Shown here: positions 1 to 64,000 of the stretch, piece after piece
How positions within the stretch are numbered: the first letter of the stretch is position 1
Layout: each line of letters opens with the position of its first letter
Source: a virus
Taxonomy: Duplodnaviria > Caudoviricetes
Length of the DNA stretch: 64,000 bases
Direction: 5' to 3' (one strand)
Virus record (IMG/VR): IMGVR_UViG_3300042274_000144
Span: 1 to 64,000 of that record
The notes under the pieces: generated by a model
The model's database searches: none
Told to the model about the DNA's origin: nothing
The model's input: the letters and a program-made list of their open reading frames with translations, nothing else
Made by a program: the position numbers and the translations under genes

Positions 1-2
1 TG

Positions 3-491
3 CCAACCGACACGACCCGTACCCTGTGTGCTTTTGCGGAAAACCTTCTGTTATTGCATGCGGAGATAAAGGCTACTGCTGTGAAGAACACTTCAACCAA
101 GGAGCGCGAGTCTAAGATCATCCCCATGCTGCCGGACGATATAGAGCTGTATAAGGCTCAACCGTCAGGCTTGCCCGACCTGTTCTTTTTCCGGCACCTG
201 AAGGGCAACGGGGCAGCCAAGCCGGGTTCACAATTCGGCAAGGACTATTTTTACAAGTGGTGGGCGAGGGCGTGCCGCGAACTTGGTATTGAGGGTGTCG
301 ACCTTTACGGCGGCACGAAGCATACCAGCACAACCGCCATGAGCGAGTATTTCACACCGGATGAAATGAAAACATCTGGAACCATGCACGCTACAAACGC
401 AGCGTTCGAGCGGTATTTTCAGGCCAAGGCCAAGCCAAGCCGCGCCATATATGAGAAAATTGCACAGTCTCGGGAGGCGGCTTCAGGGTGA
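3..491 (+). CDS. Tyrosine recombinase/integrase, C-terminal part (5' end outside window)
   Basis: Frame open from base 3. Contains TKERESKIIP (catalytic Lys region), LYGGTKHT (HxxR-box variant), TMH and ERYF (catalytic Tyr). Adjacent to a tRNA-derived att core. Confidence 0.75.
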   Translation, partial: PTDTTRTLCAFAENLLLLHAEIKATAVKNTSTKERESKIIPMLPDDIELYKAQPSGLPDLFFFRHLKGNGAAKPGSQFGKDYFYKWWARACRELGIEGVDLYGGTKHTSTTAMSEYFTPDEMKTSGTMHATNAAFERYFQAKAKPSRAIYEKIAQSREAASG

Positions 492-492
492 G

Positions 493-665
493 ATGTGTAC
501 CAAATGTGCCCCGCAGCGCCGCGAGCCCTACGGGGCCGGGAAAAAGTGATAGTTCAAGTCCGGCCTTCGGCACCATTGTAAATAGTAAAAGATGTAGTAA
601 AAACGGGAACTTGCAGAAAACGCGGGTTTCCGTTTTTGCGTTTAAATGTACCCCGGATGTACCCC
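493..665 (+). repeat. Probable integrase arm-type sites (ATGTRCCCC direct repeats) flanking the att core
   Basis: ATGTGCCCC at 504-512, ATGTACCCC at 646-654 and 657-665, partial TGTACC at 496-501. Confidence 0.5.
552..575 (+). other. att core: 3' end of tRNA-Leu (leuX/CAA type), attP-like
   Basis: GTTCAAGTCCGGCCTTCGGCACCA = T-loop, 3' T-stem, acceptor strand and CCA. E. coli leuX ends ...GGTTCGAGTCCGGCCTTCGGCACCA. The 5' T-stem is missing upstream, so this is a fragment and not a gene. Confidence 0.82.
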
Positions 666-885
666 ACCCCGATTTGCTGGTACACATTGCCGCCTGGCTC
701 CCCTGCCCCACTTTTTTCGAGAAAAATAAAAATCTGCTTTTCCGCTCCCCCATGTAAATTCCATATCTTAAATCAACATCCAATGTTGACAAAATTTTCA
801 TTTGCTTGTTTAACCGTGTTTGGGTAGATTTATAATAATGCAGTTAGCACACAATATTGATTCGGGAAGAGCGAGGTAACATGTA

Positions 886-1137
886 ATGAAAAAGTACCTG
901 CTTAACGTGCTGATCGGGATTGACCAGCTTGTAAACGCAGCCCTTGGTGGAGACCCGGACCTTACAATCAGTGACCGCATAGGACGCGTTAAGGTTCTGC
1001 ACGGCGGCAAGATACCCAAGCGGTATTTTTTGATGCGCACGATTGCCTGGGGGCTCAACAAGATTGACCCGAACCACTGCATTGATTCCATTGAGCACGA
1101 TGAGACGGCCAAGGATGAGGTTTGGAAGTGGGGGTAG
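886..1137 (+). CDS. Conserved phage hypothetical protein
   Basis: 83 aa, GAGG RBS, motif LIGIDQLVNAALGGDPDLTISDRIGR typical of small phage proteins. Confidence 0.7.
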   Translation: MKKYLLNVLIGIDQLVNAALGGDPDLTISDRIGRVKVLHGGKIPKRYFLMRTIAWGLNKIDPNHCIDSIEHDETAKDEVWKWG

Positions 1138-1151
1138 GCGTGACCGATAGA

Positions 1152-1607
1152 ATGACAACAGCCCAATATCGCGAGTTTCGCAAGACAGGCAAAGTGCCTG
1201 AAGCCAGTAAGCCCCAATCATCCCCCGCCACCACCAAAGCACCCGTGCCTACAAAACGCCCCAACCCCCGCCCGAAGCAAACGCCCGGCAAGATGAACAA
1301 GACTGAGGCCGCTTTTGCCCGTGAGTACCTTGACCCGAAAGTTGCCTCCGGTGAAATGGTCGAGTACCGCTTTGAGCCATTCTCTTTAAAACTGGCAAAC
1401 AATACACATTACCGCCCGGACTTCTTGGCGATATATCCAGACCGCATGGTGATTTACGAGGTCAAAGGGACGCACGTTGAAGATGACGCAATGGCAAAGT
1501 GGAAAATAGCCGCTGATCAGTTCTGGTTCTTCGAGTTCCAAATGGTCAAGATCAAGATGAGCCGTGGCGCAATCAAGGAAATGGACTGGAGGGAATATAA
1601 ACTGTGA
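1152..1607 (+). CDS. DUF1064-like PD-(D/E)xK endonuclease
   Basis: NKTE...YRPDF...YEVKG nuclease motif; start could be 1140 or 1152. Confidence 0.7.
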   Translation: MTTAQYREFRKTGKVPEASKPQSSPATTKAPVPTKRPNPRPKQTPGKMNKTEAAFAREYLDPKVASGEMVEYRFEPFSLKLANNTHYRPDFLAIYPDRMVIYEVKGTHVEDDAMAKWKIAADQFWFFEFQMVKIKMSRGAIKEMDWREYKL

Positions 1608-1840
1608 AATGCCCCGCATGTGATTTCAAGAAAAACAAGATTGTCTATACTGAACGATGGGACACATTCGACACCAGGTGCCACAAGTGTTTGAGGTGCG
1701 GATATAAATTCCAGTCTGTTTCCATGCCGGTGAGCATGGAGGCTCTACTTCAATCAGCATCTATGGCCTCGAAGGGACACTTTGACCGAGATGCTAAGCG
1801 GAGCCATGACGTTAACGGAGGTTTAAATGTTAATGGATGA
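1604..1840 (+). CDS. Ogr/NrdR-like zinc-ribbon protein, possible late transcription regulator
   Basis: MKCPAC...RCHKCLRCGYKFQSV (CxxC...CxxC ribbon). Confidence 0.6.
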   Translation: MKCPACDFKKNKIVYTERWDTFDTRCHKCLRCGYKFQSVSMPVSMEALLQSASMASKGHFDRDAKRSHDVNGGLNVNG

Positions 1841-2405
1841 TGCTCTCTTAAATGAGAATTTTCCTCAGATGCAGTGCATGCACAGGAGGGGCCTTGTTTG
1901 GTGTAGCGCGGCAGCGGTGTTTTTCGTTATGTTCTATATTAACATCACAGGCTTACTTTTCATATTTAGCCTTGTGGTTTCCGTATTTGCAACTCAAACC
2001 GCAGTGAAAAAGGGCGGCGCTATTATGACCGAAAGATTTTTTTGCCAGGAACACGGAGAAATGACAAGAGGAGTGGCTAAAGTGAGAGGCCAGAATACCA
2101 TCTTGATCGTTTTGATCGGAGTTCTTGTCGGGCTTACAGGCTGGAATGTCATGCAGACCATGCAAACTTCAGAGCGGTTATCTGAGTCCATCGGTGTTAC
2201 GCGGGAGGCGTTGCGTGGTGAACTCAGCGTGGTGCAACGTAGCGTATCCAATACTAAAGACGATCTGCATATGGAGATTGGCGCGGTGCGTTCGGGAATG
2301 GAAGATTTGCGCACTAAATACAGTACGAGCACGTCAACCCTCAGCGTGCGTGTTAAGCACCTGGAGGAAAACTGCAGGGCTGCAAATAGCATGGAATCGC
2401 GGTAG
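1827..2405 (+). CDS. Membrane-anchored coiled-coil protein (lysis or spanin-like?)
   Basis: Hydrophobic segment TILIVLIGVLVGLTGW followed by heptad-rich region; real start may be ATG 2025. Confidence 0.5.
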   Translation: MLMDDALLNENFPQMQCMHRRGLVWCSAAAVFFVMFYINITGLLFIFSLVVSVFATQTAVKKGGAIMTERFFCQEHGEMTRGVAKVRGQNTILIVLIGVLVGLTGWNVMQTMQTSERLSESIGVTREALRGELSVVQRSVSNTKDDLHMEIGAVRSGMEDLRTKYSTSTSTLSVRVKHLEENCRAANSMESR

Positions 2406-2411
2406 GGCAAC

Positions 2412-2642
2412 ATGACGGTGCTCAAGAGCTTTTTTTGTGACCATGACGGATGCCCTTCAATGATGAGATTGGCCGCTTTCCTGATTGTTTCAAACATCAT
2501 GCTTTGCTGGACGTATGTCACTATCCGCAACGGCAGGTGGGTTCCGATGGGGCCGGATACTATCGGGATGATCGTAACGGTGCTTGGCGCTAAGGCGTGG
2601 CAAAAGCGCATCGAGTGTCATCGAGACGGGACAAAGAAATGA
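2412..2642 (+). CDS. Holin-like two-TM protein
   Basis: 76 aa, SMMRL, two hydrophobic helices, basic tail AKAWQKR. Confidence 0.55.
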   Translation: MTVLKSFFCDHDGCPSMMRLAAFLIVSNIMLCWTYVTIRNGRWVPMGPDTIGMIVTVLGAKAWQKRIECHRDGTKK

Positions 2643-2751
2643 AGCTCAAGCTGCCAGACAAGATAAGTTTTTCAAAGAAATGTGTTTGCGACTGGGATTT
2701 GATTCTGGTCAGGCTTTTTAAGCGTTTATTTAAGGGAAAGGGAGCAGGGAA

Positions 2752-3036
2752 ATGACATTTGGACAGCGTATTAAGATTATTTTTTCAAGTATGTGGGACT
2801 TCGTGAGCCCGTTTTTTATCATGCTGCTCAAGCAGGGCGGCACTGCACTTCTGCAGTCTGCCTCGGTTGCGGTAAGACGCGTTGAGACCGACTTGCAGGG
2901 TGCCAGTGGTGAGGAAAAGCGCAAGGCTGCGTTTGATATTGTCAAGAGTGAAATGCAGTCTCGTGGCGAGCAGGTTGCAACATCCGTTATCAATGCCGCC
3001 ATCGAGGTTGCCGTACAGAAGCTTAAAAACCTGTAG
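2752..3036 (+). CDS. LL-H-type holin-like protein
   Basis: N-terminal hydrophobic stretch plus GASGEEKRKAAF...INAAIEVAV pattern typical of LL-H holins. Confidence 0.55.
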   Translation: MTFGQRIKIIFSSMWDFVSPFFIMLLKQGGTALLQSASVAVRRVETDLQGASGEEKRKAAFDIVKSEMQSRGEQVATSVINAAIEVAVQKLKNL

Positions 3037-3049
3037 GGAGGTGCCCGGT

Positions 3050-3298
3050 ATGAAGAACTGGTTTATTGGCCGCATCCTGAAGTGGATCGCGGGAAAGTTT
3101 GATGGATATAAAACCATCATCGGTGGCCTTACCATGGTGCTCTCCGGGGCTGTTGGCGTGCTGATGTACATGTTTCCGCAGGAGGGTGTACCGGCTGGCG
3201 ACCTTGAAACATCCCTGGCGTTGATTGCCAGTGGTTTTGCAACCTGGGGCATTGGCGGCAAACTCGAAAAGCTGAAGAACGAAAAAGGTAATGGCTGA
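3050..3298 (+). CDS. Holin-like two-TM protein
   Basis: GGAGGT RBS, ATG 3050, 82 aa, DGYKTIIGG plus two TM segments, lysine-rich tail. Confidence 0.55.
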   Translation: MKNWFIGRILKWIAGKFDGYKTIIGGLTMVLSGAVGVLMYMFPQEGVPAGDLETSLALIASGFATWGIGGKLEKLKNEKGNG

Positions 3299-4211
3299 GA
3301 CAGGCAAAAACAAAACAACTGCGCAGAAAACCTGCAAGGGCGTCAAGAAAAATGCGGGGAAATCTAAGCGCAGCAAGAAATACCCTGTCAGTGAGGATAA
3401 ACCCCTCACCCCGGGAGAGCAGCGCTTTGTGTTCGAGCTGGCTAAAACGCCGGATGAACCGACAGCTGCATATATGCGCGCGTACCCGAACACGAAGAGT
3501 GTTAACAGCGCACGCGTGCGTGCGTCTGATCTCATCAACATCAAGCCCAACACGCGCAAGGCCATCAAGCAGCAAATGGCGCGGTATTTTGAGCGCCTGG
3601 ACTTCGGCGCGTTCGACATTCTGAAGCGCATCGGGCATATCGCATTCGCGGACGTGACTGAAATATGCGAATGGTCAGAGGGTATGCTTAATGTGATCGA
3701 CAGCGACAATCTAACCGAGCGCGGCAAGGCCCTGATAGCCAGTGTCGAGGAAAATATCAACGAGCGTGGCGGCCGGACTATCAAGCTGAAAACGAAGGAT
3801 AGCATGGCTGCCCTGCGGATGCTGTGCAAGTATTACGGCCTGCTCAATCCATCCCGGCAAGCGCCACAGCAACCGATGGAGGAACAAGTGGAGGCCCTGC
3901 GCAAGGTGCGCGACGGCGAGAGCCCTATGGATGTTGCCATGGACCTTGAAATGCGCGGTGTGCCCCTGCCGGAAACCCTGCGCATCATGGTTGGCAAGTA
4001 CCAGGCAGCTGAGGAAGACCCGGAAGGCGATAGCATTATCCCTACTCCAGAGGAAATGGAGGCGCGGCGTCAGGCGCGGCTACGCGAGATTGAGGAGCAG
4101 AAAAAGGACTTCTTGCCCGAGCGTCAACAGGAAGTGCGCGACATCAAGGATAGCCTGGGCGAAAAGAACAATGCTTTCAGCGTGAAGGATGATGGCGGTG
4201 ACGGCAAATAG
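3291..4211 (+). CDS. Terminase small subunit (PacA-like position)
   Basis: LTPGEQRFV...TAAYMRAYP...ASDL HTH of the Terminase_2 type, directly upstream of TerL. Confidence 0.8.
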   Translation: MAETGKNKTTAQKTCKGVKKNAGKSKRSKKYPVSEDKPLTPGEQRFVFELAKTPDEPTAAYMRAYPNTKSVNSARVRASDLINIKPNTRKAIKQQMARYFERLDFGAFDILKRIGHIAFADVTEICEWSEGMLNVIDSDNLTERGKALIASVEENINERGGRTIKLKTKDSMAALRMLCKYYGLLNPSRQAPQQPMEEQVEALRKVRDGESPMDVAMDLEMRGVPLPETLRIMVGKYQAAEEDPEGDSIIPTPEEMEARRQARLREIEEQKKDFLPERQQEVRDIKDSLGEKNNAFSVKDDGGDGK

Positions 4212-4390
4212 CCGCTTTATGCTAGACATTATCGGTTCAAACATTCATACTGCGCTTAGACTTTGAGGGTGTGAGAGCCGTTAAGATGATGAAAAATTAC
4301 AAGGCTGTTGGCTACCGGAGGTTAATCACACTTACTCTCACCCGGGACGCTGGCAGCCTTGTTTTTGTTTGATTTTTGAGGAGTGTGTAA

Positions 4391-6298
4391 GTGCAGCGAG
4401 TTAAGGATGTAACAAAAGACCCGCGCTATCTAGAGTTTTGCGAAACCTATTACGATTCGCTGGTGGATTATGTCCTCTCTTTCTGCCGATATACCCCGAC
4501 CTGGCAGCAGTTGGATGTTATGCGTTCCATCGAAAAACCAGGGTGCCGGGTTGCTATTTCGAGCGGACATGGATGTTTTGGCGCTGGCACTCCGATCAGG
4601 ATGTTTGATGGTTCCATTAAGGCCGTAGAGGATGTAGCGAACGACGATCTTGTAATGGGGGCAGACGGCAGAAGGAGGACAGTTCACCGTCTTTGTTACG
4701 GAGTTGAAGAGCTTTACCTTTGCCAGTTTAAGGACGGCGGCAGGCACGTTTACAACGATCAGCATATTCTTGTTTTGATGCACGAAAAGAGCACAGAGCT
4801 TGAATATGTGGCAGTTCAGCACTTTGTGCAATGGGGCAAGGACAAGAAGCGCGAGTATTGTGCAGTCAGGCACGGCAAGCCCAGGATTATTGAGGATATT
4901 TACCCGATTGGCATGGGAGATTTCTACGGTTTTGAACTGGTAGAGGATCGGTTGTTTTTGCATGCGGATGGAACGGTTCTATCAAACACCGGAAAGTCTT
5001 TTATTGCAGGATGGCTGATGGATTTTCATTTGAGGGTTTATCCGTTCTCCAACGCACTGCTGACGGCCACAAACATTTCCCAGGTCACAACTGTTGTGTG
5101 GAAATATATAGACGAAGCCCAGCGCGATGTGGAAAAAGCATGTCCTTGGATGCGCGGTTTTTTCATCAAAAAAGCCAAGATGTATTATGCGAAATATTAC
5201 AAAGACAGTTGGTATGTACTACCCCGCACAAGTTCCAAGCAGAACGCCGAGAACCTTGCAGGGCAACATAATTTCAACTTGCTGGTCTATGCTGATGAGG
5301 CCAGCGGAATCGCGGATGAAAACCTTGGTGTTTTGCGTGGCGCGTTGACCGAGGAGCGCAACAGGTTTGTTATGTCATCTCAGCCCACACGTCCAGTAGG
5401 ACATTTTGCGGATGCCATGACATCGCTTGCTAAAAAGGAGGTTCCTGGAGGAGGCATTGAAGGTATTTACGACACCTTCATACTCAACTCTGAGGAAAGT
5501 CCGATTGTCTCAAAGAAATTTATCAAAGAAAAGCTGGTCGAGTATGGTGGGCACCACAGCCCAGAGTACCAAATAAAGGTGCTTGGACGCCTCCCCGACA
5601 ACCTATCCGGCTACCTGATCCCGAAAAAATGGTGTGAGGAATCCCAGCACTACCAAATTAACCACACCGAAGAATGGGGCTGGGTGCTAACCGCTGACGT
5701 GGCCGAAGGTGTACACCGTGACAGCTCCGTGCTCACCATGGGGCGGGTTTCCGGATATGGCCCTGAGCGTAAGGTTGAAGTCACCGAGTGCGCGGAATAT
5801 CTCGATGCCAACGAAAAGGAGTTTGCGCGCATTATTGCCGCCAAATACCGCGAGCTGCCCGCGCTTACCATCGCCGTTGACGCCGATGGTTCGGGCCGCA
5901 CAGTGATCTTGGAGCTGGAAGAGATGGGAATACCCGTAGAGCGCATCCATTGGGGGCTTCCTTGCCATTCCGGTGCCGATCAGAAGCGGTATATCAATCA
6001 ACGTGCTTTCGCCCACCTGAAGCTGCGTGAGGCGATATTCGAGGAGCGATTCAAGGGGCCAACAAACAAGAAGTTCGTGGAGCAGGCAAGCAAGCTGCCA
6101 TACAAGATTGATGATCGTGGGCGCTACGCCATGAAAGGCAAAGACCAGATGCGCTCTGAGGGCATTAAGTCGCCTGATATCTCTGACACCTGCTGTTTCT
6201 TTTACTTGACCGACTATGTGCCATGCAGCGGCGTAAAAGATGCCACCGGCGAAGAGGGAGATTTCCTCGAAATGGCAAAAGCGGCCATGGAAAGCTAG
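4391..6298 (+). CDS. Terminase large subunit (PacB-like), intein-containing
   Basis: Walker A SGHG/TGKS split by the intein; Walker B LVYADEASG; motif III SQPTR; RNase H nuclease LTADVA...D and SPDISD. Confidence 0.92.
   Translation: MQRVKDVTKDPRYLEFCETYYDSLVDYVLSFCRYTPTWQQLDVMRSIEKPGCRVAISSGHGCFGAGTPIRMFDGSIKAVEDVANDDLVMGADGRRRTVHRLCYGVEELYLCQFKDGGRHVYNDQHILVLMHEKSTELEYVAVQHFVQWGKDKKREYCAVRHGKPRIIEDIYPIGMGDFYGFELVEDRLFLHADGTVLSNTGKSFIAGWLMDFHLRVYPFSNALLTATNISQVTTVVWKYIDEAQRDVEKACPWMRGFFIKKAKMYYAKYYKDSWYVLPRTSSKQNAENLAGQHNFNLLVYADEASGIADENLGVLRGALTEERNRFVMSSQPTRPVGHFADAMTSLAKKEVPGGGIEGIYDTFILNSEESPIVSKKFIKEKLVEYGGHHSPEYQIKVLGRLPDNLSGYLIPKKWCEESQHYQINHTEEWGWVLTADVAEGVHRDSSVLTMGRVSGYGPERKVEVTECAEYLDANEKEFARIIAAKYRELPALTIAVDADGSGRTVILELEEMGIPVERIHWGLPCHSGADQKRYINQRAFAHLKLREAIFEERFKGPTNKKFVEQASKLPYKIDDRGRYAMKGKDQMRSEGIKSPDISDTCCFFYLTDYVPCSGVKDATGEEGDFLEMAKAAMES
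4574..4987 (+). mobile_element. Mini-intein (138 aa, VMA/Hom_end_hint type, no endonuclease)
   Basis: Starts CFGAGTPIRMFDGSIKAVEDV...VMGADG, block B YNDQH, ends FYGFELVEDRLFLHADGTVLSN then +1 Thr; removal restores GHGTGKS. Confidence 0.9.
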
Positions 6299-6350
6299 AC
6301 AGGCATGTGCTTTTCCTTTACCATGCAAGACTAAAAGGGAGGAAGGGGAT

Positions 6351-6887
6351 ATGTTATCAAGAGACAGCAAGTGGACGCAGGCAGCTATTGATATTGGTGT
6401 TTTTATGATGCTGACAATGTTGCTTTATGGGGCGTACCTGTGCGGCAAAACATACGCGGCGATGGATGAGCGCATGAATGGCATCATAAGCGCCAAGTGT
6501 GACGCAGAGGAGGAGCTGTTCGAGCACAGAGAGCTTATGCTTTCCATCTGGGGTGATGAATTTGACATCGGTAAAATAAAAACAGCCACGGTGGAAGCCA
6601 CGAGCTACAACCCGTTGCGAGAGCAATGTGACGCCGATCCGCTTATTGCCAGCGACAACAGGCTTGTTACCCCGGGAGTGCTTGCCATGCCGAAAAAATA
6701 CCGGCAGGAGCTTGGCATTGAAATCGGGCAACGCGTCGCCCTGGCCGGATACGGGATGTTCACCGTGCGTGATCACATGAACAGTCGGTTTCACGCGCGC
6801 GTGGACATAATATCGTTCATCCCTGAGTGGTCAAAGCACTTCGGAATCAAGCAGAACGTCAAGCTGATATGGGTGGATAATGGGTAA
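6351..6887 (+). CDS. 3D-domain (MltA-like) peptidoglycan hydrolase with N-terminal TM
   Basis: EATSYN...CDADP..ASD...G.FTVRDH...VDI three-Asp pattern; hydrophobic N-terminus; GGAGG RBS. Confidence 0.7.
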   Translation: MLSRDSKWTQAAIDIGVFMMLTMLLYGAYLCGKTYAAMDERMNGIISAKCDAEEELFEHRELMLSIWGDEFDIGKIKTATVEATSYNPLREQCDADPLIASDNRLVTPGVLAMPKKYRQELGIEIGQRVALAGYGMFTVRDHMNSRFHARVDIISFIPEWSKHFGIKQNVKLIWVDNG

Positions 6888-7515
6888 GGACATGCTCAAC
6901 ATCATGGCGGTTTCGCTCGAATCTGCCAAGCGCCACAAAGCCTACGCTATGTACGATGGCGAACGCATAGCCATAACGCATTGCATCCCCGTCCTGGGGC
7001 AACCTTCCGCATGGGCCGCTGATTTAGTCGAGGAAATAAAAGACAAGCTCAAGAACGGCTTTTCCGTACTTGTTGAAGACCGCACCGGCACATACTGCGT
7101 TGATGACGCCTCTCAGTTTGACTTCGAGGAAGTCACGGACGGGCGCTCGATGCTTTATCAGTCGCTGGACTGGTACTTTTCCATGCTCGACCTCGGGCAG
7201 ATCATTGCCGATAAGAGCGTTGAGCGCTTCCTGTTGCGCTCAGGCGGTGAGGGACAGAGAATTGAGCGCACGCAGGATGATAGGGGCCGCACGGTATATA
7301 AAGTGGACTGGACTGCAATCAATGGAGGCGTAAAGGCCGTACTCATGTGCGTGTCTGGTGCCATGATGCAGCCACTTTCAGAGCGTTTCATTGAAGAGCT
7401 GTACGGCAATATGCCTATCGAGGAAGAGCGCCCCCCTATGGCGTCATTTCACGCTATCACAAAGGGGTTCGATCAAGAGCAGATCAAGAAATGGGATAAA
7501 TATTACGAGGATTGA
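6880..7515 (+). CDS. Phage hypothetical protein
   Basis: 211-aa ORF overlapping the previous stop; no recognised motif. Confidence 0.65.
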   Translation: MGKDMLNIMAVSLESAKRHKAYAMYDGERIAITHCIPVLGQPSAWAADLVEEIKDKLKNGFSVLVEDRTGTYCVDDASQFDFEEVTDGRSMLYQSLDWYFSMLDLGQIIADKSVERFLLRSGGEGQRIERTQDDRGRTVYKVDWTAINGGVKAVLMCVSGAMMQPLSERFIEELYGNMPIEEERPPMASFHAITKGFDQEQIKKWDKYYED

Positions 7516-8241
7516 GCTTTGACGGATAGCGAATGCCCCACATCTATAGCATACGGCGGCTGCCGCTGGGAGAGCTGCAGGAACTGCCATGGGAAAGCTG
7601 GGGCCGATGCCGTGAAAACCGCGTCAAAGTTTGCCCGGCGAACAGAGCATGGTTGTGCTGCGCTTGGGGTACAGCCAGAAAGGGAATGAGCAGTGGAAAA
7701 GGTTAAATATTTTGCGCGAGTTCTAAAGTATCTCATGTTGGGATGTGGTTTATCCCTATCGAAGTTCTATGCAGAGATGCAGACATGCGGACTGAAGCGA
7801 AGGCGTTATAAGTTTGAGGAGAAGGCGCAGGCAGAAAGGGGGTAAGCATGGGTAGCGATACTTTCACAGAGAAAGGGTGCTGACATGGTAAGGTTTGTCT
7901 ACGATCCTATATTTGGTTTCCGGGGCATTTCGGTGCCGAAAAAGAGCAGGCGTAAGAGCAAGCCCGCCAAGAAGGGCTGGTTGCGCTGTCGATAGCAAGA
8001 AGGATGCAGGCGATGGAAGATCATGTAAAGCAGGAGCTGGCAGCGGCTTTCGCCCTCGCGATTGAGCACGGGTGTGCAGCCGTTGATTTCGACATAAACA
8101 GTCTGGACTGGTTTAATCCCGGACTGGACACAGGCAAGGGAGTTTAAATATGGGTGGAGACGCTTTTTCCAAAGGATCATCAATGAGGTCAAGACCGAAC
8201 GGAGACGGTAAGGGTTCATCGTTGAGGGAGTGGCCTGATTT

Positions 8242-8298
8242 GGTTGACAAATAGCAGGCTGGTTGACAAGCAGGTATTTGGTTGACAAATGGGTGTCT
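8242..8298 (+). repeat. Three tandem repeats, 19-bp period, core GGTTGACAA
   Basis: GGTTGACAA at 8242, 8261 and 8280. Confidence 0.7.
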
Positions 8299-8490
8299 AT
8301 TTTACAATTTAACAGTACCCGCTCTGCATAGCATCGGGCTTTCAAGTCCGCGAACTCCTCCCGCCTGCGTCGGGGGTCGGTTTGCGGCACAGCTCATCTG
8401 CCAGGTCGTAGACAGAGTAACGAGTCCGTCACGCAACGGTGGCGACCTCAGCAATGGCCGTGCGGAGCCACGCTAATCCGCACATCCATC

Positions 8491-8523
8491 AAAAAAGCCC
8501 CTTCCTTGCGGTTGGGGCTTTTT
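8491..8523. terminator. Bidirectional intrinsic terminator
   Basis: AAAAAAGCCCC-loop-GGGGCTTTTT between convergent transcription units. Confidence 0.8.
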
Positions 8524-8533
8524 ATTGTGGGCT

Positions 8534-9079
8534 TTAATCGTAGAGTTCCACCAGTGCTGCATACTTACCTGGAGTCCACGAGGCCGGAGGCTGCCTGCGG
8601 ATAACCTTGTTCAACTCTTCAAGGGCTTCTACCAGCTCTGCGGTCAGATCACCATCCTCCGGAAGTTCATCGCAGAAATGGTCAATACTTACCTCCTGAA
8701 ATTGATTAGCTTCGCATACAATTAAGCGCAGAGAACGAACGGTGCATTTATGCTCTTCCATGTGGTACTCAAGTTCGTCAACAGTGAAAAAATACTCGTC
8801 TGCAGCATCGGAATAAAGTGGAGTCTCTTCATCCCACTCAACCCGTGGCAGAGCGTTATACCTCTCAACCGCCTGACTCTCTCGGCATTCCGGGCATAGG
8901 GTCCACCCGCCCTTCGGGATCACCTTTTTACATGCCTCACAATAGGTATGTGTGCAGCCTGCCATCCGTGCCAATCTTTCGTCGTTCCCAAAGAACCTTC
9001 CATCACGGCTCACCCATCCTGTCACCTTTGCGAGCTTCGCCGCTTCGTCCGAATCAATCAATATCATCTTGTCATCCAT
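8534..9079 (-). CDS. Conserved phage early protein with CxxC pairs
   Basis: GWVSRDGRFFG...GCTHTYCEAC...CPEC; GGAG RBS before ATG 9079 (track ORF extends to 9229). Confidence 0.7.
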   Translation of the reverse strand: MDDKMILIDSDEAAKLAKVTGWVSRDGRFFGNDERLARMAGCTHTYCEACKKVIPKGGWTLCPECRESQAVERYNALPRVEWDEETPLYSDAADEYFFTVDELEYHMEEHKCTVRSLRLIVCEANQFQEVSIDHFCDELPEDGDLTAELVEALEELNKVIRRQPPASWTPGKYAALVELYD

Positions 9080-9304
9080 AACGTTCTCCGTGTTTGGTTT
9101 ACAGCTATGTGCCTTACCAGTTATGCCCAAGATCAGCATACCACTCAGCGCGAGTGCCAGAAAAAACTGCTTTCGACTTTCCACACTTGATGCACGTTTT
9201 GATTTTGTGATGGGTGCTTCTGCCTGCACTAAGTATCAGCCTGCTTGTCCAAATGTGTTGACAAAAAATCCCGGACATCAACTTCTTAACAGCACGCACT
9301 ATCA

Positions 9305-9619
9305 TTATGGTTTCTTCCCTCTCTTTAGCAACTGAAAGCGTGTTCCACAGCCCTGACACTTGGCCCGCATGGAGCCTGAGCGTGTCTGCCGAAGCGTACC
9401 GCCACACTGTTTGCATGGGGTTTCAGACACTCGCTCGGCCATTCTCGCATTGATTTCAGAGCTGTCATTTTTCCTCTTCGGGCCGTATCCAAGCGCCCGT
9501 GCGACTTTTTTGTATTCTTTGTTTATCCACTCCCCCCCTGGTTCATAGTGCAGGCCGTCGCCCATCATATCGCCCAGCTTGATGAGCTGATTATGCAGAA
9601 ACTCTCGGTCTTTTGACAT
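9305..9619 (-). CDS. Phage protein with C-terminal zinc ribbon
   Basis: QLIKLGDMMGDGLH...PCKQCGG...KCQGC. Confidence 0.7.
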   Translation of the reverse strand: MSKDREFLHNQLIKLGDMMGDGLHYEPGGEWINKEYKKVARALGYGPKRKNDSSEINARMAERVSETPCKQCGGTLRQTRSGSMRAKCQGCGTRFQLLKRGKKP

Positions 9620-9635
9620 GCTTGCCTCTCAACTA

Positions 9636-10064
9636 TTACTGCACAACCCGCAACGTCTCTTCAGTAACAAACCCGGTATCAAGTGCAATATCCCGATACT
9701 GCGGATCGGCAACAATCCCCAGGGGAGCACCAAGCAACTCATTCATGCCGGACTGTTGCGCCATCATCAGGTAGTCGTAGTTTTCGGCGTTGGCATGGGT
9801 GTAATATTCCATGACAGTTGCATCGGCTGAGTATCCGGCAGCCTCGATAGCTTCTTTGTAAATAACCAGGACTTCCCGCATCATCTCCGGGCTGCCTTGC
9901 TCGTGCCGATGGAGGCGCTGTATTTTAGGCTCCAGCTCATTGTTTACCTTCTGCAGCTCCTGATAGCTCGGCGGCAGCGGCTCGGTTGGCTCAGAGAACC
10001 ATCCTGCGTGTGAAATGGTTGCCATGAGTACGATTGCCATTGCCAGTGCCAGTGTCTTTTTCAT
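9636..10064 (-). CDS. Secreted/periplasmic protein with signal peptide
   Basis: MKKTLALAMAIVLMATISHA/GWF classical Sec signal. Confidence 0.7.
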   Translation of the reverse strand: MKKTLALAMAIVLMATISHAGWFSEPTEPLPPSYQELQKVNNELEPKIQRLHRHEQGSPEMMREVLVIYKEAIEAAGYSADATVMEYYTHANAENYDYLMMAQQSGMNELLGAPLGIVADPQYRDIALDTGFVTEETLRVVQ

Positions 10065-10270
10065 GCTGTTTCTCCTTTCGCGCGCACGCGCATCGTGAAT
10101 TTGCCTATGCCTTCGCCGTATTGCTGCAGCATGGCGATAATTTCCTCTGCCTGCTCTTTGTTATGCAGGATGCCTTTATTGGCGTTGAACTCCTCAAGGT
10201 CTGCACCCGGGACATTCAGGCGGGTGAGTTCTTCCCATTCGTTACCCTGCAGAACTACTATCTGAAACAT
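10061..10270 (-). CDS. Small hypothetical protein
   Basis: 69 aa, GGAGG RBS, translationally coupled to the next ORF. Confidence 0.6.
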   Translation of the reverse strand: MFQIVVLQGNEWEELTRLNVPGADLEEFNANKGILHNKEQAEEIIAMLQQYGEGIGKFTMRVRAKGETA

Positions 10271-10377
10271 CGTAAACCTCCTTCTGCCAGACCTTCATCC
10301 CTTCCCCGTGGACATAATGGGTGTGGTAATCGCGTGAAAGGTCAATGCCGATCTTTTCCAGCCATTCACGCACGACA

Positions 10378-10614
10378 TCAGCGTTTCCCTGGAACATTAC
10401 GCGCTCTGGTATTGTCCCTGATATTGGAGCGTTCCTTGCTTTCATATATTTCCCTTGCCCTCTCATCGAACCCCGGATCACCCGGCCTGAATATCTGAAC
10501 ATCCTCTTTCCGCTTCTGCATCACATGTTCGTGTCGGCGGTCCAACTCTGCGGCACAGACAATGCCGCAATAGTTGGTTTCAGAATCACATCTCTTGGGT
10601 GGCGTGAATATCAT
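10378..10614 (-). CDS. Small hypothetical protein
   Basis: 78 aa, IFRPGDPGF motif; favoured over the overlapping 10242-10502 frame. Confidence 0.45.
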   Translation of the reverse strand: MIFTPPKRCDSETNYCGIVCAAELDRRHEHVMQKRKEDVQIFRPGDPGFDERAREIYESKERSNIRDNTRARNVPGKR

Positions 10615-10865
10615 TCAGCAACTCCCAGCCCCTTATAGTCAGGCCAGTGCCCGGCCTTCACCATCTCAATATACCGAGCATCACCCCGTTCCGCTTCCTG
10701 GTAATCCATGTTTGAAACGAACATGAATGCGTACACCATTATTATTGCGAGAAAGACCTTGCGTATCATCTTGCCCCTCCTATTGAATAATTATCCCCAA
10801 GAAAAAACCCGTAGCACATGCTGTTGCCATTAGAATCGCCGTTGCTATAGCGGCAAGCAGCAACT

Positions 10866-11153
10866 TCAAGAAGTTTCGCACGATATATACCTGCTCTCCG
10901 CGTTGAGTTTGTCGGCCTCCCAGCAAGCATCCCACAGGGTGCGGTAAGCCGTGTCGCTCGGTTTAAGCTTTGCGATGGTCTCACCATCAAGCAGGACGCC
11001 CATGCAGCCATCTTCGGTAAGCTTCAGTTCGCAGTTCGGCAGCTGCTCCGTGATAACCCGCCACCTGTTTTCCACAAACACCACCCGTGCATCACAAGCC
11101 AGGCCACCTGCTGTTCTGCCGAAGATTGATTTTTGCGGTTTTGGGTTGCTCAT
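10866..11153 (-). CDS. Small hypothetical protein
   Basis: 95 aa, AGGAGG RBS. Confidence 0.6.
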   Translation of the reverse strand: MSNPKPQKSIFGRTAGGLACDARVVFVENRWRVITEQLPNCELKLTEDGCMGVLLDGETIAKLKPSDTAYRTLWDACWEADKLNAESRYISCETS

Positions 11154-11168
11154 GGCGTGCCTCCTGGC

Positions 11169-11607
11169 TGTTGCCCCGACCGTGGCCGGTTAAGATTTCT
11201 CCGTCCAGGCTTCAATAGCGCTGGCTGCCGTGTCTTCCAGTGTGAAATGCTGTACTGACCACCACATGCCGCCTGTGTTTGCTCTGTACTGTGATCCAAA
11301 AGCTAGCATGACGTTGCGGGGGTTCATTGCGATTTCCTTGGTGTAGTGATACCAGTGATCGACAAGCCTATGAATCAACGGCTCAGCGGCCTTCACGAAC
11401 AGGGGGAAGTACGGATGAGACATGAACTCCCCTTCACTGTTTATGTCTTTCATATCCTCCTTGATTGACATGTTGACAAATTCCAGAGCGTACAACATTT
11501 TCTGCTCTGTTCTTGTCGTGAAGATATTTTCCATGTCTGGTGTAGTGGCGTCGTGTTTACTTTCCATGCCTAATCTCCCGTATTATTGTTGCCCCGACCG
11601 GAGCCGG
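11169..11607 (-). repeat. 21-bp intergenic direct repeat upstream of consecutive early genes
   Basis: TGTTGCCCCGACCG(TG/GA)GCCGG at 11169-11189 and 11587-11607, 19/21 identical. Confidence 0.65.
11190..11567 (-). CDS. Hypothetical protein
   Basis: 125 aa, GGAG RBS. Confidence 0.6.
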   Translation of the reverse strand: MESKHDATTPDMENIFTTRTEQKMLYALEFVNMSIKEDMKDINSEGEFMSHPYFPLFVKAAEPLIHRLVDHWYHYTKEIAMNPRNVMLAFGSQYRANTGGMWWSVQHFTLEDTAASAIEAWTEKS

Positions 11608-11625
11608 GGCGGAGTAGTTATTGTA

Positions 11626-11826
11626 TTAGTCATCCAAGAGTGTAATGCCGTACTCCTCGTCGATCTTTACCAACATTTCATAATCAAGATCGGCAGCAAC
11701 GGTTTCGCCATCCGCAACGTTTTTCAGCGAATCGTAAAAATCTTCCTGATCCATTACTTCACAATCATAGTCAAAACATTCAACTTCCCGCACTCCGTTG
11801 ATAGTGTCCGCGATAACCTTGATCAT
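11626..11826 (-). CDS. Small acidic hypothetical protein
   Basis: GAGGGAG RBS before ATG 11826; first gene of the leftward unit. Confidence 0.55.
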   Translation of the reverse strand: MIKVIADTINGVREVECFDYDCEVMDQEDFYDSLKNVADGETVAADLDYEMLVKIDEEYGITLLDD

Positions 11827-11879
11827 GTCTATTCTCCCTTCTCTCTCAGCAGCCCCCATGACCGCCCCTGTTGATTATA

Positions 11880-11908
11880 GTTATACTCCTGTTGTGCATA
11901 TTCGCCAA
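11880..11908 (-). promoter_or_regulatory. Candidate sigma70 promoter of the leftward early unit
   Basis: TTGGCG-17-TATAAC on the minus strand; AATATC-AG-GATATT inverted repeat at 11925-11938 nearby. Confidence 0.4.
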
Positions 11909-11990
11909 GCATAAATCTACATAAAATATCAGGATATTACGGTCAGCACTGTAAGTAGTGATTTTCTGGCGGGTTTTAGTGTCAATTTTT

Positions 11991-12019
11991 TTGCAGCAAG
12001 TTTGCATTTGGGGTATATT
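11991..12019 (+). promoter_or_regulatory. Candidate promoter of the morphogenesis operon
   Basis: TTGCAG-17-TATATT, followed by AGGAGG RBS at 12041. Confidence 0.45.
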
Positions 12020-12051
12020 CCGTGATAACGAATCTGAAACAGGAGGGTGTT

Positions 12052-12372
12052 TTGGCTCTATCTCGCTTATCTCCATATAACATCAACGAAGACCTGCTAC
12101 GGGCACAGCTGTATCGCGAAATTCGCGATGGTCAGGAAAGTAGCGAATGGCGGCTATATGAGGTGCAGCCATCCGACACGCTACGCCCTGAGCTGATCGC
12201 GTACAAGGTCTACGGCACCCGGGAAATGAAGTGGCTCATCCTGGTTGCTGCCGGGCTGGATGATATGCGCGAGGAGTTGGAGGCGGCTACCGTTTTGCGA
12301 CTTCCGGAACCGGCATGGGTGCGCCAGCGCATCAAGCACTACGTGGACATTGAAACCAGGGCGCGTGCGTAA
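12052..12372 (+). CDS. Baseplate wedge LysM-like protein (T4 gp53 / P1 gp26-like)
   Basis: YEVQPSDTLRPELIAYKVYG...W motif; TTG start after AGGAGG. Confidence 0.7.
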   Translation: MALSRLSPYNINEDLLRAQLYREIRDGQESSEWRLYEVQPSDTLRPELIAYKVYGTREMKWLILVAAGLDDMREELEAATVLRLPEPAWVRQRIKHYVDIETRARA

Positions 12373-12374
12373 CG

Positions 12375-13520
12375 ATGGCTGAGAACTTCACCACACAGGC
12401 TGAATTTAAAGCCTTTGAGCGCCAGTATAACAAGATTCGTCGCTCGAACCGCAATGAGCGTGAAGATGCTGTCGGGCTACTCACGCCGCAGAAGATGCGG
12501 CAACATATCCGGTCCGGCCAGGACCTGGTGCTCGACTATGGCAGGCAAGGCAAGAAGGTTGTCTATACTCTTGAAGAGTTAAAGCAATTTGCCGATGCCA
12601 TAGAGAAAACGAAAAAGATCAGCAGAAACAAGATAGCCGGTGCTCCACTGCTATATCTGGAGAAAGCATCTCTACCTGAAGACCACAAGCGCAGCCGGGC
12701 GCAGATTCGCAACGCCACACTGTACCGCGTGCAGAACAATATGCTGCACTTTCAGGTTACGGCGTCCGACGATAGCGACAAGCAGTACCATCAGGTGCGA
12801 ATAAGGCTTGAAGAGTGGTTCGACCAGATGACAGACCCGCGCACATGGCTTTCTGCGGCACGCAATGCTGCAATGGGGCGCATGTCGTTTGATTGCACGT
12901 GCGGTAGGCACCAGTTCTGGTATCGCTACCTGGCTACAATAGGCGGCTTTGCTGTTGCCCCGCTCGAAAAGGACTTTCCGAAGATCAGAAATCCGCGCCT
13001 AACCGGGTGCTGCTGCAAGCATGTCCTGAAGGTTTTGCGCTACCTAAAGAGTCCGTCCGTGCATGCGATTCTGGCAAAGCACATGGAAAAGCAGTCCGAG
13101 GCGGTGGGCTATGCAGATAAGCCTGGCGGCAAATTCCTGAGAAAGGCTGAAATCCAGAAAGCCAAACGCGCACGCGGATCGGATAAGCAGCACGAGGCAG
13201 CCAAGCGCGCGTATGAGGACTTCAAGAAAGCTAAGGATACATTCAAGCGCAAGGCTAAAACGAAGGAGGCTAAGGCAAAAGTGAGGGCGTTGACGGCAAA
13301 ACTTAAAGCGCAGGAGTCCAGGGCCAAGGCCGCTGAGAAAAAGATTAAGGACATGGAGGCCAAGGCACAGCGTGATGTGCTTGCCGGTAGGCTCTCGGGC
13401 CAGCTGTCGATGGCGAAAAAATATAAGCTGCCGCGTGAGGATGTGCTGAAGGATTTTGCAGAGGAAAACGAGATGAAAACCACGGATGTCGAGGAAATTG
13501 TCAAGGAGTATGAGCTATGA
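12375..13520 (+). CDS. SWIM-type zinc-finger morphogenesis protein (P1 gp25 position)
   Basis: FDCTCGRHQFW...GCCCKH; basic coiled-coil C-terminus; synteny. Confidence 0.65.
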   Translation: MAENFTTQAEFKAFERQYNKIRRSNRNEREDAVGLLTPQKMRQHIRSGQDLVLDYGRQGKKVVYTLEELKQFADAIEKTKKISRNKIAGAPLLYLEKASLPEDHKRSRAQIRNATLYRVQNNMLHFQVTASDDSDKQYHQVRIRLEEWFDQMTDPRTWLSAARNAAMGRMSFDCTCGRHQFWYRYLATIGGFAVAPLEKDFPKIRNPRLTGCCCKHVLKVLRYLKSPSVHAILAKHMEKQSEAVGYADKPGGKFLRKAEIQKAKRARGSDKQHEAAKRAYEDFKKAKDTFKRKAKTKEAKAKVRALTAKLKAQESRAKAAEKKIKDMEAKAQRDVLAGRLSGQLSMAKKYKLPREDVLKDFAEENEMKTTDVEEIVKEYEL

Positions 13521-14011
13521 GCGCAAACCGCGATTACAGCGCACACTCTGCGGTTCTATCCACTGACTTTATCACCATGCTGGACAGTCACCCGGATAGC
13601 TTTGATTGCCTGTTTTACTCAGCTCGGCTCGACACTGCGGAAAACGTGGCGGCGGCTGCAGGTGCGGTTGATGTCGTGGGGAGCATTGAGGGCAGCCATC
13701 GCAAGATTGACTATGCTGACCCTGTACCTTCACGCGCGCGCATCGTGCATGATGAAGGGTTGTCATTGCTGGCATACGAGGCAGGCGAAGGCATGGACCT
13801 GGCTTCTGGCAGCGAGCCCGTTGTGATCCTGCTCAAAGAGGGCAATGTGCCCAAGCAAAGCGTTATTTCATGGCTGGAGAAAACCGGACCGGCTGAGACC
13901 GATACAAAGACCGTGTATTACTACGTGCTTGAATCGCGCCCGTTCGGACGTGCACCAGTGGCGGGCATGAAGCATTACTGCATACCATTTTTGAATGAAG
14001 GGGAGCTTTAA
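13517..14011 (+). CDS. Head-tail connector (P1 gp7 position)
   Basis: 164 aa; assignment by synteny only. Confidence 0.5.
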   Translation: MSANRDYSAHSAVLSTDFITMLDSHPDSFDCLFYSARLDTAENVAAAAGAVDVVGSIEGSHRKIDYADPVPSRARIVHDEGLSLLAYEAGEGMDLASGSEPVVILLKEGNVPKQSVISWLEKTGPAETDTKTVYYYVLESRPFGRAPVAGMKHYCIPFLNEGEL

Positions 14012-14443
14012 ATGGCAGTTGGACTTGAAATATGGGACGTGCTGCAACACTTCGGCAAGCATGAGAAATGGGGCGATCCTGACAAGATGAACCCGGCACT
14101 GCTGGTGCTGCTCGACAACCTGCGGGAAATCATCGGCAAGCCTATCATTATTCACTGTGGTTACGACACGGACGGACACGCGCCGAGTTCACAGCATTAT
14201 GTAGGTAACGCCGTGGACTTCCACATTGTCGGGCTGCCAATAGAGCAGGCACATGAGGCCATGCAGGGTGCCTTGCACATGCTTGGGCTGTTGGATCGTG
14301 TAGGGCTTGGCATATACCCGTTCTGGAACTCGCCCGGCTTTCATCTTGATGTGCGCGGAGAGGCGGCACGCTGGGGCAGGCTGAAGAACGGCACCTATGT
14401 GGCCTACGATGCAGCGCTGAACGAATATCTGGAGGCTGCGTAG
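14012..14443 (+). CDS. Peptidase M15A-family peptidoglycan peptidase (endolysin)
   Basis: LDNLRE..GKPIII.CGY...SQHYVGNAVDF...FHLDVR Zn-ligand pattern (H, D, H). Confidence 0.85.
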   Translation: MAVGLEIWDVLQHFGKHEKWGDPDKMNPALLVLLDNLREIIGKPIIIHCGYDTDGHAPSSQHYVGNAVDFHIVGLPIEQAHEAMQGALHMLGLLDRVGLGIYPFWNSPGFHLDVRGEAARWGRLKNGTYVAYDAALNEYLEAA

Positions 14444-15139
14444 ATGGCAAGCGATATTTCAGAGCTGCAGGCGGTGGATTTCGCCATGGGCGCTGTGATT
14501 ATGAATGCCTTTGGTAGCCTGGCCGAAAAAGGTCCGGACAATTATGTGCGTTTTCTGCAGGCTCCAGTGAAAGACAAGATATTCCGCGCAGAGCATGAGG
14601 ATGCCGGGGCGCTGGTAAAAAAGATTGCCAACGCGGAAAAGACTGAGAGCGGCCATCCGTCGTTACCTGTGGTGGCCTACTACCGCAAGCCTGGCCTTAG
14701 TAATGGCGAGGATTATGCGTCTGTGCTGGGGAAGTCGATGTTTAATGATGAGCTTGCGGCGGCAATGAACATCAGTATCCTGCCCGTCACACTCGAATAC
14801 AGCATGACGTTTGCCGCATGGGATAAGCCAACGCTGGATAAGATGCAGCTTGCCTGGTACGCCTTTGCCGCTCAGAACACCCGCAAAAACACCCGCTTCA
14901 TGCACCCTGTGCTTATCGGCAATGAGACAGTGGAGGTTCCGGCCTCGATTGTAGACCCCAAGACCATCGTATTTTCTGACTCATCCCCAGATAAGCAATC
15001 TTCCGGACGTATCGTATCTGTATCCTATGAGTTCATGGTGACAACCCAGGTGCTTGTGGGCGAATCGGTGGTGGTGCCGGATGAGATTACCGTTGTTGGC
15101 CTGTGTACCGGCTACAGTTGCTGCTGTGGAGAGTTGTAG
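14444..15139 (+). CDS. Tail terminator / sheath stabiliser (P1 gp24 position)
   Basis: LPVVAYYR...LPVTLEYSM pattern and synteny. Confidence 0.6.
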   Translation: MASDISELQAVDFAMGAVIMNAFGSLAEKGPDNYVRFLQAPVKDKIFRAEHEDAGALVKKIANAEKTESGHPSLPVVAYYRKPGLSNGEDYASVLGKSMFNDELAAAMNISILPVTLEYSMTFAAWDKPTLDKMQLAWYAFAAQNTRKNTRFMHPVLIGNETVEVPASIVDPKTIVFSDSSPDKQSSGRIVSVSYEFMVTTQVLVGESVVVPDEITVVGLCTGYSCCCGEL

Positions 15140-16138
15140 ATGCAGCAAGAGCAGGTCATCTTCCAGAAAATTGAGCATGTAGAAAGCGGCGAAGAGCTGG
15201 ACCTATCGTGGCTCAAGTCGGCAAACTTTGTAGAAACGCTCGACCTGTCCGGCCCACGCCTGATGCTGGAATTTGACGATAAGTACCGCCTGATTCGTGA
15301 TCGTCTGGGGATGGTTGAGCGTGACAGGCTGCGGCTCACCCTCTCTGACGTGTACGCGCGCGATGGTATGGATGAGGTGCTTGAGTTTACCGTTCTGACC
15401 ATGCCCGTCTCTGGCGATTACCTCAAAATCAACGCCATCCTCAAGATCGTGTTCGACCTGAAAACTCCAGCTGTCACATCAACGGCATTCGTGAAAAAGC
15501 AGTGCCCGGCAATCCTGTCGCGTCTGATGCCTGGTTTCACGCTTGACACAGGAAGGTTCCCCGCAACCGAGGATTATCACCTGTTGGCCGGAGAGCGCCC
15601 GTCGTTCATGCTGAGGCAGATGGCCCGCGAGCAGGGGGCGCACATATATGCACGGCGCACATACGCCTGCATGCACCGTCTGAGTGATCTACTGCAGGCA
15701 GAATCAGCTTTCACCTACCACCATGACGATGCGCGGCAGGAGAACCAGATTGTGCAGTACCAGTTTCCCAGCGCACAGCATGTGCTGGAGGACAGGATAC
15801 TGCGAGACCATCAGGGGTGGAATATCACCGATGGATGGATACAGGCCGGAGAGAACGGCGTGCCGCCTGAGATATACTCATCGCAAAACCGCAGCACACT
15901 GCGCAACCTCAATGCCGCCCCCATGCCGGTACTTGATTTCACCTGCTACGGCAACGGTTTCCTGATGCCGGGCATGGCGCTTGACTTCGTGTGGAACGTG
16001 CAAGACCTGGAAAAGCCGCTGGATGAAGGGATGCCGGAAAAGGCTGTAATCGGCACTGTGGCGCATTGGTACAAGGCAAACAAGTATCTGTGCCGCGTCA
16101 AGTGTGTTTTGCCGCTGGAAAGGAGTAGCAATGGATAA
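15140..16138 (+). CDS. Baseplate hub protein (P1 gp6 position)
   Basis: 332 aa, ETLDLSGPRLMLEF...; precedes the spike gene. Confidence 0.65.
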   Translation: MQQEQVIFQKIEHVESGEELDLSWLKSANFVETLDLSGPRLMLEFDDKYRLIRDRLGMVERDRLRLTLSDVYARDGMDEVLEFTVLTMPVSGDYLKINAILKIVFDLKTPAVTSTAFVKKQCPAILSRLMPGFTLDTGRFPATEDYHLLAGERPSFMLRQMAREQGAHIYARRTYACMHRLSDLLQAESAFTYHHDDARQENQIVQYQFPSAQHVLEDRILRDHQGWNITDGWIQAGENGVPPEIYSSQNRSTLRNLNAAPMPVLDFTCYGNGFLMPGMALDFVWNVQDLEKPLDEGMPEKAVIGTVAHWYKANKYLCRVKCVLPLERSSNG

Positions 16139-17069
16139 AGCAACCGGCGACAAGCAGAAGACCTACACGGGCGAATACGTAGCGCAAGTCGTTAGCGTAA
16201 GTGACCCCGAAGGATACATGCGCGTGCAGGTGCGCGTGCGAGATCTGTTTGACGGCATACCCGATGCTGATCTGCCATGGGCGACCTACAAGCTCCCCCC
16301 GGGTTCGCGCCCGAATGACGGTTTTTTTATTCCGGTAGATGAAGGAGATTGGGTGTGGGTGGACTTTCCATTTGGAGGGGATAGCCGCAGACCACGCATT
16401 ACCGGCAGCGTCCACTATTGCCCCGACACTCTCCCCAGCTTTCCGCACGAGTCTTTTTCCGGCGCTGAGAGCTACAGCCACAAGCGCACGGGGCCGCAAC
16501 TTACACCATCCGCAACCGGCTACCATCGTGACGTGGTTCTTGCGCAGCATGGTGTGCTCATCGAGGTGGTTTCAGGCACAAGCGAAGTGCGCATAACGCA
16601 GAAAAAGAGCGGAAGCGCTGTGGAGATAGACGCGGAGGGCAATGTCACCGCGCACAGCGAGAACAATCTGTATGGTTCAAGCGTGAACAATACCGAGGTT
16701 GATGTAGGCGTTGACCTGAAGGCTCGCGTTGCTAATGACGCCCTGGCCGAGGTGGGCAACAATATGACCTGCACCATTGCCAACAACATGACCTGCGATG
16801 TTGGCAATAAGGCCACTATCAATGCCGCCACGTCTGCCACTATCAATGCCCCGCAGATAAACTTGCTGGGCAACCTGTCTGCCACAGGGCAAGGCGGGGG
16901 CACAGCAACCGAAGTGAAATCAGCTAACACCCAGCATACCGGCAACACCGAACAAGAGGGAGACTATATCCTGACGGGCAACTGTACAATTGATGGCGCG
17001 CTGACGGTCACTGGGACCATAACCGCCCCGTATTTCGATGGGACAGCAAGAGAGGCAGACGATAATTAG
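16131..17069 (+). CDS. Baseplate central spike (gpV/gp5-like)
   Basis: OB fold AQVVSVSDPEGYMRVQVR...LPWA...P.EGDWVWVDF, then beta-helix repeats. Confidence 0.85.
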   Translation: MDKATGDKQKTYTGEYVAQVVSVSDPEGYMRVQVRVRDLFDGIPDADLPWATYKLPPGSRPNDGFFIPVDEGDWVWVDFPFGGDSRRPRITGSVHYCPDTLPSFPHESFSGAESYSHKRTGPQLTPSATGYHRDVVLAQHGVLIEVVSGTSEVRITQKKSGSAVEIDAEGNVTAHSENNLYGSSVNNTEVDVGVDLKARVANDALAEVGNNMTCTIANNMTCDVGNKATINAATSATINAPQINLLGNLSATGQGGGTATEVKSANTQHTGNTEQEGDYILTGNCTIDGALTVTGTITAPYFDGTAREADDN

Positions 17070-17193
17070 GCGTTTTTGCTAGATACACTGCATCTGAGTA
17101 GGTTTAGCTTTACTAAACCACACCATATGCCTTTTGATAGAGTTAGCGTGCGTAGCCGTATTTTAACCCACACCAACAAAAGAGGAAAAAAGT

Positions 17194-18792
17194 ATGAAAA
17201 CAGACAAGTACGATCAGCGAATTATTGACATCGCAAAGCGTGCGAACGAGATGCGCTCTGCCCTGCTGGAGCCTGTTGTTGACCAGAACAACGGCGAGTT
17301 TATTGGCAACCGGGTGGAACAGGACGCACGCTTGAAGGACGCCGCGAAGGGGTCCGTCTACGAAAACATGGGTGAGGGAGCATCGACCGTGCTTGCAACT
17401 CACTCCAAGAGCTTGCAGCGTTACTGTACCGACAATGGCATGCCTTCAGATGAGCTTTTGGCTTCGGCCCACAAGTCTATCGAGAACGCCATGCTCATTA
17501 CCGAAAGTGAAAAACAGAACCGTCCGGGCGGCATTTTCGAGAGTGCCGAAATCAGCACTACCGAGGGTATCTTGATGCGTGACCGCATGGTTGCACTCAT
17601 CCTCCCGGTTATGCTGCAGTCTGTCACTTCCCGCATGGTGACGTTTATCCCCGGCGATTACAACCAATCTGAAATGTTCCGCGTTCGCCGTGTTGCCGGA
17701 AGTAACTTTGGCGACCTGAGCAAGGGCGATATCATTGATTACGACTACAATAGCCGTTACTCAGTGATGGATCAGCGTTGGCAGGCACCTTCGGGCGACG
17801 GCACCAAGACCGGCTCCACCGGTGAGTTCCAGCTTGACTCTGCAACCGTGTTTGGCACGGCTTACCCGTTCAAGCATAAGAGCGTCAAGATTCTGCATGA
17901 CCACGACATCGTAGCCGAGGACAACGGCAGCGGCTCTATCTTCGGTAGCTTCCTTGTGGGCGAGACCACTGTTAACGTTACCGGCACCGTGGACTATGCA
18001 ACCGGCACCGTAAGTCCCGTGTTCTCCGTTGCGCCCGCGAGCGGCATTGAGATCCACATCGGATTCGATGTTGACATTGAAAAAGACCCGGCACTTATCC
18101 CGCGTGTGGATCACACCATGGAAGCCGAAACTCTGTACCCGCATGAGAGTGCCATCAGCGCGAATACCACGCTCCAGGCTCTCTGGGGTCTGCGCCGCGA
18201 GTACAACCTGAACGCGGACAACATGGCAATGCAGGCAATGCGTAACCTCCTGTCTGCCGACAAGGACCGCAAGATTCTGCGTGACCTGTATTTCTTTGCC
18301 AAGGGCGAAACCGAGTGGAACATGACCGTTCCCTCCGGAACCTACTACCACGAGCACTACGAGACTGTTAAGGAAGAACTGCTCAACATCGACACCTACC
18401 TGATAGGTCAGAACGGATTTTCCGGACTGGTCGGATTGGTTGCCGACCCCAAGGCTAGCGCTATTTTCCGCAGCCTGAAGGCTCCTTTCTTCACTCCCGC
18501 GCCTGGTTATCGCAAGCTGGCACAGCCTCACTATGTGGGCCGTCTGTTCGGCATGTGGGACCTCTACGAAGACCCGGCTGCTGAAGAGTACACCGCGCTG
18601 TGCTTTGCTAAAGGCTCCAGCCATGGTGAAGCGGGTTACGTTGCGGGTGACGCTATTCCGGCGCTGAGCTTCAAGCATCCCACCATGACCGATCTTACCT
18701 ATCGCTCTACACTGTGGGACCTTGGCTACCGCGACCTTAACCCCTTCTATGGACGTAAGTGCTTCACTAAGCTCAAGATCACCACTGCATAA
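17194..18792 (+). CDS. Major capsid protein precursor (P1 gp23-like)
   Basis: 532 aa, strong RBS, about 116-aa propeptide ending at IFE/SA, followed by a stem-loop. Confidence 0.8.
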   Translation: MKTDKYDQRIIDIAKRANEMRSALLEPVVDQNNGEFIGNRVEQDARLKDAAKGSVYENMGEGASTVLATHSKSLQRYCTDNGMPSDELLASAHKSIENAMLITESEKQNRPGGIFESAEISTTEGILMRDRMVALILPVMLQSVTSRMVTFIPGDYNQSEMFRVRRVAGSNFGDLSKGDIIDYDYNSRYSVMDQRWQAPSGDGTKTGSTGEFQLDSATVFGTAYPFKHKSVKILHDHDIVAEDNGSGSIFGSFLVGETTVNVTGTVDYATGTVSPVFSVAPASGIEIHIGFDVDIEKDPALIPRVDHTMEAETLYPHESAISANTTLQALWGLRREYNLNADNMAMQAMRNLLSADKDRKILRDLYFFAKGETEWNMTVPSGTYYHEHYETVKEELLNIDTYLIGQNGFSGLVGLVADPKASAIFRSLKAPFFTPAPGYRKLAQPHYVGRLFGMWDLYEDPAAEEYTALCFAKGSSHGEAGYVAGDAIPALSFKHPTMTDLTYRSTLWDLGYRDLNPFYGRKCFTKLKITTA

Positions 18793-18819
18793 GCTTAGTT
18801 TCTGACGCATAAACTTTGC

Positions 18820-18854
18820 GGGGCAGGCCCACTGCATGACGGAGGGCTTGCCCC
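18820..18854 (+). terminator. Stem-loop after the capsid gene (mRNA stabiliser or attenuator)
   Basis: GGGGCAGGCCC...GGGCTTGCCCC 11-bp stem, no strong U tract. Confidence 0.55.
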
Positions 18855-18878
18855 GGTAAACCATAAAAGGAGCTACGC

Positions 18879-19328
18879 ATGAAAGTTACTGTAAAATTTG
18901 AAAACTATGGCGGTGGAAATCTGGTTGCGAAGCGACCGGATGGCACCCGCTTCACGGTTCCCGGGCATGCTTTCGGCAAGAACGCTACCCTGGTTGACTT
19001 TGCAAACAAGACCGAAGCGCAGGATAAAATTACTACCATCGAGCGCCGTCATCCCACCATTAAAGGTGTCATTGTTGACCCTGCAGACCAGGAAGAGCAA
19101 GAACCTTCCGGGGGTGACAGCGAGGGTGGCGAAGGCGATAGCGCTGATATGGTCGAGTTTGGAGACTTTGCTGAAGACGCAACGGTTGAAAAGCTTGGCG
19201 GTGGCTGGTGGTCTGTTGTCGTTGAGGGTTTCGAGAAGCCTTTCAAGGTTCGCGGCGCTGGAGATGTAGATGGTGCTATTCTGTTGGCATACGAAGAGTA
19301 TCAGACCGAGCAGGAGGGTAATGAATAA
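18879..19328 (+). CDS. Acidic structural protein (decoration?)
   Basis: 149 aa, AGGAG RBS, two small domains joined by an acidic linker. Confidence 0.6.
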   Translation: MKVTVKFENYGGGNLVAKRPDGTRFTVPGHAFGKNATLVDFANKTEAQDKITTIERRHPTIKGVIVDPADQEEQEPSGGDSEGGEGDSADMVEFGDFAEDATVEKLGGGWWSVVVEGFEKPFKVRGAGDVDGAILLAYEEYQTEQEGNE

Positions 19329-21061
19329 TGAAAAACGTGATTACCAATGCGGCGGAAATAACCGTTCTTGCGCCCATTGACAATACCTATAAGACCGGTG
19401 GCGGGCCAGTTTCCGTTGGCGGTACGGTAGTCATGGCACGGCAAGGGCCGGTTGGCGAAGTGGTGCAAGTCCGCGATGCCGACTGGATGGACTATTTCGG
19501 CAGACCGCTTCCCAAAAAAGCTACCGGCATGGAGGGTCTGCGGCACCTCGCAGACGCTACGCCATATTGCAACTACGTCAATGTAGTGCGAGTTGTGGCC
19601 GAAGATGCCAAGTTCCCCCACCTGACGTTTATTTTCGGCAATGATCAGGGCGCATGGACGGCTGAAACCGCGTATGTGGTCGGTGATATTGTAACCCTTA
19701 CCGATGGCACCACTAAACTGCGCGTGCTTGAGGATCATACCTCAGCGGCTACCGAGCCCGACCCTGACGCTCTTGGCACTGAATATGAGCTGTTCGAGGA
19801 TTCGTATTCTCAGGCCGGTTCTGAGGTGTACGGAACTGCAGTTGCCCTGGGCGATGCAGACTTGATGCTTGTGCGTCCTATTGACGGTGCGCCCGGCACA
19901 AACCGCAAACTGAAAATCGAGGATGTAGATACGGAGGCAAAGCGGTTCACCATGACGTTCACGGACGTGGATGATCTGGGGAACGAGTTCGAGCTGGAAT
20001 CTCTGACCGTTGGCGTCAATGTCGACGATAAGGATGACATGGGGCGTCCGGCATACATCGAAACCGCATTCGAACAGCAGTCTGACCGCTACCGTGTGGA
20101 CTTCAACGATGAGCTTACCTGGGACGGTATTGTTTCGACCCTGCAGGCTATCGAGGATTCCGAGGGCGCGGCTCAGGAGTTCGCATTCGAGGGTGGCACT
20201 AACGGCGGCGAGCCCACCACTGAAGATTGGATCGCAGCATGGGATATGCTGCGCAATGAAAGCATTACGGTCAATCTGATGTTTGCTGCTGGTAACTACG
20301 ATACGGATGTGCTGGCTAACTGCATTGAAATTGCAGACAACCGTCACTGTGCGTTCTTTATGGATGTGCCGACCTACATGCAGCACGACACGGCTATTAC
20401 GTGGTTGAAGGATGCTGGGCTTAAATCACGCCATGCGCGCGCGTACTATGCGCCCTTCGCTGCATCCGATCCGTGGCGTGGCGGCAGAACCACATGGGGA
20501 GTATCCGGCGAAGCTGCTGCGGCTAAGGCGCGCGGTAATGCAATCTTTACCGGCAGTGTTCCCGGTGTGCATTACACCCCCGCAGGCATTAAGCGTGGAT
20601 TCTTGCGGCGTACCGGCGTTAAGGCACTGTTCCCCGAGGACATCATTAACCGTGATGACCTCTACGATGCCCGCATCAACCCGGTCATTGCCTCCGACAC
20701 TGGCGGCGCGGTGATTGACGATGATCTTACCCTGCACTACGAGCAGAACTACTCTCGCTTTGGCTGGGTCAACGACATACTGGATTATATCGACCACCGC
20801 TTTGTGGAGGCTGCAAGCTACGCGAAGTTCGAGCCTGACGGACTCACCTACCAGATTCTTTTCGATCTCGCAAAAGAGATTCTGGATCAGCTGGTAACGT
20901 CCGGCGCGTTGGTTCCTCCGCGCAACCCTGAAGAGGATGGCACCGACCCGTACATCCTGACCATCAAGCAGCTTGAAATTGACCTCTGGCATGTAGAGTG
21001 GGCCGTTTGCCCCACCGGTGCGGCGCGCCGTATCGCAGGCCAGCCACGACTGATCAAATAA
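19328..21061 (+). CDS. Contractile tail sheath (P1 gp22-like) with inserted CBM5/12-like module
   Basis: GGTNG, VNLMFAAG, YTPAG..RG, LYDARINPV sheath motifs; insert WTAETAYVVGDIV...HTS. Confidence 0.9.
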   Translation: MKNVITNAAEITVLAPIDNTYKTGGGPVSVGGTVVMARQGPVGEVVQVRDADWMDYFGRPLPKKATGMEGLRHLADATPYCNYVNVVRVVAEDAKFPHLTFIFGNDQGAWTAETAYVVGDIVTLTDGTTKLRVLEDHTSAATEPDPDALGTEYELFEDSYSQAGSEVYGTAVALGDADLMLVRPIDGAPGTNRKLKIEDVDTEAKRFTMTFTDVDDLGNEFELESLTVGVNVDDKDDMGRPAYIETAFEQQSDRYRVDFNDELTWDGIVSTLQAIEDSEGAAQEFAFEGGTNGGEPTTEDWIAAWDMLRNESITVNLMFAAGNYDTDVLANCIEIADNRHCAFFMDVPTYMQHDTAITWLKDAGLKSRHARAYYAPFAASDPWRGGRTTWGVSGEAAAAKARGNAIFTGSVPGVHYTPAGIKRGFLRRTGVKALFPEDIINRDDLYDARINPVIASDTGGAVIDDDLTLHYEQNYSRFGWVNDILDYIDHRFVEAASYAKFEPDGLTYQILFDLAKEILDQLVTSGALVPPRNPEEDGTDPYILTIKQLEIDLWHVEWAVCPTGAARRIAGQPRLIK

Positions 21062-21075
21062 AGGAGTGATCCGTA

Positions 21076-21792
21076 ATGAGAAATACATTTAACTATTTCG
21101 ACCAAATGGGAGGGGAGGAGTTCGCCCCTCTCGCTGCCAAACCCGAGACTGAAAAGCCGGAAGGCGAAGAGGGCGGCATTTTTGAGGCTGCCGGAGACGG
21201 TGCCCCTGCAGAGGATGTGCAGGTTCGCTCCATGGGAATGACAGCCGTGCTGTCGTGGGTGGCTGATGGTGATTTCACCTATCAAGACTTGGATGAGTAT
21301 GTCATCGGCATGGCTGACCTTGACGGCGATGAAGAGATTGCCGATGAGGAAGAGGAAGTTTACAACGATATCTGGCAAGCCGTTGCAGATGCCATGCTCT
21401 CCCTGGGTGCAGATGATGACAACGTGGCCGAGTTCATTGACGATGAGGACGATGATGCCGGTGAAAAACTTGGTACGTTCCTTTCTGATGTGCTCGACAG
21501 CATCACTTCTGAGGATGAAGGGATTATCAATCTGTTTGCCATCGGCAAAGAGGGTGCGATCTTCGAGAGCGCCGAGCCTGAAGAGGGTAGCGTATTTGAA
21601 GCTGCCTACAAAAAAGTGCGCGTTGTGCGTAACGGAAAGGTGACGTTCAGGAGAAAGCGCGTATCCGGGAAGGTTCGGCTTTCTGCAGCGCAGAAGCGCG
21701 GACTTAAAAAGGCACGGCGCAAGGCAAACACATCGGCGGCTAAGCTGCGGCGCAGGAAGTCCATGCGCCGTCGCAAGAGCAGGGGCATGTAA
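21076..21792 (+). CDS. Prohead core/scaffold protein (T4 gp68-like tail, P1 gp21 position)
   Basis: Very acidic body, extremely basic end RLSAAQKRGLKKARRK...RRRKSMRRRKSRGM; three FE/[AS]A motifs. Confidence 0.7.
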   Translation: MRNTFNYFDQMGGEEFAPLAAKPETEKPEGEEGGIFEAAGDGAPAEDVQVRSMGMTAVLSWVADGDFTYQDLDEYVIGMADLDGDEEIADEEEEVYNDIWQAVADAMLSLGADDDNVAEFIDDEDDDAGEKLGTFLSDVLDSITSEDEGIINLFAIGKEGAIFESAEPEEGSVFEAAYKKVRVVRNGKVTFRRKRVSGKVRLSAAQKRGLKKARRKANTSAAKLRRRKSMRRRKSRGM

Positions 21793-21795
21793 ACG

Positions 21796-22386
21796 TTGAG
21801 CTATCTGTACGAATCGGGAGAAACGGTAGGGAATCAAGACTCTGCCGTTTCTCCTTACCTTAAAACCTGGATTTCAGACGGCAGCACGGTTGTCTGTGGC
21901 GTTACCGGAGAGGGAACGTCCAAAGACATACAAGCCAACTGGGATTCTCCGTTTGAGGGTGAAGATGTTGGCTCGAAGTTCGAGAAAACAGGTGGCGTTG
22001 CACAGGCATTGAGCAATCAAACATCGAAGTCAACATTTTCATCTATTCAGATATGGAACGGCAACCGTCCGACGCAGTTTAACGTGGTCTTGCAATTGTA
22101 TGCCCTGTCTAACCCGGAAGTTGAGGTCAAGCAGGCGCTTATCGCGCTGGAGCAGATGGTCTCTCCGCAGGTCAAGGATGTTTCCCCGGGGGGCCGCATC
22201 CCAAACCGCGTGGTTATCAATATAGGACGCAGAGCCATCTATCCGGAATGTGTCATTGAGAGTGTTTCCGTGCCTATGGACAAGGAAGTTGACAGTCAAG
22301 GCCGCTTAATCCGCGCTGAGGTGACGCTACAGGTAGCTACACTGAAGATGCTTAACCGATCTGATATTGCCGCACGTTACGGCTAA
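21796..22386 (+). CDS. Baseplate/tube-associated protein (PmgG position)
   Basis: SIQIWNGNRP...VIESVS..MD pattern; synteny; TTG start. Confidence 0.6.
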   Translation: MSYLYESGETVGNQDSAVSPYLKTWISDGSTVVCGVTGEGTSKDIQANWDSPFEGEDVGSKFEKTGGVAQALSNQTSKSTFSSIQIWNGNRPTQFNVVLQLYALSNPEVEVKQALIALEQMVSPQVKDVSPGGRIPNRVVINIGRRAIYPECVIESVSVPMDKEVDSQGRLIRAEVTLQVATLKMLNRSDIAARYG

Positions 22387-22398
22387 AGGAGTAAAAAC

Positions 22399-22926
22399 AT
22401 GCCAAATATTTCCAACGTACAGGGCAACGTGCCCCTGCTGAAAAAGAGCTACAAGAAGTGGCTCGCGCTGGGCGAGAAAGTTACCGGAAACGAGTTCAAG
22501 ATGATTATCGAGGATTATCCCGACCTTACCTATCTCATATCGTCCACGCAACTTCCGATGATGCAGCGCGAGATGGTGGAGGTTTACGGTCCTCACGGCG
22601 TGAAATTCATGCAGCAGGGCCGCTATGTGAACGCACAGGACGTGCCTATCACGTTTGAAGAGGTCATTACCGGCAAGACCCTTGAGGCTATTCGCGAATG
22701 GGTGAAGAACAAGAGGTATCTAAAGGTTACGCTGGGCCTTGTCTCGGAATCTCAAACCACATCCAACGAGTTTACCACGGTTGTAATGGAGGATTGCTGG
22801 ATCGAGCTTGAAGGGGTTGACCTTTCCAAGGAGGATGGAGCTGCCGCAATTAAGCCGAGCGGGACACTGCACGCCAACTGGATTGGGTGGCTCGATGATG
22901 AAACCGCAACCGTATCCATGGAGTAG
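22399..22926 (+). CDS. Tail tube protein (BplB position)
   Basis: 175 aa, strong AGGAG RBS, LPMMQRE.VEV.GP.G tube-like pattern. Confidence 0.6.
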   Translation: MPNISNVQGNVPLLKKSYKKWLALGEKVTGNEFKMIIEDYPDLTYLISSTQLPMMQREMVEVYGPHGVKFMQQGRYVNAQDVPITFEEVITGKTLEAIREWVKNKRYLKVTLGLVSESQTTSNEFTTVVMEDCWIELEGVDLSKEDGAAAIKPSGTLHANWIGWLDDETATVSME

Positions 22927-22932
22927 GCATAA

Positions 22933-23490
22933 ATGACCCCCTCTGAATTGCTCGAAGAGGCCAAGGCGCGGTTTATCGTGCTGTATCATAGTGACGAAAC
23001 CGACCTTGAGCGGTTGCTGCGCCTGGCACTCGGAAAATTCCAGGACAAGGCGGGGTCAGTGTCTACGGTGAAGCTTGACGAAGATGGCGGGGGCATTGCG
23101 CCCCTGCCTTCTGATTTTTTGAGCATTTCAATGGCCGTAGACAAGCGCTCTGTCTACCACGACTGCCATGTAGAACATGATGTTGACGGTGATCTTTTAG
23201 TGGTGGACGTGGATGATGAAACCGAATATCCTGTCACTGTCCGCTACTTTCAAAACCTGCGCGATTGGCCGCTTGGTGAAGAACTGCCTAATGGTATCAT
23301 AGGGCTGGTCCTGGATTACCTGGTTGCCCTTATCGACATTCCCAATACCGAGCGTGAACGCGGCGTGGCTATGAACACCGGCCAGCAGATGGAGCTACCC
23401 TCAAAACAGGAGCTGCAGGAGCGCGTAAACACCATCGAGTTGATAATGGAAGAATCACAGGCAATCGTAATGCCTGTTTCAGTGTGGTGA
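22933..23490 (+). CDS. Neck/head adaptor (PmgC position)
   Basis: 185 aa; synteny. Confidence 0.55.
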   Translation: MTPSELLEEAKARFIVLYHSDETDLERLLRLALGKFQDKAGSVSTVKLDEDGGGIAPLPSDFLSISMAVDKRSVYHDCHVEHDVDGDLLVVDVDDETEYPVTVRYFQNLRDWPLGEELPNGIIGLVLDYLVALIDIPNTERERGVAMNTGQQMELPSKQELQERVNTIELIMEESQAIVMPVSVW

Positions 23491-23491
23491 T

Positions 23492-23989
23492 ATGGCAGAA
23501 GACTTCAACAAGCGCAAACTGATTGCCCGTAAAATGGGTAAAACCGACTTTAAGCAGTCATGGCAGTTTCGCCTTGAGATTGAAGGGCAGCCGGAAGATT
23601 TCGATATCTACGTGAAGGACATTACCCACGGGCCTACTGAGATTGAAAACGATCCGACAAAGGCTGGTGGGCGCACCCTTACCTATCCGACCGGCGCGGC
23701 CCCGGTGAATTTATCCATGACAGTGCGCGACCATCAGGATGAGCGCATTGCTCAGTGGTTCGACGCGTGGACGGCAAAGGTTGTCAATGCAGATGGAACG
23801 CTGAACCTCCCTTACGGACAAGACGGCTACGTGAAAAAGGTTAAGCGGTTTCGGCAAGACAAAGACGATGCCGAAACCCTTACAAATACTTGGGAAATGT
23901 ACCCTGTACAGCGCGGCGATGTGACCGAATCCCGCGATGAGCCGGGCATGCTTGAGTTCCCGATAACATTCATTCAATTCCGATCATAA
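23492..23989 (+). CDS. Tube-fold protein / tube initiator (Tub position)
   Basis: WQFRLEIEG...VKDITHGP...SMTVRD...W tube fold. Confidence 0.6.
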   Translation: MAEDFNKRKLIARKMGKTDFKQSWQFRLEIEGQPEDFDIYVKDITHGPTEIENDPTKAGGRTLTYPTGAAPVNLSMTVRDHQDERIAQWFDAWTAKVVNADGTLNLPYGQDGYVKKVKRFRQDKDDAETLTNTWEMYPVQRGDVTESRDEPGMLEFPITFIQFRS

Positions 23990-23999
23990 CGAGGTACGA

Positions 24000-24788
24000 A
24001 TGGCTCAAATTCCAGACCTTAACCTGCCGAGCAACCCTGAAGTTATCGTGCGCCTGCGCGAGGCTACCGTTTCTGACGCAATTGACTTTGCGGATGTGGC
24101 CGAAGGCATGGAGGAGGCAGTCACAAGCCTTTTTCTTGACCGCCTGCAGGATAAAGCCACATGGACCGACCCCAAGAAGTGGACCGGCGAAGATCGGCGT
24201 ATGGCGCTGTACTGGTACTGGCTCCACACCTCTGACGATTTAAAGCCCGCACTCACCTACACGTGTGGCGTGTGCGGCGAAGAGCACACCGCAATATGCG
24301 AAATGGTGCGCCTGGCCGAAAAGTACACCCCGATACAGGGCAAGCCGGAGCGTGACATAGAGCACGGCGGCCAAAAAGCAATCGTGCGCCCCCTGAACGG
24401 TGAAGCCCTGGAAGAGATTGAGCTGTTGCGCATGGAGCTGGTGGAAGCCGCTCAAAAGCATGGCCCGGGAGCTGGCGCTACAAAGGTGCTGGAATCAAGA
24501 TTGAGATTGATGCGCTTCATGTTGTGCCTTGAGTTTGAGGGCGACAGCACCAGGGATGAGCGCGAAAAACGTGTGCTTTCCATGAGTCAGAGCGAGTTTG
24601 CTTCGTGGGCCATAAAGACCGAAAGCGCCCTGCAGGAAATGAAGCATGGGCTCGAAAGCATGGTTGAGGATGGGCGGCTGTATCTGCTCACATATCCCAT
24701 GCCGTGCCTCAAGGACCCTGAAGGAAAGGAGGTGGGTACGCGGTTGCGTATCCCCTTTCGGAATATCGACTACATTCCAAGAGTATAG
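24000..24788 (+). CDS. Tail assembly chaperone / hub assembly protein (PmgB, T4 gp26-like)
   Basis: VRLREATV, YTCGVCGEEH Zn site; immediately upstream of the tape measure gene. Confidence 0.65.
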   Translation: MAQIPDLNLPSNPEVIVRLREATVSDAIDFADVAEGMEEAVTSLFLDRLQDKATWTDPKKWTGEDRRMALYWYWLHTSDDLKPALTYTCGVCGEEHTAICEMVRLAEKYTPIQGKPERDIEHGGQKAIVRPLNGEALEEIELLRMELVEAAQKHGPGAGATKVLESRLRLMRFMLCLEFEGDSTRDEREKRVLSMSQSEFASWAIKTESALQEMKHGLESMVEDGRLYLLTYPMPCLKDPEGKEVGTRLRIPFRNIDYIPRV

Positions 24789-24942
24789 CGAAGGCGCTTG
24801 GAATACCATACTCGAAAACCTGTGCTTGTATGGTGGTCAGGATATGGGGTCAATTCTTGGCTGTGCAAAATCAAGAGTGTTGGCATTAAACAAAGCCCTG
24901 GTTCAGAAGTATAAAAAGAACAAGAAAAAGGTCAGATTATGA
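24757..24942 (+). CDS. Putative +1 frameshift extension of the chaperone (GT-like product)
   Basis: Open +1 frame after CCC TTT CGG, no plausible own start, ends overlapping the tape measure ATG. Confidence 0.5.
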   Translation, partial: FGISTTFQEYSEGAWNTILENLCLYGGQDMGSILGCAKSRVLALNKALVQKYKKNKKKVRL

Positions 24943-26975
24943 TCGTAGCGGACGCTAAATTTGCAGAACGGCAGAGCCAGGCAGTAACGGACCTTGCCTC
25001 TCAGCAAAGCGCTGTGGATGAGCGTACTGTGTTGCTGTCTGAGGTTCTGAGCGTCCTGTCCGACCAGACCGGCGATCTTTACGACCTGGTGGATGATGAT
25101 GTTGTACCCCTGCTTGAGCGCATAGTAAAAAACACTTCATCCGGCGTGACTGCAGTACCCCAACCCGCACAGACACGGCTAAAAACCGTAGAGCCGAATC
25201 GGTCAGATGTGCCGCGTCAGGCTGCAACACCCTCAACACCAGCAACTGACACCCGGCGCGTAGGCCAAAGCCGCCAGACCGCTACGGGCTCCCCGGAAAG
25301 AAAGCCAGCCGCCTCACCTGCCGCAACTCAGCAGGCAGGGTTCCCCGGGTCTGGCGCGATTACATCCATTTCAGGCATGGAACAGCCGGAATACTCCGCG
25401 AGGCAAGGCGAAGCTAAGCCTACTCCTGAAGCGCAGAGAAAAACACCCCCAGCACCAGCAACTGACACCCGGCGCGAAAGAACCGCACGAGCCGAATCCG
25501 GATCACAGCAGGCTGCTGCCGAAACAAGGCGCAAGCGCGAGGCCAAAGAAGAGCGCGAGACCATAAAGGACTCATTTAGGGCAGCCGTAGCCGGATGGAA
25601 CGGCAGCTTTCTGTCCGACGCATCAAAAGACAGCGATATGACCGACGCTGCGGGCACGGCTGCCGGTGGCGCGTTCTGGGCAAGTGCAAAAGAGCTTTCC
25701 GAGGTAGCCAGCAAGATTGGAGAATCGGCGCAGGAGGATGACGGCAGCCTTGCCGGGATGCTCAAGAAAGCGGTCAAGGACAAGACCGGCATTACCAGCG
25801 TACAGCAGAAAGCCGCGAGCCTTCGCGCAACAGCCACGGAGCGCATCAAGCAGCGCATAGGCGGTGGATCAGTACCGGCACAGCGCAACACCATGCCTGC
25901 GGGCTACCGTCGCGATAAAAACGGGCGTGTTCGCAATGAGCGCGGACACTTTGTTTCCGGCCCACAACGCACCATGCTCGACAATCCCGCAGAAAAGCAA
26001 ACCGAGGCACTGGATGAGGTCGCGGAGTTGCTGAAGCAATCCAAGAAGGATGAGGACAAGCGCCACGAAGAGCTTGTGAGCACTGTTGCTGCCGCAGGTG
26101 GTGACGCCGGCGGCTTGCTGGACTCGCTGGGCGGTTTCATGGGGCGCGGTGGCGGTTTAAGACTGCCAGGCAAGATGGGCGGCAAAATAGGCGGCATGAT
26201 GGGTAAAGCCGCAGGGAAGCTGGGGCGGTTCGGCAAAGTCGGCTCCCTCATTTCGGGTGGCGCGGCAAGCATGCTGCCCTCAATTTTTACAGGCGGCACC
26301 GCAGCAGCTTCCAGCGCAGCCGGAGGCGTTGCGGGCACGGCGGCAAAGACCGCAGGCGGCGTAAGCAAGTGGGCTGGCATGGGCGGCAAAGCTCTTGCCG
26401 GTGGTAGTAAGGCACTGCGCACCCTGGGGCCTGCTGCAGCGATACTTACCGCAGGCTTTGACGCCGTGGGAGGCTGGAACGACGAAGGCATGCAACAGGA
26501 GGCTTTCGGCCTCAAGGACGGACAGGAAGCAACCACTGGACAGAAGGCGGCAACTTCCATGGCAAACGTGCTTGACATGGGAGGTCTTGTGTCTGGCGGG
26601 CTGTCTATGCTGGGGATGGATGCAAGCACCTCGGGTCTTGCCAGGGGCATACACGATACCGTAAGCGGGATTGGCAGTTTTTTCGGCTTCGGTGGTGACG
26701 ATGGAAAGGTAAAGGATGCGGCGATATCGCCCGCCAGGTCAGAGAAGATAGAATCAGTGCGTGACATGGAAAAGAGCACCGTCACGGAGCAGGCTGCAGG
26801 ATCAGCGCAGGCCAAAGCGCAGACCGGACTGGAAAAAGAGGTGAAGCGCCTGGTTGACACCCTTGCCGGTGACAAGCAAAAGCAATCCCGCAACATTGAA
26901 CGGGCTGACACCCCTCCCATATCTACAGAATTTGATGACGCAACACTCACTCTCATGGCTTACGACAGGGTATAA
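24939..26975 (+). CDS. Tape measure protein (Sit position)
   Basis: 678 aa, Ala/Gly-rich amphipathic, between chaperone and gp25-like gene; internal 24-bp repeat at 25237-25260 and 25453-25476. Confidence 0.75.
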   Translation: MIVADAKFAERQSQAVTDLASQQSAVDERTVLLSEVLSVLSDQTGDLYDLVDDDVVPLLERIVKNTSSGVTAVPQPAQTRLKTVEPNRSDVPRQAATPSTPATDTRRVGQSRQTATGSPERKPAASPAATQQAGFPGSGAITSISGMEQPEYSARQGEAKPTPEAQRKTPPAPATDTRRERTARAESGSQQAAAETRRKREAKEERETIKDSFRAAVAGWNGSFLSDASKDSDMTDAAGTAAGGAFWASAKELSEVASKIGESAQEDDGSLAGMLKKAVKDKTGITSVQQKAASLRATATERIKQRIGGGSVPAQRNTMPAGYRRDKNGRVRNERGHFVSGPQRTMLDNPAEKQTEALDEVAELLKQSKKDEDKRHEELVSTVAAAGGDAGGLLDSLGGFMGRGGGLRLPGKMGGKIGGMMGKAAGKLGRFGKVGSLISGGAASMLPSIFTGGTAAASSAAGGVAGTAAKTAGGVSKWAGMGGKALAGGSKALRTLGPAAAILTAGFDAVGGWNDEGMQQEAFGLKDGQEATTGQKAATSMANVLDMGGLVSGGLSMLGMDASTSGLARGIHDTVSGIGSFFGFGGDDGKVKDAAISPARSEKIESVRDMEKSTVTEQAAGSAQAKAQTGLEKEVKRLVDTLAGDKQKQSRNIERADTPPISTEFDDATLTLMAYDRV

Positions 26976-26978
26976 GCA

Positions 26979-27335
26979 ATGGCCGTTGACGCAATTTCCG
27001 AAGCAAACCACCTCATGCAATCCTCGACTGACGCGGACGTGCAGCGCATGACAGACGGGGCCGCTCTGTCCGATAGAATCATGGAGTGGCTAAAGACCCC
27101 CCAGGGCACACTTGCAGATAAACCAAGCTGGGGGAACATCCTGCACTTGTTTAAATTTGAACCCCAAGGCCCCAACCTTGAGGTAGCAATAGAGCTTGCT
27201 ATCGTGCAGAAACTGGCAGAAGACATTGACGATCTTGTTTTTACGGGTATCTCTGTGGAATTTCTGGAAATAGACCTTTTTAAGGTTGTCATCCGGCACC
27301 AGTTTGGGGATACTATCGTGGAGAAAAAGCTGTAA
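26979..27335 (+). CDS. Baseplate wedge gp25-like protein (PmgA-like)
   Basis: 118 aa, WLKTPQG...PSWGN.L..F.FEP. Confidence 0.75.
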   Translation: MAVDAISEANHLMQSSTDADVQRMTDGAALSDRIMEWLKTPQGTLADKPSWGNILHLFKFEPQGPNLEVAIELAIVQKLAEDIDDLVFTGISVEFLEIDLFKVVIRHQFGDTIVEKKL

Positions 27336-27347
27336 CGGTGGGGGCTT

Positions 27348-28763
27348 ATGCTGAGTGTAGAACGGGCAGTTACAAAATTTAAGGAGATCATCAACGCCGC
27401 ATCCTCCTGGGCTTCCCTGAAGGATTCTCAGTTTGCTGAGCATGTGGCAACGTTCGTCTCCTGGTGTTTGCGTGATGCGCAGTTTAAAACAGAGCGCGCA
27501 AAGCAGGAGATGTTTATCTCTACGGCCCTGAACCGTGCAAGCCTTGTGGCGCACGCAGAAGACCGTGACTATATACCGCGCAAACCAACCCCTGCGTCTG
27601 GAACGATCACCATTCACAACAAAGGTACGGCAAAAGTAAGTCTTCCGGTGGGTGTCGAGTTTGACACTGATGATCAGTTTTCTGTCACCACACTATCTGC
27701 TGCAGTCATCGAGGCTGGAGCGTCTGCCACCATCGCGGCAAGCCAGTACAGAAAAACCGAACTCACCTTTCCGGTGGAAACCGAAGAGATATTTCATGAG
27801 ATACGCCTATCTCGCGAGTTAACCCCACGGGTTGCCAGCTTCAGCGTAGATGTGAATGAAGATGATGGTGCCGGATACCGTGTATGGAACTATGCACGCC
27901 TGTTGCAAAACACCTACCCTTCCAGTCGCGTATATGATGAGTTCTATGCGCACACCGATCAGATAGGCATACGCTTCGGCAACGGAAACTTTGGGCGCAT
28001 CGTGCCCGAGGGCGCTATCGTGCGCGTGCGCGTGGACGAAACGCATGGAGGCGTGTTCCTGAGTGCAGGTCAGCAGCTTTATCCCGTAAGGGAGTATGAC
28101 GATTACAGCGGGCAGCCTGCCGTTATCGAAGCCGTCATTGCTACGGCGTTTTCCGGTGGGCTCGACGTTGAGGGCACGGAAGAAACCAGACGCAACCTGC
28201 ATTACTGGCCTACCTACAATGGGGAGCTGGTTTGGGCTGAGGACTACGTGTACTTCCTTGAGCGCCGCTACCCCGGCATCCTGTTTGCGCGCGCATGGGG
28301 AGAGCAGGAAGCTGAGGAAATGGCCGGTTCCCCGAGCTTCGATTTCATCAACAAGATTTTTATCTGCGCATACGCTGAAGGCCACCCCACCCTGCAAAGC
28401 GACTGCATGACAGCCTTGCAGGGTGTTGAGCTACTTAACCGCACGTTTGAGTGGGTGGAGCCGGTACATGTGAGTTTCACGGTGGAGGTAACGGGCAAGG
28501 TGCTGCAGGATGTGGTGTTGTCCGAGGCCGAAGCTGCGATTCGTGATGTGCTTGAAAAATACTACGGCAAAAACTCCAGTGACAGGCGCAAGACCGTTTA
28601 CCTCTCAGAGATTTACGACGCCATACAGGAAACCGGGTACTTTTCATCTGCAACCGGCGCACGCTTTGAAGTTACCTTGGGTGGACAGTGGACGCAAAAC
28701 TATCTTTACGAGGTGGTTTCTGTTGATCTGGACGGCTCCACCTTTGACCTGTCCTACATGTGA
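27348..28763 (+). CDS. Baseplate wedge J-like protein (BplA-like)
   Basis: IRFGNGNFGRIVP, GG.D.E...R...L baseplate-J motifs. Confidence 0.85.
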   Translation: MLSVERAVTKFKEIINAASSWASLKDSQFAEHVATFVSWCLRDAQFKTERAKQEMFISTALNRASLVAHAEDRDYIPRKPTPASGTITIHNKGTAKVSLPVGVEFDTDDQFSVTTLSAAVIEAGASATIAASQYRKTELTFPVETEEIFHEIRLSRELTPRVASFSVDVNEDDGAGYRVWNYARLLQNTYPSSRVYDEFYAHTDQIGIRFGNGNFGRIVPEGAIVRVRVDETHGGVFLSAGQQLYPVREYDDYSGQPAVIEAVIATAFSGGLDVEGTEETRRNLHYWPTYNGELVWAEDYVYFLERRYPGILFARAWGEQEAEEMAGSPSFDFINKIFICAYAEGHPTLQSDCMTALQGVELLNRTFEWVEPVHVSFTVEVTGKVLQDVVLSEAEAAIRDVLEKYYGKNSSDRRKTVYLSEIYDAIQETGYFSSATGARFEVTLGGQWTQNYLYEVVSVDLDGSTFDLSYM

Positions 28764-28775
28764 GGCACGCAATAG

Positions 28776-29633
28776 ATGCTTGATTGGCTGGTAAAACGCC
28801 TATCTCCGGCGCAGAAAGAAAGCGAGCGATACGTAGAGCTTGCCGAAAGCCTGCAGCAATACTGGGAAGATAATTTCGACCCGGAATTTGATAAGCTACA
28901 GCGCCTGTGCTCGATCTATACCGCCTCCCCGGATGACCTTGCGCGTAAGATTGCCGAGCTGGGCGAACGTTTCACGCCAGACAACCCGACCGAGTACGAT
29001 CAGCCGCTGGCACTGGCATGGCGATTGTCCGAGATAGAGCGCAAGGAAACGGCTTTTGTGCTGATCAACGCCTTCCGGCGCAACTTTGGCAACATGGATA
29101 CTCAATGGATTGCGCTCTGGGCTCCGAAGGGCAGCGAGTACGGCGAAACCTTCAGGCTTGAAACCGACTTAAAGGATTGGCAAAAAGAGCTGCTGTATTT
29201 CCAGACTTCACGCGGCAAGCTGCGTTCTGACCTGGGACAGATTCACGCTATCGGCATGACCAAGGCTGATTTCCTGACAGCGGCTGAAAAAATAATAGGC
29301 AAAACAAAACCGGCACACATCGTTTACGACGGGCCGATCTTCTACCTGGTGCTACCCATTGACATGCCCGTGCTTGAGGTGGCGTTCCCCACTGAGCCGG
29401 TCAAGCGGTTTCCCATGCATGCCATGTGCTACCGCTATGATGATGTTGCGGCAGATGAGCGCTACGCTGATTCCGGCAATATGGCATACAGGTACGAGGT
29501 TGAGCGCAATCTGGCGTTTATCTGGGAAGTTCCCACAGAGCGCCTTGACATGTTTCCCTTGCTTGACGATGTGCCCGCAGACTTTGCACCACTTGACACC
29601 CCGATAGGCGGCGAAGGAGCAATATATGAGTGA
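28776..29633 (+). CDS. Baseplate wedge protein (P1 gp16-like)
   Basis: SIYTA...DL, KPAHIVYDG; synteny. Confidence 0.7.
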   Translation: MLDWLVKRLSPAQKESERYVELAESLQQYWEDNFDPEFDKLQRLCSIYTASPDDLARKIAELGERFTPDNPTEYDQPLALAWRLSEIERKETAFVLINAFRRNFGNMDTQWIALWAPKGSEYGETFRLETDLKDWQKELLYFQTSRGKLRSDLGQIHAIGMTKADFLTAAEKIIGKTKPAHIVYDGPIFYLVLPIDMPVLEVAFPTEPVKRFPMHAMCYRYDDVAADERYADSGNMAYRYEVERNLAFIWEVPTERLDMFPLLDDVPADFAPLDTPIGGEGAIYE

Positions 29634-30051
29634 TGTTTTTCAGGTCAGCAAACTGCTGAACAGGTACTATGAAAAGGTCGGCAAGGCGGCTGCCGGAACG
29701 GGGCAGTGCCCGCGTTTTGCAACGTTTGAAGCTGGCTACGGGTTTATAGACGAAGACGTGCCGGACGGTGAGACCCCGGAAATTCTCAACGTGCCAGCCG
29801 ATCAGGAAACCGTTCCCGGCGTTGTCTATTCCGGTGACATCGAGGCGGCTTACAGCAATGGCTCAACCATCGCCAAGTGCGTCATTCCGGTTGGTGCGGT
29901 GTCGACACCGAAAAAGCTTAACGTATTCGGCGTCTACGACCAGGACGGTGACCTTGTGGCGGTAAGCGTCACCCTTCCGGACTGGCTTACCCCGACCGAG
30001 GCATATACCGGCTATCCGACAGTTAATTTTCCCATGGAGGATGTTGAATAA
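29626..30051 (+). CDS. Tail fibre attachment protein (P1 gpR-like)
   Basis: 141 aa, SKLLNRYY start and DQDGDLVAV end resemble P1 R as recalled. Confidence 0.65.
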   Translation: MSDVFQVSKLLNRYYEKVGKAAAGTGQCPRFATFEAGYGFIDEDVPDGETPEILNVPADQETVPGVVYSGDIEAAYSNGSTIAKCVIPVGAVSTPKKLNVFGVYDQDGDLVAVSVTLPDWLTPTEAYTGYPTVNFPMEDVE

Positions 30052-30626
30052 TGGCAGAACTGCAGCTTTCACAGCACGTTAAATGGCGCGAACAATACGT
30101 TTCGAGCGCGTTAAATAAGAAATTCAGCGGCGTTACCGAACCGGGCGTGTACTTCGGCTTCGAGCTTTCCCCGGGCGGCGACATGAACCTGCAGGTATCC
30201 CCCGGAGATGACTTTGCAACCAGCGTGGCCGTGGTAGAGCGTGACGGCTATTCAGTTACCGTGCAGGCCCCCGATGCCGGTCTTGTGGCAGTACCATCAA
30301 CCGGAACCTTTTACGTGTGCCTTGAGGCGTTCTACGTGCCGAACGATTCAGGCTATCAGCAGATAGTGTTTCGCGCCGTGCCCGAAGATCACCACGTGGT
30401 GCTGGGTAAAATCAACGTCCCTGCGGGAACTACATCAATCACCGCTGATATGATTAGCGAAGAGGGGCGGCAGGTTGGCAACCCTTCCATCTGGCTGATT
30501 GAGCTGTTGACGAAGTACGTTGAGACCCAGGCCGATGTTTTAGACCAGGGTGCCCGCCTCACGAACCTTGAAAATTGGGCCAAGACACAGGGCTATGACC
30601 CGACAGTAGCCTACTCAGGCAGCTAA
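30051..30626 (+). CDS. Stand-alone N-terminal module of a P1 gpS-like tail fibre (adaptor)
   Basis: EQYVSSALNKKFSGVTEPGVYFGF...GGDMNL matches the P1 S N-terminus as recalled; ends in a short coiled coil. Confidence 0.7.
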   Translation: MAELQLSQHVKWREQYVSSALNKKFSGVTEPGVYFGFELSPGGDMNLQVSPGDDFATSVAVVERDGYSVTVQAPDAGLVAVPSTGTFYVCLEAFYVPNDSGYQQIVFRAVPEDHHVVLGKINVPAGTTSITADMISEEGRQVGNPSIWLIELLTKYVETQADVLDQGARLTNLENWAKTQGYDPTVAYSGS

Positions 30627-30645
30627 ACGATAAAGGAGTGACACT

Positions 30646-33171
30646 ATGAGTTCTATGCAGGAAAAACTGGCCGCACTGGAAAGCGCAGTGCAGCAGTACA
30701 ACACGCAGGCAGATGCCATCCTTGCGGCTGCCGGTGAGGGAGCCCTTGACCCCGATAACATTGCCGCGCAGATTGAGGAAGCAACGCAGGACGCCATCCA
30801 GGAAGTGCTTGAAACTGTTGACGGGCTGGATGTGTCCGAGCTTTACGACCGCACGGCCATGCAATCACGTCTGACCGCGCTGCAAAACGCCTACGATCCG
30901 TACACAAAATTCGTGATGGAGTTTTTCTCTGACCTCTACACCGCCATGGACACCTTCACCGTGGGTAGCGTGGCAACCTATGACGGCGATGATTCGGTGG
31001 ATGTGGCAGACACTTCCGATCTTGAAATTGACAAGGAATATTTCATTACCGATGGCACGAACAGCGCATTCGTGCGCGTGGCCGAAATCTTTTCATCTAC
31101 CCGCTTCCGAGCCAGCGAACAGCTTACTGTAACTATTGCTGACGGCACACTGTACCGCTCAACCTGGCAGATATCTAGCGGCGTTGCCTCCTTGAGCGCG
31201 GGCGATGTGTACTACTCCGTGCCTATGAACTTGGACGCGGCGAGCGTGACGAAGAAAGCGTTCGTTGTTCGTACCACCAATCCTGATGCGCTGGATTTCT
31301 ACTTTAAGCAGGCCAAGTCTACCACATGGGTTGCGGCAAATTGGGAGTGGAAGCGCAGCGCTACTGACGAAGGTTACTATGACGCCGAATTTGCCATTCC
31401 GGTGATGAATGATTTTGAAGTGAAGCTGGTTGCTTCAGGCTCTGCGCAGGTTCGGCATATTGTGGGCATTACCCGCGAGACAGGGCTGCAAGGTGTTCAT
31501 CGGCCTCCGGTAAAGCCAAGCATTGTATCCCCCGCAGACGGCGCAACAGACGTTGATGAACAGCCGTCAGTGACAACTACGGCATATAGCCACCCGAACA
31601 ACACCAGCCAGGACTCTTCCGACTTTCAAATGTCGAGCGATGCCAGTTTTGCTGAAGAGTATATCATTGGTGAAAACTATGGCGTTACCGGCATATCCTG
31701 TTCACCTGAAAAGGGCGTGCTCACCGAGTCCACCACCTACTATGTGCGCGCTCGACACGTTGACGTTTACGGCGGCACCTCAGAGTGGTCTGACGCGATC
31801 AGCTTTACCACGGCAGCAAGCTTTATCACCGTCGATAAGCCCACGGCAGTCTCTCCCGCTGCTGGCGAAGAACTTTCATCCCCTGACGGCTTAACCCTGG
31901 TTTCATCCGACTTTAGCACCGAGGGCGGCACGGATACGCATGCCAACTCTCAGTGGCAGATAGCCAGCGATACCGGGTTTACAACCATGGTACAAGATTC
32001 CGGCTCTACGGCTACAGACCTAACGAGCTATGCAGTGCCGGACGGAACACTAAGTCGAGACAATACCTACTACTGGCGCGTGCGGCATGAGGGCACGAAT
32101 GAGGGCTGGTCTGACTGGTCAAGTGCCATAGTTTTTTCAGTGTCTGACGCTTCAATCGTGGGTATCGCGCTGGTTTCTGAGGGTGGCGGCGCAGGCACAT
32201 GGCAGCAAGTTGATGTAGACGGCAACAATCTTGCCGTAGAAGGATCGTTCTTTGACAACCACAATGTGTTCGGCGGGATAGCGGGCGAAACCATAGACAG
32301 TCAGGATATGGTGAAGATTCCCAAGTTTTGGTTCAAGCAAGACACCGCCCCTTCTGGCAGCGATAACGCGGGGCGCAAATGCTGGTGGGTCAGCGATGCA
32401 GATGTTGACGGCTTCGATCTTCATCCGGCCTTTATGGATGCAGACGTTGCAATTGATCAGTTCTGGGTAGGCAAATACCAGGGCGTTGATGACGGCACAA
32501 AACTCGGCAGTTTCGGCGGTGTTCTTCCGAAAGTAGGCGAGACATTCACCTCATTTCAGGGCCTGGCAGATGCACGCAACGAAGCCAGCGGCGGCAATGC
32601 GGGGCAGAGCGGATGGCAGCTCTGGGACTTCTACAAACTAGGTGCAATTCAGATGCTTGCGCTTATCGAGATGGGCGGCAGTGATAGTCAGACTATCATC
32701 GGTGAAGGACGCGTCAGCGAAAGCAGCGCTGCCAACGTGGATGCAACCGACGTTGCCACTGCAACCTATCGAGGCATTGTGGGGCTGTGGGGCAATGTTT
32801 ACCAGGCTGTGGATGGCCTGGTAATTGACGGAACCCATAAGGTTAAAATTTGGGATAAGAGCGGCAATAAGACATGGATAACCACAGGAATTACAACCGC
32901 ATCTGCAGACGGATGGTCGACCTCCGTGCACACGCAGAGCGGTGACGATTACGACCTCAGCGCGTCATTTCTCCCGAGCGCAACAGACGGAACTGAATCA
33001 AATGGCACCTACGCTGACTACCTGTATGCCTCCGATTCCGGAGAGGAGAACGTTTGCTATATGGGCGGCCTCTGGGCCGTTGGCTCGTACGCTGGTCTCT
33101 TCCACTTGCGCCTGTACTACGAGTCCTCGGGTTCCGACTCGCACATCGGTGCCCGCCTCGCGAAAGTGTAA
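30646..33171 (+). CDS. Tail fibre / receptor-binding protein, DGR target (C-type lectin, Mtd-like tip)
   Basis: Coiled-coil N-terminus, Fn3/Ig-like repeats (YYVRARH...SEWS), HPAF...GLWGNV...GG.W...GARL CLec end containing the VR. Confidence 0.9.
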   Translation: MSSMQEKLAALESAVQQYNTQADAILAAAGEGALDPDNIAAQIEEATQDAIQEVLETVDGLDVSELYDRTAMQSRLTALQNAYDPYTKFVMEFFSDLYTAMDTFTVGSVATYDGDDSVDVADTSDLEIDKEYFITDGTNSAFVRVAEIFSSTRFRASEQLTVTIADGTLYRSTWQISSGVASLSAGDVYYSVPMNLDAASVTKKAFVVRTTNPDALDFYFKQAKSTTWVAANWEWKRSATDEGYYDAEFAIPVMNDFEVKLVASGSAQVRHIVGITRETGLQGVHRPPVKPSIVSPADGATDVDEQPSVTTTAYSHPNNTSQDSSDFQMSSDASFAEEYIIGENYGVTGISCSPEKGVLTESTTYYVRARHVDVYGGTSEWSDAISFTTAASFITVDKPTAVSPAAGEELSSPDGLTLVSSDFSTEGGTDTHANSQWQIASDTGFTTMVQDSGSTATDLTSYAVPDGTLSRDNTYYWRVRHEGTNEGWSDWSSAIVFSVSDASIVGIALVSEGGGAGTWQQVDVDGNNLAVEGSFFDNHNVFGGIAGETIDSQDMVKIPKFWFKQDTAPSGSDNAGRKCWWVSDADVDGFDLHPAFMDADVAIDQFWVGKYQGVDDGTKLGSFGGVLPKVGETFTSFQGLADARNEASGGNAGQSGWQLWDFYKLGAIQMLALIEMGGSDSQTIIGEGRVSESSAANVDATDVATATYRGIVGLWGNVYQAVDGLVIDGTHKVKIWDKSGNKTWITTGITTASADGWSTSVHTQSGDDYDLSASFLPSATDGTESNGTYADYLYASDSGEENVCYMGGLWAVGSYAGLFHLRLYYESSGSDSHIGARLAKV
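33064..33164 (+). repeat. DGR variable repeat (VR) with GC-rich IMH
   Basis: 101-nt ungapped match to the TR with 17 mismatches, all opposite TR adenines. Confidence 0.97.
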
Positions 33172-33177
33172 TGTATT

Positions 33178-33621
33178 ATGAGTGAATGTGTCATGAATGT
33201 CCCTAACGGCGGCCAAGTCGCCGTTAGGGAGCGCAAGCAACTGCAAGCAATGGGGCACTCACCGTACCAGGCGCTCATAGAAAAGCTGGAAGACCTGGAC
33301 GTTTATGCGCACAAAATACTGCACCATTTTCCGCGTATCGAACGCCACGTTTTGTGCCAAAGCATATTGGAGTGCATGGAGCGCATGTTTCGGCTGTGCG
33401 TTATTGCATGGAAACGGAAAAGCAAAAACTCCGCCCTCTTTGATCTTGATGTAGAGGTTGACGTGTTACGGCACCACGTCCGCAAGGCGCACCGCCTGCG
33501 CTATATAACCGCAAGAAGGCTTGGCGTATGGATGGGGCACATTCAGGAGCTGGGCCGCATGGTTGGTGGCTGGATTAAGCACTGTGACGGAAAACAAAAG
33601 GTAAAAACGCCTAAAAATTAA
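33178..33621 (+). CDS. avd: DGR accessory variability determinant
   Basis: FPRIERHVL...LDVEVD.LR...GRMVGGWIK four-helix Avd pattern; start may be ATG 33250. Confidence 0.9.
   Translation: MSECVMNVPNGGQVAVRERKQLQAMGHSPYQALIEKLEDLDVYAHKILHHFPRIERHVLCQSILECMERMFRLCVIAWKRKSKNSALFDLDVEVDVLRHHVRKAHRLRYITARRLGVWMGHIQELGRMVGGWIKHCDGKQKVKTPKN
33200..33230 (+). promoter_or_regulatory. DGR target-recognition hairpin downstream of IMH
   Basis: TCCCTAACGGCG-GCCAAGT-CGCCGTTAGGGA perfect 12-bp stem. Confidence 0.8.
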
Positions 33622-33636
33622 AGGGTAATGGCCTGT

Positions 33637-33737
33637 GGCGGCAACTGGGACAATGGCTCGAACGCTGGTCTCTTCAACTTGAACCTGAACAACGAGTCCT
33701 CGAATTCCAACACGAACAACGGTGCCCGCCTCGCGAA
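33637..33737 (+). ncRNA. DGR template repeat (TR)
   Basis: AAC/AAT-rich copy of the VR between avd and RT. Confidence 0.97.
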
Positions 33738-33903
33738 CGATCTTTGCCAGACGGCAGCTTGCCACGGCTTTCTGTCCAGAGCTTGTCATTCGGGGCCGCT
33801 ATCCTGACTGTCGATTACGAGTTGCGGCAGACAAACATAACAAGTAGCGCTGCGGCAAGTACCCTTAATGGAGAAAGTGGCAAGCGCTAACTATGGAGAC
33901 TCG

Positions 33904-34929
33904 ATGCCAAAAACATGCAAGCACATATGGAAAGACATTGTGGTTTTTGAGAATTTCCACGAGGCGTATCTGCGGGCGCGTAAGGGTAAGCGCTTTAACG
34001 CCGATGCACTTAAATACAGCGAGAACCTGGAGGAAAACCTGTTAAACTTGCTAAATCATGTGGAATGGGAAAGCTGGAGCCCCGGCGCAGCAAGGCAGTT
34101 CTGGGTGTACGACCCGAAGTGGAGGGAGATAACCGCGCCTCCTTTCGAGGACAGGATAGTTCATCATGCTCTCGTTGATGTGGTAGAGCCTCTGTTTGAG
34201 AAAAGGTTTATAGCGGATTCTTATGCATGTAGACGGGGGAAAGGTGCGCAGGCAGCCGTTTTCCGGGTTCAGGACTTCATGCGGAAAGCCAGAGCGAAGT
34301 GGGGCAGCTTTTATATTGTTAAATGCGATGTAAAAAAATATTTCGCGTCAATCCCCCATGAGGTTTTGATGCGTCAGATAAAAAAGGTGATTTCCGACAG
34401 AAAAGTGTTGAGGCTTTGGCGTAAAGTGCTAGCGGCCTACGGGCACGAGGGAGGGATCGGGCTTCCCGTTGGGGCCTTAACTTCTCAACTTTCTGCCAAT
34501 ATCGTGCTTGACGCTCTCGACCACCGAGTTAAAGACGATCTGGGCTATCTTTTTTACGTCCGATACATGGATGATTTTGTTTTTATCGTCAAGAATAGGA
34601 ATGAAGCTAAAGAGGCTATGAGGGTGGCGGTAAATGAGCTGGATAGCCTCGGCCTAACGCTAAACCCGAAGTCTGGATATTGGCCCGGCAATAGAGGCGT
34701 GGACTTCTGTGGATATCGAACTTGGTGTACGCACATATTGCCCCGCAAGAGAAACATGAAAAAGGCCCGCAAGAAGTTTGTAAAACTAAGTGAATTATAT
34801 GCGGACGATGTTGTATCCTTAGAGTACGTAAAAATGCGGCTGGCTAGTTTTCTCGGATATTGCAAGCATTGCCGCTCATGGCAAACCGCCAGGAGCACGC
34901 TAAAACATCTCGTTCTGAGACACTCATGA
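33904..34929 (+). CDS. DGR reverse transcriptase
   Basis: RARKGK, DRIVHHA, KCDVKKYF, GLPVGALTSQ (DGR-type SQ), YVRYMDDF, DFCGY; GGAG RBS before 33904. Confidence 0.96.
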   Translation: MPKTCKHIWKDIVVFENFHEAYLRARKGKRFNADALKYSENLEENLLNLLNHVEWESWSPGAARQFWVYDPKWREITAPPFEDRIVHHALVDVVEPLFEKRFIADSYACRRGKGAQAAVFRVQDFMRKARAKWGSFYIVKCDVKKYFASIPHEVLMRQIKKVISDRKVLRLWRKVLAAYGHEGGIGLPVGALTSQLSANIVLDALDHRVKDDLGYLFYVRYMDDFVFIVKNRNEAKEAMRVAVNELDSLGLTLNPKSGYWPGNRGVDFCGYRTWCTHILPRKRNMKKARKKFVKLSELYADDVVSLEYVKMRLASFLGYCKHCRSWQTARSTLKHLVLRHS

Positions 34930-34955
34930 TGATTGCTAAAAAAGGGAGTTAAATC

Positions 34956-35618
34956 ATGTACTACAACAAGAAAACGTCAAGACGTTTGGGGCGCAACCAG
35001 GTTGAGCGCCAGGGGCTGCTGAAGCCGGGCATTGATCTATCCAAGCTTGATATCGTCGAGCTTATAGCCGAACACGACATCGACACCGAAATCTATGCCC
35101 CTATCGACACAGGAAGCGTGGAAATTCTGACGGTTACAGGAACAGACGATGAGGGCAACGAAACGCAGGTAGAAAAGGCGTTCGTGCTCTACGACAAAAA
35201 GGTGCGCTTTCGCGGCGATGTGCGCGATCTACTGCAAAACAAGGTCAGTGCACGGCGTGATACTATTTGCGTGTCAGGCTACAGCTTTCTGGTTGACGGC
35301 ACCGAACACGCCATTCAGACGCGCAACGATGCTGACCTTATCAACTGGCTTGGACTGAAGGCCGAAGCGGAAGCGGCACCGTCAGGCACAACCATGAGCC
35401 TGCGCACGACTGAAAATGCGACATTGGAGCTGCCTTCAGAGCAGGTTGCAGCATTGCTCAAAAGTGCCATGGCATACCGCTCGACCATCATTTCTGAAGC
35501 CTGGAGCCTCAAGGATAGCATTAAGGGCGCGGCTGACGATGCGGAAGCAGTGCAGGTGTATGAGGACAACATTGACACCATATGGACAGAGAACGTGCCC
35601 GCTGAAGTCACCGCATAA
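34956..35618 (+). CDS. DUF4376-like tail fibre assembly protein
   Basis: VSARRD...QTR..D..NW...RTTEN...L...AW.LKD.I pattern. Confidence 0.7.
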   Translation: MYYNKKTSRRLGRNQVERQGLLKPGIDLSKLDIVELIAEHDIDTEIYAPIDTGSVEILTVTGTDDEGNETQVEKAFVLYDKKVRFRGDVRDLLQNKVSARRDTICVSGYSFLVDGTEHAIQTRNDADLINWLGLKAEAEAAPSGTTMSLRTTENATLELPSEQVAALLKSAMAYRSTIISEAWSLKDSIKGAADDAEAVQVYEDNIDTIWTENVPAEVTA

Positions 35619-35640
35619 ACTGTAGCAAAGGAGCAACCCA

Positions 35641-38466
35641 ATGACGGTAGCGAATAAATCCCTTGCCCTGGGCGATCAGGTAGCCAGTTTCAGCAGTAAG
35701 GCGCGAACCCTGCTGAAGGCCCTCAGCAACGGCACCATAGACCCCGCAACGGTAACTGCCAACATCGAGGAGGCCACACGCCTTGCCATTGCAGATGTGA
35801 TGGAGCAATTAGAGGCCCTGGAGGTTACGGAGCTTTCCCGCTACGTTGATGACCAGAGGCGCTTTTCCGATGTGCGCAACGAGATAGACCATGAAGTAAA
35901 GTTCGCGGTTGAGTTTTTCAATTCCCTATACACTTTCTCTGACGTGCTGACAGTGGAAGGGGTTAAGACCGTTTCCGGCGATGATTCAGTGGACGTTGAG
36001 AGTACCGCGAAACTGTCCGTGGGTGAGGACTATGTACTGCAATCCAGCGGCGTACAGGAGATTATCACCCTCAAGGAGATTGTTTCATCCACGCGCTTTA
36101 AGGCCGTGGAGCCTCTTGACAACTCCATGAGCGGCGGCACGCTGACAAAAACCAATTGGACAATAGTTGACAATCAGGCTGTTGCCAACACTGGACAGGT
36201 CTACTTCTCCAAGCCTGTCAATGTGGACCCGGTGACGCTTGCCGGTGGCCGCGCGCGTTCCATTGTGGTACGCCAGAGCACCGCCGCTGACCCCGTGACT
36301 GTGTACTTCCGTGATAGCAACCATGCCGAATGGACGGAAGCGCCCTGGAAGTGGAAACGCAACACCGGCACCGGATTCGTCACACAGCAGTGGGCCGATC
36401 AAAGCAAGATCGACTATGAATACATGGCGCTTGCAACTGGTGATTTTGAACTGAAGATTGTGGCGAATAGTGACAGTACCGTGATTGATTTTATCGCGGC
36501 CATTACCGCTGACACCAACCTGCGCGGCGATCACCACCCGCCTGAAGTGCCTACCATACTGGCACCCATGGACGGGCAGACCGATGTGGGCGAACAGCTA
36601 CCCATGACCATTGCCGACGATGACCACCCCGTTCCGGGCGCAAGGGTCACTGAGGTACGCTTTCAGATGTCTGACACCGGTGGAGATTTCAGCGCTCCGA
36701 TTTACGATACCGGCTTTGTTGACGGTATCGGTGCCACCATGGAGCGTGGCATTATGAGCACGTCCACCACGTACTATCTGCGCGCGCAAGTGCGAGACAA
36801 CGAAGGCGCGGAATCTGAATGGACAAGCGAAGTTTCTTTCACCACGGCAGCGGAGTTTACCGAGGTCAACACTCCGGCCCCCATTTCACCGGATGCCAAC
36901 TCAGAGCTATTATTTCCTGACGGTCTGACGCTTGTTTCATCGGAATTTTCAGTTACCGGCCCGGAAGACACTCACGCTGCATCGCGCTGGGAGATAGCCA
37001 CTGACCCGGCGTTTGAAACCATCGTCTACACTTCGGGAGAGACGGTTACAGACCTGACCAGTCATGTAGTACCGGACGAAACGCTAAGCCGAGGCGGTAC
37101 ATATTATTGGCGCGTATCTCACCAGGGAACAAACGGTGGATGGTCTTGCCCGTCTTCTGCCGTAGTGTTTGAGGTGCGTGCATCTTACCCGTTCGTGTCA
37201 ATTTATGGCGGCGATAGCTACCACTCATTCTATAGTGCGGCGGCAGATAGCGAAGGTAATGTAGTTGTTGCAGGCAACGCCTCACTGAGCAACGATGATC
37301 AGATGCTGCTTTTCAAATTTGCCAACGACGGAACAGTGCTCTGGGCCAAGTCTTTAGGCGGTGGGTATTCCGACACTTCAGGCGAAGTGTATGTAGATGA
37401 TAGCGACAACATATATCTTTCAGGTTATGAAGCCAGCTCGCAGGCCGCAAACACAAACGCCTACCTTGCCAAGTTCGATTCGAACGGCAGCATGCAATGG
37501 CAGAAGCGGTACTCAGGTGCAAGCACCGACCGCTTTGCTGATATAGCCATAGACACTGCCAATGGATTTATTTACGCGGCAGGAAACGAACACAGCAGTA
37601 ACGGAACAAGCGAAGCGCTGATCTGCAAGCTGTCTATAGCCGATGGGTCAATCGTATGGCAAAAACGCCTTGGTGGAGCCCACGCAGAACAGTTCTATGG
37701 TGTCGACATAGACAGCACCGGCGCACCTTATGCTGTTGGATTCGAGAACACTTCCGTTTCAGGCGGTAACATGCGGGCGCTGGTGGCTAAATTCGGCACC
37801 GATGGAACCCTTGCCTGGCAAAACCACTTCGAGACCAGCGGAGTATCTGTTTTGCATTCCGTGGCAATCGATGACAGCGATGGCGTTTACCTGGCTGGTT
37901 TCGGCACCGACGATGCCGGGGATAACAGCGGCCTGCTCGTTAAGCTCACAACCGCAGGGGCCGTAAGCTGGAAGAAATACCTTGGCGGCAGCGGGGAGGA
38001 TCGTTTTTATAGTGTTGCTGTTGATGCCAACGGGAACGTCCTTGTCTCCGGCAACCAGTCTAGCGACATAACCGGCAGTGCCGAGCTTGGACTGCTTGCA
38101 AAGATTGACACATCGGGCACGTTGCTGTGGCAGCGCAGCTTGGGCGATGACGATGCGGAAGCGGACACCTTCTATGGCGTTACGGTGAGCCCGGATGAAA
38201 CCGTATATGCTGTTGGCCTCATGGGAGATACCGGAGGATATTCTTATGCCGTGCTTGCCTCTTTGCTGCCCGATGCTACCGGAGCCAGCGGGCAGATTCC
38301 ATACATAACCACTATGGAGTTCACCACGCCATCGCTGGTGTTGGCAGATAGCGGCATGACCGTAGCTGCATCCTCCCTAACGCTTGCAGATTCCGCGCTG
38401 TCGGTGACAAGTGCGAGCTTAATTCTTGAGGATATTGCCGGGACCGTAACCGTGTCCGGATATTAA
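35641..38466 (+). CDS. Second tail fibre / RBP paralog with beta-propeller tip
   Basis: N-terminal ~540 aa parallel the 30646 protein (GDDSVDV, Fn3 repeats); C-terminal repeats D..GNV.V.G...K....G...W..(S)LGG; no VR. Confidence 0.8.
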   Translation: MTVANKSLALGDQVASFSSKARTLLKALSNGTIDPATVTANIEEATRLAIADVMEQLEALEVTELSRYVDDQRRFSDVRNEIDHEVKFAVEFFNSLYTFSDVLTVEGVKTVSGDDSVDVESTAKLSVGEDYVLQSSGVQEIITLKEIVSSTRFKAVEPLDNSMSGGTLTKTNWTIVDNQAVANTGQVYFSKPVNVDPVTLAGGRARSIVVRQSTAADPVTVYFRDSNHAEWTEAPWKWKRNTGTGFVTQQWADQSKIDYEYMALATGDFELKIVANSDSTVIDFIAAITADTNLRGDHHPPEVPTILAPMDGQTDVGEQLPMTIADDDHPVPGARVTEVRFQMSDTGGDFSAPIYDTGFVDGIGATMERGIMSTSTTYYLRAQVRDNEGAESEWTSEVSFTTAAEFTEVNTPAPISPDANSELLFPDGLTLVSSEFSVTGPEDTHAASRWEIATDPAFETIVYTSGETVTDLTSHVVPDETLSRGGTYYWRVSHQGTNGGWSCPSSAVVFEVRASYPFVSIYGGDSYHSFYSAAADSEGNVVVAGNASLSNDDQMLLFKFANDGTVLWAKSLGGGYSDTSGEVYVDDSDNIYLSGYEASSQAANTNAYLAKFDSNGSMQWQKRYSGASTDRFADIAIDTANGFIYAAGNEHSSNGTSEALICKLSIADGSIVWQKRLGGAHAEQFYGVDIDSTGAPYAVGFENTSVSGGNMRALVAKFGTDGTLAWQNHFETSGVSVLHSVAIDDSDGVYLAGFGTDDAGDNSGLLVKLTTAGAVSWKKYLGGSGEDRFYSVAVDANGNVLVSGNQSSDITGSAELGLLAKIDTSGTLLWQRSLGDDDAEADTFYGVTVSPDETVYAVGLMGDTGGYSYAVLASLLPDATGASGQIPYITTMEFTTPSLVLADSGMTVAASSLTLADSALSVTSASLILEDIAGTVTVSGY

Positions 38467-38492
38467 ATCCGGCAGGCAAAACCTTTAACCAC

Positions 38493-38545
38493 AAAAACCC
38501 GCGCAGATGCACTGTATACACAGTGTAGACTGTTGCGGGTTTTTT
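38493..38545. terminator. Intrinsic terminator after the fibre genes
   Basis: AAAAACCCGC...GCGGGTTTTT with an inner CACTGT/ACAGTG stem. Confidence 0.75.
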
Positions 38546-38618
38546 ATTTATTGTGTAGTGTGGAATGTGACTTAATGCGAATTTTATATACCGCAAACAC
38601 CCACAGGAGCAATTTGCC

Positions 38619-39227
38619 ATGTCTCAATCTACCCGACAGGTTAAATTAAACTTTGACCGCATGACGGAATCTGGCCTGAAACCCCTGACGAAAAAGCTTG
38701 AGGGACATGGCCTTAAAATCACTGACATTAAAGCCACCAACCGGCCTAAACGCGAATCCGGCTTTTTAACCAAGGCCGCAATGTTCGAGTTCGACACCGG
38801 GCAAAAGCTCATGGTGCGCGTGAAGGCAGACGGCACGGTGTTTCAGGTCAAGCTTAATAACCGCGTCATCCCCATTCGCCACGTCGATGACATGGGTAAG
38901 GCCGTAAAGGAAATAGTCGATGCCGTGCAGGACAACGCCAGGGCGTTTGTGAAAGCACGCGAGAGACGCCTTGCTAAAAAGAAGCTGCAAATCGACAAGC
39001 CTGCCCCTATCCGCACCACCCGTAAAGAGAAAATCGAACAGCAGGAAGCCGCCTTGAAGGAATTGCAGTCAGAGGCTGACGGCATTCAGGAAAGAATCAG
39101 CGCTACCACCACCACCCTGAGTGAGAAAACGGGCAGAGTGGAGGAGCTGCAAGCCGAGCTGCAAACGCTTCAGGAGCGAGGCACCACACTGGAGCAACAA
39201 CTTAAAGAGATGACGGAGGCTGCATAA
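38619..39227 (+). CDS. hdf: Hdf-like Dar system protein
   Basis: 202 aa, KRESG...F.FDTGQ...VRVKADG.VFQVKLN...PI pattern, coiled-coil tail; first gene of the operon as in P1. Confidence 0.7.
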   Translation: MSQSTRQVKLNFDRMTESGLKPLTKKLEGHGLKITDIKATNRPKRESGFLTKAAMFEFDTGQKLMVRVKADGTVFQVKLNNRVIPIRHVDDMGKAVKEIVDAVQDNARAFVKARERRLAKKKLQIDKPAPIRTTRKEKIEQQEAALKELQSEADGIQERISATTTTLSEKTGRVEELQAELQTLQERGTTLEQQLKEMTEAA

Positions 39228-39229
39228 CC

Positions 39230-42200
39230 ATGAATCGTGACGATGTAAAAAGCCATATTGACCCCCGGTTTAACGGTATGCGCGTGCGCGGGGGAGAGGA
39301 TTTCTTTGCCAAGGGCTTCACCGAGGGGGAGCTGAATGCAGCCTACTACCAACTGACTGCGGCCCGGCATGATGACTGGATGATCCTTGAGGCTGCCGAT
39401 TTTACCGACGTAGACGCGTTCTACAACCCGGGTGAAGAGGCTGTTCCCGAAGGTTTTATCCTGGAGGCCGTGACCATCGAAAGCTTCTCGCGCACGTCTA
39501 AGCGCATGATGGCCGTGCAGCGCGTACTTGGCAAGCACCTGTCCGACAATGAAATGATCGACCCGCTGGAGCCGATTGTAGGTAAGCCGAAAAAGAGCGG
39601 CAACTTTGCTTACGTGACCGTGCAGCTCCCCTTCACTGACGGCCAGACGGTTTCCATCGTGTTTCACTCCCCGGAAGGTGACAAAAAGAAGATCGGCCCG
39701 AGCGATCAGCTGATTGCCTTCCGTTGGCTGCTCAATAAGCGCGACATTACCCAGGTGGTAGCTCCCGAGGCTGGCAAGGAGGTCAGTCTTGAACAGATCA
39801 GCAAGCGCATTGCGCAGCTGGTTGAGAAAAACCACAAGCGGTTTGTTTCCACACAGAAACAGGCGGTTGAGGAAAAGAAGCGCCTTGAAGAGCTTACCAA
39901 GCAGGCCGAGGATGCCGAGCAGCAGAATCAGGAGCTTGCAGAGCAGCTTTCCGAACTGGCAGACAAGGCCGAATCCGCAGACCTGCGCATCCAGAACACC
40001 CAAAGTCGAATCGACAAGCAGAAAGAGCGCAATGCAGAGCTTGAAGCCGAAATAGCGGCACTGCAGGCCAAGCGCAACGCTGATTCTGTTGGTGGGGATG
40101 CTGGGGGTGATGATGCTAAGTATGACCCTGAATCTGGCAACCCTCTTATTTCTGTTACCGCTGAATATCCGACACTTGAGAACAGAAATTCATGGAGCGG
40201 TGCAGCGCAAGATGTTTTCCATTTTACAGCAAAATCCGCACCCGAGAGCTTTCAGGAAATGGAAAACTTTATGGCGGACATCGCAAAGCAGGCCGGTATA
40301 AGTAAATACGGACGCCCCATTGTATTTAAAGACGATGTTGCATGGAAGGGCATTAAGGGCAAGAAGTACGCTTATGTGGCACGTGTGACAATAGACGGTG
40401 AAGATGGCAAACCAGCAATAAGGCTGGAGGCCAAAATGTCTCCCGACCAGGTTAATGGCGGCTATCGAACCACCAAGAGAAATCTGAATGGTGTTGATAG
40501 TCACAATTCGGTGAAAAGCCTTATCAGATCAGTCTCTCAAAAAGGGGAGCCGATTCCAATATCCCAAAAGGCTTTTGAGGACATTCTTGGTGCTTCCAAC
40601 GTAACTGATGGCGGCAATGCTGACGGCAGCGACACGAAGCAAGAATACAACAATGAATCAGAGGCAATGACTGCTGTCAGCAATGCCATAAAGGAGTCAC
40701 GGCAGCCCGGCTTCGGAAAATTTCGTGACCCTGAGTTTGTGAAAACCATCAATGAGGGTGTTAAGCGTGGGTGGCTCAACAAGAGGTCTGAAACTCAGAT
40801 TGACTGGACAGAGGAAGGCGTTAAGGCTTACCGCGAGCTGATTGCAGACAATAGCAGCGCCAACGACACCCCCGAAATGGAGCCCATCGAAAACCTCCCT
40901 GAAGGCTGGGAGCCGGTAAAAACCGAGATTGGCATTACCTATCGCAAGACCGTTAACGACGCCACGGTAGGCATTGAGGTGACACGGCGTGATGATGGAA
41001 CATTCAACGTCGAGCGTGTTGCCAAGGGCGGTGAAGAGCGCAGCAACCATGCCATTGCACAGGATGAAAAAAGGGCCGAGCGCCTTGCCCTGGAGCAGAT
41101 GAGCCAGGTTGATGCTGACTTTCAGCAGGGCGACAGTGACACGCCCGATGATGACGATGCCGACAAGCCAGCGCCAGCCATCCAGCCTGCCAAAGAGCAG
41201 AAGGGCAACCCGGCAAAGCGCATTGCCAAGCTGGTGCATAACCTTGGTATCGAATCCAAGATAATGAAGCCGGAGTTTTACGCCAAGGTGCCGAACGATC
41301 CGTACTTGGACCTTGTAATTGAATCGCACAAGGCCCCTGAAGGTGATGGGCTGCTGCTGTATTTCACCCACTACATCGAGGAGGGCGGCGACAAGATCAT
41401 TGATTCTGAGATTGTCATGCTGACCTACCCCGAAACCGGCCTGCTGAAGATGGTAGAGGTTGCCGGGCGCGGTCCACGCGGTGAGTTCCGCAGCAAAGAC
41501 AACTCTTTTGCCAACATCATTACCAAGAACCTGATTGACCAGGGCTTTGATAAGCAGGCGGTGAATGTGATTGGTGAGGGTGAGGGTCAAGGTGAAGGGG
41601 AGCCGGAACCTGACACCCGCGAACCTAAGCTCCCCGAGCCCACAAGCCGACAGGATGGTACAGCCGACAAGCACATTGAAGTTGAAATCGAGGACTTGCC
41701 CGCATTTGGGAAGGCCGAGATATTGAATGTCGGCAGCGAGAACATCTATGTCAAAAAAGATGGTCTGTTCTATTTCGCCAAGGTCTACAGCACCGAGAAG
41801 TACCAGCCGGGCATGTACGATTTTGCCAACGACAAGCCGGTAGATGAAGGCGCAAGCGCCAACTTCTCCCCCGGCGATACCGTGTATTTCTACCATGAAG
41901 CCAAGGGCGAATATGTGGAGGCCAACTATCGCGGTCCGCAGGGCGATGACAAGGCTGTTGTCGTTTACGACGGCTCAAACTGGACGCTTGGCAATGATGA
42001 GCTTTTTGCTGAGAAACCGGCAGAGCCAAGTGAGCCCGAACCCGATACCGCAAACCCGGCAGTAAACGCGGCCCGCGAAACCCTGCAGTCCATCATTGAC
42101 GGCGATTACGACAATGACCCGGACACGCTGGATAAGCTGCTCGACCAGGCGGCTGAAACGCTCGAAGAGGCCGGGGTTGACCTTGACGCTGACGAACAGA

Positions 42201-42262
42201 TCAACGCGGCAGCCGATCACGCAGCAGACCTTGCGATTGCGGCAGCCAAGGAGGTGCAGTAA
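39230..42262 (+). CDS. darA: DarA-like defence-against-restriction protein, extended
   Basis: DarA_N-type FTDGQTVSIVFH.P...WLLNKRDITQVVAPE.G...L.EKN..RF; coiled coil; acidic C-terminal helix bundle. Confidence 0.8.
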   Translation: MNRDDVKSHIDPRFNGMRVRGGEDFFAKGFTEGELNAAYYQLTAARHDDWMILEAADFTDVDAFYNPGEEAVPEGFILEAVTIESFSRTSKRMMAVQRVLGKHLSDNEMIDPLEPIVGKPKKSGNFAYVTVQLPFTDGQTVSIVFHSPEGDKKKIGPSDQLIAFRWLLNKRDITQVVAPEAGKEVSLEQISKRIAQLVEKNHKRFVSTQKQAVEEKKRLEELTKQAEDAEQQNQELAEQLSELADKAESADLRIQNTQSRIDKQKERNAELEAEIAALQAKRNADSVGGDAGGDDAKYDPESGNPLISVTAEYPTLENRNSWSGAAQDVFHFTAKSAPESFQEMENFMADIAKQAGISKYGRPIVFKDDVAWKGIKGKKYAYVARVTIDGEDGKPAIRLEAKMSPDQVNGGYRTTKRNLNGVDSHNSVKSLIRSVSQKGEPIPISQKAFEDILGASNVTDGGNADGSDTKQEYNNESEAMTAVSNAIKESRQPGFGKFRDPEFVKTINEGVKRGWLNKRSETQIDWTEEGVKAYRELIADNSSANDTPEMEPIENLPEGWEPVKTEIGITYRKTVNDATVGIEVTRRDDGTFNVERVAKGGEERSNHAIAQDEKRAERLALEQMSQVDADFQQGDSDTPDDDDADKPAPAIQPAKEQKGNPAKRIAKLVHNLGIESKIMKPEFYAKVPNDPYLDLVIESHKAPEGDGLLLYFTHYIEEGGDKIIDSEIVMLTYPETGLLKMVEVAGRGPRGEFRSKDNSFANIITKNLIDQGFDKQAVNVIGEGEGQGEGEPEPDTREPKLPEPTSRQDGTADKHIEVEIEDLPAFGKAEILNVGSENIYVKKDGLFYFAKVYSTEKYQPGMYDFANDKPVDEGASANFSPGDTVYFYHEAKGEYVEANYRGPQGDDKAVVVYDGSNWTLGNDELFAEKPAEPSEPEPDTANPAVNAARETLQSIIDGDYDNDPDTLDKLLDQAAETLEEAGVDLDADEQINAAADHAADLAIAAAKEVQ

Positions 42263-43248
42263 TGACCTTGTCATTCAAGGAGAAGCGCGAACTCACAAAG
42301 ATAGTCACAGGCAAAACCACCGAGATTCAAAATGGCGGGCTGTCGTTCAAGGAAAAGCGGGCCGCAACCAAGGCCCTGAACGATGCCGTTGTTAAGCTGA
42401 ACGGCAAGATTGACAGCATGGACAAAAAGGGGGCCGACACGCCCCCTGCACTCCAGGACCTGATTGACGGCAAGTTCAATGACCTTACGCCGGTTCAGTT
42501 TATTGCCAAGCTCGAAGAAATCAACAAGGAGCTTGACAGTGTTGACCCGCTCAAAGAGCCCACGCTGAATTACATCGAGGCCAAGCAGGAGCAAGGCGTA
42601 CTCGAATCCGCAGACATGGAGGCACTTCAGGCGTTTGGGCGCGGCATGGGTCAGGAAAAGCCACAGCAGGGCCATGGTAGCGCCGTGCGCGTCATGCCGA
42701 TTGCCGGGCCGGGGCAGCGTAACCCGAAGGCTATTACCATTGACATTGACGGCAACTTTACCGAGCCCGAGACCTTCCGCGAGATCATCCACACCATTGA
42801 GCAGGCAACACCCGGCGATGAAATAACGCTGAAGATCAACTCTCCCGGTGGGCGCACCGATTCGGCGCAGGCGGTGTACGTGGCGCTGCTTGAAACAGCG
42901 GCAAAGACCATTGCCAAGATCATCAACGCGGCCTCCTCCGGCTCTATCGTTGCCATGGCTTGCGACGAAATCCAGACAACGCCGTTTTGCACCATGATGA
43001 TTCACAATGCCAGCGGTGGCACACGCGGCAAAATGGGCGACATGAGGGCGCAGACCACCTACCATGAAAACCATTTCCGCAAGTGGTTCGGGCAGCTCTA
43101 TGCTGGATACCTAAGTAACGAGGAAATTGACGACCTGATGAAAGGGCAGGACTTCTGGCACGAAGAGGACGAAATTAAAAAGCGCCTTGAAAACTGGAAG
43201 CCCTTGCGCGAACGCCTGCAGGAAGATGGATCAGTGGTGGAGGCGTAG
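42262..43248 (+). CDS. DdrA-like N-terminal module fused to a ClpP-family (S14) serine protease
   Basis: LSFKEKR duplicated N-terminus; INSPGG, AASSGS, MIH, DFW ClpP motifs. Confidence 0.8.
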   Translation: MTLSFKEKRELTKIVTGKTTEIQNGGLSFKEKRAATKALNDAVVKLNGKIDSMDKKGADTPPALQDLIDGKFNDLTPVQFIAKLEEINKELDSVDPLKEPTLNYIEAKQEQGVLESADMEALQAFGRGMGQEKPQQGHGSAVRVMPIAGPGQRNPKAITIDIDGNFTEPETFREIIHTIEQATPGDEITLKINSPGGRTDSAQAVYVALLETAAKTIAKIINAASSGSIVAMACDEIQTTPFCTMMIHNASGGTRGKMGDMRAQTTYHENHFRKWFGQLYAGYLSNEEIDDLMKGQDFWHEEDEIKKRLENWKPLRERLQEDGSVVEA

Positions 43249-43354
43249 CGCATGACTACATACAGCACAGTTCCCGGCCAGGTTGAGCGCGGCCTTGAGT
43301 TCATAAGAGCCGCGCAGAACCTGAAAACACTGAAGCAAGGAGTTGCGATAGCCT

Positions 43355-43600
43355 TTGGAATCAATGAGTCGCAACTTGATGAGCGCATTGCTGGTGCGGA
43401 GTTGGCCGAAGGATGAGGACGGAAAGCAGGAATATCAGCCGTTCAACTCAATTCAGAAGGCGAGGAACTATGTGTATTTGAGCCTAACCTTCAAGGATAG
43501 ATACACGAGGGAAGATTATTACTTTTGGGCAACACTTCAATCTGTGCCACAATGGTTTGACGAAGAAAAGGGATTGCCTAAGCTGGGAGAATCAGCATGA
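43355..43600 (+). CDS. Small hypothetical protein (possibly 3' part of a frameshifted gene starting 43252)
   Basis: Fills the gap in the operon and overlaps the next ATG; a 54-aa ORF at 43252-43416 precedes it in another frame. Confidence 0.35.
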   Translation: MESMSRNLMSALLVRSWPKDEDGKQEYQPFNSIQKARNYVYLSLTFKDRYTREDYYFWATLQSVPQWFDEEKGLPKLGESA

Positions 43601-44949
43601 CACCATATTCGTTTCGCATTGAAACACGCCTTGGGCCGCTCAATGTAGAGCTTCCGGAAACAGAGTGGGAAGAACCGGAGGGGGTGCGTCTGCACGCACA
43701 ATCCGACAGCCCGGTAGGTGAGTTTAGGCGCTTCGTGCGCGAGCATGGAATTGGGCTTAATGGAGTACGCTTCTCTGCTGACCTGTTTGCCCCGCAAGAC
43801 CTTCATGCTGCCCTCATACTGAGCGGCAACGACTACTTTTCATCGTGGGAAATAGAGTACGGATATAACCCGCATGACGATGAGGATGAGGACAATGGTA
43901 TCCTTGAATCATCCATCGACAGCGCAGCCAAAGACACCGACACCAAGCCCACCGAAGGGCAAAAACTGCAAGGCAATTACAAGAAGGGTTCCATTTCAAT
44001 AGATGGCCTTAAAGTCAAGATAGAAAACCCCGCAGGCAGCAAGCGCAGTGGCACCGATCCTAACGGTAAGAAGTGGGAAAGCAAGATGTGCTCTCACTAC
44101 GGCTATATTTCCGGCACCGAAAGCAAGGACGGTGACGAAGTTGACGTGTTTATTCGGCCCGGGATCATGCCGGAGGATGCCGTGAGAATGCCTGTGTTTG
44201 TGATTGACCAGGTTGACCCGAAAACCGGCAAGTTCGATGAGCACAAGGCCGTCATTGGACACAGGACTGCGCACAAAGCAAAGGCGGCATACCTTGAGTG
44301 CTACGAGAAGGGCTGGCAGGGGCTCGGCAAAACCGTGCGCATGGAGTGGCGAGACTTCAAAAAATGGGTGCAGGATAAGACTGGAACAAAGAAGCCTGCC
44401 GATGATAGCGTTTTTGAATCAACCCCCCAGCGCGAAGATTATGCTTTCGGCTGCCTCATGGCCTCACTGTCTGAGACCACATCTCAGGCGCTTTCCCATT
44501 TTGCCCGATCCTTGCCTGCCGGAGACATAAAAGAGTATTGCGATACCGGCGAGCCATGGATAGAGGAAAACCACCACATAACAATCAAGCATGGCATTCA
44601 GGACGGCATTACGGTTGACCGTGTTGAAAACGCCATGCCGGGGCTCCCTGTTATGTACGGGAGGCTTGGCAGACTGGCTGTGTTTGAGCACGACAGCTAC
44701 GATGTGCTTTACATCGAGGTCTACAGCCGAGACCTTACGGAAGCCAATCGTGCTATCGCCAACAATTTAACCTCTTACGAAACACAGGATCGTTATGTAC
44801 CCCATATCACCCTGGCATACCTACGCCCTGGTGCTGGCCGCAAGTACACAGGCATGGATTTCTTTTCTGGTATTGAACTGAAGCTCACCGAGATGGTCTA
44901 CACCGACCCGGACGGCAACGCATTCACCTTTTCACTTCAAAAGGGCTGA
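43597..44949 (+). CDS. Three-domain protein: unknown / InPase-like / 2H phosphoesterase (Acb1-like)
   Basis: GNYKKG...IENPAGS.RSG...HYGYI.GT...DGDEVDVF (InPase domain of polyvalent proteins); HITI and YVPHITLAY (two HxT motifs). Confidence 0.85.
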   Translation: MTPYSFRIETRLGPLNVELPETEWEEPEGVRLHAQSDSPVGEFRRFVREHGIGLNGVRFSADLFAPQDLHAALILSGNDYFSSWEIEYGYNPHDDEDEDNGILESSIDSAAKDTDTKPTEGQKLQGNYKKGSISIDGLKVKIENPAGSKRSGTDPNGKKWESKMCSHYGYISGTESKDGDEVDVFIRPGIMPEDAVRMPVFVIDQVDPKTGKFDEHKAVIGHRTAHKAKAAYLECYEKGWQGLGKTVRMEWRDFKKWVQDKTGTKKPADDSVFESTPQREDYAFGCLMASLSETTSQALSHFARSLPAGDIKEYCDTGEPWIEENHHITIKHGIQDGITVDRVENAMPGLPVMYGRLGRLAVFEHDSYDVLYIEVYSRDLTEANRAIANNLTSYETQDRYVPHITLAYLRPGAGRKYTGMDFFSGIELKLTEMVYTDPDGNAFTFSLQKG

Positions 44950-44951
44950 AC

Positions 44952-47900
44952 ATGATCTTAGAACGCACATCCACAACCGACATCAAAGGCATATCGCGAC
45001 AGGTAATGAGCGCCCGCAACCTGGGAGATATTACCTCTATACTGCGAAACATTTTCGACCTCAACGGCACGCCTGTTGCCGATCCGCAGGGGTACAAGTC
45101 CGGCAATTCAGATTACGGCTTGCGCGTGCGCGGCGTGAAGGCCCGCGAGCGCATCAACGATGCCGTGCGTGACATTCTGACGCAGGTTGATGATCCGGAA
45201 GAGCTGACAGATGATCAGCGCGACATGCTCTTGCAGTATTCCGGGCGCGGGGGCACCTCAGACAATAGCCAGTATGAATATTACACCCCTACCCATGTTG
45301 CGGAAGGCGTGTGGGACGCCATGCGTGAAAACGGCTTCGTGAATGGCAATGTGCTTGATCCATGTACCGGCTCAGGGATATTCAGCGGCACCAAGCCTGA
45401 AGGCTCCATTATTACCGGCAATGACCTTGACCCGGTGGGTTCCAAGGTTGCGGCCCTGCTCAACCCTGAAGACCAGATCAGCAACACCCCGTTCGAGAAG
45501 ATTGCCGTAGACACGCCGGACAACACCTTTGATGCCGTAGTTGGGAATGTGCCGTTTGGCAACGCACGCGGCAAGTCGGCACACATCGACCGCGCTTACA
45601 AAAAAGAGCGCCTTATCGAGCGGTATTTCCTGCAGCGCGTGCTTGACAAGGTTAAGCCCGGTGGCCTGTGCTGCCTGGTAGTGCCTATCAATATCGTGGG
45701 GCAGACCGGCAAGAAGTGGGAACAGTTCAGAATGGAAGTATCGCGCAAGGCTGAGTTCCTGGGTGCGCACAAACTTCCGTCCAAGACCTTTGGAGCACAA
45801 GGCACCGATACCGTTGTTGACGTTATTGTCTTAAAGAAACACCCGGAGGACTTGCTTGAAAAGATAAACGACCTGGATGCTCAGGTGCTATGGGATGCCA
45901 GTGTCTACTTCAAGGAGTTCATCAAGGGTAAGTATTGGCAGGGCGAAGGGCGGCGCTTCATCATGGGGAAATATACCCCCAAGGTTCCCGGCGACCGCTG
46001 GAGCCGCGAAACCGTGGATGGCGACGTTGACAACGAAGGGTTGAAGCGCAAGCTGGCGCAGAAGTTCAGCTCCCGCATTGCATGGGATGAGCTTGACGCG
46101 GCAGAGCCCCGGCCCATTGCATACGCTGACGGCGACCGACGCATGATCGGCGGCACCATGTACGAGCTTGCCGGTGGGCAGTGGCAGCCGGTAGACGAAA
46201 GGCAAGAGGCTGTTGAGATTTCCCGTGAGGCTTTCGGTGCTGAATCCCTCGAAGAGCTGGAAGGGCTACTGCAGAGTGCAGAGGGGCGGCTTAGCTTGAA
46301 CTTCGAGCAGGCCGACAACATTGCGCAGAACTATCCCGGCACCATGCCCGAAGAGCTTAGGGCTGCACATGAGTTTGCCAGCAGGCAGCCGGAGGAGATG
46401 CGCGGTCAGATCATGCGCGGCACCCTCATTGGCGGTATGATTGCCCGGGCGCAGAACGCCTTTGACCAGGGCGAGGATGTGACGGCTGAGCTTGAGCGTA
46501 TCAAGGCATACATAACTGAGGACATTGAGCGTCACGGCCTGCCATCGAACAACAAAAAGCTGCGGCTTTCCGGCGCTGATGCCAAGATGTACATGCGCTT
46601 CATGTCTGCCGTTGACGCTGAAGGCAATTTCAGCGACTTCCTGAAGGGCGAACGCGAACGAACCGGCAGTGGACAGGCTTACAACACCAATGATCCAGAG
46701 GCTATCGTTTCGCACCTGTTCGTTCGTGAGGACCGAGATTTTGTCGAGCTTGACGATATTGCCGAACGGTACACCGGAGAGCGTGAAATTAAAGACCTTG
46801 GCGACCTGGCCGAGTTCCCGGGCATTGCCGTTGATCCGGTCAGTGGCACCGCACTTCCTATGGATAAGTATTGCGTGGGCGATGCTTACGGTAAAGTGGC
46901 AAAGCTGCAGGAGGCCATTGCTGATACCGATGACCAGCGTCTTAAAGCACGCTTCCAGGAGCAGATAGATGAGCTGATGCGGCGCGTTAATCCGGTAAGC
47001 TCTGAGCGCATCACCTTTGGCTTAAAGCAGCGCTGGTTTAACCCTGAGTACCTTGTTGAGTTCCTGAAGGAGCAAGGATATGAGGGCGTTCAGTATGGCA
47101 AACCGTCTGTGGAGTTCGTGGAGGATTACGCGGGCAACATGCGCGAGCGCGAGACCTTTATCACTCCGTATGATGGCCCGGACGGTGAGTTTCGCGGCCT
47201 GCGCGGGCGCTTCACCGAAGAGCTGCAGAAATACCTCAATGGTGGCAAGATCGGCAACCGCAAGGACGATTCAGACCTGCACCATGAGCGCACGCGGATG
47301 CTTGAAGAACAGTTCAATAGCTGGATGAAACAGCGTGCGGACATTGATGAGATCGTTGCCGAGTACAACCGGCGATTCAACGGCCACATTCCGGCTGAGT
47401 ACAGCGATGAAGACCTGGGTATTGATGAGTACCTGGGCGAGGAAATCAAGCTACACGGATACCAGAACGCTGAAATCAGGCGGCTCTCTGAAGAGGGGCG
47501 CGGCATTTGCGGTTTCAATGTGGGGCTCGGAAAAAGCTTTGTGAGTCTCGGCCTGACAGCCTTTAACCTGAAAAAAGGCAGGTCAAAGCGCACCTGCATT
47601 GTTGTCCCGAAGAACACCCTGGAAAACTGGTATCACGAGGCGCGAGCCATCTATTCCGAGTCCTTCATGCGCTCCAGTGTGCATGTCATCGGCGTGCAGC
47701 CGGTAGCGGGCAAGGGCGGCAAAGTTAAACGTGTGCCTGTCCTCGATGAGCGCGGCGAACCCGTGGTTAAGGGCGGCAAGCAGATTTTCCGCGATGAAAT
47801 AAAGGTTAAGCTAGGTGCCAATGACAAGCTCGATGAGCTGTGGAGCGCACTGCAGTCTAATGCAAAGCTTATCGTTATGCACCGCGACCTGTTTGGACGC

Positions 47901-50900
47901 ATCCCCATCATGGATACCACGGTGGATGAATATGCCGGAAACATGACCATGGACGCGCTCAAGGATAAAAACGGTGTGCCCTTCGGCAAGAAAAAGGGCA
48001 AGTCCTACGATGAGGACAAGCAAAAAGCCAAGCTGGAACAGCGGTTTTCTGACACCGGCACGGAAAAGCGCGACGAATACCCGTACTTTGAGGAGTTCGG
48101 GTTTGACAATGTGATACTTGATGAGGTCCACGACTACCGCAACGCCTTCACCCCTGGGCGCGGCACCGCAGATATGCACTACCTGCCGACCGGCTCCACC
48201 TCCCAGCGGGCGCTGGATATTCACGTAAAGACCGATTACCTGCGGCGCAAGTTCGGCAACCGTGGTGTTATCGGGCTTTCGGCAACCCCCATTGTCAATT
48301 CACCGTTCGAGATTTACAGCCAGCTCTCCATGGTGTGCGACAAGTCAGACTTTGAGCGCATGGGCGTCTACAGCGTGGATCAGTTTGTTGATATTTTCGG
48401 CAAGGTCGAGCAGGTGGATAAGCTGAAGCTTTCGGGCAAGATTGATTCTGGCCCCGGGCTGGTTGGCTTCCAGAACCTCGATGCCTTGCGTGGCATGTTC
48501 AACAAATATGTCAACCTGAAGTCAGCCGAGGACGTGGAGAGCGAGATACACGTACCGGAGGGCAAGCGTCAGCCGGTCGAGGTTGAGCTGTCCGAAGAGC
48601 AGCAGGTAGCTTACGAGGAGTTGCGCGCGCGTGCGGCAAAGTCAGCAGACCCCGCTACCCCGGCAGAGGAAAAAGAGCATGTTTTCAGCCTGATCCGCGA
48701 AATGGACAGGGTGACTACCGACATGGACCTTTACCGTCGCACCATGTCCTTTGTGCTCCCGAGCAAGTACCGCAAGGCGGTTGAAGACCTGGAAAAGAAG
48801 CTGCCGGAAACCTACACCGCCACGGAAAAGGATGAGGAAACGGGCGAAAAGGTCAAGGTGCAGGTATCCTTCACAGCATCGTACCGTGATCATGGCTCAA
48901 CCTTTACGTTTGTGGTTCCGGAAAGCTACGAATCCCTTGTTGTGGCGCATTTTGAGGACTTCGGCATTGTAGAATCAGAGGTGGCGCATCCAATATCCCC
49001 AAAATATGCCGCCATGCTGGATAAGGTGCGCACGGATTATGAGTCTGGCGGTAAAGTGATTATCTTTACCGAGGAAAAGACTCAGCACCGTAAACTGCAA
49101 CGGATCATAACCAATCACCTGGGTGTGCCCGCTAAAGAAATCGGCATTATCAACGCAGCCGAAATCAAGGGCGATGACATGGACAAGATCGGAGCTGCAT
49201 TCAACACCGGCAAGCTGCGCGTAGTGATTGCCAACCGCAAAGCCGAGGTGGGTATCAACCTACAAAAAGGCACCACATCCATTATCCACCTGACGTTGCC
49301 CCTGGTTCCCGCAAGCTTCATCCAGCGCGAAGGCCGGGCAGTGCGACAGGGCAATGTAAACGAAAGCGTGGACATCGTAGAAATCAATGCCAAGGGCTCA
49401 TTCGATGCCTACCGCAAGGACATTCTGCGGGCCAAGTCAAACTGGCTCAACGAGCTGATGACCGGCGAAGATGCCACGGCTAAGAATCAGAACGTTGAGG
49501 ATGTTTCAGAGTTGCTTGAATTGCTGGCCGAGAACCCGGAAGAGGCTAAGCGTATTCATAAGGAGCGCCTGGGAAAGGAGAAAGCCAAGCGTGAAGAGCG
49601 GCGCAAAGCTGACACCATCAACAAGCTGAAGCTGGTTGCCAACGCAGAGAAGGCGCTGGAAAACATGGACAGCACCAAGGAGGCTGAGCGCCAGAAGCTT
49701 GCGGATAAAATTGCACAGGCCAATACCGGCATTGCGCAGGCGAAAAAGCGGCTCGAAAAAGACCCAGACAGCGACACGGCCAAGCGCAAGCTAAAGTTCA
49801 GCGAAAAGCAGCTCAAGGCAAGCACGGAAAAGCTCAACACCATTGATGTGCGCTACAAAGACATGGAAAAGACCCTGCAGCAGCGCATCAAGCAGACCAA
49901 GGGTTATCTGCGGCAAAAACACGAGGCCGGAGAGCTGCCCTTCGATGCGAGTCTGATTGAAAAGACCGACAGCTTTGTTGCTGATGCAAAAGGCAACGTC
50001 TATGCCGAGGGCGATACCTACGAGCTTCACGAGGTCAACCGCTACGGCAACCGCGAAAAACAGTTCGCGGGAGTGCTGAAGGTCAAGGCTGTTCATCCGG
50101 ACAGCAAGGAAATAGAGTTTGATTTTCTGGTAGGCAGCCCGAGCTATGACATGCGCGACCGTGTGCGCGTGGCCTCCCTGGACTCTGGCGGCAAGATACT
50201 GCAGAAGTGCTCTTACTCTGAAAAAGAGTTAGCCCTGAAGCGCCTTGAGGCGAAAGGCGATGTCCAATATGAGAAGCTGCCCGATTTGGGCGTCGACAAG
50301 CAACTGTTTGCTGAATCTTACGACACTATTAAGAGCCGCGTCAGGGGTCCGCTGGTGTACGAGGATAATAACGGCGATGTGCAGATTGGCTACGCCTACG
50401 AAGAACCGGAGTTTGAAGGACGCCTGCTCTATCCCGACATCCAGAATGAGCAGTTCCAGAAGCGCGTTTTCACCCGCTACCTACAGATACGTAGACGCAG
50501 CGATGAGGAGGGGGTGAATCCACCCTTTGAGGTGCGCAACACGCTCCAGAAGCTCTACGGGTACAGCTTCGAAGCCAAGGCCGAGGAGTACGGCGAAAAA
50601 GCCACTGAGCAGCAAATTAGAGAGGCTGTTGCGGACGCCTGGACAGAATATGTGGCGCGAAACGTGGGCGATGATGTTACGATGCACGAATATCTGCAAA
50701 AAGAGTGGTATTCTGCAACCAAAGAGATTGCAGGGCAGGTATCAAGCATTGGCGACAACACGGCTGAGATTAAACGCTTTGTCGATGAGTTTATTTCGAT
50801 AAAGAAGCGGGAGGCACGCGAAGAGCACGAGGCGCAACTTGCAGCCGAACGCAAGAAAGAAGAGGCCGAAGAGCAGGTCCGCATTGAGAAACTTAAAGAA

Positions 50901-51194
50901 AAAGGCGAATATGCAGAAATTCCACAAGAAATTGCTGAAAAGTATAATGGAATTGGGGTAAAACTGTTCGTGAACACTGTCGCCTTTGGCGGCTACGAGC
51001 CTTACTCGCGTTACATGCTTACTGATGAGCGCTTTGGGGGGCTGAGCAAGCAGTTCTTTGCCGGGCGCAAAAACCAGAGCCACAAGGATGAATGGGAGGC
51101 TACCGGAACAAAGCAGTGGCCTGAGCGCGACGGCTTCTGGTGGCATATCCCAACCGACAAAGACCTGAACGCACTTTACGAACTCCTTTCATAA
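44952..51194 (+). CDS. darB: DarB-like N6-adenine methyltransferase / SNF2 helicase fusion
   Basis: YYTP, VLDPCTGSG, GNVPFG; GLGKS, LDEVH, SATP, EVGINL, QREGRAVRQGN. Confidence 0.88.
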   Translation: MILERTSTTDIKGISRQVMSARNLGDITSILRNIFDLNGTPVADPQGYKSGNSDYGLRVRGVKARERINDAVRDILTQVDDPEELTDDQRDMLLQYSGRGGTSDNSQYEYYTPTHVAEGVWDAMRENGFVNGNVLDPCTGSGIFSGTKPEGSIITGNDLDPVGSKVAALLNPEDQISNTPFEKIAVDTPDNTFDAVVGNVPFGNARGKSAHIDRAYKKERLIERYFLQRVLDKVKPGGLCCLVVPINIVGQTGKKWEQFRMEVSRKAEFLGAHKLPSKTFGAQGTDTVVDVIVLKKHPEDLLEKINDLDAQVLWDASVYFKEFIKGKYWQGEGRRFIMGKYTPKVPGDRWSRETVDGDVDNEGLKRKLAQKFSSRIAWDELDAAEPRPIAYADGDRRMIGGTMYELAGGQWQPVDERQEAVEISREAFGAESLEELEGLLQSAEGRLSLNFEQADNIAQNYPGTMPEELRAAHEFASRQPEEMRGQIMRGTLIGGMIARAQNAFDQGEDVTAELERIKAYITEDIERHGLPSNNKKLRLSGADAKMYMRFMSAVDAEGNFSDFLKGERERTGSGQAYNTNDPEAIVSHLFVREDRDFVELDDIAERYTGEREIKDLGDLAEFPGIAVDPVSGTALPMDKYCVGDAYGKVAKLQEAIADTDDQRLKARFQEQIDELMRRVNPVSSERITFGLKQRWFNPEYLVEFLKEQGYEGVQYGKPSVEFVEDYAGNMRERETFITPYDGPDGEFRGLRGRFTEELQKYLNGGKIGNRKDDSDLHHERTRMLEEQFNSWMKQRADIDEIVAEYNRRFNGHIPAEYSDEDLGIDEYLGEEIKLHGYQNAEIRRLSEEGRGICGFNVGLGKSFVSLGLTAFNLKKGRSKRTCIVVPKNTLENWYHEARAIYSESFMRSSVHVIGVQPVAGKGGKVKRVPVLDERGEPVVKGGKQIFRDEIKVKLGANDKLDELWSALQSNAKLIVMHRDLFGRIPIMDTTVDEYAGNMTMDALKDKNGVPFGKKKGKSYDEDKQKAKLEQRFSDTGTEKRDEYPYFEEFGFDNVILDEVHDYRNAFTPGRGTADMHYLPTGSTSQRALDIHVKTDYLRRKFGNRGVIGLSATPIVNSPFEIYSQLSMVCDKSDFERMGVYSVDQFVDIFGKVEQVDKLKLSGKIDSGPGLVGFQNLDALRGMFNKYVNLKSAEDVESEIHVPEGKRQPVEVELSEEQQVAYEELRARAAKSADPATPAEEKEHVFSLIREMDRVTTDMDLYRRTMSFVLPSKYRKAVEDLEKKLPETYTATEKDEETGEKVKVQVSFTASYRDHGSTFTFVVPESYESLVVAHFEDFGIVESEVAHPISPKYAAMLDKVRTDYESGGKVIIFTEEKTQHRKLQRIITNHLGVPAKEIGIINAAEIKGDDMDKIGAAFNTGKLRVVIANRKAEVGINLQKGTTSIIHLTLPLVPASFIQREGRAVRQGNVNESVDIVEINAKGSFDAYRKDILRAKSNWLNELMTGEDATAKNQNVEDVSELLELLAENPEEAKRIHKERLGKEKAKREERRKADTINKLKLVANAEKALENMDSTKEAERQKLADKIAQANTGIAQAKKRLEKDPDSDTAKRKLKFSEKQLKASTEKLNTIDVRYKDMEKTLQQRIKQTKGYLRQKHEAGELPFDASLIEKTDSFVADAKGNVYAEGDTYELHEVNRYGNREKQFAGVLKVKAVHPDSKEIEFDFLVGSPSYDMRDRVRVASLDSGGKILQKCSYSEKELALKRLEAKGDVQYEKLPDLGVDKQLFAESYDTIKSRVRGPLVYEDNNGDVQIGYAYEEPEFEGRLLYPDIQNEQFQKRVFTRYLQIRRRSDEEGVNPPFEVRNTLQKLYGYSFEAKAEEYGEKATEQQIREAVADAWTEYVARNVGDDVTMHEYLQKEWYSATKEIAGQVSSIGDNTAEIKRFVDEFISIKKREAREEHEAQLAAERKKEEAEEQVRIEKLKEKGEYAEIPQEIAEKYNGIGVKLFVNTVAFGGYEPYSRYMLTDERFGGLSKQFFAGRKNQSHKDEWEATGTKQWPERDGFWWHIPTDKDLNALYELLS

Positions 51195-51205
51195 AGAGGT
51201 GAAGC

Positions 51206-51622
51206 GTGAAAAACATCATAAAGCCTGAAAAAGACCAGGTTGAGGAGCTTATTAAGGTTGCCATGAACGGGCTCACCACCACCATCAGGGAGTGGGAAAG
51301 CAACTTTAGCGCCTCGCTGGTCGAGTTCCTGCAAAAGAACCCACTGCGATACAGGGGCTTCGGCCCCTACTGGTGGCTTGTAAAACGGGCGCTTATTGAC
51401 CGAGGGCACCTTGAATTTGGTGACTTTATCGACGCTGAAGTCTATGAGGCATTCGACTACGGCAAGCCATCAATCAATTTGGCCGCAGCTTTTTCATACA
51501 GCGAAGAGAGGTTCAGCCTGGGCAGTATGTACGAAAGCCGCCACGCCATCGAACATGAAGACGGCGATACTACCGAATACGTATTAGTTGATGAAGACAT
51601 GGAGCTGCTTGCGCGGCAGTAA
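51206..51622 (+). CDS. ulx: Ulx-like Dar accessory protein
   Basis: KNPLRYRGFGPYW..K..L..RG...FG...D...Y..P...AA..YS.ERF matches P1 Ulx as recalled. Confidence 0.7.
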   Translation: MKNIIKPEKDQVEELIKVAMNGLTTTIREWESNFSASLVEFLQKNPLRYRGFGPYWWLVKRALIDRGHLEFGDFIDAEVYEAFDYGKPSINLAAAFSYSEERFSLGSMYESRHAIEHEDGDTTEYVLVDEDMELLARQ

Positions 51623-51634
51623 CGGGAGTTTTTC

Positions 51635-53392
51635 ATGGCGAAAGCACGACGCAGCAAGAAAAAAGACGAACCCACGAGCGCAAGCACGCAGGAGATCGGC
51701 AGCAAGGCTCTTGACCTTCTGTTTCCGGCCCGGCGTGATGTAAGCGGATATGAGGAGCGCAGCGTTGACCTTCCCGCAACGGCTGCCGGGTACTTTGACG
51801 GGTTTATCGGCGGTGAGTACCTGGACCCGGTTAAGCAAGTGTTCAATGCCACATCCGAAGAGGATAAGCTTGTTCATACTCTGCCGGTTGAGCGCGTGGC
51901 AAAATATCCGTTCCTAGAGGCAATGAGCAAAGACCCAACGATTGACAGCGGTATCAAAATGCACATTGCCAATGCCCTGTCAGCCACGTCCGACACCGGT
52001 GAAATTCTGAAGATTGAAAGCACCGGCGATGCTGACGATCCTATTGTCAATGACCTGAACGATACGTTTAAGGAGCTTATAAACAAGAACATTCAGGAGT
52101 GGGCTTACACAGCTGCCACATTCGGTGCTGATTACGTGCGCGTGTACGGAGAGCGCGGCGTTGGTGTAACCCATGTGCGCAGCGACTTCTACACACACCC
52201 GCGTTTCATCCGCGAGTTTGAGAGGGCGGGCAGTCTGGCCGGGTTTACCTGCGCTTACCAGCATGGCAACCGCAATATCCGGCTCATGGAACCCTGGACT
52301 TTTGTGGGCTTCAAAATCCCGTACTGGCACCGCGATAACAATGCCGAGCCATACCGTGTTGATGCTTCCCCCATAGACCTTGCAAATGATGACTGGCAGA
52401 GCGAGTCAATAGCTGAAACGCAGCATTACGGCACCAGCCTGATAGAAACATCTTACGGACCGTGGTTCGACCTGATGGAGGCTGTTTTAAGTCTGAACAT
52501 GAGCCGTAAAAACGCTGCCCGGCTCGAACGGCTTATCGGCGTAAACACCGGAAAGCTCGACCCGCAAAAAGCTGCCAGCTACCTTGCATCCATTTCCAGC
52601 AACATCAAGAAGGCCAATAACAAAATGGCCGAGCAGTCGTTGCGCAAGGGTTTCGTGCAGACAGTCCTGAACCATATTATCCCTATTTTCGGGGATAGCC
52701 GGGGGCGCCTGGACATCAATACCGTGCAGGGAACGCCGGACATCCAGGGCATTGAGGATGTAACTTTCCATGTCAAGCGCCTGGGTAGCGCCCTGGGTAT
52801 TGACCCCTCACTGCTGGGCTTCGGTGAGATGCTTTCAGGCGGGCTTGGAGATGGCGGCTTTTTCCGCATGAGCATACTGGCCTCTATTAAGGCTCAGTCT
52901 CTACGTAGGGCCATGAAAACCGGACTTGAGCGCCTTTTCGATATTCACGTTGCCTACAAATACGGCAAGGTGTTTCTGCCGGGACAAAAGCCCTGGCGCA
53001 TAGTATTTAACAGCGTATCCACCGCTCTTGAGCGCGAGGAACGCGAAAACCTGGAAGCAAGGGCGAACCTTGCCCTTTCCATCGGCGGCATAGTGCCGCA
53101 GATCGACCCGGAGATGATGACCACGGACAAGCGCGCGCTTATGAACTACATCTTCACCGACATGCTCAAGATTGAAGAGGAAAAATTCAAGCAGATTTTT
53201 CCGGAGGGACTTGCAGACAAAAAAACTGAAGAGCAAAACGCAGGCGGTGGCATGGGAGGCGGCATGTTCGAGTCTGCCATGCCCGGCAGCGGCAAGGGCA
53301 GTGACGGCCTGACTGAAGAGCAAAAAGCAGAGATATACAACCTGATAAGCGATTTTTACGATGGAGGCGAAAATGAGCAGCAATATCGTTGA
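51635..53392 (+). CDS. Portal protein (P1 Prt-like)
   Basis: DPTIDSG...H...ALS, GID..LLGF..GGLGDGGF; darB-prt-pro order as in P1. Confidence 0.85.
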   Translation: MAKARRSKKKDEPTSASTQEIGSKALDLLFPARRDVSGYEERSVDLPATAAGYFDGFIGGEYLDPVKQVFNATSEEDKLVHTLPVERVAKYPFLEAMSKDPTIDSGIKMHIANALSATSDTGEILKIESTGDADDPIVNDLNDTFKELINKNIQEWAYTAATFGADYVRVYGERGVGVTHVRSDFYTHPRFIREFERAGSLAGFTCAYQHGNRNIRLMEPWTFVGFKIPYWHRDNNAEPYRVDASPIDLANDDWQSESIAETQHYGTSLIETSYGPWFDLMEAVLSLNMSRKNAARLERLIGVNTGKLDPQKAASYLASISSNIKKANNKMAEQSLRKGFVQTVLNHIIPIFGDSRGRLDINTVQGTPDIQGIEDVTFHVKRLGSALGIDPSLLGFGEMLSGGLGDGGFFRMSILASIKAQSLRRAMKTGLERLFDIHVAYKYGKVFLPGQKPWRIVFNSVSTALEREERENLEARANLALSIGGIVPQIDPEMMTTDKRALMNYIFTDMLKIEEEKFKQIFPEGLADKKTEEQNAGGGMGGGMFESAMPGSGKGSDGLTEEQKAEIYNLISDFYDGGENEQQYR

Positions 53393-54356
53393 GTGTAGTT
53401 TCAACCTGTTCAACGAGGGTCGAGAATATACGGGCAATCACCGCAAGTATATCCTTGAAAACGCACAGAAAATATGCAGAGCACCGGCCACTGCTGAGCG
53501 CATTAAACTGCGTGAGGCCCTGGGGTACTACGGGCATGGTCGGCGCATCCTTGCCAAGAAAATGAATCTGAGCGAGGTTGAGGCGGTTGAAATGCCGGAC
53601 GGCAGCAAGGTAATCGTGTCTAACGTGCCATCTAACGTTACCACTGAGTTTGTCGTGGAAAGCGACGGCACAGTGCGGCACAAGCAGGAAATTCTTGACA
53701 CCGAGACCGGGCGTATCGTTGCCGAGCTCAACAAGTCACGCGTGGGTGGCTTCTCCTGGGCTTGTCCGGGCAATGATGGCGGTGCCCTGGGAGCTACACG
53801 CCTGACAGGGTTTTCCGGCTTTGATTATGTGCTGAGCCCTGGCTTTGCCATGAATCGTGGCTACGTGCTTGAATCTGCCGTGGATCAGGACCAGATACTT
53901 GAATCCATCACGGCAGCTACCGGCATGGATGACAAGCGTGCTGAGGACATGCTGCGCGGCTGGGTGGCAAGCTCGCACTTCCGGGCCTGCGAACTTGAGG
54001 AGCGGCTGGAGACTGCAGAGCTTTACGAATCTGCACTTCTGGACAAACTCACCGGAAAAGAGGTTGAACTTAAAGACCTGTCGCGTGAAAAGCAGATTGC
54101 GGCTGAGCAGCTTGAGGCAGAGCGAAAACACCGGAAACAGCTTGTGGACTTCATTGTTGAATCGAGTCCATTCTTTATCCCTGAAGACGTGCAGCACGCT
54201 ATGATGGAAAACGACTTTGACCGCGCACAGGGTATCTTCGAGAGTGCAAAGCGTGTCGATTTCGGCCAGTTCCCGCTCAAACATGGGGATAAAAATCCGG
54301 AGGTTGACGGCAACCTGCCGCGTTACGGCTCACCGTCTGCCGGTTGGGACGTGTAG
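53373..54356 (+). CDS. Prohead protease (P1 Pro-like)
   Basis: GYYGHGRR, HKQEILDT..G, GGFSWA, GFDYV..P; four LE/FE-S motifs in its own C-terminal half. Confidence 0.82.
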   Translation: MSSNIVECSFNLFNEGREYTGNHRKYILENAQKICRAPATAERIKLREALGYYGHGRRILAKKMNLSEVEAVEMPDGSKVIVSNVPSNVTTEFVVESDGTVRHKQEILDTETGRIVAELNKSRVGGFSWACPGNDGGALGATRLTGFSGFDYVLSPGFAMNRGYVLESAVDQDQILESITAATGMDDKRAEDMLRGWVASSHFRACELEERLETAELYESALLDKLTGKEVELKDLSREKQIAAEQLEAERKHRKQLVDFIVESSPFFIPEDVQHAMMENDFDRAQGIFESAKRVDFGQFPLKHGDKNPEVDGNLPRYGSPSAGWDV

Positions 54357-54370
54357 CATAGCGGGAAGGC

Positions 54371-54410
54371 AAAAAAAACGCCCCAGCGGAGGAGGTGAGA
54401 CCGCTGGGGC
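54371..54410 (-). terminator. Intrinsic terminator of the leftward unit
   Basis: 10-bp stem GCCCCAGCGG/CCGCTGGGGC with a T8 tract on the minus strand. Confidence 0.8.
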
Positions 54411-54465
54411 TAAGCAAGAAAAGAACTTATGGCACGATCATAGTGCCACGTTCTTCATGTTAAAA

Positions 54466-54744
54466 TCAAGCCTGATTTAACTTCTCCTTGATCACCTTGG
54501 AAGCACGCAGCACCACGGTTTTTCTCGGCGGCACGTCAATCTCTTCACCGGTTTTAGGGTTGCGGCTCTTGCGGCCCTTGCGTGTTACAGACTGGAGCTT
54601 GCCAACACCCCGCAACATAATATCGTCACCGCGCTTCAGTGCCTCAGCGATCACATCATTTGCAGCGTTCATCACGCGTGCCGTGTCTGCCTTGCTCATT
54701 ACAGCTTCATCTGCAATACGGTCAATCAATTCCTGGTTTTTCAT
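54466..54744 (-). CDS. hup: HU/IHF-family DNA-binding protein
   Basis: MKNQELI...GVGKL...RKGRKSRNPKTGEEI.VP. Confidence 0.92.
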   Translation of the reverse strand: MKNQELIDRIADEAVMSKADTARVMNAANDVIAEALKRGDDIMLRGVGKLQSVTRKGRKSRNPKTGEEIDVPPRKTVVLRASKVIKEKLNQA

Positions 54745-54968
54745 GCAACTTCTCCTTTGAATTTCTGTGTCAATCCTGCCTGTTTAATCCAATGCGCTGC
54801 AACGCGCTCTGCGGACTCCCTTGCTTCACTCAGCGTTTCATACTGCCTCCTGCTTACATACGGAATGCCTGGCAGCCCGGTCAAGACAACGAAACCATCT
54901 TCATTGCCCTGCACCTGAGCCGCCTTCCATTCACCGATTAGCAATGTGTTATTGTCTGTCCAGTGCAT
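54741..54968 (-). CDS. Small hypothetical protein
   Basis: 75 aa, coupled to HU. Confidence 0.55.
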   Translation of the reverse strand: MHWTDNNTLLIGEWKAAQVQGNEDGFVVLTGLPGIPYVSRRQYETLSEARESAERVAAHWIKQAGLTQKFKGEVA

Positions 54969-54980
54969 GCCACCAATGCC

Positions 54981-55152
54981 TTAGTTTAAAACACCTGCCG
55001 CTCTTGCTATTTCCTTAAGCTCATCGTCCGACTTGAAGCAAAGAGCGAAAAAAAGTGTCACCTTCGTCAAACGGTTTTTTTCTCCTCTCCGCTTCAAAGC
55101 GCAGCCTTGAAATCACCTGCCCTACCAGGACTCCTTTTTGCTCAACAGTCAT
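54981..55152 (-). pseudogene. Small phage gene interrupted by one extra base in a T7 tract
   Basis: MTVEQKG...DEGDTFF, frameshift at 55048-55054; removing one T gives ALCFKSDDELKEIARAAGVLN* and fills the gap exactly. Confidence 0.5.
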
Positions 55153-55153
55153 G

Positions 55154-55594
55154 CTACCCCTCCCTCACCGCTTGGACGGCATTTATCGCTCCAACCATCT
55201 GATTGTAATTATCAGCCGGAAGCAAGATAGCCCCATCGCAGGCCACCAATGACACCCCCTCAAAACATTCCCTTACCGCTTCAATGCACTGAGATAGTTG
55301 TGCGCGGAGTTGCAAGCTTTCTGTTTTTCTGTGCTCTACCCACCTCCGCAGCTCCTCATTTTCATGCTTCAAGACCCTATAAGGCCCTGATTCAGCGATG
55401 CACGCACATGCAACCTGTCCTTCCTCACGGTTTTCATTCCATCCATAAGTAGTGTATGGGGTTCCATCATCTTTATACTCAAGGCACTCATCACACACCT
55501 TTGACTGTAGCTTTTCATTCTCCCGCTCCAACTTCGCTACCTTATCGCGCATGACTTGCATCTCGTATTCAGTGTAAGGCTCTCTGTTTACCAT
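55154..55594 (-). CDS. Coiled-coil hypothetical protein
   Basis: 146 aa with CDEC and CAC. Confidence 0.6.
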   Translation of the reverse strand: MVNREPYTEYEMQVMRDKVAKLERENEKLQSKVCDECLEYKDDGTPYTTYGWNENREEGQVACACIAESGPYRVLKHENEELRRWVEHRKTESLQLRAQLSQCIEAVRECFEGVSLVACDGAILLPADNYNQMVGAINAVQAVREG

Positions 55595-55607
55595 CCTATC
55601 TCCCCTC

Positions 55608-55829
55608 TCAACACACCATCGTTTTCATTTCATGCCCACACTTGCGGCATTTGCTTGTAAACTTAAATGCCCAACTGTTTATAGGGAGGATAGCGCGCCC
55701 CAGGCTCAACTCCCGCGCACCGCAGTTGTGACAAGTTAGCGGATTCCCCGAAATCACAGCTTCAACATCCATAGTACAAGTATCCGGCAACTGCTCTTTT
55801 GATATATCCATGTCACGATCCTTCCGCAT
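55608..55829 (-). CDS. Small zinc-ribbon protein
   Basis: CHNC...CRKC. Confidence 0.5.
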   Translation of the reverse strand: MRKDRDMDISKEQLPDTCTMDVEAVISGNPLTCHNCGARELSLGRAILPINSWAFKFTSKCRKCGHEMKTMVC

Positions 55830-56241
55830 CTAACATCTCTGCTGCAACAACTAATTGTGGGGCAAACCAGCCCTTGCATCTTCGGCAGTGAGTTATCGGT
55901 TTGCCTTTACGTTTAGTTCTGCCGCACTCAAGGTCAGAGCTTCCGCAGTCTGGACATCGTGACAGTCCTTGCATAACGGGACAGCTCACCTCACCACCCC
56001 CCTGGCCCTCCCAGAAGGAGTCAATATCGTCATTTCCCCCATCGAACACCCATTCAGGACACAATCCTCTATACCTCTGCAATTCGATGCCCTTACCATC
56101 TCTCCGTACATCTTCAGAGAAATCATCCCAACCATCCCATGCTTGCGTTCCATCTATATCCATAAACCTATCGACGGATGTGTCCCAAAAAGAGAACCTG
56201 TACCCTATCCCTTGCCCTCTAATGTCTACAAAGCGTTTCAT
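55813..56241 (-). CDS. Phage hypothetical protein with C-terminal zinc ribbon
   Basis: FVDIRGQ...FSFWDT..DRF; CPDC...CRRC. Confidence 0.6.
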   Translation of the reverse strand: MKRFVDIRGQGIGYRFSFWDTSVDRFMDIDGTQAWDGWDDFSEDVRRDGKGIELQRYRGLCPEWVFDGGNDDIDSFWEGQGGGEVSCPVMQGLSRCPDCGSSDLECGRTKRKGKPITHCRRCKGWFAPQLVVAAEMLDAEGS

Positions 56242-56243
56242 AT

Positions 56244-58007
56244 CTACCTCACCACTTCCTCAACAAAGCGGGATACCGGGTTTTCATACACAACCTTGCG
56301 CCCACCCTCATACTCTTTTTCTGTCCGAGTTGGGCGCGAGGTAATGTAGAGCTGCTTTTTTGCCCTGGTCAGCGCGACGTATGCCAAGCGCCGTTCTTCC
56401 TCGATACCGTCTTCGGTTTTCCCCGCTTGTTTCGATGGCAATATGCCTTCATTCCACCCGGCAAGAACCACATCATCGAACTCAAGGCCCTTAGCGGCGT
56501 GAATGGTCATAAGCTGAACGCCTGATTCGCTCTCTAAGGCGTTCTTTTCGTCCTGAACCTCATACAGGGCCAACCAGTCGAGAAATGCGCCCACAGTGGC
56601 AAATGGGTTGCGATCCACGCGTTTTTGCACAAACTCTGCGGTCTCATCGCACGCCTGCCCGTACTGGATGAACATGTCCACAACTTCGGGCCAGACATCG
56701 CCCATGCAGTCGGTGTCGCTAAATGCGCGAAAAGTATCTACAGCCGGTGTTTCTGGTGCTGCCTCATAATGTGCCACTCCCTGGCGTGCTGCCTCAGTCC
56801 TTACTTCGGCAAATGAACGCTCCCCAAGCAGAACATCCTTGCACAGCAGAAAGCTGAAGTTGTCACGCGGGTTACGCATGAGCTTCAGGGGCGCGATCAT
56901 GCGCCGAAACGCCTCGGTGCGGGTGATTTCTGATTGCTTGCCTACGCGCACGCACGGAACACCCTGCTCTTGCAACTGAGCTTCCAACGTCTGCAACAGG
57001 ATGTGATTTCGGGCCAGCACCGCGCAGCCGCCGTTATTGGCGCTGTTTTCTTTTATGAATCCGGCCAGCAGCTCGCTATCCATGCCACTTTTGTACTTGA
57101 CAGCCTGCCCGCCCGTATCTTCAACCATGGCTTGCATGGTCAGACGCAGACGCTTTTGATTGTGCTCGATGAGTCGATTAGCCGCATCGACTATTTCCGG
57201 ATGGCAACGGTAATTGTTTTCGAGCCGAAACACGTCGAACGTGCCTTCATGGTCGATGATGTGTTCTGGAATGGCTCCGCGAAAACTGTATATGGCCTGC
57301 GATGGATCAGCCACGGCAAACAGCGCACGTGATTCGGTGAGGGTTTCAACGATGCTCCACTGCAGCGTATCAATGTCCTGGGCTTCATCAACGAGCACAT
57401 GCCGCCAGTGAGTGAACTGGTTGATAATGCCCTCATCAACAAGCCTATCCAGCCCGTGAATTAACCCCGAGTACGTCACGGAGTTGTTTTCCAGGCACCG
57501 GCGATGGAACGTGGTGAAAAGATCGTGCAATATTGTATCGGTGTCAGCCCCGGGTGCTTCGCCCGTCTGATCAAAGCGGTTAAACATTGCCATGATGGTC
57601 TTTTTTGCGGGCTTCCAGGTCTTACCCTTGCGCAATATCCCCAGGTCGGCAGCCACATCGCGCAACAGCACATCAAATTCAAAATCTGAGTATACCGTGA
57701 AGTTTTGGCGCAACCCGACATATTCCGGGAACCGCTGCAACATGCTTAGCGCTATGCCGTGCATGGTGGATAGATACACACCGTTTGCCTTCGGCCCGAT
57801 CCTCTCCTGCAGGCGTTCGCGCATTTCGTTGGCTGCCTGCCGCGTAAAGGTGAATGCAAGTATTTCTGATGGTGCAACGTGCTTCTCCTCGATGAGATAC
57901 ACAATGCGCTCAATCAGCACCCTTGTTTTTCCCGACCCTGCACCGGCAAGTACCAGGGCGCGGCTCGACTCTGTTTCTACCGCTGCTTTCTGTTCTGCGT
58001 TTAACAT
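56244..58007 (-). CDS. uvrD: UvrD/PcrA superfamily-1 helicase
   Basis: LAGAGSGKT, FTRQAA, VDEAQD, DPSQAIYSFRGA, NYR, TIHAAKGLEF, EERRLAYVALTRA. Confidence 0.95.
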   Translation of the reverse strand: MLNAEQKAAVETESSRALVLAGAGSGKTRVLIERIVYLIEEKHVAPSEILAFTFTRQAANEMRERLQERIGPKANGVYLSTMHGIALSMLQRFPEYVGLRQNFTVYSDFEFDVLLRDVAADLGILRKGKTWKPAKKTIMAMFNRFDQTGEAPGADTDTILHDLFTTFHRRCLENNSVTYSGLIHGLDRLVDEGIINQFTHWRHVLVDEAQDIDTLQWSIVETLTESRALFAVADPSQAIYSFRGAIPEHIIDHEGTFDVFRLENNYRCHPEIVDAANRLIEHNQKRLRLTMQAMVEDTGGQAVKYKSGMDSELLAGFIKENSANNGGCAVLARNHILLQTLEAQLQEQGVPCVRVGKQSEITRTEAFRRMIAPLKLMRNPRDNFSFLLCKDVLLGERSFAEVRTEAARQGVAHYEAAPETPAVDTFRAFSDTDCMGDVWPEVVDMFIQYGQACDETAEFVQKRVDRNPFATVGAFLDWLALYEVQDEKNALESESGVQLMTIHAAKGLEFDDVVLAGWNEGILPSKQAGKTEDGIEEERRLAYVALTRAKKQLYITSRPTRTEKEYEGGRKVVYENPVSRFVEEVVR

Positions 58008-58052
58008 ACCTCTTCTCCTTATCTCCTCTGCCTAAAATAGCTATCCGTGTTT

Positions 58053-58080
58053 ATTCTACATAATTATATCTTCATGGCAA
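58053..58080 (-). promoter_or_regulatory. Candidate sigma70 promoter upstream of the helicase
   Basis: TTGCCA-16-TAGAAT on the minus strand. Confidence 0.45.
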
Positions 58081-58232
58081 GCGCGTTTTTCTTCTTTCTG
58101 TTGGATTGGGGTGTTTGCATACACCATCAAGCACAAGGCATTGCCGCCCCTTCACTCTCCCGGCAGCACAAAACTTAGCGCAAAACGCCGGATCAATATC
58201 GTCCGGCGTTAAGGTTTTTGGTTTTTCTTCGC

Positions 58233-58754
58233 TCACTTCTGCGCCTCGGGGTAAATAAGGTCAGAAAAGTGCGGTAATCCCTCAATGAAATCACAGAATA
58301 TCTGCCAGTCCGGGTGTCGGTGTTTGCGCCTGGATTTATACATTGAGCGCAACGCCTGATAGCTGACTTGGACAATGCGGCGATACACTTTGTCCGGCAA
58401 ACCTGCCTGCTTTGCGTCCGCAAGTTCTGCCCCCTTCATCCCGCGTAGATCGTTATGCATGGCGCTGCTGGTACTAAGACATTCAACCCCGTGCCGGTAA
58501 GTCTCAAACTCGATCATCCAGCCGGTCTGCATTTCCAGGTACAGGTATGCTATAATGCCGCGCTGAAATTTGGCATGGTCTGGACCGGCCTTGATGAGTC
58601 TGGCGGCGAGGTGTAAATCGTCATCAAGTGTTGTGTTTCTCTTCTGCCGATCAAAAGGCAGGCGCATAGCCATAAAGGACTCTATCAGCCCAGTCCTAGA
58701 CATCAGCACAACTTTCAGCGGCTTATAGTGTGTCGGTGCGTACCCATCTACCAT
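58233..58754 (-). CDS. Hypothetical protein
   Basis: 173-aa ORF in the operon. Confidence 0.55.
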   Translation of the reverse strand: MVDGYAPTHYKPLKVVLMSRTGLIESFMAMRLPFDRQKRNTTLDDDLHLAARLIKAGPDHAKFQRGIIAYLYLEMQTGWMIEFETYRHGVECLSTSSAMHNDLRGMKGAELADAKQAGLPDKVYRRIVQVSYQALRSMYKSRRKHRHPDWQIFCDFIEGLPHFSDLIYPEAQK

Positions 58755-59104
58755 TTTATCGTACCTCCTCTTCCCTTATCTCCATTTAGCCACAGCATAT
58801 TTACATATGCGTAAAAGAGATTGCTTGTCGCGTCACGAAAAGCCTCTAAAATGCTACGCTTTCCGCGATCTTCCCTGAAGTGCCCCAGGTACGACACTTC
58901 CCGGACTGCAAGTGTCCCGTTGCGCGGCCAATGACTATCTCCAGCTTTTATGCCTGCCACAAAGATGCGACCTACCATTTTACAAATTTTGCGCTCGTTG
59001 AGAATGTCGCTCTGGCGCGCAAAACCTACCGAAAAACACCTATTCGCATAGACTTGGTTATCCTTCATGTAATTAATTTTGACCCTGTACCAGTGCAGCT
59101 TCAT
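58748..59104 (-). CDS. Hypothetical protein
   Basis: 118 aa, GGAG RBS. Confidence 0.55.
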   Translation of the reverse strand: MKLHWYRVKINYMKDNQVYANRCFSVGFARQSDILNERKICKMVGRIFVAGIKAGDSHWPRNGTLAVREVSYLGHFREDRGKRSILEAFRDATSNLFYAYVNMLWLNGDKGRGGTIKW

Positions 59105-59122
59105 CAGTTATGCTCCATCAAA

Positions 59123-59296
59123 TCAAAGGGAGGGGCAGCCGGTTTCTTCATTGCCTGCGCCACAGTCCCTTGCATGCTGCAGCTCTTCGTATTCGCTGAT
59201 TATTATGGCTATAACTTCATTGTTGATGCTTCTGCCAGTGGTCGAAACTACCTTATTTCTCAGTTTGGCGAGCCATTCATCTACACACCCGTCCAT
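59123..59296 (-). CDS. Arc/Mnt-like ribbon-helix-helix small protein
   Basis: 57 aa (below track cutoff), GRSINNEVIAII; start overlaps the dut stop. Confidence 0.5.
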   Translation of the reverse strand: MDGCVDEWLAKLRNKVVSTTGRSINNEVIAIIISEYEELQHARDCGAGNEETGCPSL

Positions 59297-59718
59297 CACT
59301 CTACCCCCGTATGCCCCAGGCCGTTTTCGCCGCGTGCGGTCTCTGACAGCTCATCTGCTTCAATCAGTTGAATGCGCGGCATTTCCACCACGTATGCTTG
59401 GGCTATTCGATAGCCTGAGCCTAGCCTGAAATCAAAGTCGCTGTGATTGTGCATCATCACCCTGACTTCGCCGCGATAGTCTGGGTCAATCAAGCCTTCT
59501 ACATGTATACCGTCACGACTGAAAAGCCCGGAACGTGAGATAAGATGCAGGCCGTATCCGTCTGGCAATTCAATACAAAAACCAGTGCGTACAATCTCCT
59601 TTCCGCGAGGCATTATAGTTACGCTATCGGCGGCATATACATCCATGCCAACAGCCCCGGCAGTTTTGTATTCAGGCAGCTTTACGCAATGGGGCAACTT
59701 CTTAACCCTGATCTTCAT
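59296..59718 (-). CDS. dut: dUTPase
   Basis: AVGMD, RSGL, GLIDPDYRGE, RIAQ, RGENGLGHTG. Confidence 0.95.
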   Translation of the reverse strand: MKIRVKKLPHCVKLPEYKTAGAVGMDVYAADSVTIMPRGKEIVRTGFCIELPDGYGLHLISRSGLFSRDGIHVEGLIDPDYRGEVRVMMHNHSDFDFRLGSGYRIAQAYVVEMPRIQLIEADELSETARGENGLGHTGVE

Positions 59719-59729
59719 CAAACATGCTC

Positions 59730-60179
59730 CTATACGGCAAATTTCCAACTGTTCCACTTCTCGGCAATGCCACTCATTGCACGGTATTCATCGTTGTGGT
59801 CCAGGTTTCTATCAAAGTAGTTGTGTAGCGCGTTCAACCGGCGCTGCAGGTTTCTTACTACCGCCCTCTTTTTGCCCGGCCTTTGGATTGAATCTACGTG
59901 ATTGTCTATCAGTTGTAGCAAAAAGGAAGTGTACATTCGCGCTCGAAGTCTGTGTAACCTCAAATTTACATCACAGAAATGATCAACATCACGCCCGATC
60001 CTCTCAAGCTGACGCACTGTTTTTAAGCGGTCTTTTTCGTCCTCGGCTTCCAAACCTATTATGTCGTGCATATCATCTACGCATTTCATTACCCGATCAA
60101 CAGGAATGCGGGTTCGTTTGCCTGAGTATTTTTCTTTAACCTCTTCCATCACGACCTCAACCGCAGTGATTGTAGCCAT
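59730..60179 (-). CDS. Helical hypothetical protein
   Basis: Likely start MATITAVEVV; track ORF extends to 60329. Confidence 0.55.
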   Translation of the reverse strand: MATITAVEVVMEEVKEKYSGKRTRIPVDRVMKCVDDMHDIIGLEAEDEKDRLKTVRQLERIGRDVDHFCDVNLRLHRLRARMYTSFLLQLIDNHVDSIQRPGKKRAVVRNLQRRLNALHNYFDRNLDHNDEYRAMSGIAEKWNSWKFAV

Positions 60180-60355
60180 GATGCGCCTGTCGCTCCTGCT
60201 AAGCATCGCCAACCTCCCGGCATGACCGCATGTATGCATATGCCCCACATTTAGGGCAGCGCAGCGGAACCATGCCGTGTTCATCCTCTTTACCCTGCAC
60301 CCGCCGACCTTCGTTATGTATGTGTCCACACATGCAGCACTTCACTTGTCCATCG

Positions 60356-60733
60356 TTAAGCATTGCAATAACCCCTCCTGCACACCCAGGAGGCGTAACC
60401 GTGGCGCACGGTAAACGCGTCCTGTAGTTTCCATTTCAGTATTAGCTTTTTAAGGTAAGCCGGTGAGACGCCGAGCATAAAAGCAACATCGCGCCGGATA
60501 AAACCCTGCTGCGCTAACTCGATAATGTCCTCTGGGCTCACTTTTATTTTTCTGGGCTTTTTTAGACTGAAAAGGTGTCCAAGCTGACGGTCTTTTATTA
60601 CGCTGCAAAACTGTCTTTCGGAAACCCCAAGCAGCTTTGCCGCGTGACGCTTATTGTCCGCTTTTGCGGCAACGCTGAGCACATCACTCAGCGTTATGCC
60701 GCAATACGGGAATAGCACCTCACTCCGATCCAT
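60356..60733 (-). CDS. Tandem HTH DNA-binding protein
   Basis: AAKLLGVSERQF and VAFMLGVSPAYL HTH motifs. Confidence 0.7.
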   Translation of the reverse strand: MDRSEVLFPYCGITLSDVLSVAAKADNKRHAAKLLGVSERQFCSVIKDRQLGHLFSLKKPRKIKVSPEDIIELAQQGFIRRDVAFMLGVSPAYLKKLILKWKLQDAFTVRHGYASWVCRRGYCNA

Positions 60734-61319
60734 TGCCGCCCTCCACGCGGATCATGCGCCACCCTGTTTCCTGCTCGTTGAAGTCGCGGAAAGGAAAGCA
60801 TGTATTGACGATGACCTGAGCGCCAGAGTTTGCCTCCTGGATAGCTGAGAGCATAGACCCAAGCTCAGTGCCAAGCTCCGCAGCTTCGACCACTACAACC
60901 TGGTTTTGCGCATCACATAGCAGCATGTGCGCCATGGCCGCATCAAACATCACGCGCTGACCACCTGAAAGTCCAGAATAAGGCACTGCCGCGCGCTCCA
61001 TGTTCCACGCAAAAGACAGCTTGCCGGTCTCATCGTCGATGCTCACCGCCGCATTACCGTGCGGCAAGAACATATCCAGCGCGGCCTCGATGTCGGTTAT
61101 GCTGCTGTCCATGGCCTGCGCTTTTTTCAGCTTGAGGTCTTTCAAGCTCTTGCGCAGCTCAGTTGCCTGCTTTTCAGCTTCACCAGCGGCCTGCTTTGCT
61201 TTCGCTGCACTTTCATCTATGCCAGCAGCACGATTCAAAACCCTCTCGTTTTCGCGCATGGTTTCAAGTTGCTGCTGAAGTCCAGCTTTGCGTTGTTCGA
61301 GCATTTCTATTGTGTTCAT
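60720..61319 (-). CDS. C-terminal half of a Rad50/SbcC/SMC-like ABC ATPase
   Basis: Coiled coil, then ABC signature LSGGQ and degenerate Walker B VVVVEAAE; no Walker A. Confidence 0.75.
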   Translation of the reverse strand: MNTIEMLEQRKAGLQQQLETMRENERVLNRAAGIDESAAKAKQAAGEAEKQATELRKSLKDLKLKKAQAMDSSITDIEAALDMFLPHGNAAVSIDDETGKLSFAWNMERAAVPYSGLSGGQRVMFDAAMAHMLLCDAQNQVVVVEAAELGTELGSMLSAIQEANSGAQVIVNTCFPFRDFNEQETGWRMIRVEGGNGSE

Positions 61320-61359
61320 ATCGACCTACCTTTCCTTGTTCTTATAGTCACTTACACGC

Positions 61360-61896
61360 CTATGATAAAAATCGCCGCAGACACTCATCGAACGGCAGGC
61401 GCTCTTCATTATCCCCGGCCCGGTTGCGGGAAAGCAGGTCTGCCAGCGTCCCACCTCCATGCGCGGAATGTCCGTTCTTATGCGCACGCCTTATGCGCTC
61501 CGGCAATTCGTCAAGCCCGTCCTGCCCATATCTGTCTTTCACCACGTCGCAAACCTGCTGCAGTGTTAAGCCTCTTTCGTAGCAGAACCCGTCAGCGATA
61601 GTTGTGTAAAAGTTGTATTTACCTTTATGGTAACAGAGTATATTCGCGCCATTATCCCCTCCAGGTCTTTTAGTTCCATCTTCCACCCACCTTTCCGGCT
61701 TCCGCATATCTGAAAGCGCCCGCGTCAAATCCATGCTGGAGCGTCGCAATGCGCCTGACTCTTTGGGGATCATGCAACAGTATTGTGACTTCTTACTCTG
61801 TGCCTTTTCGTACTCATCAACGCGCTGCAAAAACCGCATCGCCTCTTTCTTAGCTGCCTGTATTTTTTCAATATCTATGCTGCGCTCCTTTACCAA
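61360..61896 (-). CDS. Hypothetical protein (two fused small phage modules)
   Basis: A..EA.RFL...GALRRSSMDLTRAL module plus CYHKGKYNFYTTIADG module. Confidence 0.6.
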   Translation of the reverse strand: MVKERSIDIEKIQAAKKEAMRFLQRVDEYEKAQSKKSQYCCMIPKESGALRRSSMDLTRALSDMRKPERWVEDGTKRPGGDNGANILCYHKGKYNFYTTIADGFCYERGLTLQQVCDVVKDRYGQDGLDELPERIRRAHKNGHSAHGGGTLADLLSRNRAGDNEERLPFDECLRRFLS

Positions 61897-62094
61897 TCAT
61901 CCTACCAGTTTTTCCCTGAATTTTTCTTCAATCCAACAGTCGGTAACTGCTCCATTTTCAGCATCAACAGCAAGTGTCAGCGGAACTTCCCCGAAGTGCC
62001 TTAGATAATTAATAGCATCCTCTGGAAGTCCGGCTTTCTCACCAGCCTTAATCAAACGTTCTGGCGACAAGCTGGCATAAACATCAATCAGCAT
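61897..62094 (-). CDS. Small hypothetical protein
   Basis: 65 aa, coupled. Confidence 0.55.
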   Translation of the reverse strand: MLIDVYASLSPERLIKAGEKAGLPEDAINYLRHFGEVPLTLAVDAENGAVTDCWIEEKFREKLVG

Positions 62095-63044
62095 GACTCC
62101 ACCCTCCTCAACTCACGCTTGCAAACCATCATCGCCGGGCATGTGGCACCGCACTGCTGCGATTGCAGTACATCCATGACTTTCTGCAGGCCGCTGGATG
62201 TGTCATCAGCCTCCTCACGGTGAGCCCTTCCATCACGCTGCACGGTGTCCTGCGGCGGCTGCGGCTGTGGGTCTTCAGGGGTGCAATCATAGCTCCAGTT
62301 GTACTCGCTTTGCTGATTCTTGACCTGCTCTGCCGCATCTTCTGCTTTCCGCTGTTGCTGAGCTTCGTATGCCTCCTGCCGCGCTTTCTCCAGCTCTGTA
62401 CGCACCGTTTCAAGCTCTTCCTCGGCCTGCTTGCGCTGTGCTGTGACTTCGGCAAGCGTCATGCCCGGCAACTCCATTTCAGAACGGTCTTTTTCGAGCT
62501 GTGCCGCCATGTCGCGCTTGCTTTTTGCCAGCGCCTGAGCTTCCTTCAGATCATCGTTCGTTGAGTTGATTTCCTTGTTAAGGGATGCAACGTCGATATA
62601 CGGAGGGTAGAGCGTGAAAAGATGCTCGATCTTCTTTGTATCTGACAGACTGAAAAACGCGTGTATGTCTGCGACCTGAACTCCGGTTCCGGCAATGGCA
62701 GCGTTGAAGTCGGCCTGCTTTGCACTTGAACCGTTAATGCTGTAGCTCTGGCGCACAGAGCCGGTCTTTGTCATCGTCAGTGTGCGCTCGTATGTTTTGC
62801 CGCCGATGACTGCTCCAACGGTAATTTTATGGTCATCAGCTGCCGCCAACGCGTGGAAAATATCAGCCGGTTTCTTGCTGAGCCCCGCTGAATGCACTGT
62901 GCCTGTAAGCAGCAATTCCAGCGCCATTGTCCGGGAGCTTTTGCCGCTACCTACATTGCCGACAAAAAGCGTCTGTTTCCCTATTTTATCTTCAAAGACC
63001 AGGCCCTTGAAGTTCTCTGCGTAAATCTTTTCAACCATCTTCAC
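62088..63044 (-). CDS. N-terminal half of a Rad50/SbcC/SMC-like ABC ATPase
   Basis: ENFKG, Walker A GNVGSGKSS, YSING, coiled coil, terminal CGATC...C; no signature or Walker B. Confidence 0.8.
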   Translation of the reverse strand: MKMVEKIYAENFKGLVFEDKIGKQTLFVGNVGSGKSSRTMALELLLTGTVHSAGLSKKPADIFHALAAADDHKITVGAVIGGKTYERTLTMTKTGSVRQSYSINGSSAKQADFNAAIAGTGVQVADIHAFFSLSDTKKIEHLFTLYPPYIDVASLNKEINSTNDDLKEAQALAKSKRDMAAQLEKDRSEMELPGMTLAEVTAQRKQAEEELETVRTELEKARQEAYEAQQQRKAEDAAEQVKNQQSEYNWSYDCTPEDPQPQPPQDTVQRDGRAHREEADDTSSGLQKVMDVLQSQQCGATCPAMMVCKRELRRVESC

Positions 63045-63101
63045 ACCTCCCGTAATGGCCCGGCTCCGTCAAGAACCGGGCTCATCAAAATAACCTACTC
63101 C

Positions 63102-64000
63102 TTACACCTGCTCATCAAGGACCATGTCAATGGCCCTTAGCACAGCACCTGCCACTTGAGGGTTAACCTCCTCCTCGGTTACAGCGAGCTTTTTAAGCGC
63201 AGCCTCGTACTCACCGGCGAATTCCTTCTTAGCCACCTGCAAGTTCTGCCAGTTGCGCTTTTCCTCTTCCGTCGACTCCTCTACGTTCTCCTGTGTTTCT
63301 GCCGGAGCCGCTGCGGGCGCTTCAGCCTGTGCGCTGCCACCACTGAACAGCGCATGCTGCACTTCCGGAATGTCTTCAGCGTCTGCGCCGTCCAGAATGT
63401 CGGATTCGGTCTCAATCGTGTCTGTGCCGGAAATCACTTTAGCCGGGGGCGTGTCTGCGTCACCGCTGATAACGTTCTCAATCTGCTTGACTCCATCCAT
63501 AAACTGCGCTGCGGTAAAGCCAATATTACCGCCGTGCTCGGGGCGATATGCCGTCATTTCCACGCGCCACTGGCTCCACTTGCCGTCCTCGGGCGTTTTG
63601 TCGATTCCGAACAGATGCTTCAGCGCATTACGCTGTGCGAAGGTTTGCGCAAACTCCATGGCTTTCTTCTGGCGATTAAGTGTCTGCCCCAGGAATTTAA
63701 CAGCCTCCTCGTGTCCGGCGTTGAGATACAGCGATACGGCGAAGTCGATATTGTACTCGCACCAGAAACCATCTTCCGTAGGCGGCTGGCCCTTGGGACG
63801 CAAGCGGAAGGCTTGGGGACAATACTTTGCTTTGCCGATCATGTCAGTTTTGAGGTACGTCACCAGGTCAAACACTGCTGTACGATCAGACACTACTGGC
63901 TGACCGCCTTTGCCATACCGGAAAGCCAGCGCGCGACAGTGTACCTCGATGACATTTCCCTGCTCATCGCGGCGGCAAAACGGGTTGGGTTGCTCCACGC
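63102..64000 (-). CDS. RecT/Red-beta-like single-strand annealing protein (5' end outside window)
   Basis: FAQTFAQRNALKHLFGI resembles the conserved SSAP helix; acidic C-terminal tail; context of recombination genes. Confidence 0.5.
   Translation of the reverse strand, partial: VEQPNPFCRRDEQGNVIEVHCRALAFRYGKGGQPVVSDRTAVFDLVTYLKTDMIGKAKYCPQAFRLRPKGQPPTEDGFWCEYNIDFAVSLYLNAGHEEAVKFLGQTLNRQKKAMEFAQTFAQRNALKHLFGIDKTPEDGKWSQWRVEMTAYRPEHGGNIGFTAAQFMDGVKQIENVISGDADTPPAKVISGTDTIETESDILDGADAEDIPEVQHALFSGGSAQAEAPAAAPAETQENVEESTEEEKRNWQNLQVAKKEFAGEYEAALKKLAVTEEEVNPQVAGAVLRAIDMVLDEQV

Follow-up and report, generated by a model that had tools for sequence, protein, structure and literature searches.

Conserved prohead-protease motif at domain junctions of Dar-operon cargo proteins in a P1-like phage suggests processing of multi-enzyme precursors in the head

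During prohead maturation, bacteriophage T4 processes its capsid and core proteins, the prohead protease, and injected proteins that counter restriction or modify the host; the substrates of the T4 protease gp21 (gp23, gp22, IPI-III, and Alt) carry capsid-targeting sequences. Cleavage takes place after Glu, and P3 is aliphatic. The injected proteins lose an N-terminal targeting peptide at the motif, as documented for Alt (PMC5512222). In giant phages (phiKZ gp175, 201phi2-1, and SPN3US gp245), a T4-type prohead protease cuts after A/S/G-X-E, the ejection proteins possess propeptides of 111-254 aa with several motif copies, and the protease sheds a C-terminal propeptide of its own (PMC10052503). 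In these phages, no single chain has been described that gives rise to several different enzymes. Polyvalent proteins of phages and conjugative elements (Iyer, Burroughs, Anand, de Souza, and Aravind 2017) are delivered by the virion and string together a vocabulary of domains also met here and in related phages (InPase, 2H, LPD3, PBECR, ART-PolyVal, ddrB-ParB, and DarA_N), their processing being ascribed to embedded MPTase domains. In phage P1, the gp23 cut MLE120|S121 is proven by Edman sequencing (PMC9024508), whereas Hdf is reported to be unprocessed, and DarA is known to lose ~9 kDa and shows cryo-EM density from residue 70 (PMC12810830). The gp23 cut is the sole experimentally proven site in the whole family, and no description of the P1 Pro consensus, or of sites in DarA, Pro, portal, gp21, and DdrB, was found in the literature searched.

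The window analyzed here, 64,000 nucleotides of the IMG/VR record IMGVR_UViG_3300042274_000144, belongs to a P1-like lineage of ~80-90 kb that differs from the giant phages in both descent and motif. Hdf, DarA, DdrA, DarB, Ulx, Prt, and Pro of P1 all have homologues here, arranged as in P1, and the cargo proteins are encoded in syntenic Hdf-DarA-...-DarB-Ulx-portal-Pro operons. Unlike in P1, DdrA forms one chain with a ClpP-like peptidase, and a tag-InPase-2H protein takes the place of DdrB. The gp23 cut and the loss from DarA are processing steps that the present phage is predicted to have in common with P1. The capsid, gp21-like, Dar-operon, portal, and Pro genes described below lie on the plus strand.

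A first-pass annotation had proposed that a pentapeptide, [IVM][FL]E[SA][ASTVI], marks cleavage sites of the head protease in structural and Dar-operon proteins, and each instance it named is present at its coordinate. The 77-kb record contains 13 such sites, confined to seven of 102 ORFs (capsid, gp21-like, DarA, DdrA-ClpP, InPase-2H, portal, and Pro) and absent from the other 95. In 2000 per-protein, composition-keeping shuffles the mean was 1.3 and the maximum 6; the pattern was defined post hoc, from the hits themselves. With the shorter [ILVM][FL]E[SA], the 11 head/Dar proteins have 13 matches (1.9 expected) and all others together have 3 (4.4 expected). Two of these three are the Arg-followed VLESR that had been noticed in tail proteins. 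Exact k-mer statistics within the window alone are modest: IFESA occurs three times (P ~1e-6 before correction for ~24,000 k-mers), and the enrichment is unremarkable once corrected for multiple testing. The evidential weight therefore falls on independent sets, i.e., P1, the relative G001, and the tag and gp21 families. In P1, the head/Dar proteins have 10 sites (~1.8 expected) and the remaining proteins 5 (~6.6 expected); G001 has 8 head/Dar sites (~1.9 expected). A consensus-like GGPIFEAAME also occurs in a tail tape-measure-like protein of G001, which counts against the reading preferred below. Codons vary across the 13 sites (AGY and TCN codons both serve for Ser, and those for Glu, Leu, and Ile differ too), which points to selection at the protein level.

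The preferred reading, to which we assign a probability of about 0.7, is that Pro, a protease encoded by the phage itself, recognizes the pentapeptide as its cleavage site, and that head proteins and cargo precursors are processed in the prohead. As part of the same explanation, the predicted cleavage consensus is [I/V/M]-[F/L]-E|[S/A]-[A/S], cut after Glu and frequently preceded directly by Gly, Pro, or an acidic residue. In comparison to T4, P2 is limited to F/L, P1'-P2' is S/A-A, and sites are also found between enzyme domains of one precursor. The interpretation of the first-pass annotation is supported in large part, not in full, and is not demonstrated.

The major capsid protein (P1 gp23/T4 gp23-like, 532 aa, 17194..18792; phrog_1014, weak Pfam Gp23 match) is 30% identical to P1 gp23 over 99% of its length. 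Its IFESA site (aa 114, nt 17533-17547) aligns column for column with P1 gp23 MLE120|S121 (PMC9024508), and the predicted maturation cut falls after E116 (IFE|SA). In Pro, the prohead serine protease (331 aa, 53361..54356), a domain with the T4 gp21 fold (aa 2-161) precedes a long helix. Its AF2 model (pLDDT 83.6) superposes on T4 gp21 (5jbl) with Z 10.6 and rmsd 3.2 Å over 131 residues in VIA-align, the next-best fold matches being herpesvirus proteases (Z 5.6-7.3); in the preferred reading, Pro is a serine protease whose fold is that of T4 gp21 and herpesvirus assemblin. The homologous capsid site and this fold bear out the claim of a head-protease signature. In the assembled prohead, Pro would strip the capsid protein of a scaffold-like N-terminal arm of 116 aa.

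Three sites are located in Pro itself: VLE|SA (53865-53879), ILE|SI (53895-53909), and IFE|SA (54234-54248). Their Glu residues, E171, E181, and E294, are invariant in 117 Pro homologues together with H59, H107, and S132, and P1 Pro has MFESA168 and LFESL293 at aligned positions. The first self-site lies within the only disordered linker of the model (161-174); the second (ILESI) is inside a confidently predicted helix, which counts against its cleavage. Self-cleavage would occur after the catalytic domain and within the helical tail. The portal protein (T4 gp20-like, 585 aa, 51635..53392; phrog_1497, Pfam Portal_T4) has MFE|SA at 53264-53278, where trimming by Pro is predicted to cost the last 39 aa of its C-terminus. 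In P1 Prt (569 aa), ILESV occurs at 557, inside the cryo-EM-invisible tail 534-569; the site is only loosely conserved, being LLTESA in G001 and missing in L014.

The gp21-like protein (238 aa, 21076..21792; 40% identity to P1 gp21) combines an acidic, helical domain at aa 45-156 with a C-terminal tail (aa 176-238) that is very basic; its sites are IFE|AA (21178-21192), IFE|SA (21559-21573), and VFE|AA (21592-21606). Among 109 homologues there are 202 sites (8.8 expected), at three fixed columns, although these are related sequences and the events are not independent. The AF2 model (pLDDT 80) places all three sites within or bordering poorly modelled, disordered linkers, with pLDDT <50 at 30-34 and 165-175. 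Cutting by Pro would detach the acidic helical part from a basic peptide. P1 gp21 is absent from P1 virions, and the protein may serve inside the prohead, as an internal or scaffold protein; the sites of the 'core protein' named by the first-pass annotation are present, while the label, applied to what is established as a P1 gp21 homologue, was a guess that is perhaps right. Databases give P1 gp21 the label tail tube; the modelled fold is not that of a tube, and the true tube homologue, BplB, is encoded at 22399-22926.

Not all Dar proteins carry the motif. The Hdf-like protein (202 aa, 38619..39227; phrog_1620, Pfam DarA_N) and the Ulx-like protein (138 aa, 51206..51622; phrog_1629; 35% identity to P1 Ulx) have no site, and neither the strict nor the relaxed motif was found in the whole 2080 aa of the DarB-like methyltransferase/helicase (44952..51194; phrog_1685, phrog_11801, Pfam). 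In P1, the first 30 residues of DarB suffice for capsid targeting of a protein (PMC9024508). P1 packages DarB, Hdf, and Ulx, none of which carries a site, and the motif is therefore dispensable for packaging. This bears on the possibility that the motif is a docking or targeting signal (e.g., for the inner capsid surface or Pro), or a chance or compositional feature of acidic linkers. Acidic, Gly-, or Pro-rich sequence does often precede the sites, and in T4 a short capsid-targeting sequence overlaps the cleavage site; however, the homologous P1 site is cut, the enrichment over composition-keeping shuffles is ~9-fold, and the codons differ between sites, so that such an origin is very improbable. 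The DarA-like protein (1010 aa, 39230..42262; DarA_N and DUF6908 in Pfam) has ILE|AA (39383-39397) and ILE|AV (39458-39472), the latter aligned with P1 DarA LLE68|A69 and with VLEAI of the relatives L004 and L006; Pro would remove a predicted N-terminal propeptide of ~79 aa.

Two cargo proteins carry the motif at the boundaries between domains. The first (328 aa, 42262..43248) joins a DdrA-like module (phrog_1855 at aa 57-110) to a ClpP-family serine peptidase domain that starts at 154-175 (Pfam CLP_protease at 175-267); VLE|SA (42598-42612, aa 113-117) lies between both modules, at the position where stand-alone P1 DdrA (121 aa) ends. Orthologues have IMESA (L004) or, after an extra inserted domain, VMESA (L006) ~45 aa before ClpP. 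The second, the tag-InPase-2H protein (450 aa, 43597..44949; Pfam InPase 121-259, 2_5_RNA_ligase2 344-411), has ILE|SS (43900-43914, aa 102-106) and VFE|ST (44410-44424, aa 272-276) on either side of InPase, the 2H part beginning at ~286-344. These domain limits agree with the boundary positions first claimed for the motif. Since a head-only motif resembling the P1 cut site is placed exactly between cargo enzyme domains, Pro probably splits the precursors into separate injected enzymes, as judged from sequence. Cuts in the interdomain linkers would release the DdrA-like module from the ClpP-like peptidase, and a ~100-aa N-terminal module from InPase and the 2H phosphoesterase, yielding tag (1-104), InPase (105-274), and 2H phosphoesterase (275-450). 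The N-terminal modules would carry the precursors into the prohead, and the freed enzymes would be retained in the head and exit with the DNA, like P1 Dar proteins. We infer an anti-defence activity after ejection.

Processing by peptidases embedded in the cargo rather than by Pro, here the ClpP-like domain and elsewhere zincin-like MPTase domains, would accord with the MPTase-driven autoprocessing proposed by Iyer et al. 2017 for P1 DdrB and other polyvalent proteins, and with the presence of a ClpP-family peptidase domain in a Dar operon despite a dedicated head protease. Nevertheless, this motif is where capsid maturation is proven to cut in P1, a phage that lacks a ClpP-like Dar protein; the motif recurs as conserved self-sites in Pro and stands in front of the ClpP module itself, and Pfam found no MPTase domain in the two cargo proteins of the window or in 10 multi-site relatives. 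This origin of the cuts is quite unlikely.

Somewhat less improbable, but still doubtful, is that the Pro site is real only in morphogenetic proteins (capsid, Pro, DarA, and gp21-like), the cargo being cut at its first site (propeptide) or nowhere and its multidomain chains staying intact in head and host. The cuts mapped in SPN3US, apart from that of the protease, all remove N-terminal propeptides (PMC10052503), and N4 vRNAP-type polyvalent proteins are packaged unprocessed (PMC5512222). In P1 virions, peptides cover 59.5% of DdrB, as is compatible with a chain that stays intact or with two halves that are both retained. The DdrB product is reported as ~76 kDa (PMC5512222), which is inconsistent with a cut at its only site, GGLFE441|S, and counts against the preferred reading. 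Against intact chains, the second InPase-2H site, like the first, is retained in the 64%-identical protein P0001, and the internal sites of relatives have domain-sized spacing, never fall inside domains, and show an extended consensus equal to that of the first site. That they are unused is hard to accept because they are conserved in otherwise variable linkers.

Splitting of cargo by Pro also agrees with the relatives that share the N-terminal module. A profile of the InPase-2H tag retrieved 42 polyvalent proteins of 98-2750 aa, the tag being N-terminal in ~40 of them, with the first site usually at aa 96-141 and with LES invariant in the tag alignment A1. Although these counts come from related sequences and the events are not independent, the family has 53 sites against 5.7 expected (shuffle maximum 13), and 33 of the 53 have Ala at the unselected P2' position. 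The N-terminal tag proposed by the first-pass annotation thus stands as a conserved module ahead of the first site, while its role in head targeting is conjectural. T4 tags measure ~10 residues on single-protein cargo; here, the modules comprise ~100-130 aa of folded-looking sequence. Motif-delimited domains also extend to the Dar-operon cargo of these relatives: in 14 annotated proteins, none of 41 sites falls inside a Pfam domain envelope (P ~6e-6), and the shuffled cassettes are consistent with what might be an expandable platform. Of 13 InPase domains in these annotated proteins, 12 have a site 13-29 residues upstream, whatever the position of the domain.

The phage of the window is distantly related to coliphage P1. 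PHROG and Pfam matches trace a P1-like gene order on the plus strand across 12-54 kb of the window, which is part of a viral record of 77 kb in full. Tail genes (gp25/7/24/6/5-like) precede the capsid gene (17194-18792, 30% identity to P1 gp23), the sheath gene and a homologue of P1 gp21 (21076-21792). PmgG, BplB (tube), PmgC, Tub, PmgB, the tape measure, baseplate and fibre genes and a reverse-transcriptase cassette come next. The order ends with Hdf, DarA, a DdrA-like module fused to a ClpP-family peptidase (DdrA-ClpP), a small ORF, a protein combining an N-terminal tag of ~100 aa with InPase and 2H phosphoesterase domains (InPase-2H), DarB, Ulx, the portal and the prohead protease Pro. PHROG, Pfam and BLAST comparison with P1 proteins agree that the Hdf, DarA, DdrA, DarB and Ulx homologues adjoin portal and Pro, as in P1. 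The P1 Dar system includes DdrB (ddrB-ParB and a C-terminal peptidase), whereas no ddrB-ParB match was obtained in the window's Dar operon; the domain is present in two relatives (locus L004 and protein P0154). At the nucleotide level, the capsid and Dar regions matched nothing in the phage collection, and relatives could be reached at the protein level only. Scans of viral contigs with single proteins yielded three loci for DdrA-ClpP and none for InPase-2H, Pro or the DarA N-terminus. Desulfovibrionaceae-type metagenome bins are the main source of the homologues of Pro and of the gp21-like protein.

T4-type prohead proteases cut after Glu and strip targeting propeptides from injected proteins, which is textbook knowledge in the case of T4 and thoroughly documented in phiKZ and SPN3US. 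The first-pass annotation had proposed [IVM][FL]E[SA][ASTVI] as such a cleavage motif shared by head and Dar proteins. The P1 capsid maturation site, determined by Edman degradation as E120|S121 (mature N-terminus SVAAEM; Gonzales et al., PMC9024508), fits this pattern. In a pairwise alignment, GGIFE|SAE of the window capsid occupies the same columns as KAMLE|SVAAE of P1. By homology, Pro is thus predicted to cut the major capsid protein after a Glu with an aliphatic P3 residue, at IFE116|S, aligned with the Edman-proven MLE120|S.

All 13 motif instances reported previously were found at their positions, spread over seven proteins, and the record's remaining 95 ORFs contain none. Per-protein shuffles gave a mean of 1.3 sites and a maximum of six in 2000 trials, for a pattern defined post hoc, after the matches had been viewed. 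The four-residue form [ILVM][FL]E[SA] occurs 13 times in 11 head/Dar proteins (1.9 expected) and three times in the rest (4.4 expected); two of these three are VLESR, in line with the earlier remark that tail-protein matches are followed by Arg. Most window sites carry Gly at P4 or P5, a feature outside the search pattern. Codons vary among the 13 sites, with Ser drawn from both codon families, which points to selection on the peptide and not on a DNA repeat; an origin of the motif as a DNA repeat or recombination linker was rejected on the same ground. When the exact k-mers of the window alone were scanned without bias, the motif did not stand out once multiple testing was corrected for, and the weight of the case rests on replication outside the window. 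In P1, the four-residue form is found 10 times in head/Dar proteins (~1.8 expected) and five times elsewhere (~6.6 expected); in an 82-kb relative with a 60% identical capsid (G001), the counts are eight (~1.9 expected) and eight (~6.7 expected). The motif might be a pure docking signal or a product of chance, but the proven P1 cut and these statistics make either unlikely. A tape-measure-like tail protein of the same relative (G001:C1:48714-51557, L010) contains GGPIFEAAME, a good consensus match outside the head set, which may be due to chance or to tape-measure processing by another route.

Searched against Pfam and PDB sequences, Pro (53361-54356) gave no hit even at E<=10. Its AF2 model (pLDDT 83.6, built on 117 homologues) contains an N-terminal alpha/beta domain (aa 2-161), whose best PDB match is T4 gp21 (5jbl_B; Z 10.6, rmsd 3.2 Å, 131/164 residues, VIA-align), followed by six herpesvirus proteases at Z 5.6-7.3 (including those of VZV, PRV, HCMV, KSHV and EBV). 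Foldseek alone linked Pro to T4 gp21 at E 0.03 only, and VIA-align was decisive. The modelled catalytic domain thus corresponds to the assemblin-like alpha/beta fold of the T4 gp21/herpesvirus type. His59, His107 and Ser132, possible catalytic residues, are invariant in the 117 homologues, as are Glu171, Glu181 and Glu294, the Glu residues of three putative self-cleavage sites. The first self-site lies within the only disordered stretch of the model (161-174), directly after the catalytic domain, while the second falls in a predicted helix. Removal of its own C-terminal propeptide, as predicted for Pro, is known for SPN3US gp245 (PMC10052503). PHROGs (phrog_1801) and the P1 RefSeq record label the family, including P1 pro (19014-20033 of the P1 genome, L002), as 'tail fiber protein'; given the predicted T4 gp21-like protease structure, this label is wrong.

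Further sites align between the window and P1. ILE|AV of the window DarA corresponds to LLE68|A69 of P1 DarA and to VLE|AI in two relatives; in the 2026 cryo-EM structure of P1, DarA is visible from residue 70 only, and a known loss of about 9 kDa is cited (PMC12810830). VLESA169 and IFESA292 of Pro align with MFESA168 and LFESL293 of P1 Pro, and IFEAA35 of the gp21-like protein aligns with P1 ILEAA85. VLESA of the DdrA-ClpP fusion (42262-43248) coincides exactly with the end point of the stand-alone P1 DdrA (121 aa). Extrapolated from sequence, the consensus predicts maturation sites in P1 DarA (27904-29823; E68|A69), Pro (E170 and E295), portal (prt, 17312-19021; ILE559|S), gp21 (E87) and DdrB (24542-27529; GGLFE441|S). 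The portal site is poorly conserved, and E441, the single motif site of P1 DdrB, does not account for the published 76-kDa product of this protein. P1 DarA possibly contains an earlier predicted site, LMTE|S, at aa 40. The searched literature yielded neither a consensus for the P1-type protease nor a description of the sites predicted for DarA, Pro, portal, gp21 and DdrB; only one site had been mapped previously, and the motif provides a testable cleavage consensus for this protease.

The gp21-like protein, called a 'core protein' in the first-pass annotation, is the homologue of P1 gp21 (40% identity), which corrects the earlier name; the prohead internal or scaffold-like role behind that name was a guess and may be right. 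P1 gp21 is annotated in databases as 'baseplate or tail tube', and the P1 tube is formed by BplB, with Tub as the tube initiator (PMC12810830); the window encodes its own homologues of both. P1 gp21 is missing from both the proteome table of P1 virions and the cryo-EM model, yet scores as essential, with polarity of the knock-down possible (PMC10695390). Across 109 homologues, the family contains 202 sites (8.8 expected), concentrated at three columns that correspond to the window's three sites. In the model (pLDDT 80), a disordered N-terminus leads into an acidic helical domain (45-156), and a disordered linker (165-175) precedes a basic tail consisting of a hairpin plus helices; the C-terminal peptide, about 60 aa, is very basic. 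All three sites are located in, or at the edge of, poorly modelled, disordered segments. No tube-like fold is visible in the model and no convincing PDB match was obtained, only helical bundles at E about 1; a protein atlas search returned the protein's own family only, auto-labelled from the legacy 'tail tube' name. The placement of the sites in disorder, the lack of a tube fold and the absence from P1 virions make a prohead internal or scaffold-like role plausible, which would be new for P1-type phages, and the protein is a candidate for their missing prohead scaffold/core component.

Three putative cargo proteins begin with an N-terminal module ending in the motif (DdrA-like 1-115|, tag 1-104|, DarA 1-79|), an arrangement known from T4 IP/Alt and from the ejection proteins of phiKZ and SPN3US. 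The tag shares homology with the N-termini of larger proteins that carry InPase in two relatives (loci L004 and L006); in their alignment the LES of the first site is invariant, and the adjacent acidic linker is variable. A word-indexed search with the tag found a single homologue at similar length, and the wider family was reached by profile search only: among 1.84 billion representative proteins, 42 (98 to 2750 aa) contain it, at the N-terminus in about 40 and with the best match internal in two large proteins. These 42 proteins contain 53 sites (5.7 expected, maximum 13 in 500 shuffles), the first usually at aa 96-141 and later ones at domain-sized intervals; Ala, again outside the search pattern, occupies P2' in 33 of the 53. 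In the ten multi-site members and the window and locus proteins scanned with Pfam, none of the 41 sites falls within a domain envelope, though 25% of all residues lie inside one (P about 6e-6). A site precedes the InPase envelope by 13-29 residues in 12 of 13 cases, irrespective of the domain's place in the chain (first, middle or last), and close downstream sites lie 13-15 residues past it (35 in one protein). The claim that the motif marks domain junctions extends to relatives, in which delimited cassettes joined to InPase include LPD3, PBECR1/3, ART-PolyVal and ddrB-ParB. Both sites are retained in P0001, a 64%-identical orthologue of InPase-2H, and [IV][LM]ESA precedes the ClpP module in all three orthologues, even with an extra domain inserted upstream. 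Two multi-site proteins were traced to contigs with Hdf-DarA-...-DarB-Ulx-portal-Pro synteny.

Like the polyvalent proteins of Iyer et al. (2017), the window cargo unites several conflict-related enzyme domains per chain (InPase with 2H, DdrA with ClpP). Processing may be restricted to propeptide removal, with the internal cargo sites unused, as in SPN3US (PMC10052503), and N4 vRNAP-type proteins are packaged intact (PMC5512222); this reading fits poorly with internal sites that are conserved and regularly placed. Alternatively, the cuts may be made by embedded peptidases, in line with the proposal of Iyer et al. for zincin-like MPTase domains (PMC5512222), but the same motif is used by P1, which has no ClpP-like Dar protein, and is present in Pro itself. 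Moreover, no MPTase or other metallopeptidase family was detected by Pfam in the window cargo or in ten multi-site relatives (E<=0.001-0.01, at which distant versions could escape). The systematic placement of the motif between enzyme cassettes of polyvalent Dar-operon proteins, of which no description was found in the searched literature, instead implies polyprotein processing by the head protease.

The most far-reaching reading, given a probability of roughly 0.45, is a joint one in which the P1-like capsid interior would be a polyprotein-processing compartment. Any enzyme domain flanked by [IV][LF]E|SA linkers behind an ~100-aa N-terminal module would be packaged, cut free by the prohead protease and then injected; the cassettes (InPase, LPD3, PBECR, ART, ParB-like, 2H, ClpP) would be freely shuffled between phages; and the gp21 family, annotated 'tail tube' and essential but not part of P1 virions, would provide the missing prohead core/scaffold, dismantled at three conserved sites. 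In the mechanism proposed for this phage, Pro, activated in the prohead, would cut after Glu in [IVM][FL]E|[SA][AS]. The predicted products are 117-532 for the capsid; 1-171, 182-294 and 295-331 for Pro; 1-546 for the portal; 1-37, 38-164, 165-175 and 176-238 for the gp21-like protein; 80-1010 for DarA; DdrA-like 1-115 and ClpP-like 116-328 for DdrA-ClpP; and tag 1-104, InPase 105-274 and 2H 275-450 for InPase-2H. Beyond the observed capsid-site homology, protease fold, conservation and linker position, this mechanism supposes that the new sites are cut, that the N-terminal modules act in targeting, and that the products are retained in the head, ejected and active against host defence. Presence in the virion and ejection are known for P1 DarA, DdrA, DarB, Ulx and Hdf (PMC9024508, PMC12810830). 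Hdf, DarB and Ulx of the window have no site, which matches P1, where Hdf is not processed (PMC12810830) and DarB is targeted by its own first 30 residues (PMC9024508).

If correct, the capsid-compartment reading would answer the question of how polyvalent proteins resolve into functional units: multi-enzyme virion proteins would be separated by the head maturation protease, not by embedded peptidases. Searches of metagenomic phages for counter-defence enzymes delivered by the virion could make use of the motif together with the N-terminal module. The same combination could provide a design rule by which heterologous proteins are loaded into P1-type capsids, already in use as delivery vehicles.

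The DdrA-ClpP gene supplies a ClpP-family peptidase domain as Dar cargo although Pro fills the head-protease role; host defence proteins, or the cargo itself, are candidate targets of this peptidase. Between the ClpP and InPase genes lies an 81-aa ORF (43355-43600) with neither a family match nor the motif, which overlaps the InPase start by 4 nt. The reverse transcriptase (33868-34929, with 30646-33621; Pfam RVT_1, phrog_1423) adjoins a tail-fibre gene and a small accessory ORF, and the three probably constitute a diversity-generating retroelement.

Follow-up and report, generated by a model that had tools for sequence, protein, structure and literature searches.

The window, a stretch of 64,000 nucleotides of viral DNA, contains a complete and canonical BPP-1-type diversity-generating retroelement (DGR), organised as target-avd-TR-RT and forming part of the late tail operon of a myophage distantly related to P1, and the element is currently active; the probability of this reading is put at about 0.92. 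All its parts are intact, the VR differs from the TR at adenines only, the domain that carries the VR is modelled with a C-type-lectin fold, and otherwise identical genomes carry alleles that are restricted to adenine codons. The DGR is considered to be working now because the only differences between nearly identical copies of the phage are at the 13 adenine codons of the VR. As a DGR it is a clean yet ordinary representative of a well-known system. The features of the locus and its neighbours are as follows.

30051-30626, + strand: 191-aa ORF, homologue of the N-terminal constant part of gpS of P1 and P7 (tblastn, BLASTP, PHROG); outside the DGR
30646-33171, + strand: DGR target, an 841-aa distal tail-fibre or receptor-binding protein (ORF with a good AAGGAG ribosome-binding site upstream)
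32272-33168, + strand: C-type-lectin (FGE-like) variable-protein domain, about aa 543-841, with the VR at the C-terminus (AlphaFold2 and Foldseek)
33064-33164, + strand: VR, 101 nt, holding 13 diversified codons; mismatches to the TR solely at TR adenines
33148-33164, + strand: GC-rich block that closes the VR on its 3' side, probably the 5' portion of the IMH (sequence; block conserved in 24 related loci)
33193-33621, + strand: avd (accessory variability determinant), ORF open from 33178 (Pfam bAvd; public annotation places the gene start at 33193)
33200-33230, + strand: inverted repeat, hairpin or cruciform (DNA fold); probable target-recognition element
33637-33737, + strand: TR, 101 nt with 27 A; in the VR frame its variable codons include nine AAC and two AAT
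33738-33867, + strand: TR-RT spacer, 130 nt, defined by position only
33868-34929, + strand: DGR reverse transcriptase, 353 aa, intact (RVT_1, phrog_1423, motifs)
34956-35618, + strand: DUF4376 protein, encoded after the DGR and ahead of the second fibre gene (Pfam DUF4376, 3e-11)
35641-38466, + strand: second fibre paralogue, 941 aa, with a beta-propeller-like tip (BLASTP against the target)

The VR and the TR form a direct repeat with 83% identity. All of the 17 mismatches correspond to an A in the TR (seven A>T, five A>C, and five A>G), and, given 27 A positions, the probability of this happening by chance is about 1e-12 (hypergeometric). Both the repeat search and the alignment agree with the original prediction of an ungapped 101-nt pair differing only at TR adenines, and give the same count of substituted adenines, 17 of the 25 located before the IMH end (27 when the terminal AA past the GC-rich block is included). 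The VR is read in frame 0 of the ORF 30646-33171 and is, as had also been claimed, open with no stop codons. The mismatches were said to be distributed over 14 codons. Only 13 are found (809, 811, 812, 815, 820, 822, 824, 825, 829, 831, 832, 833, and 834), while the fourteenth, at 33163-33165, is AAA versus AAC, a non-A change just outside the repeat that marks the repeat boundary. The tenth AAC codon of the TR, at its 3' end, never varies, and only 7 nt separate the end of the VR from the stop codon of the target. The diversifiable codons are limited to these 13 (nine AAC, two AAT, one GAC, and one ACG). A stop codon cannot be reached from any of them, and the attainable protein space is about 1e14. 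Across the 77-kb record no further TR- or VR-like copies were found besides this pair.

The target protein matches phrog_5302 'tail protein' (1.8e-32), contains an Ig-like domain at aa 430-498, and has 279 homologues, most of them 840-860 aa long. Modelling of aa 501-841 with AlphaFold2 gave a pLDDT of 95.1 and a pTM of 0.94. A Foldseek search with the modelled domain returned TaqVP (5vf4) first (E 1.5e-14), followed by Mtd, FGE, and TvpA, and VIA-align gave Z 27.1 for TaqVP (rmsd 2.7, 253 residues), 15.2 for TvpA, and 13.5 for Mtd. According to the model, the solved structure nearest to the VR domain is itself a DGR variable protein, TaqVP of Thermus aquaticus. The two are 25% identical over the 253 aligned residues, and a profile-to-sequence comparison gives E 1.6e-9. 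TaqVP is a stand-alone bacterial protein of 380 aa, while the domain described here forms the tip of a phage fibre, preceded by an N-terminal shaft and Ig-like domains. All 13 variable codons are found in this C-terminal C-type-lectin domain, which is presumed to be the receptor-binding tip.

Both avd and an intact RT with SQ and YMDD motifs had been predicted, and both are present. The 142-aa Avd protein matches Pfam bAvd (3.1e-24), phrog_3206 'Avd protein of DGR' (3.9e-33), and PDB 4dwl (BPP-1 Bbp7, E 1.4e-3), and exact copies of it are recorded on 6 contigs. The RT, of which exact copies are recorded on 5 contigs, is encoded by a whole ORF and matches RVT_1 (1.6e-24) and phrog_1423 (1.9e-119). 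Its match to PDB 8ub7_A, the BPP-1-type RT in complex with Avd, has an E of 1.9e-47, and group II intron and retron-type RTs come next at 1e-23. The sequence VGALTSQ at aa 201-207 corresponds to the DGR signature [I/V/L]GxxxSQ, and YMDD is found at aa 233-236. An arginine is aligned to Arg74 of bRT and a valine to Ile181, the two residues that have been shown to promote adenine mutagenesis (PMC7826257). The spacer between the TR and the RT gene is by analogy presumed to be the 3' part of the DGR RNA, priming cDNA synthesis. It matches no family in Rfam (the best is RT-15, with 15.7 bits where the gathering score is 82), and its fold is no more stable than those of shuffled sequences (z 0.06).

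The GC-rich block of the predicted IMH is found in both copies, at 33148-33162 and 33721-33735, with G or C in 13 of 15 positions. Identity between the VR and the TR is lost wholly past 33164/33737, and the two adenines that follow the block in the VR (33163-33164) are invariant in five variants. Judged from the sequence, the block probably belongs to an IMH that closes the VR, and the TR would be followed by a non-identical IMH*. The predicted downstream hairpin is also real, yet its stem and loop are atypical. In the DNA fold 33200-33212 pairs with 33218-33230, giving 12 Watson-Crick pairs and one G.T pair, with an A/T-rich stem centre and the loop CCAAG (or CAA). The hairpin starts 35 nt past the end of the repeat and is contained in the 5'-terminal part of the avd ORF. 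The consensus for phage DGRs of the BPP-1 type is a GC-rich stem of 7-10 bp with a 4-nt GRNA loop, located 4-34 bp from the VR (PMC3240598); the hairpin described here departs from this by its longer and partly A/T stem, its distance of 35 nt, and by not having a GRNA loop. The hairpins of the relatives have the same offset (28-39 nt past the last codon) and differing stems, and an alignment of the family reveals compensatory changes in five of the eight stem pairs (24 related loci). About half of the relatives' loops are CAA or CGA, and the rest are GATA, GAGA, or GAAA. The off-consensus hairpin is a feature of the subtype, and gives no ground for excluding the element from the DGRs.

By analogy with BPP-1, the TR and the downstream spacer would be transcribed, and a complex of RT and Avd would convert the TR RNA into cDNA with misincorporation opposite adenines. 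The cDNA would then take the place of the VR in the 3'-terminal part of the fibre gene, with the GC-rich IMH as anchor and the downstream hairpin as an aid. It is from the BPP-1 system that we infer the RNA intermediate, the priming by the spacer, and the role of the hairpin. The biological pay-off would presumably be a changed receptor or host range.

Variation was studied in contigs and predicted proteins, and the adenine restriction among alleles was read at the codon level. The protein cluster of the target comprises five full-length sequences. Four contigs of 76-78 kb carry four VR alleles with 2-11 pairwise residue differences, all of them on the 13 adenine codons, and there are no differences in the other 825 compared residues of the target. 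The probability that the allele differences would be confined to the 13 codons by chance is 1e-12 to 1e-21. Furthermore, 65 of 65 residues at these codons belong to the sets allowed by adenine-only change. The fifth sequence comes from a diverged strain, P0125, and shows 10 changes among the 825 other residues, while all of its 13 VR codons are changed. In the Logan assemblies of wastewater runs, contigs end at 33076 and resume at 33147 (run X5), while run X1 contains two alternative contigs across the VR, at 12.4x and 9.45x, where every displayed difference (33131, 33136, and 33137) is at a TR-adenine position. Both the four alleles, with differences at adenine codons only, and the breaking and forking of public contigs at the VR bear out the claim that the DGR is active.

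The argument originally given, that a high share of substituted adenines implies repeated diversification, is not valid. Homing writes a new copy of the TR over the VR each time, and substitutions therefore do not accumulate over rounds. Misincorporation per adenine has been measured to be about 52% (PMC7826257), and 17 substituted adenines out of 25 are compatible with a single round at this rate (binomial p = 0.07). The conclusion about activity was right, but on grounds other than the share of substituted adenines. The fit of the count to one round, and the fact that a single VR/TR comparison gives no date for homing, would also agree with a cassette that is intact in sequence but now silent, its alleles and VR/TR differences being relics of old homing kept by selection. 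Such a cassette is very unlikely, as the four alleles are found on fibre proteins that are otherwise identical over 825 residues, while old alleles would have gained neutral changes elsewhere, as P0125 did with its 10 changes outside the VR. It is also at odds with the RT and Avd each being recorded unchanged on 5-6 contigs, and with the forking of contigs within single samples.

An even smaller probability is assigned to the alleles being artefacts of metagenome assembly, or related DGRs of other phages that have been mixed in. Other related DGRs do live in the same communities, one contig joins 33144-33173 to 33436-33475 via 259 unrelated letters, and runs X6 and X7 display a surplus depth over positions 33679-33734 of the TR. 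In addition, two pairs of alleles have the 3' block of the VR in common, the 5' block being the sole place where they differ. This pattern is not produced by a single IMH-anchored conversion and speaks against the main reading, and mosaic allele patterns could be chimeric paths. Artefacts would, however, not restrict the differences to 13 adenine codons or to the residues allowed by adenine-only change, and the VRs of the relatives differ at many non-adenine positions. The invariant stretches between the variable codons are moreover about 10-14 nt, which is too short for k-mers to bridge unrelated alleles.

The phage that harbours this active DGR originates from wastewater and is a distant relative of P1 (about 30-38% identity). 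Its portal is 34-38% identical to those of P1 and D6, it encodes DarA_N twice as well as a DarB-like protein of 2080 aa, and its tail genes are arranged as in P1 (sit-bplA-16-R-S), with baseplate, gp16-like, and sit-like proteins matching PHROG families. The gpR-like ORF (29626-30051) is only weakly similar to P1 gpR (E 0.013, pairwise BLASTP). The term 'P1-like tail fibre' used in the original prediction is thus justified for the phage, by its portal, DarA/DarB, and tail gene order, but not for the target. Homology between the target and P1 gpS is not detectable, the best E being 1.7 (BLASTP), and P1 is not among the matches of the target in 50,697 phage records (tblastn). Only the 191-aa ORF is gpS-like. 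It is 29% identical to gpS (Sc) of P1, P7, and RCS47 over 93% of the query (tblastn) and 30% identical to residues 17-191 of P1 gpS (E 2e-19, BLASTP), it matches tail-fibre families in PHROG, and its product is probably a baseplate-proximal adaptor. Over its N-terminal 512 aa the target shares 42% identity with the second fibre (E 7e-118, BLASTP). The C-terminal part of the latter has weak matches to beta-propeller families in Pfam, and neither a TR-like sequence nor a VR was found in 35641-38466. The DUF4376 protein encoded between the two is possibly a fibre assembly factor.

The arrangement resembles that of P1 gpS with its Cin-invertible C segment when it comes to the syntenic position in the tail module, the conservation of the N-terminal 190 aa of gpS, and the existence of two alternative tips. 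It differs in that the N-terminal part of gpS is a separate protein and each tip belongs to a whole gene of its own, the two genes being paralogues, and one tip is varied by retrohoming, while P1 uses inversion. No match to a serine invertase (PF00239) was obtained in the 77-kb record, itself estimated to be 85% complete, and no long inverted repeats were seen flanking the fibre genes.

The DGR of BPP-1 (mtd-avd-TR-brt) is the prototype of mutagenic retrohoming. Both elements have the same gene order, including Avd, and a tail-fibre gene whose 3' end holds the VR, within a C-type-lectin fold. They also share an AAY-rich TR with adenine-only differences, a GC-rich IMH, a hairpin downstream of the VR, and an RT with IGxxxSQ-type and YMDD motifs. 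The TR of BPP-1 is 134 nt long, compared to 101 nt here. The RT is only 35% identical to brt (93% of the query), the targeted fibre has 841 aa and contains Ig-like domains, its C-type-lectin domain is TaqVP-like and not Mtd-like (Z 27 versus 13.5), and the chassis is P1-like, while BPP-1 has a 42-kb genome. The BPP-1 hairpin has an 8-bp GC stem and a GAAA loop (PMC3240598); the one described here has a mixed stem of 12-13 bp with a CCAAG/CAA loop and is located within the avd reading frame.

More closely related elements, with fibres of the same family, are found as prophage DGRs in Proteobacteria, for instance in Ectothiorhodospira mobilis DSM 237, Desulfovibrio sp. 7SRBS1, Gulbenkiania mobilis DSM 18507, Bordetella hinzii LMG 13501, and Pseudomonas sp. 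UMAB-08, and on the IMG/VR contig L006. In these, the C-terminal domain of the fibre and Avd are each 45-60% identical to those described here, and the RT is 47-58% identical. A TR with adenine-only mismatches is found nearby in 27 of 61 related loci, and a gpS-like adaptor is encoded upstream in L083, L086, L088, L095, L006, and L007. L006 is a complete phage of 39.7 kb without a P1-like portal or DarB, and the DGR module therefore moves between chassis. Many of the relatives have two VR-bearing fibre genes per TR, while the phage described here has one VR and a second fibre with an unrelated tip.

The original prediction was right in its main interpretation: this phage diversity-generating retroelement (DGR) is canonical and currently active. 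A repeat finder reported one strong direct repeat in 30000-36000, in which the variable repeat (VR, 33064-33164) at the 3' end of the target fibre gene is paired with the template repeat (TR, 33637-33737) over 101 nt at 83% identity. Compared base by base they differ at 17 positions, and the TR has an A at all 17 of them (A>T 7, A>C 5, A>G 5), as had been claimed. The TR contains 27 adenines, and the probability that 17 of 17 mismatches should fall on these 27 of the 101 positions by chance is about 1e-12. Two of the adenines, both 3' of the GC-rich block, show no change, and leaving them out yields the 17 of 25 adenines counted originally; the changed codons, then counted as 14, number 13. 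The likeness between VR and TR ends upstream of 33064 and directly after 33164. The VR shares the frame of the ORF 30646-33171, and 7 nt separate its end from the stop codon. The remaining parts of the element are as follows.

33148-33162 (VR) and 33721-33735 (TR): GC-rich block, 13 of 15 bases G/C, kept in 24 related loci
33178/33193-33621: avd (Pfam bAvd 3e-24; PHROG 'Avd protein of DGR' 4e-33; BPP-1 Avd structure 4dwl)
33200-33230: hairpin, from a DNA fold
33868-34929: reverse transcriptase (RT; RVT_1; phrog_1423 at 2e-119)

The original prediction also proposed a scan of the genome for further VRs, and this found none. With the TR adenines as wildcards every other site in the window had more than 25 mismatches over the 74 non-A positions, and in the remaining 13 kb of the 77,113-nt record the best site had 38 mismatches. 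The record contains only one RT gene. A third 18-nt word resembling the GC-rich 3' end of the VR (the probable 5' part of the IMH) is found at 30549-30566, towards the 3' end of the adaptor gene, and has almost the same sequence as the TR at its GC-rich end. It was considered as a relic VR and rejected; the 84 nt upstream of it are 34% identical to the TR, with 16 of 55 mismatches at adenines and thus no enrichment, and this chance-level likeness makes the word most likely a coincidence.

Among solved structures the RT is closest to the RT chain in the RT-Avd complex 8ub7 (E 1.9e-47); group II intron and retron-type RTs come next (1e-23). The RT of the window is 35% identical to the brt of BPP-1. 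Both the DGR signature VGALTSQ and the YMDD box are present; the second position of the DGR RT signature may be I, V or L (PMC7826257). When aligned to the 8ub7 chain the RT has an Arg at the position of bRT Arg74 and a Val at that of Ile181, two residues that have both been shown to promote adenine mutagenesis (PMC7826257).

The hairpin departs from the consensus published for phage DGRs. Its stem contains 12 Watson-Crick pairs and one G.T pair, its loop is 5 nt, and it starts 35 nt past the end of the repeat, while in the consensus a GC stem of 7-10 bp is capped by a GRNA tetraloop and the distance is 4-34 bp (PMC3240598). The related loci have a hairpin at an equal offset from the last codon with stem sequences that vary between loci, and the family alignment displays compensatory double changes at five of the eight stem pairs. 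The loops are GATA, GAGA or GAAA in about half of these loci and CAA or CGA in the other half; the loop of the window, C-CAA-G, belongs to the latter group. The hairpin is located within the reading frame of avd, and this frame is likewise open over the hairpin in the relatives. A start of avd past the hairpin (33250) was rejected, given that the public gene call is 33193 and that the frames of the relatives are open across the hairpin, mostly without a later start codon. The start is tentatively placed between 33178 and 33193. At 33165-33199, and in an alignment of 24 related loci, a conserved stretch of about 25 nt with a repeated TGnGTCATG-like word lies between the stop codon of the target and the hairpin; it may be a non-GC part of the IMH or the translation start region of avd. 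For the spacer between TR and RT, the best Rfam match was RT-15 at 15.7 bits against a gathering score of 82, no RNA family was found in the spacers of 12 relatives either, and with a fold z-score of 0.06 no structure is claimed. A scan of the + strand for promoters and terminators in 32900-35100 gave nothing over the shuffled expectation.

The target gene encodes a protein of 841 aa, whose N-terminal half is 42% identical over 512 aa to the product of the next large gene (35641-38466). It contains an Ig-like domain at aa 430-498 and a C-terminal domain without any Pfam match. An AlphaFold2 model of aa 501-841, made from 42 homologues, reached a pLDDT of 95.1 and a pTM of 0.94. The model matches TaqVP, the DGR variable protein of Thermus aquaticus (Foldseek E 1.5e-14; VIA Z 27.1, rmsd 2.7, 253 residues), Treponema TvpA (Z 15.2) and BPP-1 Mtd (Z 13.5), and formylglycine-generating enzymes also match. 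In a library of viral models many 'tail collar fiber' proteins match the domain at a TM of 0.78-0.80. Because of these structural matches the VR is predicted to lie within the expected C-type-lectin (C-Lec) fold at the tip of the fibre. Ig-like domains beside a C-Lec VR domain are an architecture already known from metagenome surveys (PMC8144416).

The target had been described as a P1-like tail fibre, and this holds for the phage rather than for the protein. The IMG/VR record is 77 kb, classed as linear and estimated to be 85% complete. Its portal is 34-38% identical to those of P1 and D6, and it encodes P1-like Dar genes, namely two DarA_N proteins and a DarB-like methylase-helicase of 2080 aa. 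Upstream of the DGR are genes with PHROG family matches to sit, bplA and gp16 and then, where P1 has gene R, an ORF of 141 aa, all in the same order as in P1; the match of this ORF to gpR is weak (pairwise BLASTP, E 0.013). All these features point to a distant relative of P1. The target itself has no detectable similarity to P1 gpS; gpS homology is confined to the preceding 191-aa adaptor ORF (30051-30626), which is 30% identical to gpS residues 17-191 (E 2e-19). The locus runs from the gpS-like adaptor through the DGR-bearing fibre 1, avd-TR-RT and a DUF4376 protein to fibre 2 (35641-38466). The tip of fibre 2 is beta-propeller-like, while that of fibre 1 is the C-Lec domain carrying the VR. 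The classic host-range device of P1 is a fibre segment inverted by Cin. No serine invertase was found in the 77-kb record, estimated to be 85% complete. A megablast of the locus against phage and plasmid collections gave no match. Downstream of the fibres, family scans place a Dar-type block at 38619-51194, comprising the two DarA_N genes, ClpP-like and InPase/2H-phosphoesterase genes and the DarB-like gene.

The original prediction took the high share of substituted adenines as a sign of repeated rounds of diversification. This argument fails, since every round of homing writes the VR anew from the TR and substitutions therefore do not accumulate. Misincorporation by BPP-1 RT-Avd has been measured at about 52% per adenine (PMC7826257), and at that rate a single event would substitute at least 17 of 25 adenines with p = 0.07. 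Current activity is instead borne out by allele differences restricted to adenine codons and by public contigs that break or fork at the VR. The exact RT sequence is on record in five contigs, the longest 78,194 nt, and the exact 142-aa Avd sequence in six. The 90% cluster of the target contains five full-length sequences; being members of a protein cluster, they are compared at the codon level.

Table. Residues at the 13 adenine codons of the five fibre variants, grouped as codons 809-815 / 820-825 / 829-834.
Window (P0127), contig 77,113 nt: LAVY / HRYY / GDSHI
P0124, contig 76,204 nt: LAVY / NYGY / NSTTY
P0004, contig 78,194 nt: HALY / NYGY / NSTTY
P0126, contig 76,383 nt: LGYY / YYSV / GDSHI
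P0125, contig 5,234 nt: YGSN / SYGD / NSPAY

The four variants on long contigs differ pairwise at 2 to 11 residues, all at the 13 adenine codons and none among the other 825 compared residues, for which the chance probability is 1e-12 to 1e-21. P0125 represents a diverged strain; it differs at 13 of 13 VR codons and shows 10 changes outside them. Each of the 13 codons varies somewhere among the five variants, and all 65 residues at these codons are reachable by adenine-only change (NNY for AAY, GNC for GAC, NCG for ACG), while E826 (GAG) and K840 are invariant.

The public sequencing runs, seen as assembled Logan contigs and not as reads, agree with this. In wastewater run X5 the contigs end at 33076 and restart at 33147. 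Run X1, also wastewater, has two alternative contigs over the VR; the one at 12.4x has 6 differences from the window and the one at 9.45x has 13. The three differences shown (33131, 33136 and 33137) are all at TR-adenine positions. The oil-field runs X6 and X7 contain a strain that is roughly 97-99% identical, and its contigs likewise end at the VR. The five wastewater runs are possibly the source samples, and represent one habitat and no independent replication. In runs X1, X6 and X7 there are also short contigs that match just 33144-33173 / 33436-33475 and 33679-33734, that is the conserved ends of VR and TR and a portion of avd, separated by unrelated sequence; further DGRs of the same family therefore coexist in those samples.

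The alleles display a mosaic pattern. P0004 and P0124 differ solely at the two most 5' variable codons and have the 3' block in common. The window allele and P0126 have a common 3' block (codons 829-834) and different 5' blocks, while the window allele and P0124 have the 5' block in common. Two pairs with a common 3' block and different 5' blocks are not given by a single IMH-anchored conversion, and the candidates are recombination, patchy conversion and assembly chimeras. If the alleles are real molecules, patchy or 5'-sided conversion, or recombination of alleles during co-infection, would operate beyond whole-tract IMH-anchored replacement, in a P1-type phage that would have exchanged Cin inversion for a split gpS adaptor with one DGR-tuned and one fixed fibre. 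We consider this combined reading unlikely; if true, the mosaics would add a combinatorial layer to adenine mutagenesis.

Tail-fibre DGRs of phages are well documented, and the DGR of the window joins a large known family. It departs in minor ways: in the hairpin subtype and the location of the hairpin inside avd, in the split gpS adaptor and in having a second, static fibre. The element brings no new principle, because tail fibres with Ig-like and C-Lec VR domains are already found in metagenome surveys (PMC8144416). Its value is that of a clean natural example, with all parts intact and several alleles on otherwise identical genomes of about 77 kb from one habitat type. It further indicates that a P1-type virion can bear a split adaptor and two fibre genes, one of them DGR-diversified, instead of a Cin-invertible segment. 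It may be of use when natural scaffolds for the diversification of receptor-binding proteins are to be picked.

A search with the fibre domain gave 279 homologues at E <= 0.001. The species-representative genomes contain 64 matching loci, mostly in Beta- and Gammaproteobacteria with some in Desulfovibrio, and 27 of 61 analysed loci have a TR within 4 kb with mismatches all or nearly all at adenines. The Avd proteins of the relatives are 45-60% identical to that of the window and the RTs 47-58%. Many relatives are found in cultured Proteobacteria, where the family is open to study. Six loci have a gpS-like adaptor ahead of the fibre. One of these, L006, is a complete phage with terminal repeats (IMG/VR contig, 39,705 nt); it carries the adaptor-fibre-avd-RT module with an RT that is 52% identical, and neither a P1-like portal nor DarB was found in this 39.7-kb genome. 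Since the same module is present here without a P1-like chassis, it moves between phage types, and its sharing with an unrelated 40-kb phage helps in understanding the modular exchange of host-range systems. Among the relatives, a P1-like portal and a DarB-like gene were found only in Ectothiorhodospira mobilis DSM 237, whose DGR is on another contig.

At least eight relatives have two VR-bearing fibre genes that share one TR, while the phage of the window has a single VR. These pairs (L086/L104, L087/L118, L090/L125, L094/L123, L101/L122, L105/L120, L091/L116 and L129/L131, with the VR at about 4890-5000 of each locus) are from prophages of cultured or MAG Proteobacteria; their fibre genes are 7-60 kb apart, with mostly adenine-only differences in both.

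Follow-up and report, generated by a model that had tools for sequence, protein, structure and literature searches.

An InPase-2H phosphoesterase gene in the Dar operon of a distant P1-like phage: a candidate head-cargo polyprotein

In phage T4, the prohead protease gp21 removes the targeting part of the internal proteins IPI-III and Alt, which then enter the cell along with the DNA. A study of phage P1 refers to this T4 packaging system; it found all six Dar proteins in the virion by LC-MS/MS and mapped the maturation site of the capsid protein gp23, E120↓S121 (the arrow marks the cut), by Edman analysis (PMC9024508). The Dar proteins exit the head upon ejection (PMC12810830). The general idea of packaged signal-degrading enzymes is not new either, as packaged 2H and InPase domains were predicted to possibly degrade defence nucleotides in the 2017 description of “multi-tool” (polyvalent) phage proteins (Iyer, Burroughs, Anand, de Souza, and Aravind, 2017, J Bacteriol; PMC5512222). 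Among 2H superfamily relatives, T4 Acb1 and PDE-9 cleave CBASS signals (for PDE-9, according to Doherty et al., 2025, bioRxiv 10.1101/2025.08.21.671373). The same preprint describes 2H PDE-11 as purified and assayed on a messenger panel, and reports two viral 2H structural groups that cleaved 0 of 18 messengers. In the literature searched, there was no report of an assayed InPase-family domain or of a proven virion-packaged 2H phosphodiesterase.

The gene described here is a new example of these multi-tool proteins. It lies in a window of 64,000 nucleotides (positions 1 to 64,000 of the IMG/VR record IMGVR_UViG_3300042274_000144), to which all coordinates refer. A 450-aa ORF at 43597-44949 (+) encodes three consecutive modules, an N-terminal module (N-module), an InPase domain, and a 2H phosphoesterase, a layout that had been noted from the letters alone and is confirmed. 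The whole gene, delimited by its translation, by Pfam and PHROG assignments, and by a metagenomic homologue (P0002) 89% identical to the protein, is considered a candidate cargo polyprotein. Searched by megablast, 50,697 phage records contained no match to the gene, an IMG/VR scan for close relatives with P0001 found none, and an alignment-based scan returned almost exclusively InPase matches in unrelated phages.

The sequence-only reading had placed the gene in a Dar operon, and its neighbours bear this out. The gene order is hdf-darA-ddrA(+ClpP)-X-darB-portal-Pro, where X is the InPase-2H gene; P1 has ddrB in the X position. An Hdf-like gene (38619-39227, +) and a gene for a DarA-like protein of 1010 aa (39230-42262, +), both assigned by Pfam and PHROG, are followed by a gene in which a DdrA-like tag is joined to a ClpP-family protease with VLE↓S between them (42262-43248, +; Pfam/PHROG and motif scan). 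The order of this upstream block (38619..43248, +) is kept in the homologous contig L009, and the Dar gene order also occurs in contigs L009 and L006. Downstream, the ORF for a DarB-like methyltransferase-helicase of 2080 aa (44952..51194, +; Pfam Eco57I, SNF2, and Helicase_C; PHROG DarB-like) begins 3 nt past the stop codon of the InPase-2H gene. The portal gene (51635-53392, +; PHROG portal) comes next, encoding MFE↓S near its C-terminus, and then a P1 Pro-type prohead protease with five sites and 37% identity to P1 Pro (53361-54356, +). A scan of 38-55 kb for sigma-70 promoters and terminators found signals at shuffle level, and is therefore uninformative on operon boundaries.

The preferred reading, for which the chances are put at about even, is that the product of the gene is a polyprotein carried as cargo in the head of a distant P1-like myophage, and that the InPase and 2H enzymes freed from it remove nucleotide-based defence products. 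The polyprotein would be made late, together with the other Dar proteins, and its N-terminal ~100 residues would bring it into the prohead. There, cuts by Pro after E104 and E274 would yield two enzymes, an InPase-type phosphoanhydride hydrolase of ~170 aa and a 2H phosphodiesterase of ~176 aa, which would remain in the head until ejection carries them into the cell alongside the DNA and the rest of the Dar proteins. With its HxT/HxT tetrad, the 2H enzyme would perform metal-independent transesterification via a 2',3'-cyclic phosphate, while the InPase, through its conserved Asp/Glu cluster, would hydrolyse a pyrophosphate bond in a metal-dependent reaction. The most probable role of the pair would be the clearing of host-defence nucleotide products before phage gene expression. 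The substrates are a guess; cyclic or 2'-5'/3'-5' linked oligonucleotides are candidates for the 2H enzyme, and a di- or triphosphate-bearing nucleotide or PPi for the InPase. Destruction of bacterial alarm nucleotides by such cargo is plausible. Cleavage of CBASS or CRISPR signals in particular is not readable from sequence, because two of the viral 2H groups tested by Doherty et al. left all 18 messengers uncleaved.

The 2H module (residues 275-450; 44419..44946, +) was assigned through a family search, alignment A1, an AF2 model, fold searches, and hhalign. Both HxT motifs are invariant among the 40 family members of A1. The first, H327-I-T329 (44575..44583, +), corresponds to H53/T55 of A1 and aligns with H44/T46 of T4 Acb1; the second, H403-I-T405 (44803..44811, +), lies within Y-x-P-H-x-T-x-A-Y, aligns with H113/T115 of T4 Acb1, and, with its flanking Tyr residues, corresponds to invariant A1 positions (Y126/H129/T131/Y134), so the catalytic residues are intact. 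The AF2 model of the domain (pLDDT 92.6), which was used in place of a full-length single-sequence model (pLDDT 32.7), and fold searches place the module in the 2H fold. Pfam PF13563 (2_5_RNA_ligase2; cut-off 27) scores 27.7 bits with the whole protein and 30.2 with the domain alone, and matches 40/40 members of the family. Profile and alignment place the module in the same polyvalent-protein 2H clade as 2H PDE-11, as judged from Maribacter phage Colly_1 gp180 (YP_010357429.1; hhalign probability 99.8%, E 7.5e-28; 29% identity by tblastn; TM 0.72/0.78) and from viral models of the same clade (TM 0.72-0.84 in BFVD). Its relatives measure between about 160 and 6373 aa and occur joined to DdrB-ParB, MuF, portal, Zeta toxin, methyltransferase, or RadC+InPase. 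Fold ranking gives no 2H subfamily, as LigT, CPDase, USB1, and Acb1 are tied (Foldseek E 4e-6 to 3e-5; VIA Z 13-15).

The best surviving alternative, though an unlikely one, is RNA-end processing. The injected 2H enzyme would open 2',3'-cyclic phosphate ends that host anticodon nucleases or HEPN/abortive-infection RNases leave on tRNA or mRNA, or would serve as a USB1-like RNase on host RNA. In such a scheme, the InPase would act on a terminal pyrophosphate or triphosphate, trimming it. Some of these nucleases (PrrC, for instance) become active once type I restriction is blocked, which is the effect of Dar. However, the RNA ligase family PF09414 had no match in the 77-kb, 85%-complete record (the T4-type model PF09511 was uninformative, as its control matched no genome), and the polyvalent 2H clade was never seen with ligases by Iyer et al. 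(PMC5512222). The nearest solved enzyme by sequence profile is moreover the cGAMP-cleaving PDE-9 (E 9e-8), with CPDase and PH0099 ranking behind it.

The InPase module (residues 105-274, Pfam envelope 121-259; 43909..44418, +) is a family I pyrophosphatase-like OB-fold. Its earlier assignment to the InPase-type module of polyvalent proteins stands on PF18823 (171.6 bits against a cut-off of 26.8; E 9.6e-51), and E143, D178, D180, D183, D214, E215, and K217 are invariant or nearly so across relatives. According to Iyer et al. (2017, PMC5512222), InPase domains of the polyvalent clade do not have the beta-hairpin insert found in cellular family I PPases. The portal sequence of phage Pa193 terminates in an InPase domain, and 36% of the domain studied here aligns to the C-terminal part of that portal (chain 9b41_L; E 1e-25).

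Somewhat less probable than RNA-end processing is that the InPase simply scavenges PPi and thereby speeds early nucleotidyl transfer in transcription or replication of the incoming DNA, with the 2H domain as an independent passenger that has the delivery vehicle alone in common with it. This is the alternative that Iyer et al. themselves offered for InPase (PMC5512222), and it is consistent with the intact PPase-type acidic cluster and with the rarity of 2H among InPase proteins (5 of 120 InPase matches carry it). Against it, the partners of InPase in other proteins are mainly nucleotide-modifying effectors (NUDIX, 5'(3')-deoxyribonucleotidase, GGDEF, and Zeta/AAA_33 kinases), and the order InPase-then-2H is fixed in three unrelated architectures, recurring in P0124 (RadC-InPase-2H) and in the 3402-aa P0156. 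Host PPase is also already abundant.

A bolder extension of the preferred reading, held to be similarly improbable, is that InPase-then-2H forms a functional two-enzyme cassette, arriving ready-made with the DNA, whose members together break down a single class of defence molecule without an assigned phage counter-enzyme, and that the Dar slot between protease sites is a general exchange point for pre-packaged counter-defence enzymes. An example of a target would be a 5'-triphosphorylated linear 2'-5'/3'-5' oligonucleotide, of which the InPase would take the phosphoanhydride end and the 2H enzyme cut the phosphodiester. Other targets may be an ADP-ribose-derived signal or a pyrophosphorylated or cyclic-phosphate tRNA 3' end.

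The 2H module had also been called Acb1-like. This holds only at the superfamily level, and identity with Acb1 does not follow. It is improbable that the module is a true orthologue of Acb1, dedicated to countering CBASS and with the same substrate range (3'3'-cGAMP and related CBASS signals). In its favour are the common HxT/HxT spacing and Y-x-P-H-I-T-L-x-Y block, the position of F363 at W74 of T4 Acb1 in the hhalign alignment, and the top structural-alignment identity, which falls to FBB1 Acb1 (22-25%). Some clade relatives also just clear the Pfam Acb1 cut-off (27.9-43.6 bits). The studied module itself, however, scores 16.7 and 19.0 bits with PF23474 (Acb1; cut-off 27) over model positions 57-111 only, T4 Acb1 reaches an hhalign probability of just 61% against the 2H family profile, and tblastn with the 2H domain did not find Acb1 of T4-like phages. 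Acb1-labelled viral models in BFVD rank 10th or lower (TM 0.53-0.60 versus 0.72-0.84 for the module's own clade). Further Acb1 hallmarks compared were the base-stacking aromatics Y12, W74, and F107 and the C-terminal lid with the stacking Trp W147. The F107 position holds Gln and no aromatic, and the last 15 residues of the protein contain no Trp. The missing C-terminal lid is not decisive on Acb1 kinship, because PDE-9 employs an N-terminal lid in its place (Doherty et al., 2025, 10.1101/2025.08.21.671373).

Delivery in the head would depend on the N-module (residues 1-104; 43597..43908, +), a proposed capsid-targeting or pro-peptide part that is conserved in P0002-P0004. Homology links it to the N-terminal ~100 residues of a DarB-like protein from the Photobacterium toruni phage-plasmid NZ_AP024857, a protein that starts with N-module plus InPase. 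It matched no known family, and an ESM Atlas search gave no usable match; by BLAST, it had no similarity to P1 DdrA, to the DdrA-like tag of the neighbouring gene, to the DarB N-terminus of its own phage, or to the N-terminal targeting region of P1 DarB.

The modules are bracketed by a putative cleavage motif, as had been claimed, with ILE↓S and VFE↓S at both junctions. Predicted Pro site 1, I102-L103-E104↓S105 (43900..43911, +), is identical (ILES↓S) in P0002-P0005, and predicted site 2 is V272-F273-E274↓S275 (44410..44421, +); both come from a motif scan. The motif, [hydrophobic][hydrophobic]E↓S, takes as its reference the predicted maturation site G-I-F-E117↓S118 of the major capsid protein (17194..18792, +), a homologue of P1-type gp23 with 30% identity over 99% of its own length. 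In alignment A2, GIFE↓S falls on A-M-L-E↓S-V-A-A-E-M, which is the E120↓S121 site of P1 gp23. Five head proteins together contain the motif 10 times, where 0.76 matches are expected (about 13-fold enriched), and the 8169 aa of eleven other large genes contain it only twice. In P1, its pattern is alike, with five matches in Pro and others in the portal C-terminus and DdrB. The junction sites are kept in relatives of 37-46% identity, even with extra modules (LPD3, unknown) between them, and hydrophobic-hydrophobic-E-S directly precedes the 2H module in P0003, P0004, P0005, P0122, P0123, and P0124. P0122 is a DdrB-ParB protein whose C-terminal 2H domain is 45% identical to the studied one.

As the motif is anchored on the P1 site, enriched in head proteins, and conserved in relatives, packaging and Pro cleavage are well supported by inference. 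Together with the operon position and the fusions of its modules to DdrB-ParB and DarB, this agrees with the earlier suggestion of head cargo, and the InPase-2H protein is very probably cut by the prohead protease into separate enzymes that would leave with the DNA. That it is instead an ordinary cytoplasmic late protein, with two motif matches due to chance or flexible linkers, is highly improbable, for although sheath-adjacent and tail genes also contain strict matches to the motif and the N-module is unlike any proven capsid-targeting sequence, the matches in the InPase-2H protein lie exactly at junctions kept in diverged relatives, DdrB-ParB, DarB, and portal proteins occur with these modules fused to them, and a counter-defence enzyme made late in the cytoplasm would presumably miss its moment.

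If the cargo reading is true, the heads of P1-like phages hold more than anti-restriction proteins, and prohead-protease sites set a modular slot in which InPase, 2H, LPD3, ClpP-family protease, and ParB-like domains are swapped. An N-terminal tag followed by hydrophobic-hydrophobic-E↓S junctions would then be a search rule for pre-packaged counter-defence enzymes, and P1 a genetically tractable chassis for trying them. It would also offer a first test of whether few injected protein molecules suffice for nucleotide-signal degradation. The enzymatic idea was already in print in 2017, activity of the Acb1 type has been on record since 2022, and the gain is therefore an instructive example rather than a new principle.

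Several known systems resemble the locus in part. Like phage polyvalent proteins (PMC5512222), the InPase-2H protein combines several effector domains in one polypeptide among virion genes. In contrast to them, it is smaller (450 aa, two enzymes), has predicted prohead-protease sites in place of an embedded zincin peptidase, and is embedded in a P1-type Dar operon instead of being fused to MuF or portal. The InPase module shares the YGY...DGDxVD and D-x-K acidic cluster with E. coli Ppa, the family I soluble inorganic pyrophosphatase, although the similarity is weak (E about 0.7). 2H PDE-11 (Colly_1 gp180) is of the same 2H family as the C-terminal module, but is a stand-alone 161-aa protein among small genes, not virion cargo. 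Acb1 (T4 gp57B, Erwinia phage FBB1) and PDE-9 (PDB 7T26/7T27, 9Q2G) share the 2H fold, the HxT/HxT tetrad, the Y-x-P-H-x-T-L-x-Y block, and an aromatic aligned with W74, whereas the present module is about 25-35 residues longer, has no lid Trp among its last 15 residues, falls below the Pfam Acb1 cut-off, and has a different structural neighbourhood among viral models.

Closest to the predicted processing are the T4 internal proteins (IPI-III, Alt), whose N-terminal targeting part is likewise cut off after Glu. They differ in that here two enzymes are predicted from one precursor and the context is hydrophobic-hydrophobic-E↓S. The P1 Dar system (Hdf, DarA, DdrA, DdrB, DarB, Ulx) resembles the locus in gene neighbours, their order, the portal/Pro pair, and the pattern of protease sites, a comparison that implies no antirestriction role for the InPase or the 2H enzyme. 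Unlike the studied phage, P1 keeps darB in a separate, divergent unit, and the place taken in the studied phage by a ClpP-family protease and the InPase-2H gene is held in P1 by DdrB (ParB-like plus peptidase-like).

The open reading frame at 43597-44949 (+), preceded by a good Shine-Dalgarno sequence, encodes 450 residues and lies in an IMG/VR record of 77,113 bp, of which the window covers the first 64 kb; no near relative of the record was found among deposited phages. Its middle domain is the polyvalent-type InPase module that the sequence-only reading had named (Pfam PF18823, residues 121-259, E 9.6e-51). The C-terminal third matches 2_5_RNA_ligase2 marginally (27.7 bits, cut-off 27), and the first 104 residues match no Pfam family. 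Both HxT strings quoted in that reading are present, HHITI at residues 326-330 and YVPHITLAY at residues 400-408, and the T4 57B string that it gave, DYTPHITLSY, is correct.

The gene is indeed encoded in a Dar operon, as had been proposed. Upstream stand, in order, an Hdf-like gene, a DarA-like gene (39230-42262; 1010 aa, 639 in the P1 counterpart) and, last before the InPase-2H gene, a fusion of a DdrA-like tag with a ClpP-family protease (42262-43248). A DarB-like methyltransferase-helicase of 2080 aa follows directly, and then a T4-type portal (51635-53392) and a homologue of the prohead protease Pro (53361-54356) that is 37% identical to P1 Pro. Since Pro, the capsid protein (17194-18792; 30% identity to P1-type gp23) and the Dar neighbours resemble those of P1, the phage is, judging from its genes, a distant P1-like myophage with the darA and darB units joined. 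The arrangement is kept in metagenomic relatives: contig L009 has the order Hdf, DarA, ClpP-like, InPase-2H and then a large gene, and contig L006 encodes a DdrB-ParB protein and, after it, one of LPD3-InPase-2H architecture.

Several neighbouring features are worth recording. The product of 42262-43248 carries its DdrA-like tag (PHROG 1855) at residues 57-110 and a ClpP/S49-family domain at residues 154-317, with VLE/S between them; a second, probably packaged protease of ClpP/S49 type is unusual beside the phage's own P1 Pro-type head protease. The DarA-like protein (39230-42262) has a DUF6908 (residues 665-773) behind DarA_N and a coiled-coil part, and a single strict protease-type motif at residue 696. 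A 350-bp spacer (43249-43596) separates the ClpP-like and InPase-2H genes and contains a 54-codon ORF (43253-43417, start MTTYST) and an overlapping 81-codon TTG ORF, neither with a family match; because the same two genes are just 5 nt apart in L009, it looks like an insertion. Two long tail-fibre-like genes with Ig-like domains flank a reverse transcriptase (33868-34929; RVT_1, E 1.6e-24), consistent with a diversity-generating retroelement acting on the fibre.

Cleavage of gp23 in P1 takes place at E120/S121 and gives the mature N-terminus SVAAEM (PMC9024508); in pairwise alignment A-M-L-E/S of P1-type gp23 coincides exactly with G-I-F-E/S of the present phage's capsid protein. The site pattern scanned, [ILVMF][ILVMF]ES, occurs five times in Pro, once each in the portal C-terminal region, the DdrA-tag/ClpP junction and the capsid, and twice in the protein under study. 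This amounts to 10 occurrences in 2226 residues of head proteins, with 0.76 expected from shuffles, and eleven other large genes hold 2 in 8169 residues. The P1 distribution is alike (Pro five times, the portal C-terminus, DdrB once). The two sites of the InPase-2H protein fall after residues 104 and 274, exactly in the inter-domain linkers, one ahead of each enzyme module; the sequence-only reading had described both modules as bracketed by the putative cleavage motif. In relatives at 37-46% identity a site stands directly ahead of every InPase and every 2H module, and this placement is kept where extra modules lie between sites (LPD3 in P0003, a 180-residue module without known family in P0004). 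It is also kept in a 1169-aa DdrB-ParB protein (P0122), before a C-terminal 2H domain 45% identical to the one studied. Such a junction pattern is the one expected of a precursor cut in the prohead, as is predicted here, and because Pro acts in the prohead it provides good indirect evidence for packaging.

In the portal (51635-53392) the motif lies ~40 residues from the C-terminus, and in P1 Prt 12 residues from the end; together with the five copies in each Pro (P1 Pro and Prt at L004 9313-12034), this suggests Pro self-processing and portal C-terminal trimming throughout the P1 group. A gene after the tail sheath (21076-21792; PHROG 1053, probably tube) contains A-I-F-E-S-A-E, near-identical to G-I-F-E-S-A-E of the capsid; the head protease is not expected to encounter a tail protein, and the similarity is either chance or unexplained.

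The N-terminal module has no resemblance to known capsid-targeting sequences. It is homologous to the start of a 2344-aa DarB-like protein (L011 6896-13930) of a 67-kb P1-like phage-plasmid of Photobacterium toruni (NZ_AP024857), in which N-module and InPase precede the DarB body; the homology to the N-module and InPase studied here spans that protein's first ~265 residues. In that plasmid, the cargo is thus fused to DarB and not stand-alone. In P1, a reporter is directed to the capsid by no more than the N-terminal 30 residues of DarB (PMC9024508), and from this and the homology to a DarB start it is a reasonable inference by analogy that residues 1-104 serve in targeting or anchoring.

By sequence, the InPase module is typical of the polyvalent-protein clade, and its invariant positions match the family I pyrophosphatase cluster YGY...DGDxVD...FDEHK. 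The portal sequence of Pseudomonas phage Pa193 (9b41) terminates in the same domain (E 1e-25), and fusion partners elsewhere include NUDIX, 5'(3')-deoxyribonucleotidase, GGDEF, Zeta-type kinase, ART and DarA_N. A literature search found no published assay of a polyvalent-clade InPase. In P0124 (RadC-InPase-2H, 784 aa) and P0156 (3402 aa) the InPase is followed directly by 2H, and the tandem recurs in the same order in otherwise unrelated polyvalent architectures.

The C-terminal domain is a genuine, intact 2H phosphoesterase. With residues 275-450 as query, an exhaustive HMMER search retrieved 3807 cluster representatives (E<=1e-3), which are either stand-alone proteins of ~160-260 aa or modules in proteins that reach 6373 aa. 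All four HxT residues (two His, two Thr) are invariant across an alignment of 40 members, as are a G and two Y in the P-H-x-T-x-x-Y-G / Y-x-P-H-x-T-x-A-Y blocks; PF13563 is matched by 40/40 relatives, and the Acb1 model is also touched by 36/40. An AlphaFold2 model of residues 275-450 built with this alignment has a pLDDT of 92.6.

The label Acb1-like does not hold in the family sense: the Pfam Acb1 score is only 16.7 bits (cut-off 27). Structure comparison of the predicted model bore out the 2H fold shared with Acb1 and did not single Acb1 out, which tied with LigT, CPDase and USB1. T4 Acb1 matches the family profile of the 2H domain at 61% probability (E 8e-5), and in profile alignment both HxT motifs are in register, W74 falling on F363 and Y110 on Y400. 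The top solved structure by profile is 9Q2G, "2H PDE-9" (E 9e-8), then plant CPDase and PH0099. The closest predicted viral structures (TM 0.72-0.84) are gp180 of Maribacter phage Colly_1 and unnamed modules of the "2'-5' RNA ligase superfamily"; Acb1-labelled proteins rank 10 or lower (TM 0.53-0.60). Colly_1 gp180 is also the top isolated-phage match by tblastn and matches the 2H family profile at 99.8% (E 7.5e-28). In Doherty et al. 2025 (bioRxiv 10.1101/2025.08.21.671373), it is named "2H PDE 11" among purified, assayed enzymes. There, substrate range differs sharply between viral 2H structural groups: group 3 (T4 Acb1, PDE-8, PDE-9) is broad, and groups 1 and 6 cleaved 0/18 messengers. These differences bear on any substrate reading of the present domain.

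We propose that the precursor would be made late and brought into the prohead by its N-module, and that Pro would cut after E104 and E274, freeing two enzymes that would exit along with the DNA in the manner of the P1 Dar proteins (PMC12810830). Going by family, the 2H enzyme would catalyze metal-independent 2'-OH attack on the adjacent phosphodiester or cyclic phosphate opening, and the InPase metal-dependent phosphoanhydride hydrolysis. Nucleotide defence signals are ranked first as candidate substrates because the 2H clade avoids RNA ligases (PMC5512222), the record yielded no PF09414-type RNA ligase when searched, and the nearest characterised relatives by profile cleave cGAMP. The ranking also draws on the nucleotide enzymes that partner the InPase and on the recurring InPase-then-2H order. 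Live rivals are RNA-end processing, plain PPi scavenging by the InPase, and chance.

2H and InPase have been described as specific to phage-type polyvalent proteins by Iyer et al. 2017 (PMC5512222), who argued that both domains are packaged and proposed that they may remove nucleotides of counter-invader systems. The enzymology of stand-alone 2H proteins comes from Acb1 (2022) and the 2H survey of Doherty et al. 2025. The present case adds a junction motif cleanly anchored on an experimentally mapped protease site, cargo placed within a P1-type Dar operon, evidence for module exchange between protease sites, and the finding that one family member (PDE-11) has already been purified. Compared with P1, the InPase-2H gene takes the slot that ddrB occupies; compared with Acb1, the protein is alike in its HxT motifs, but differs in falling below the Pfam cut-off.
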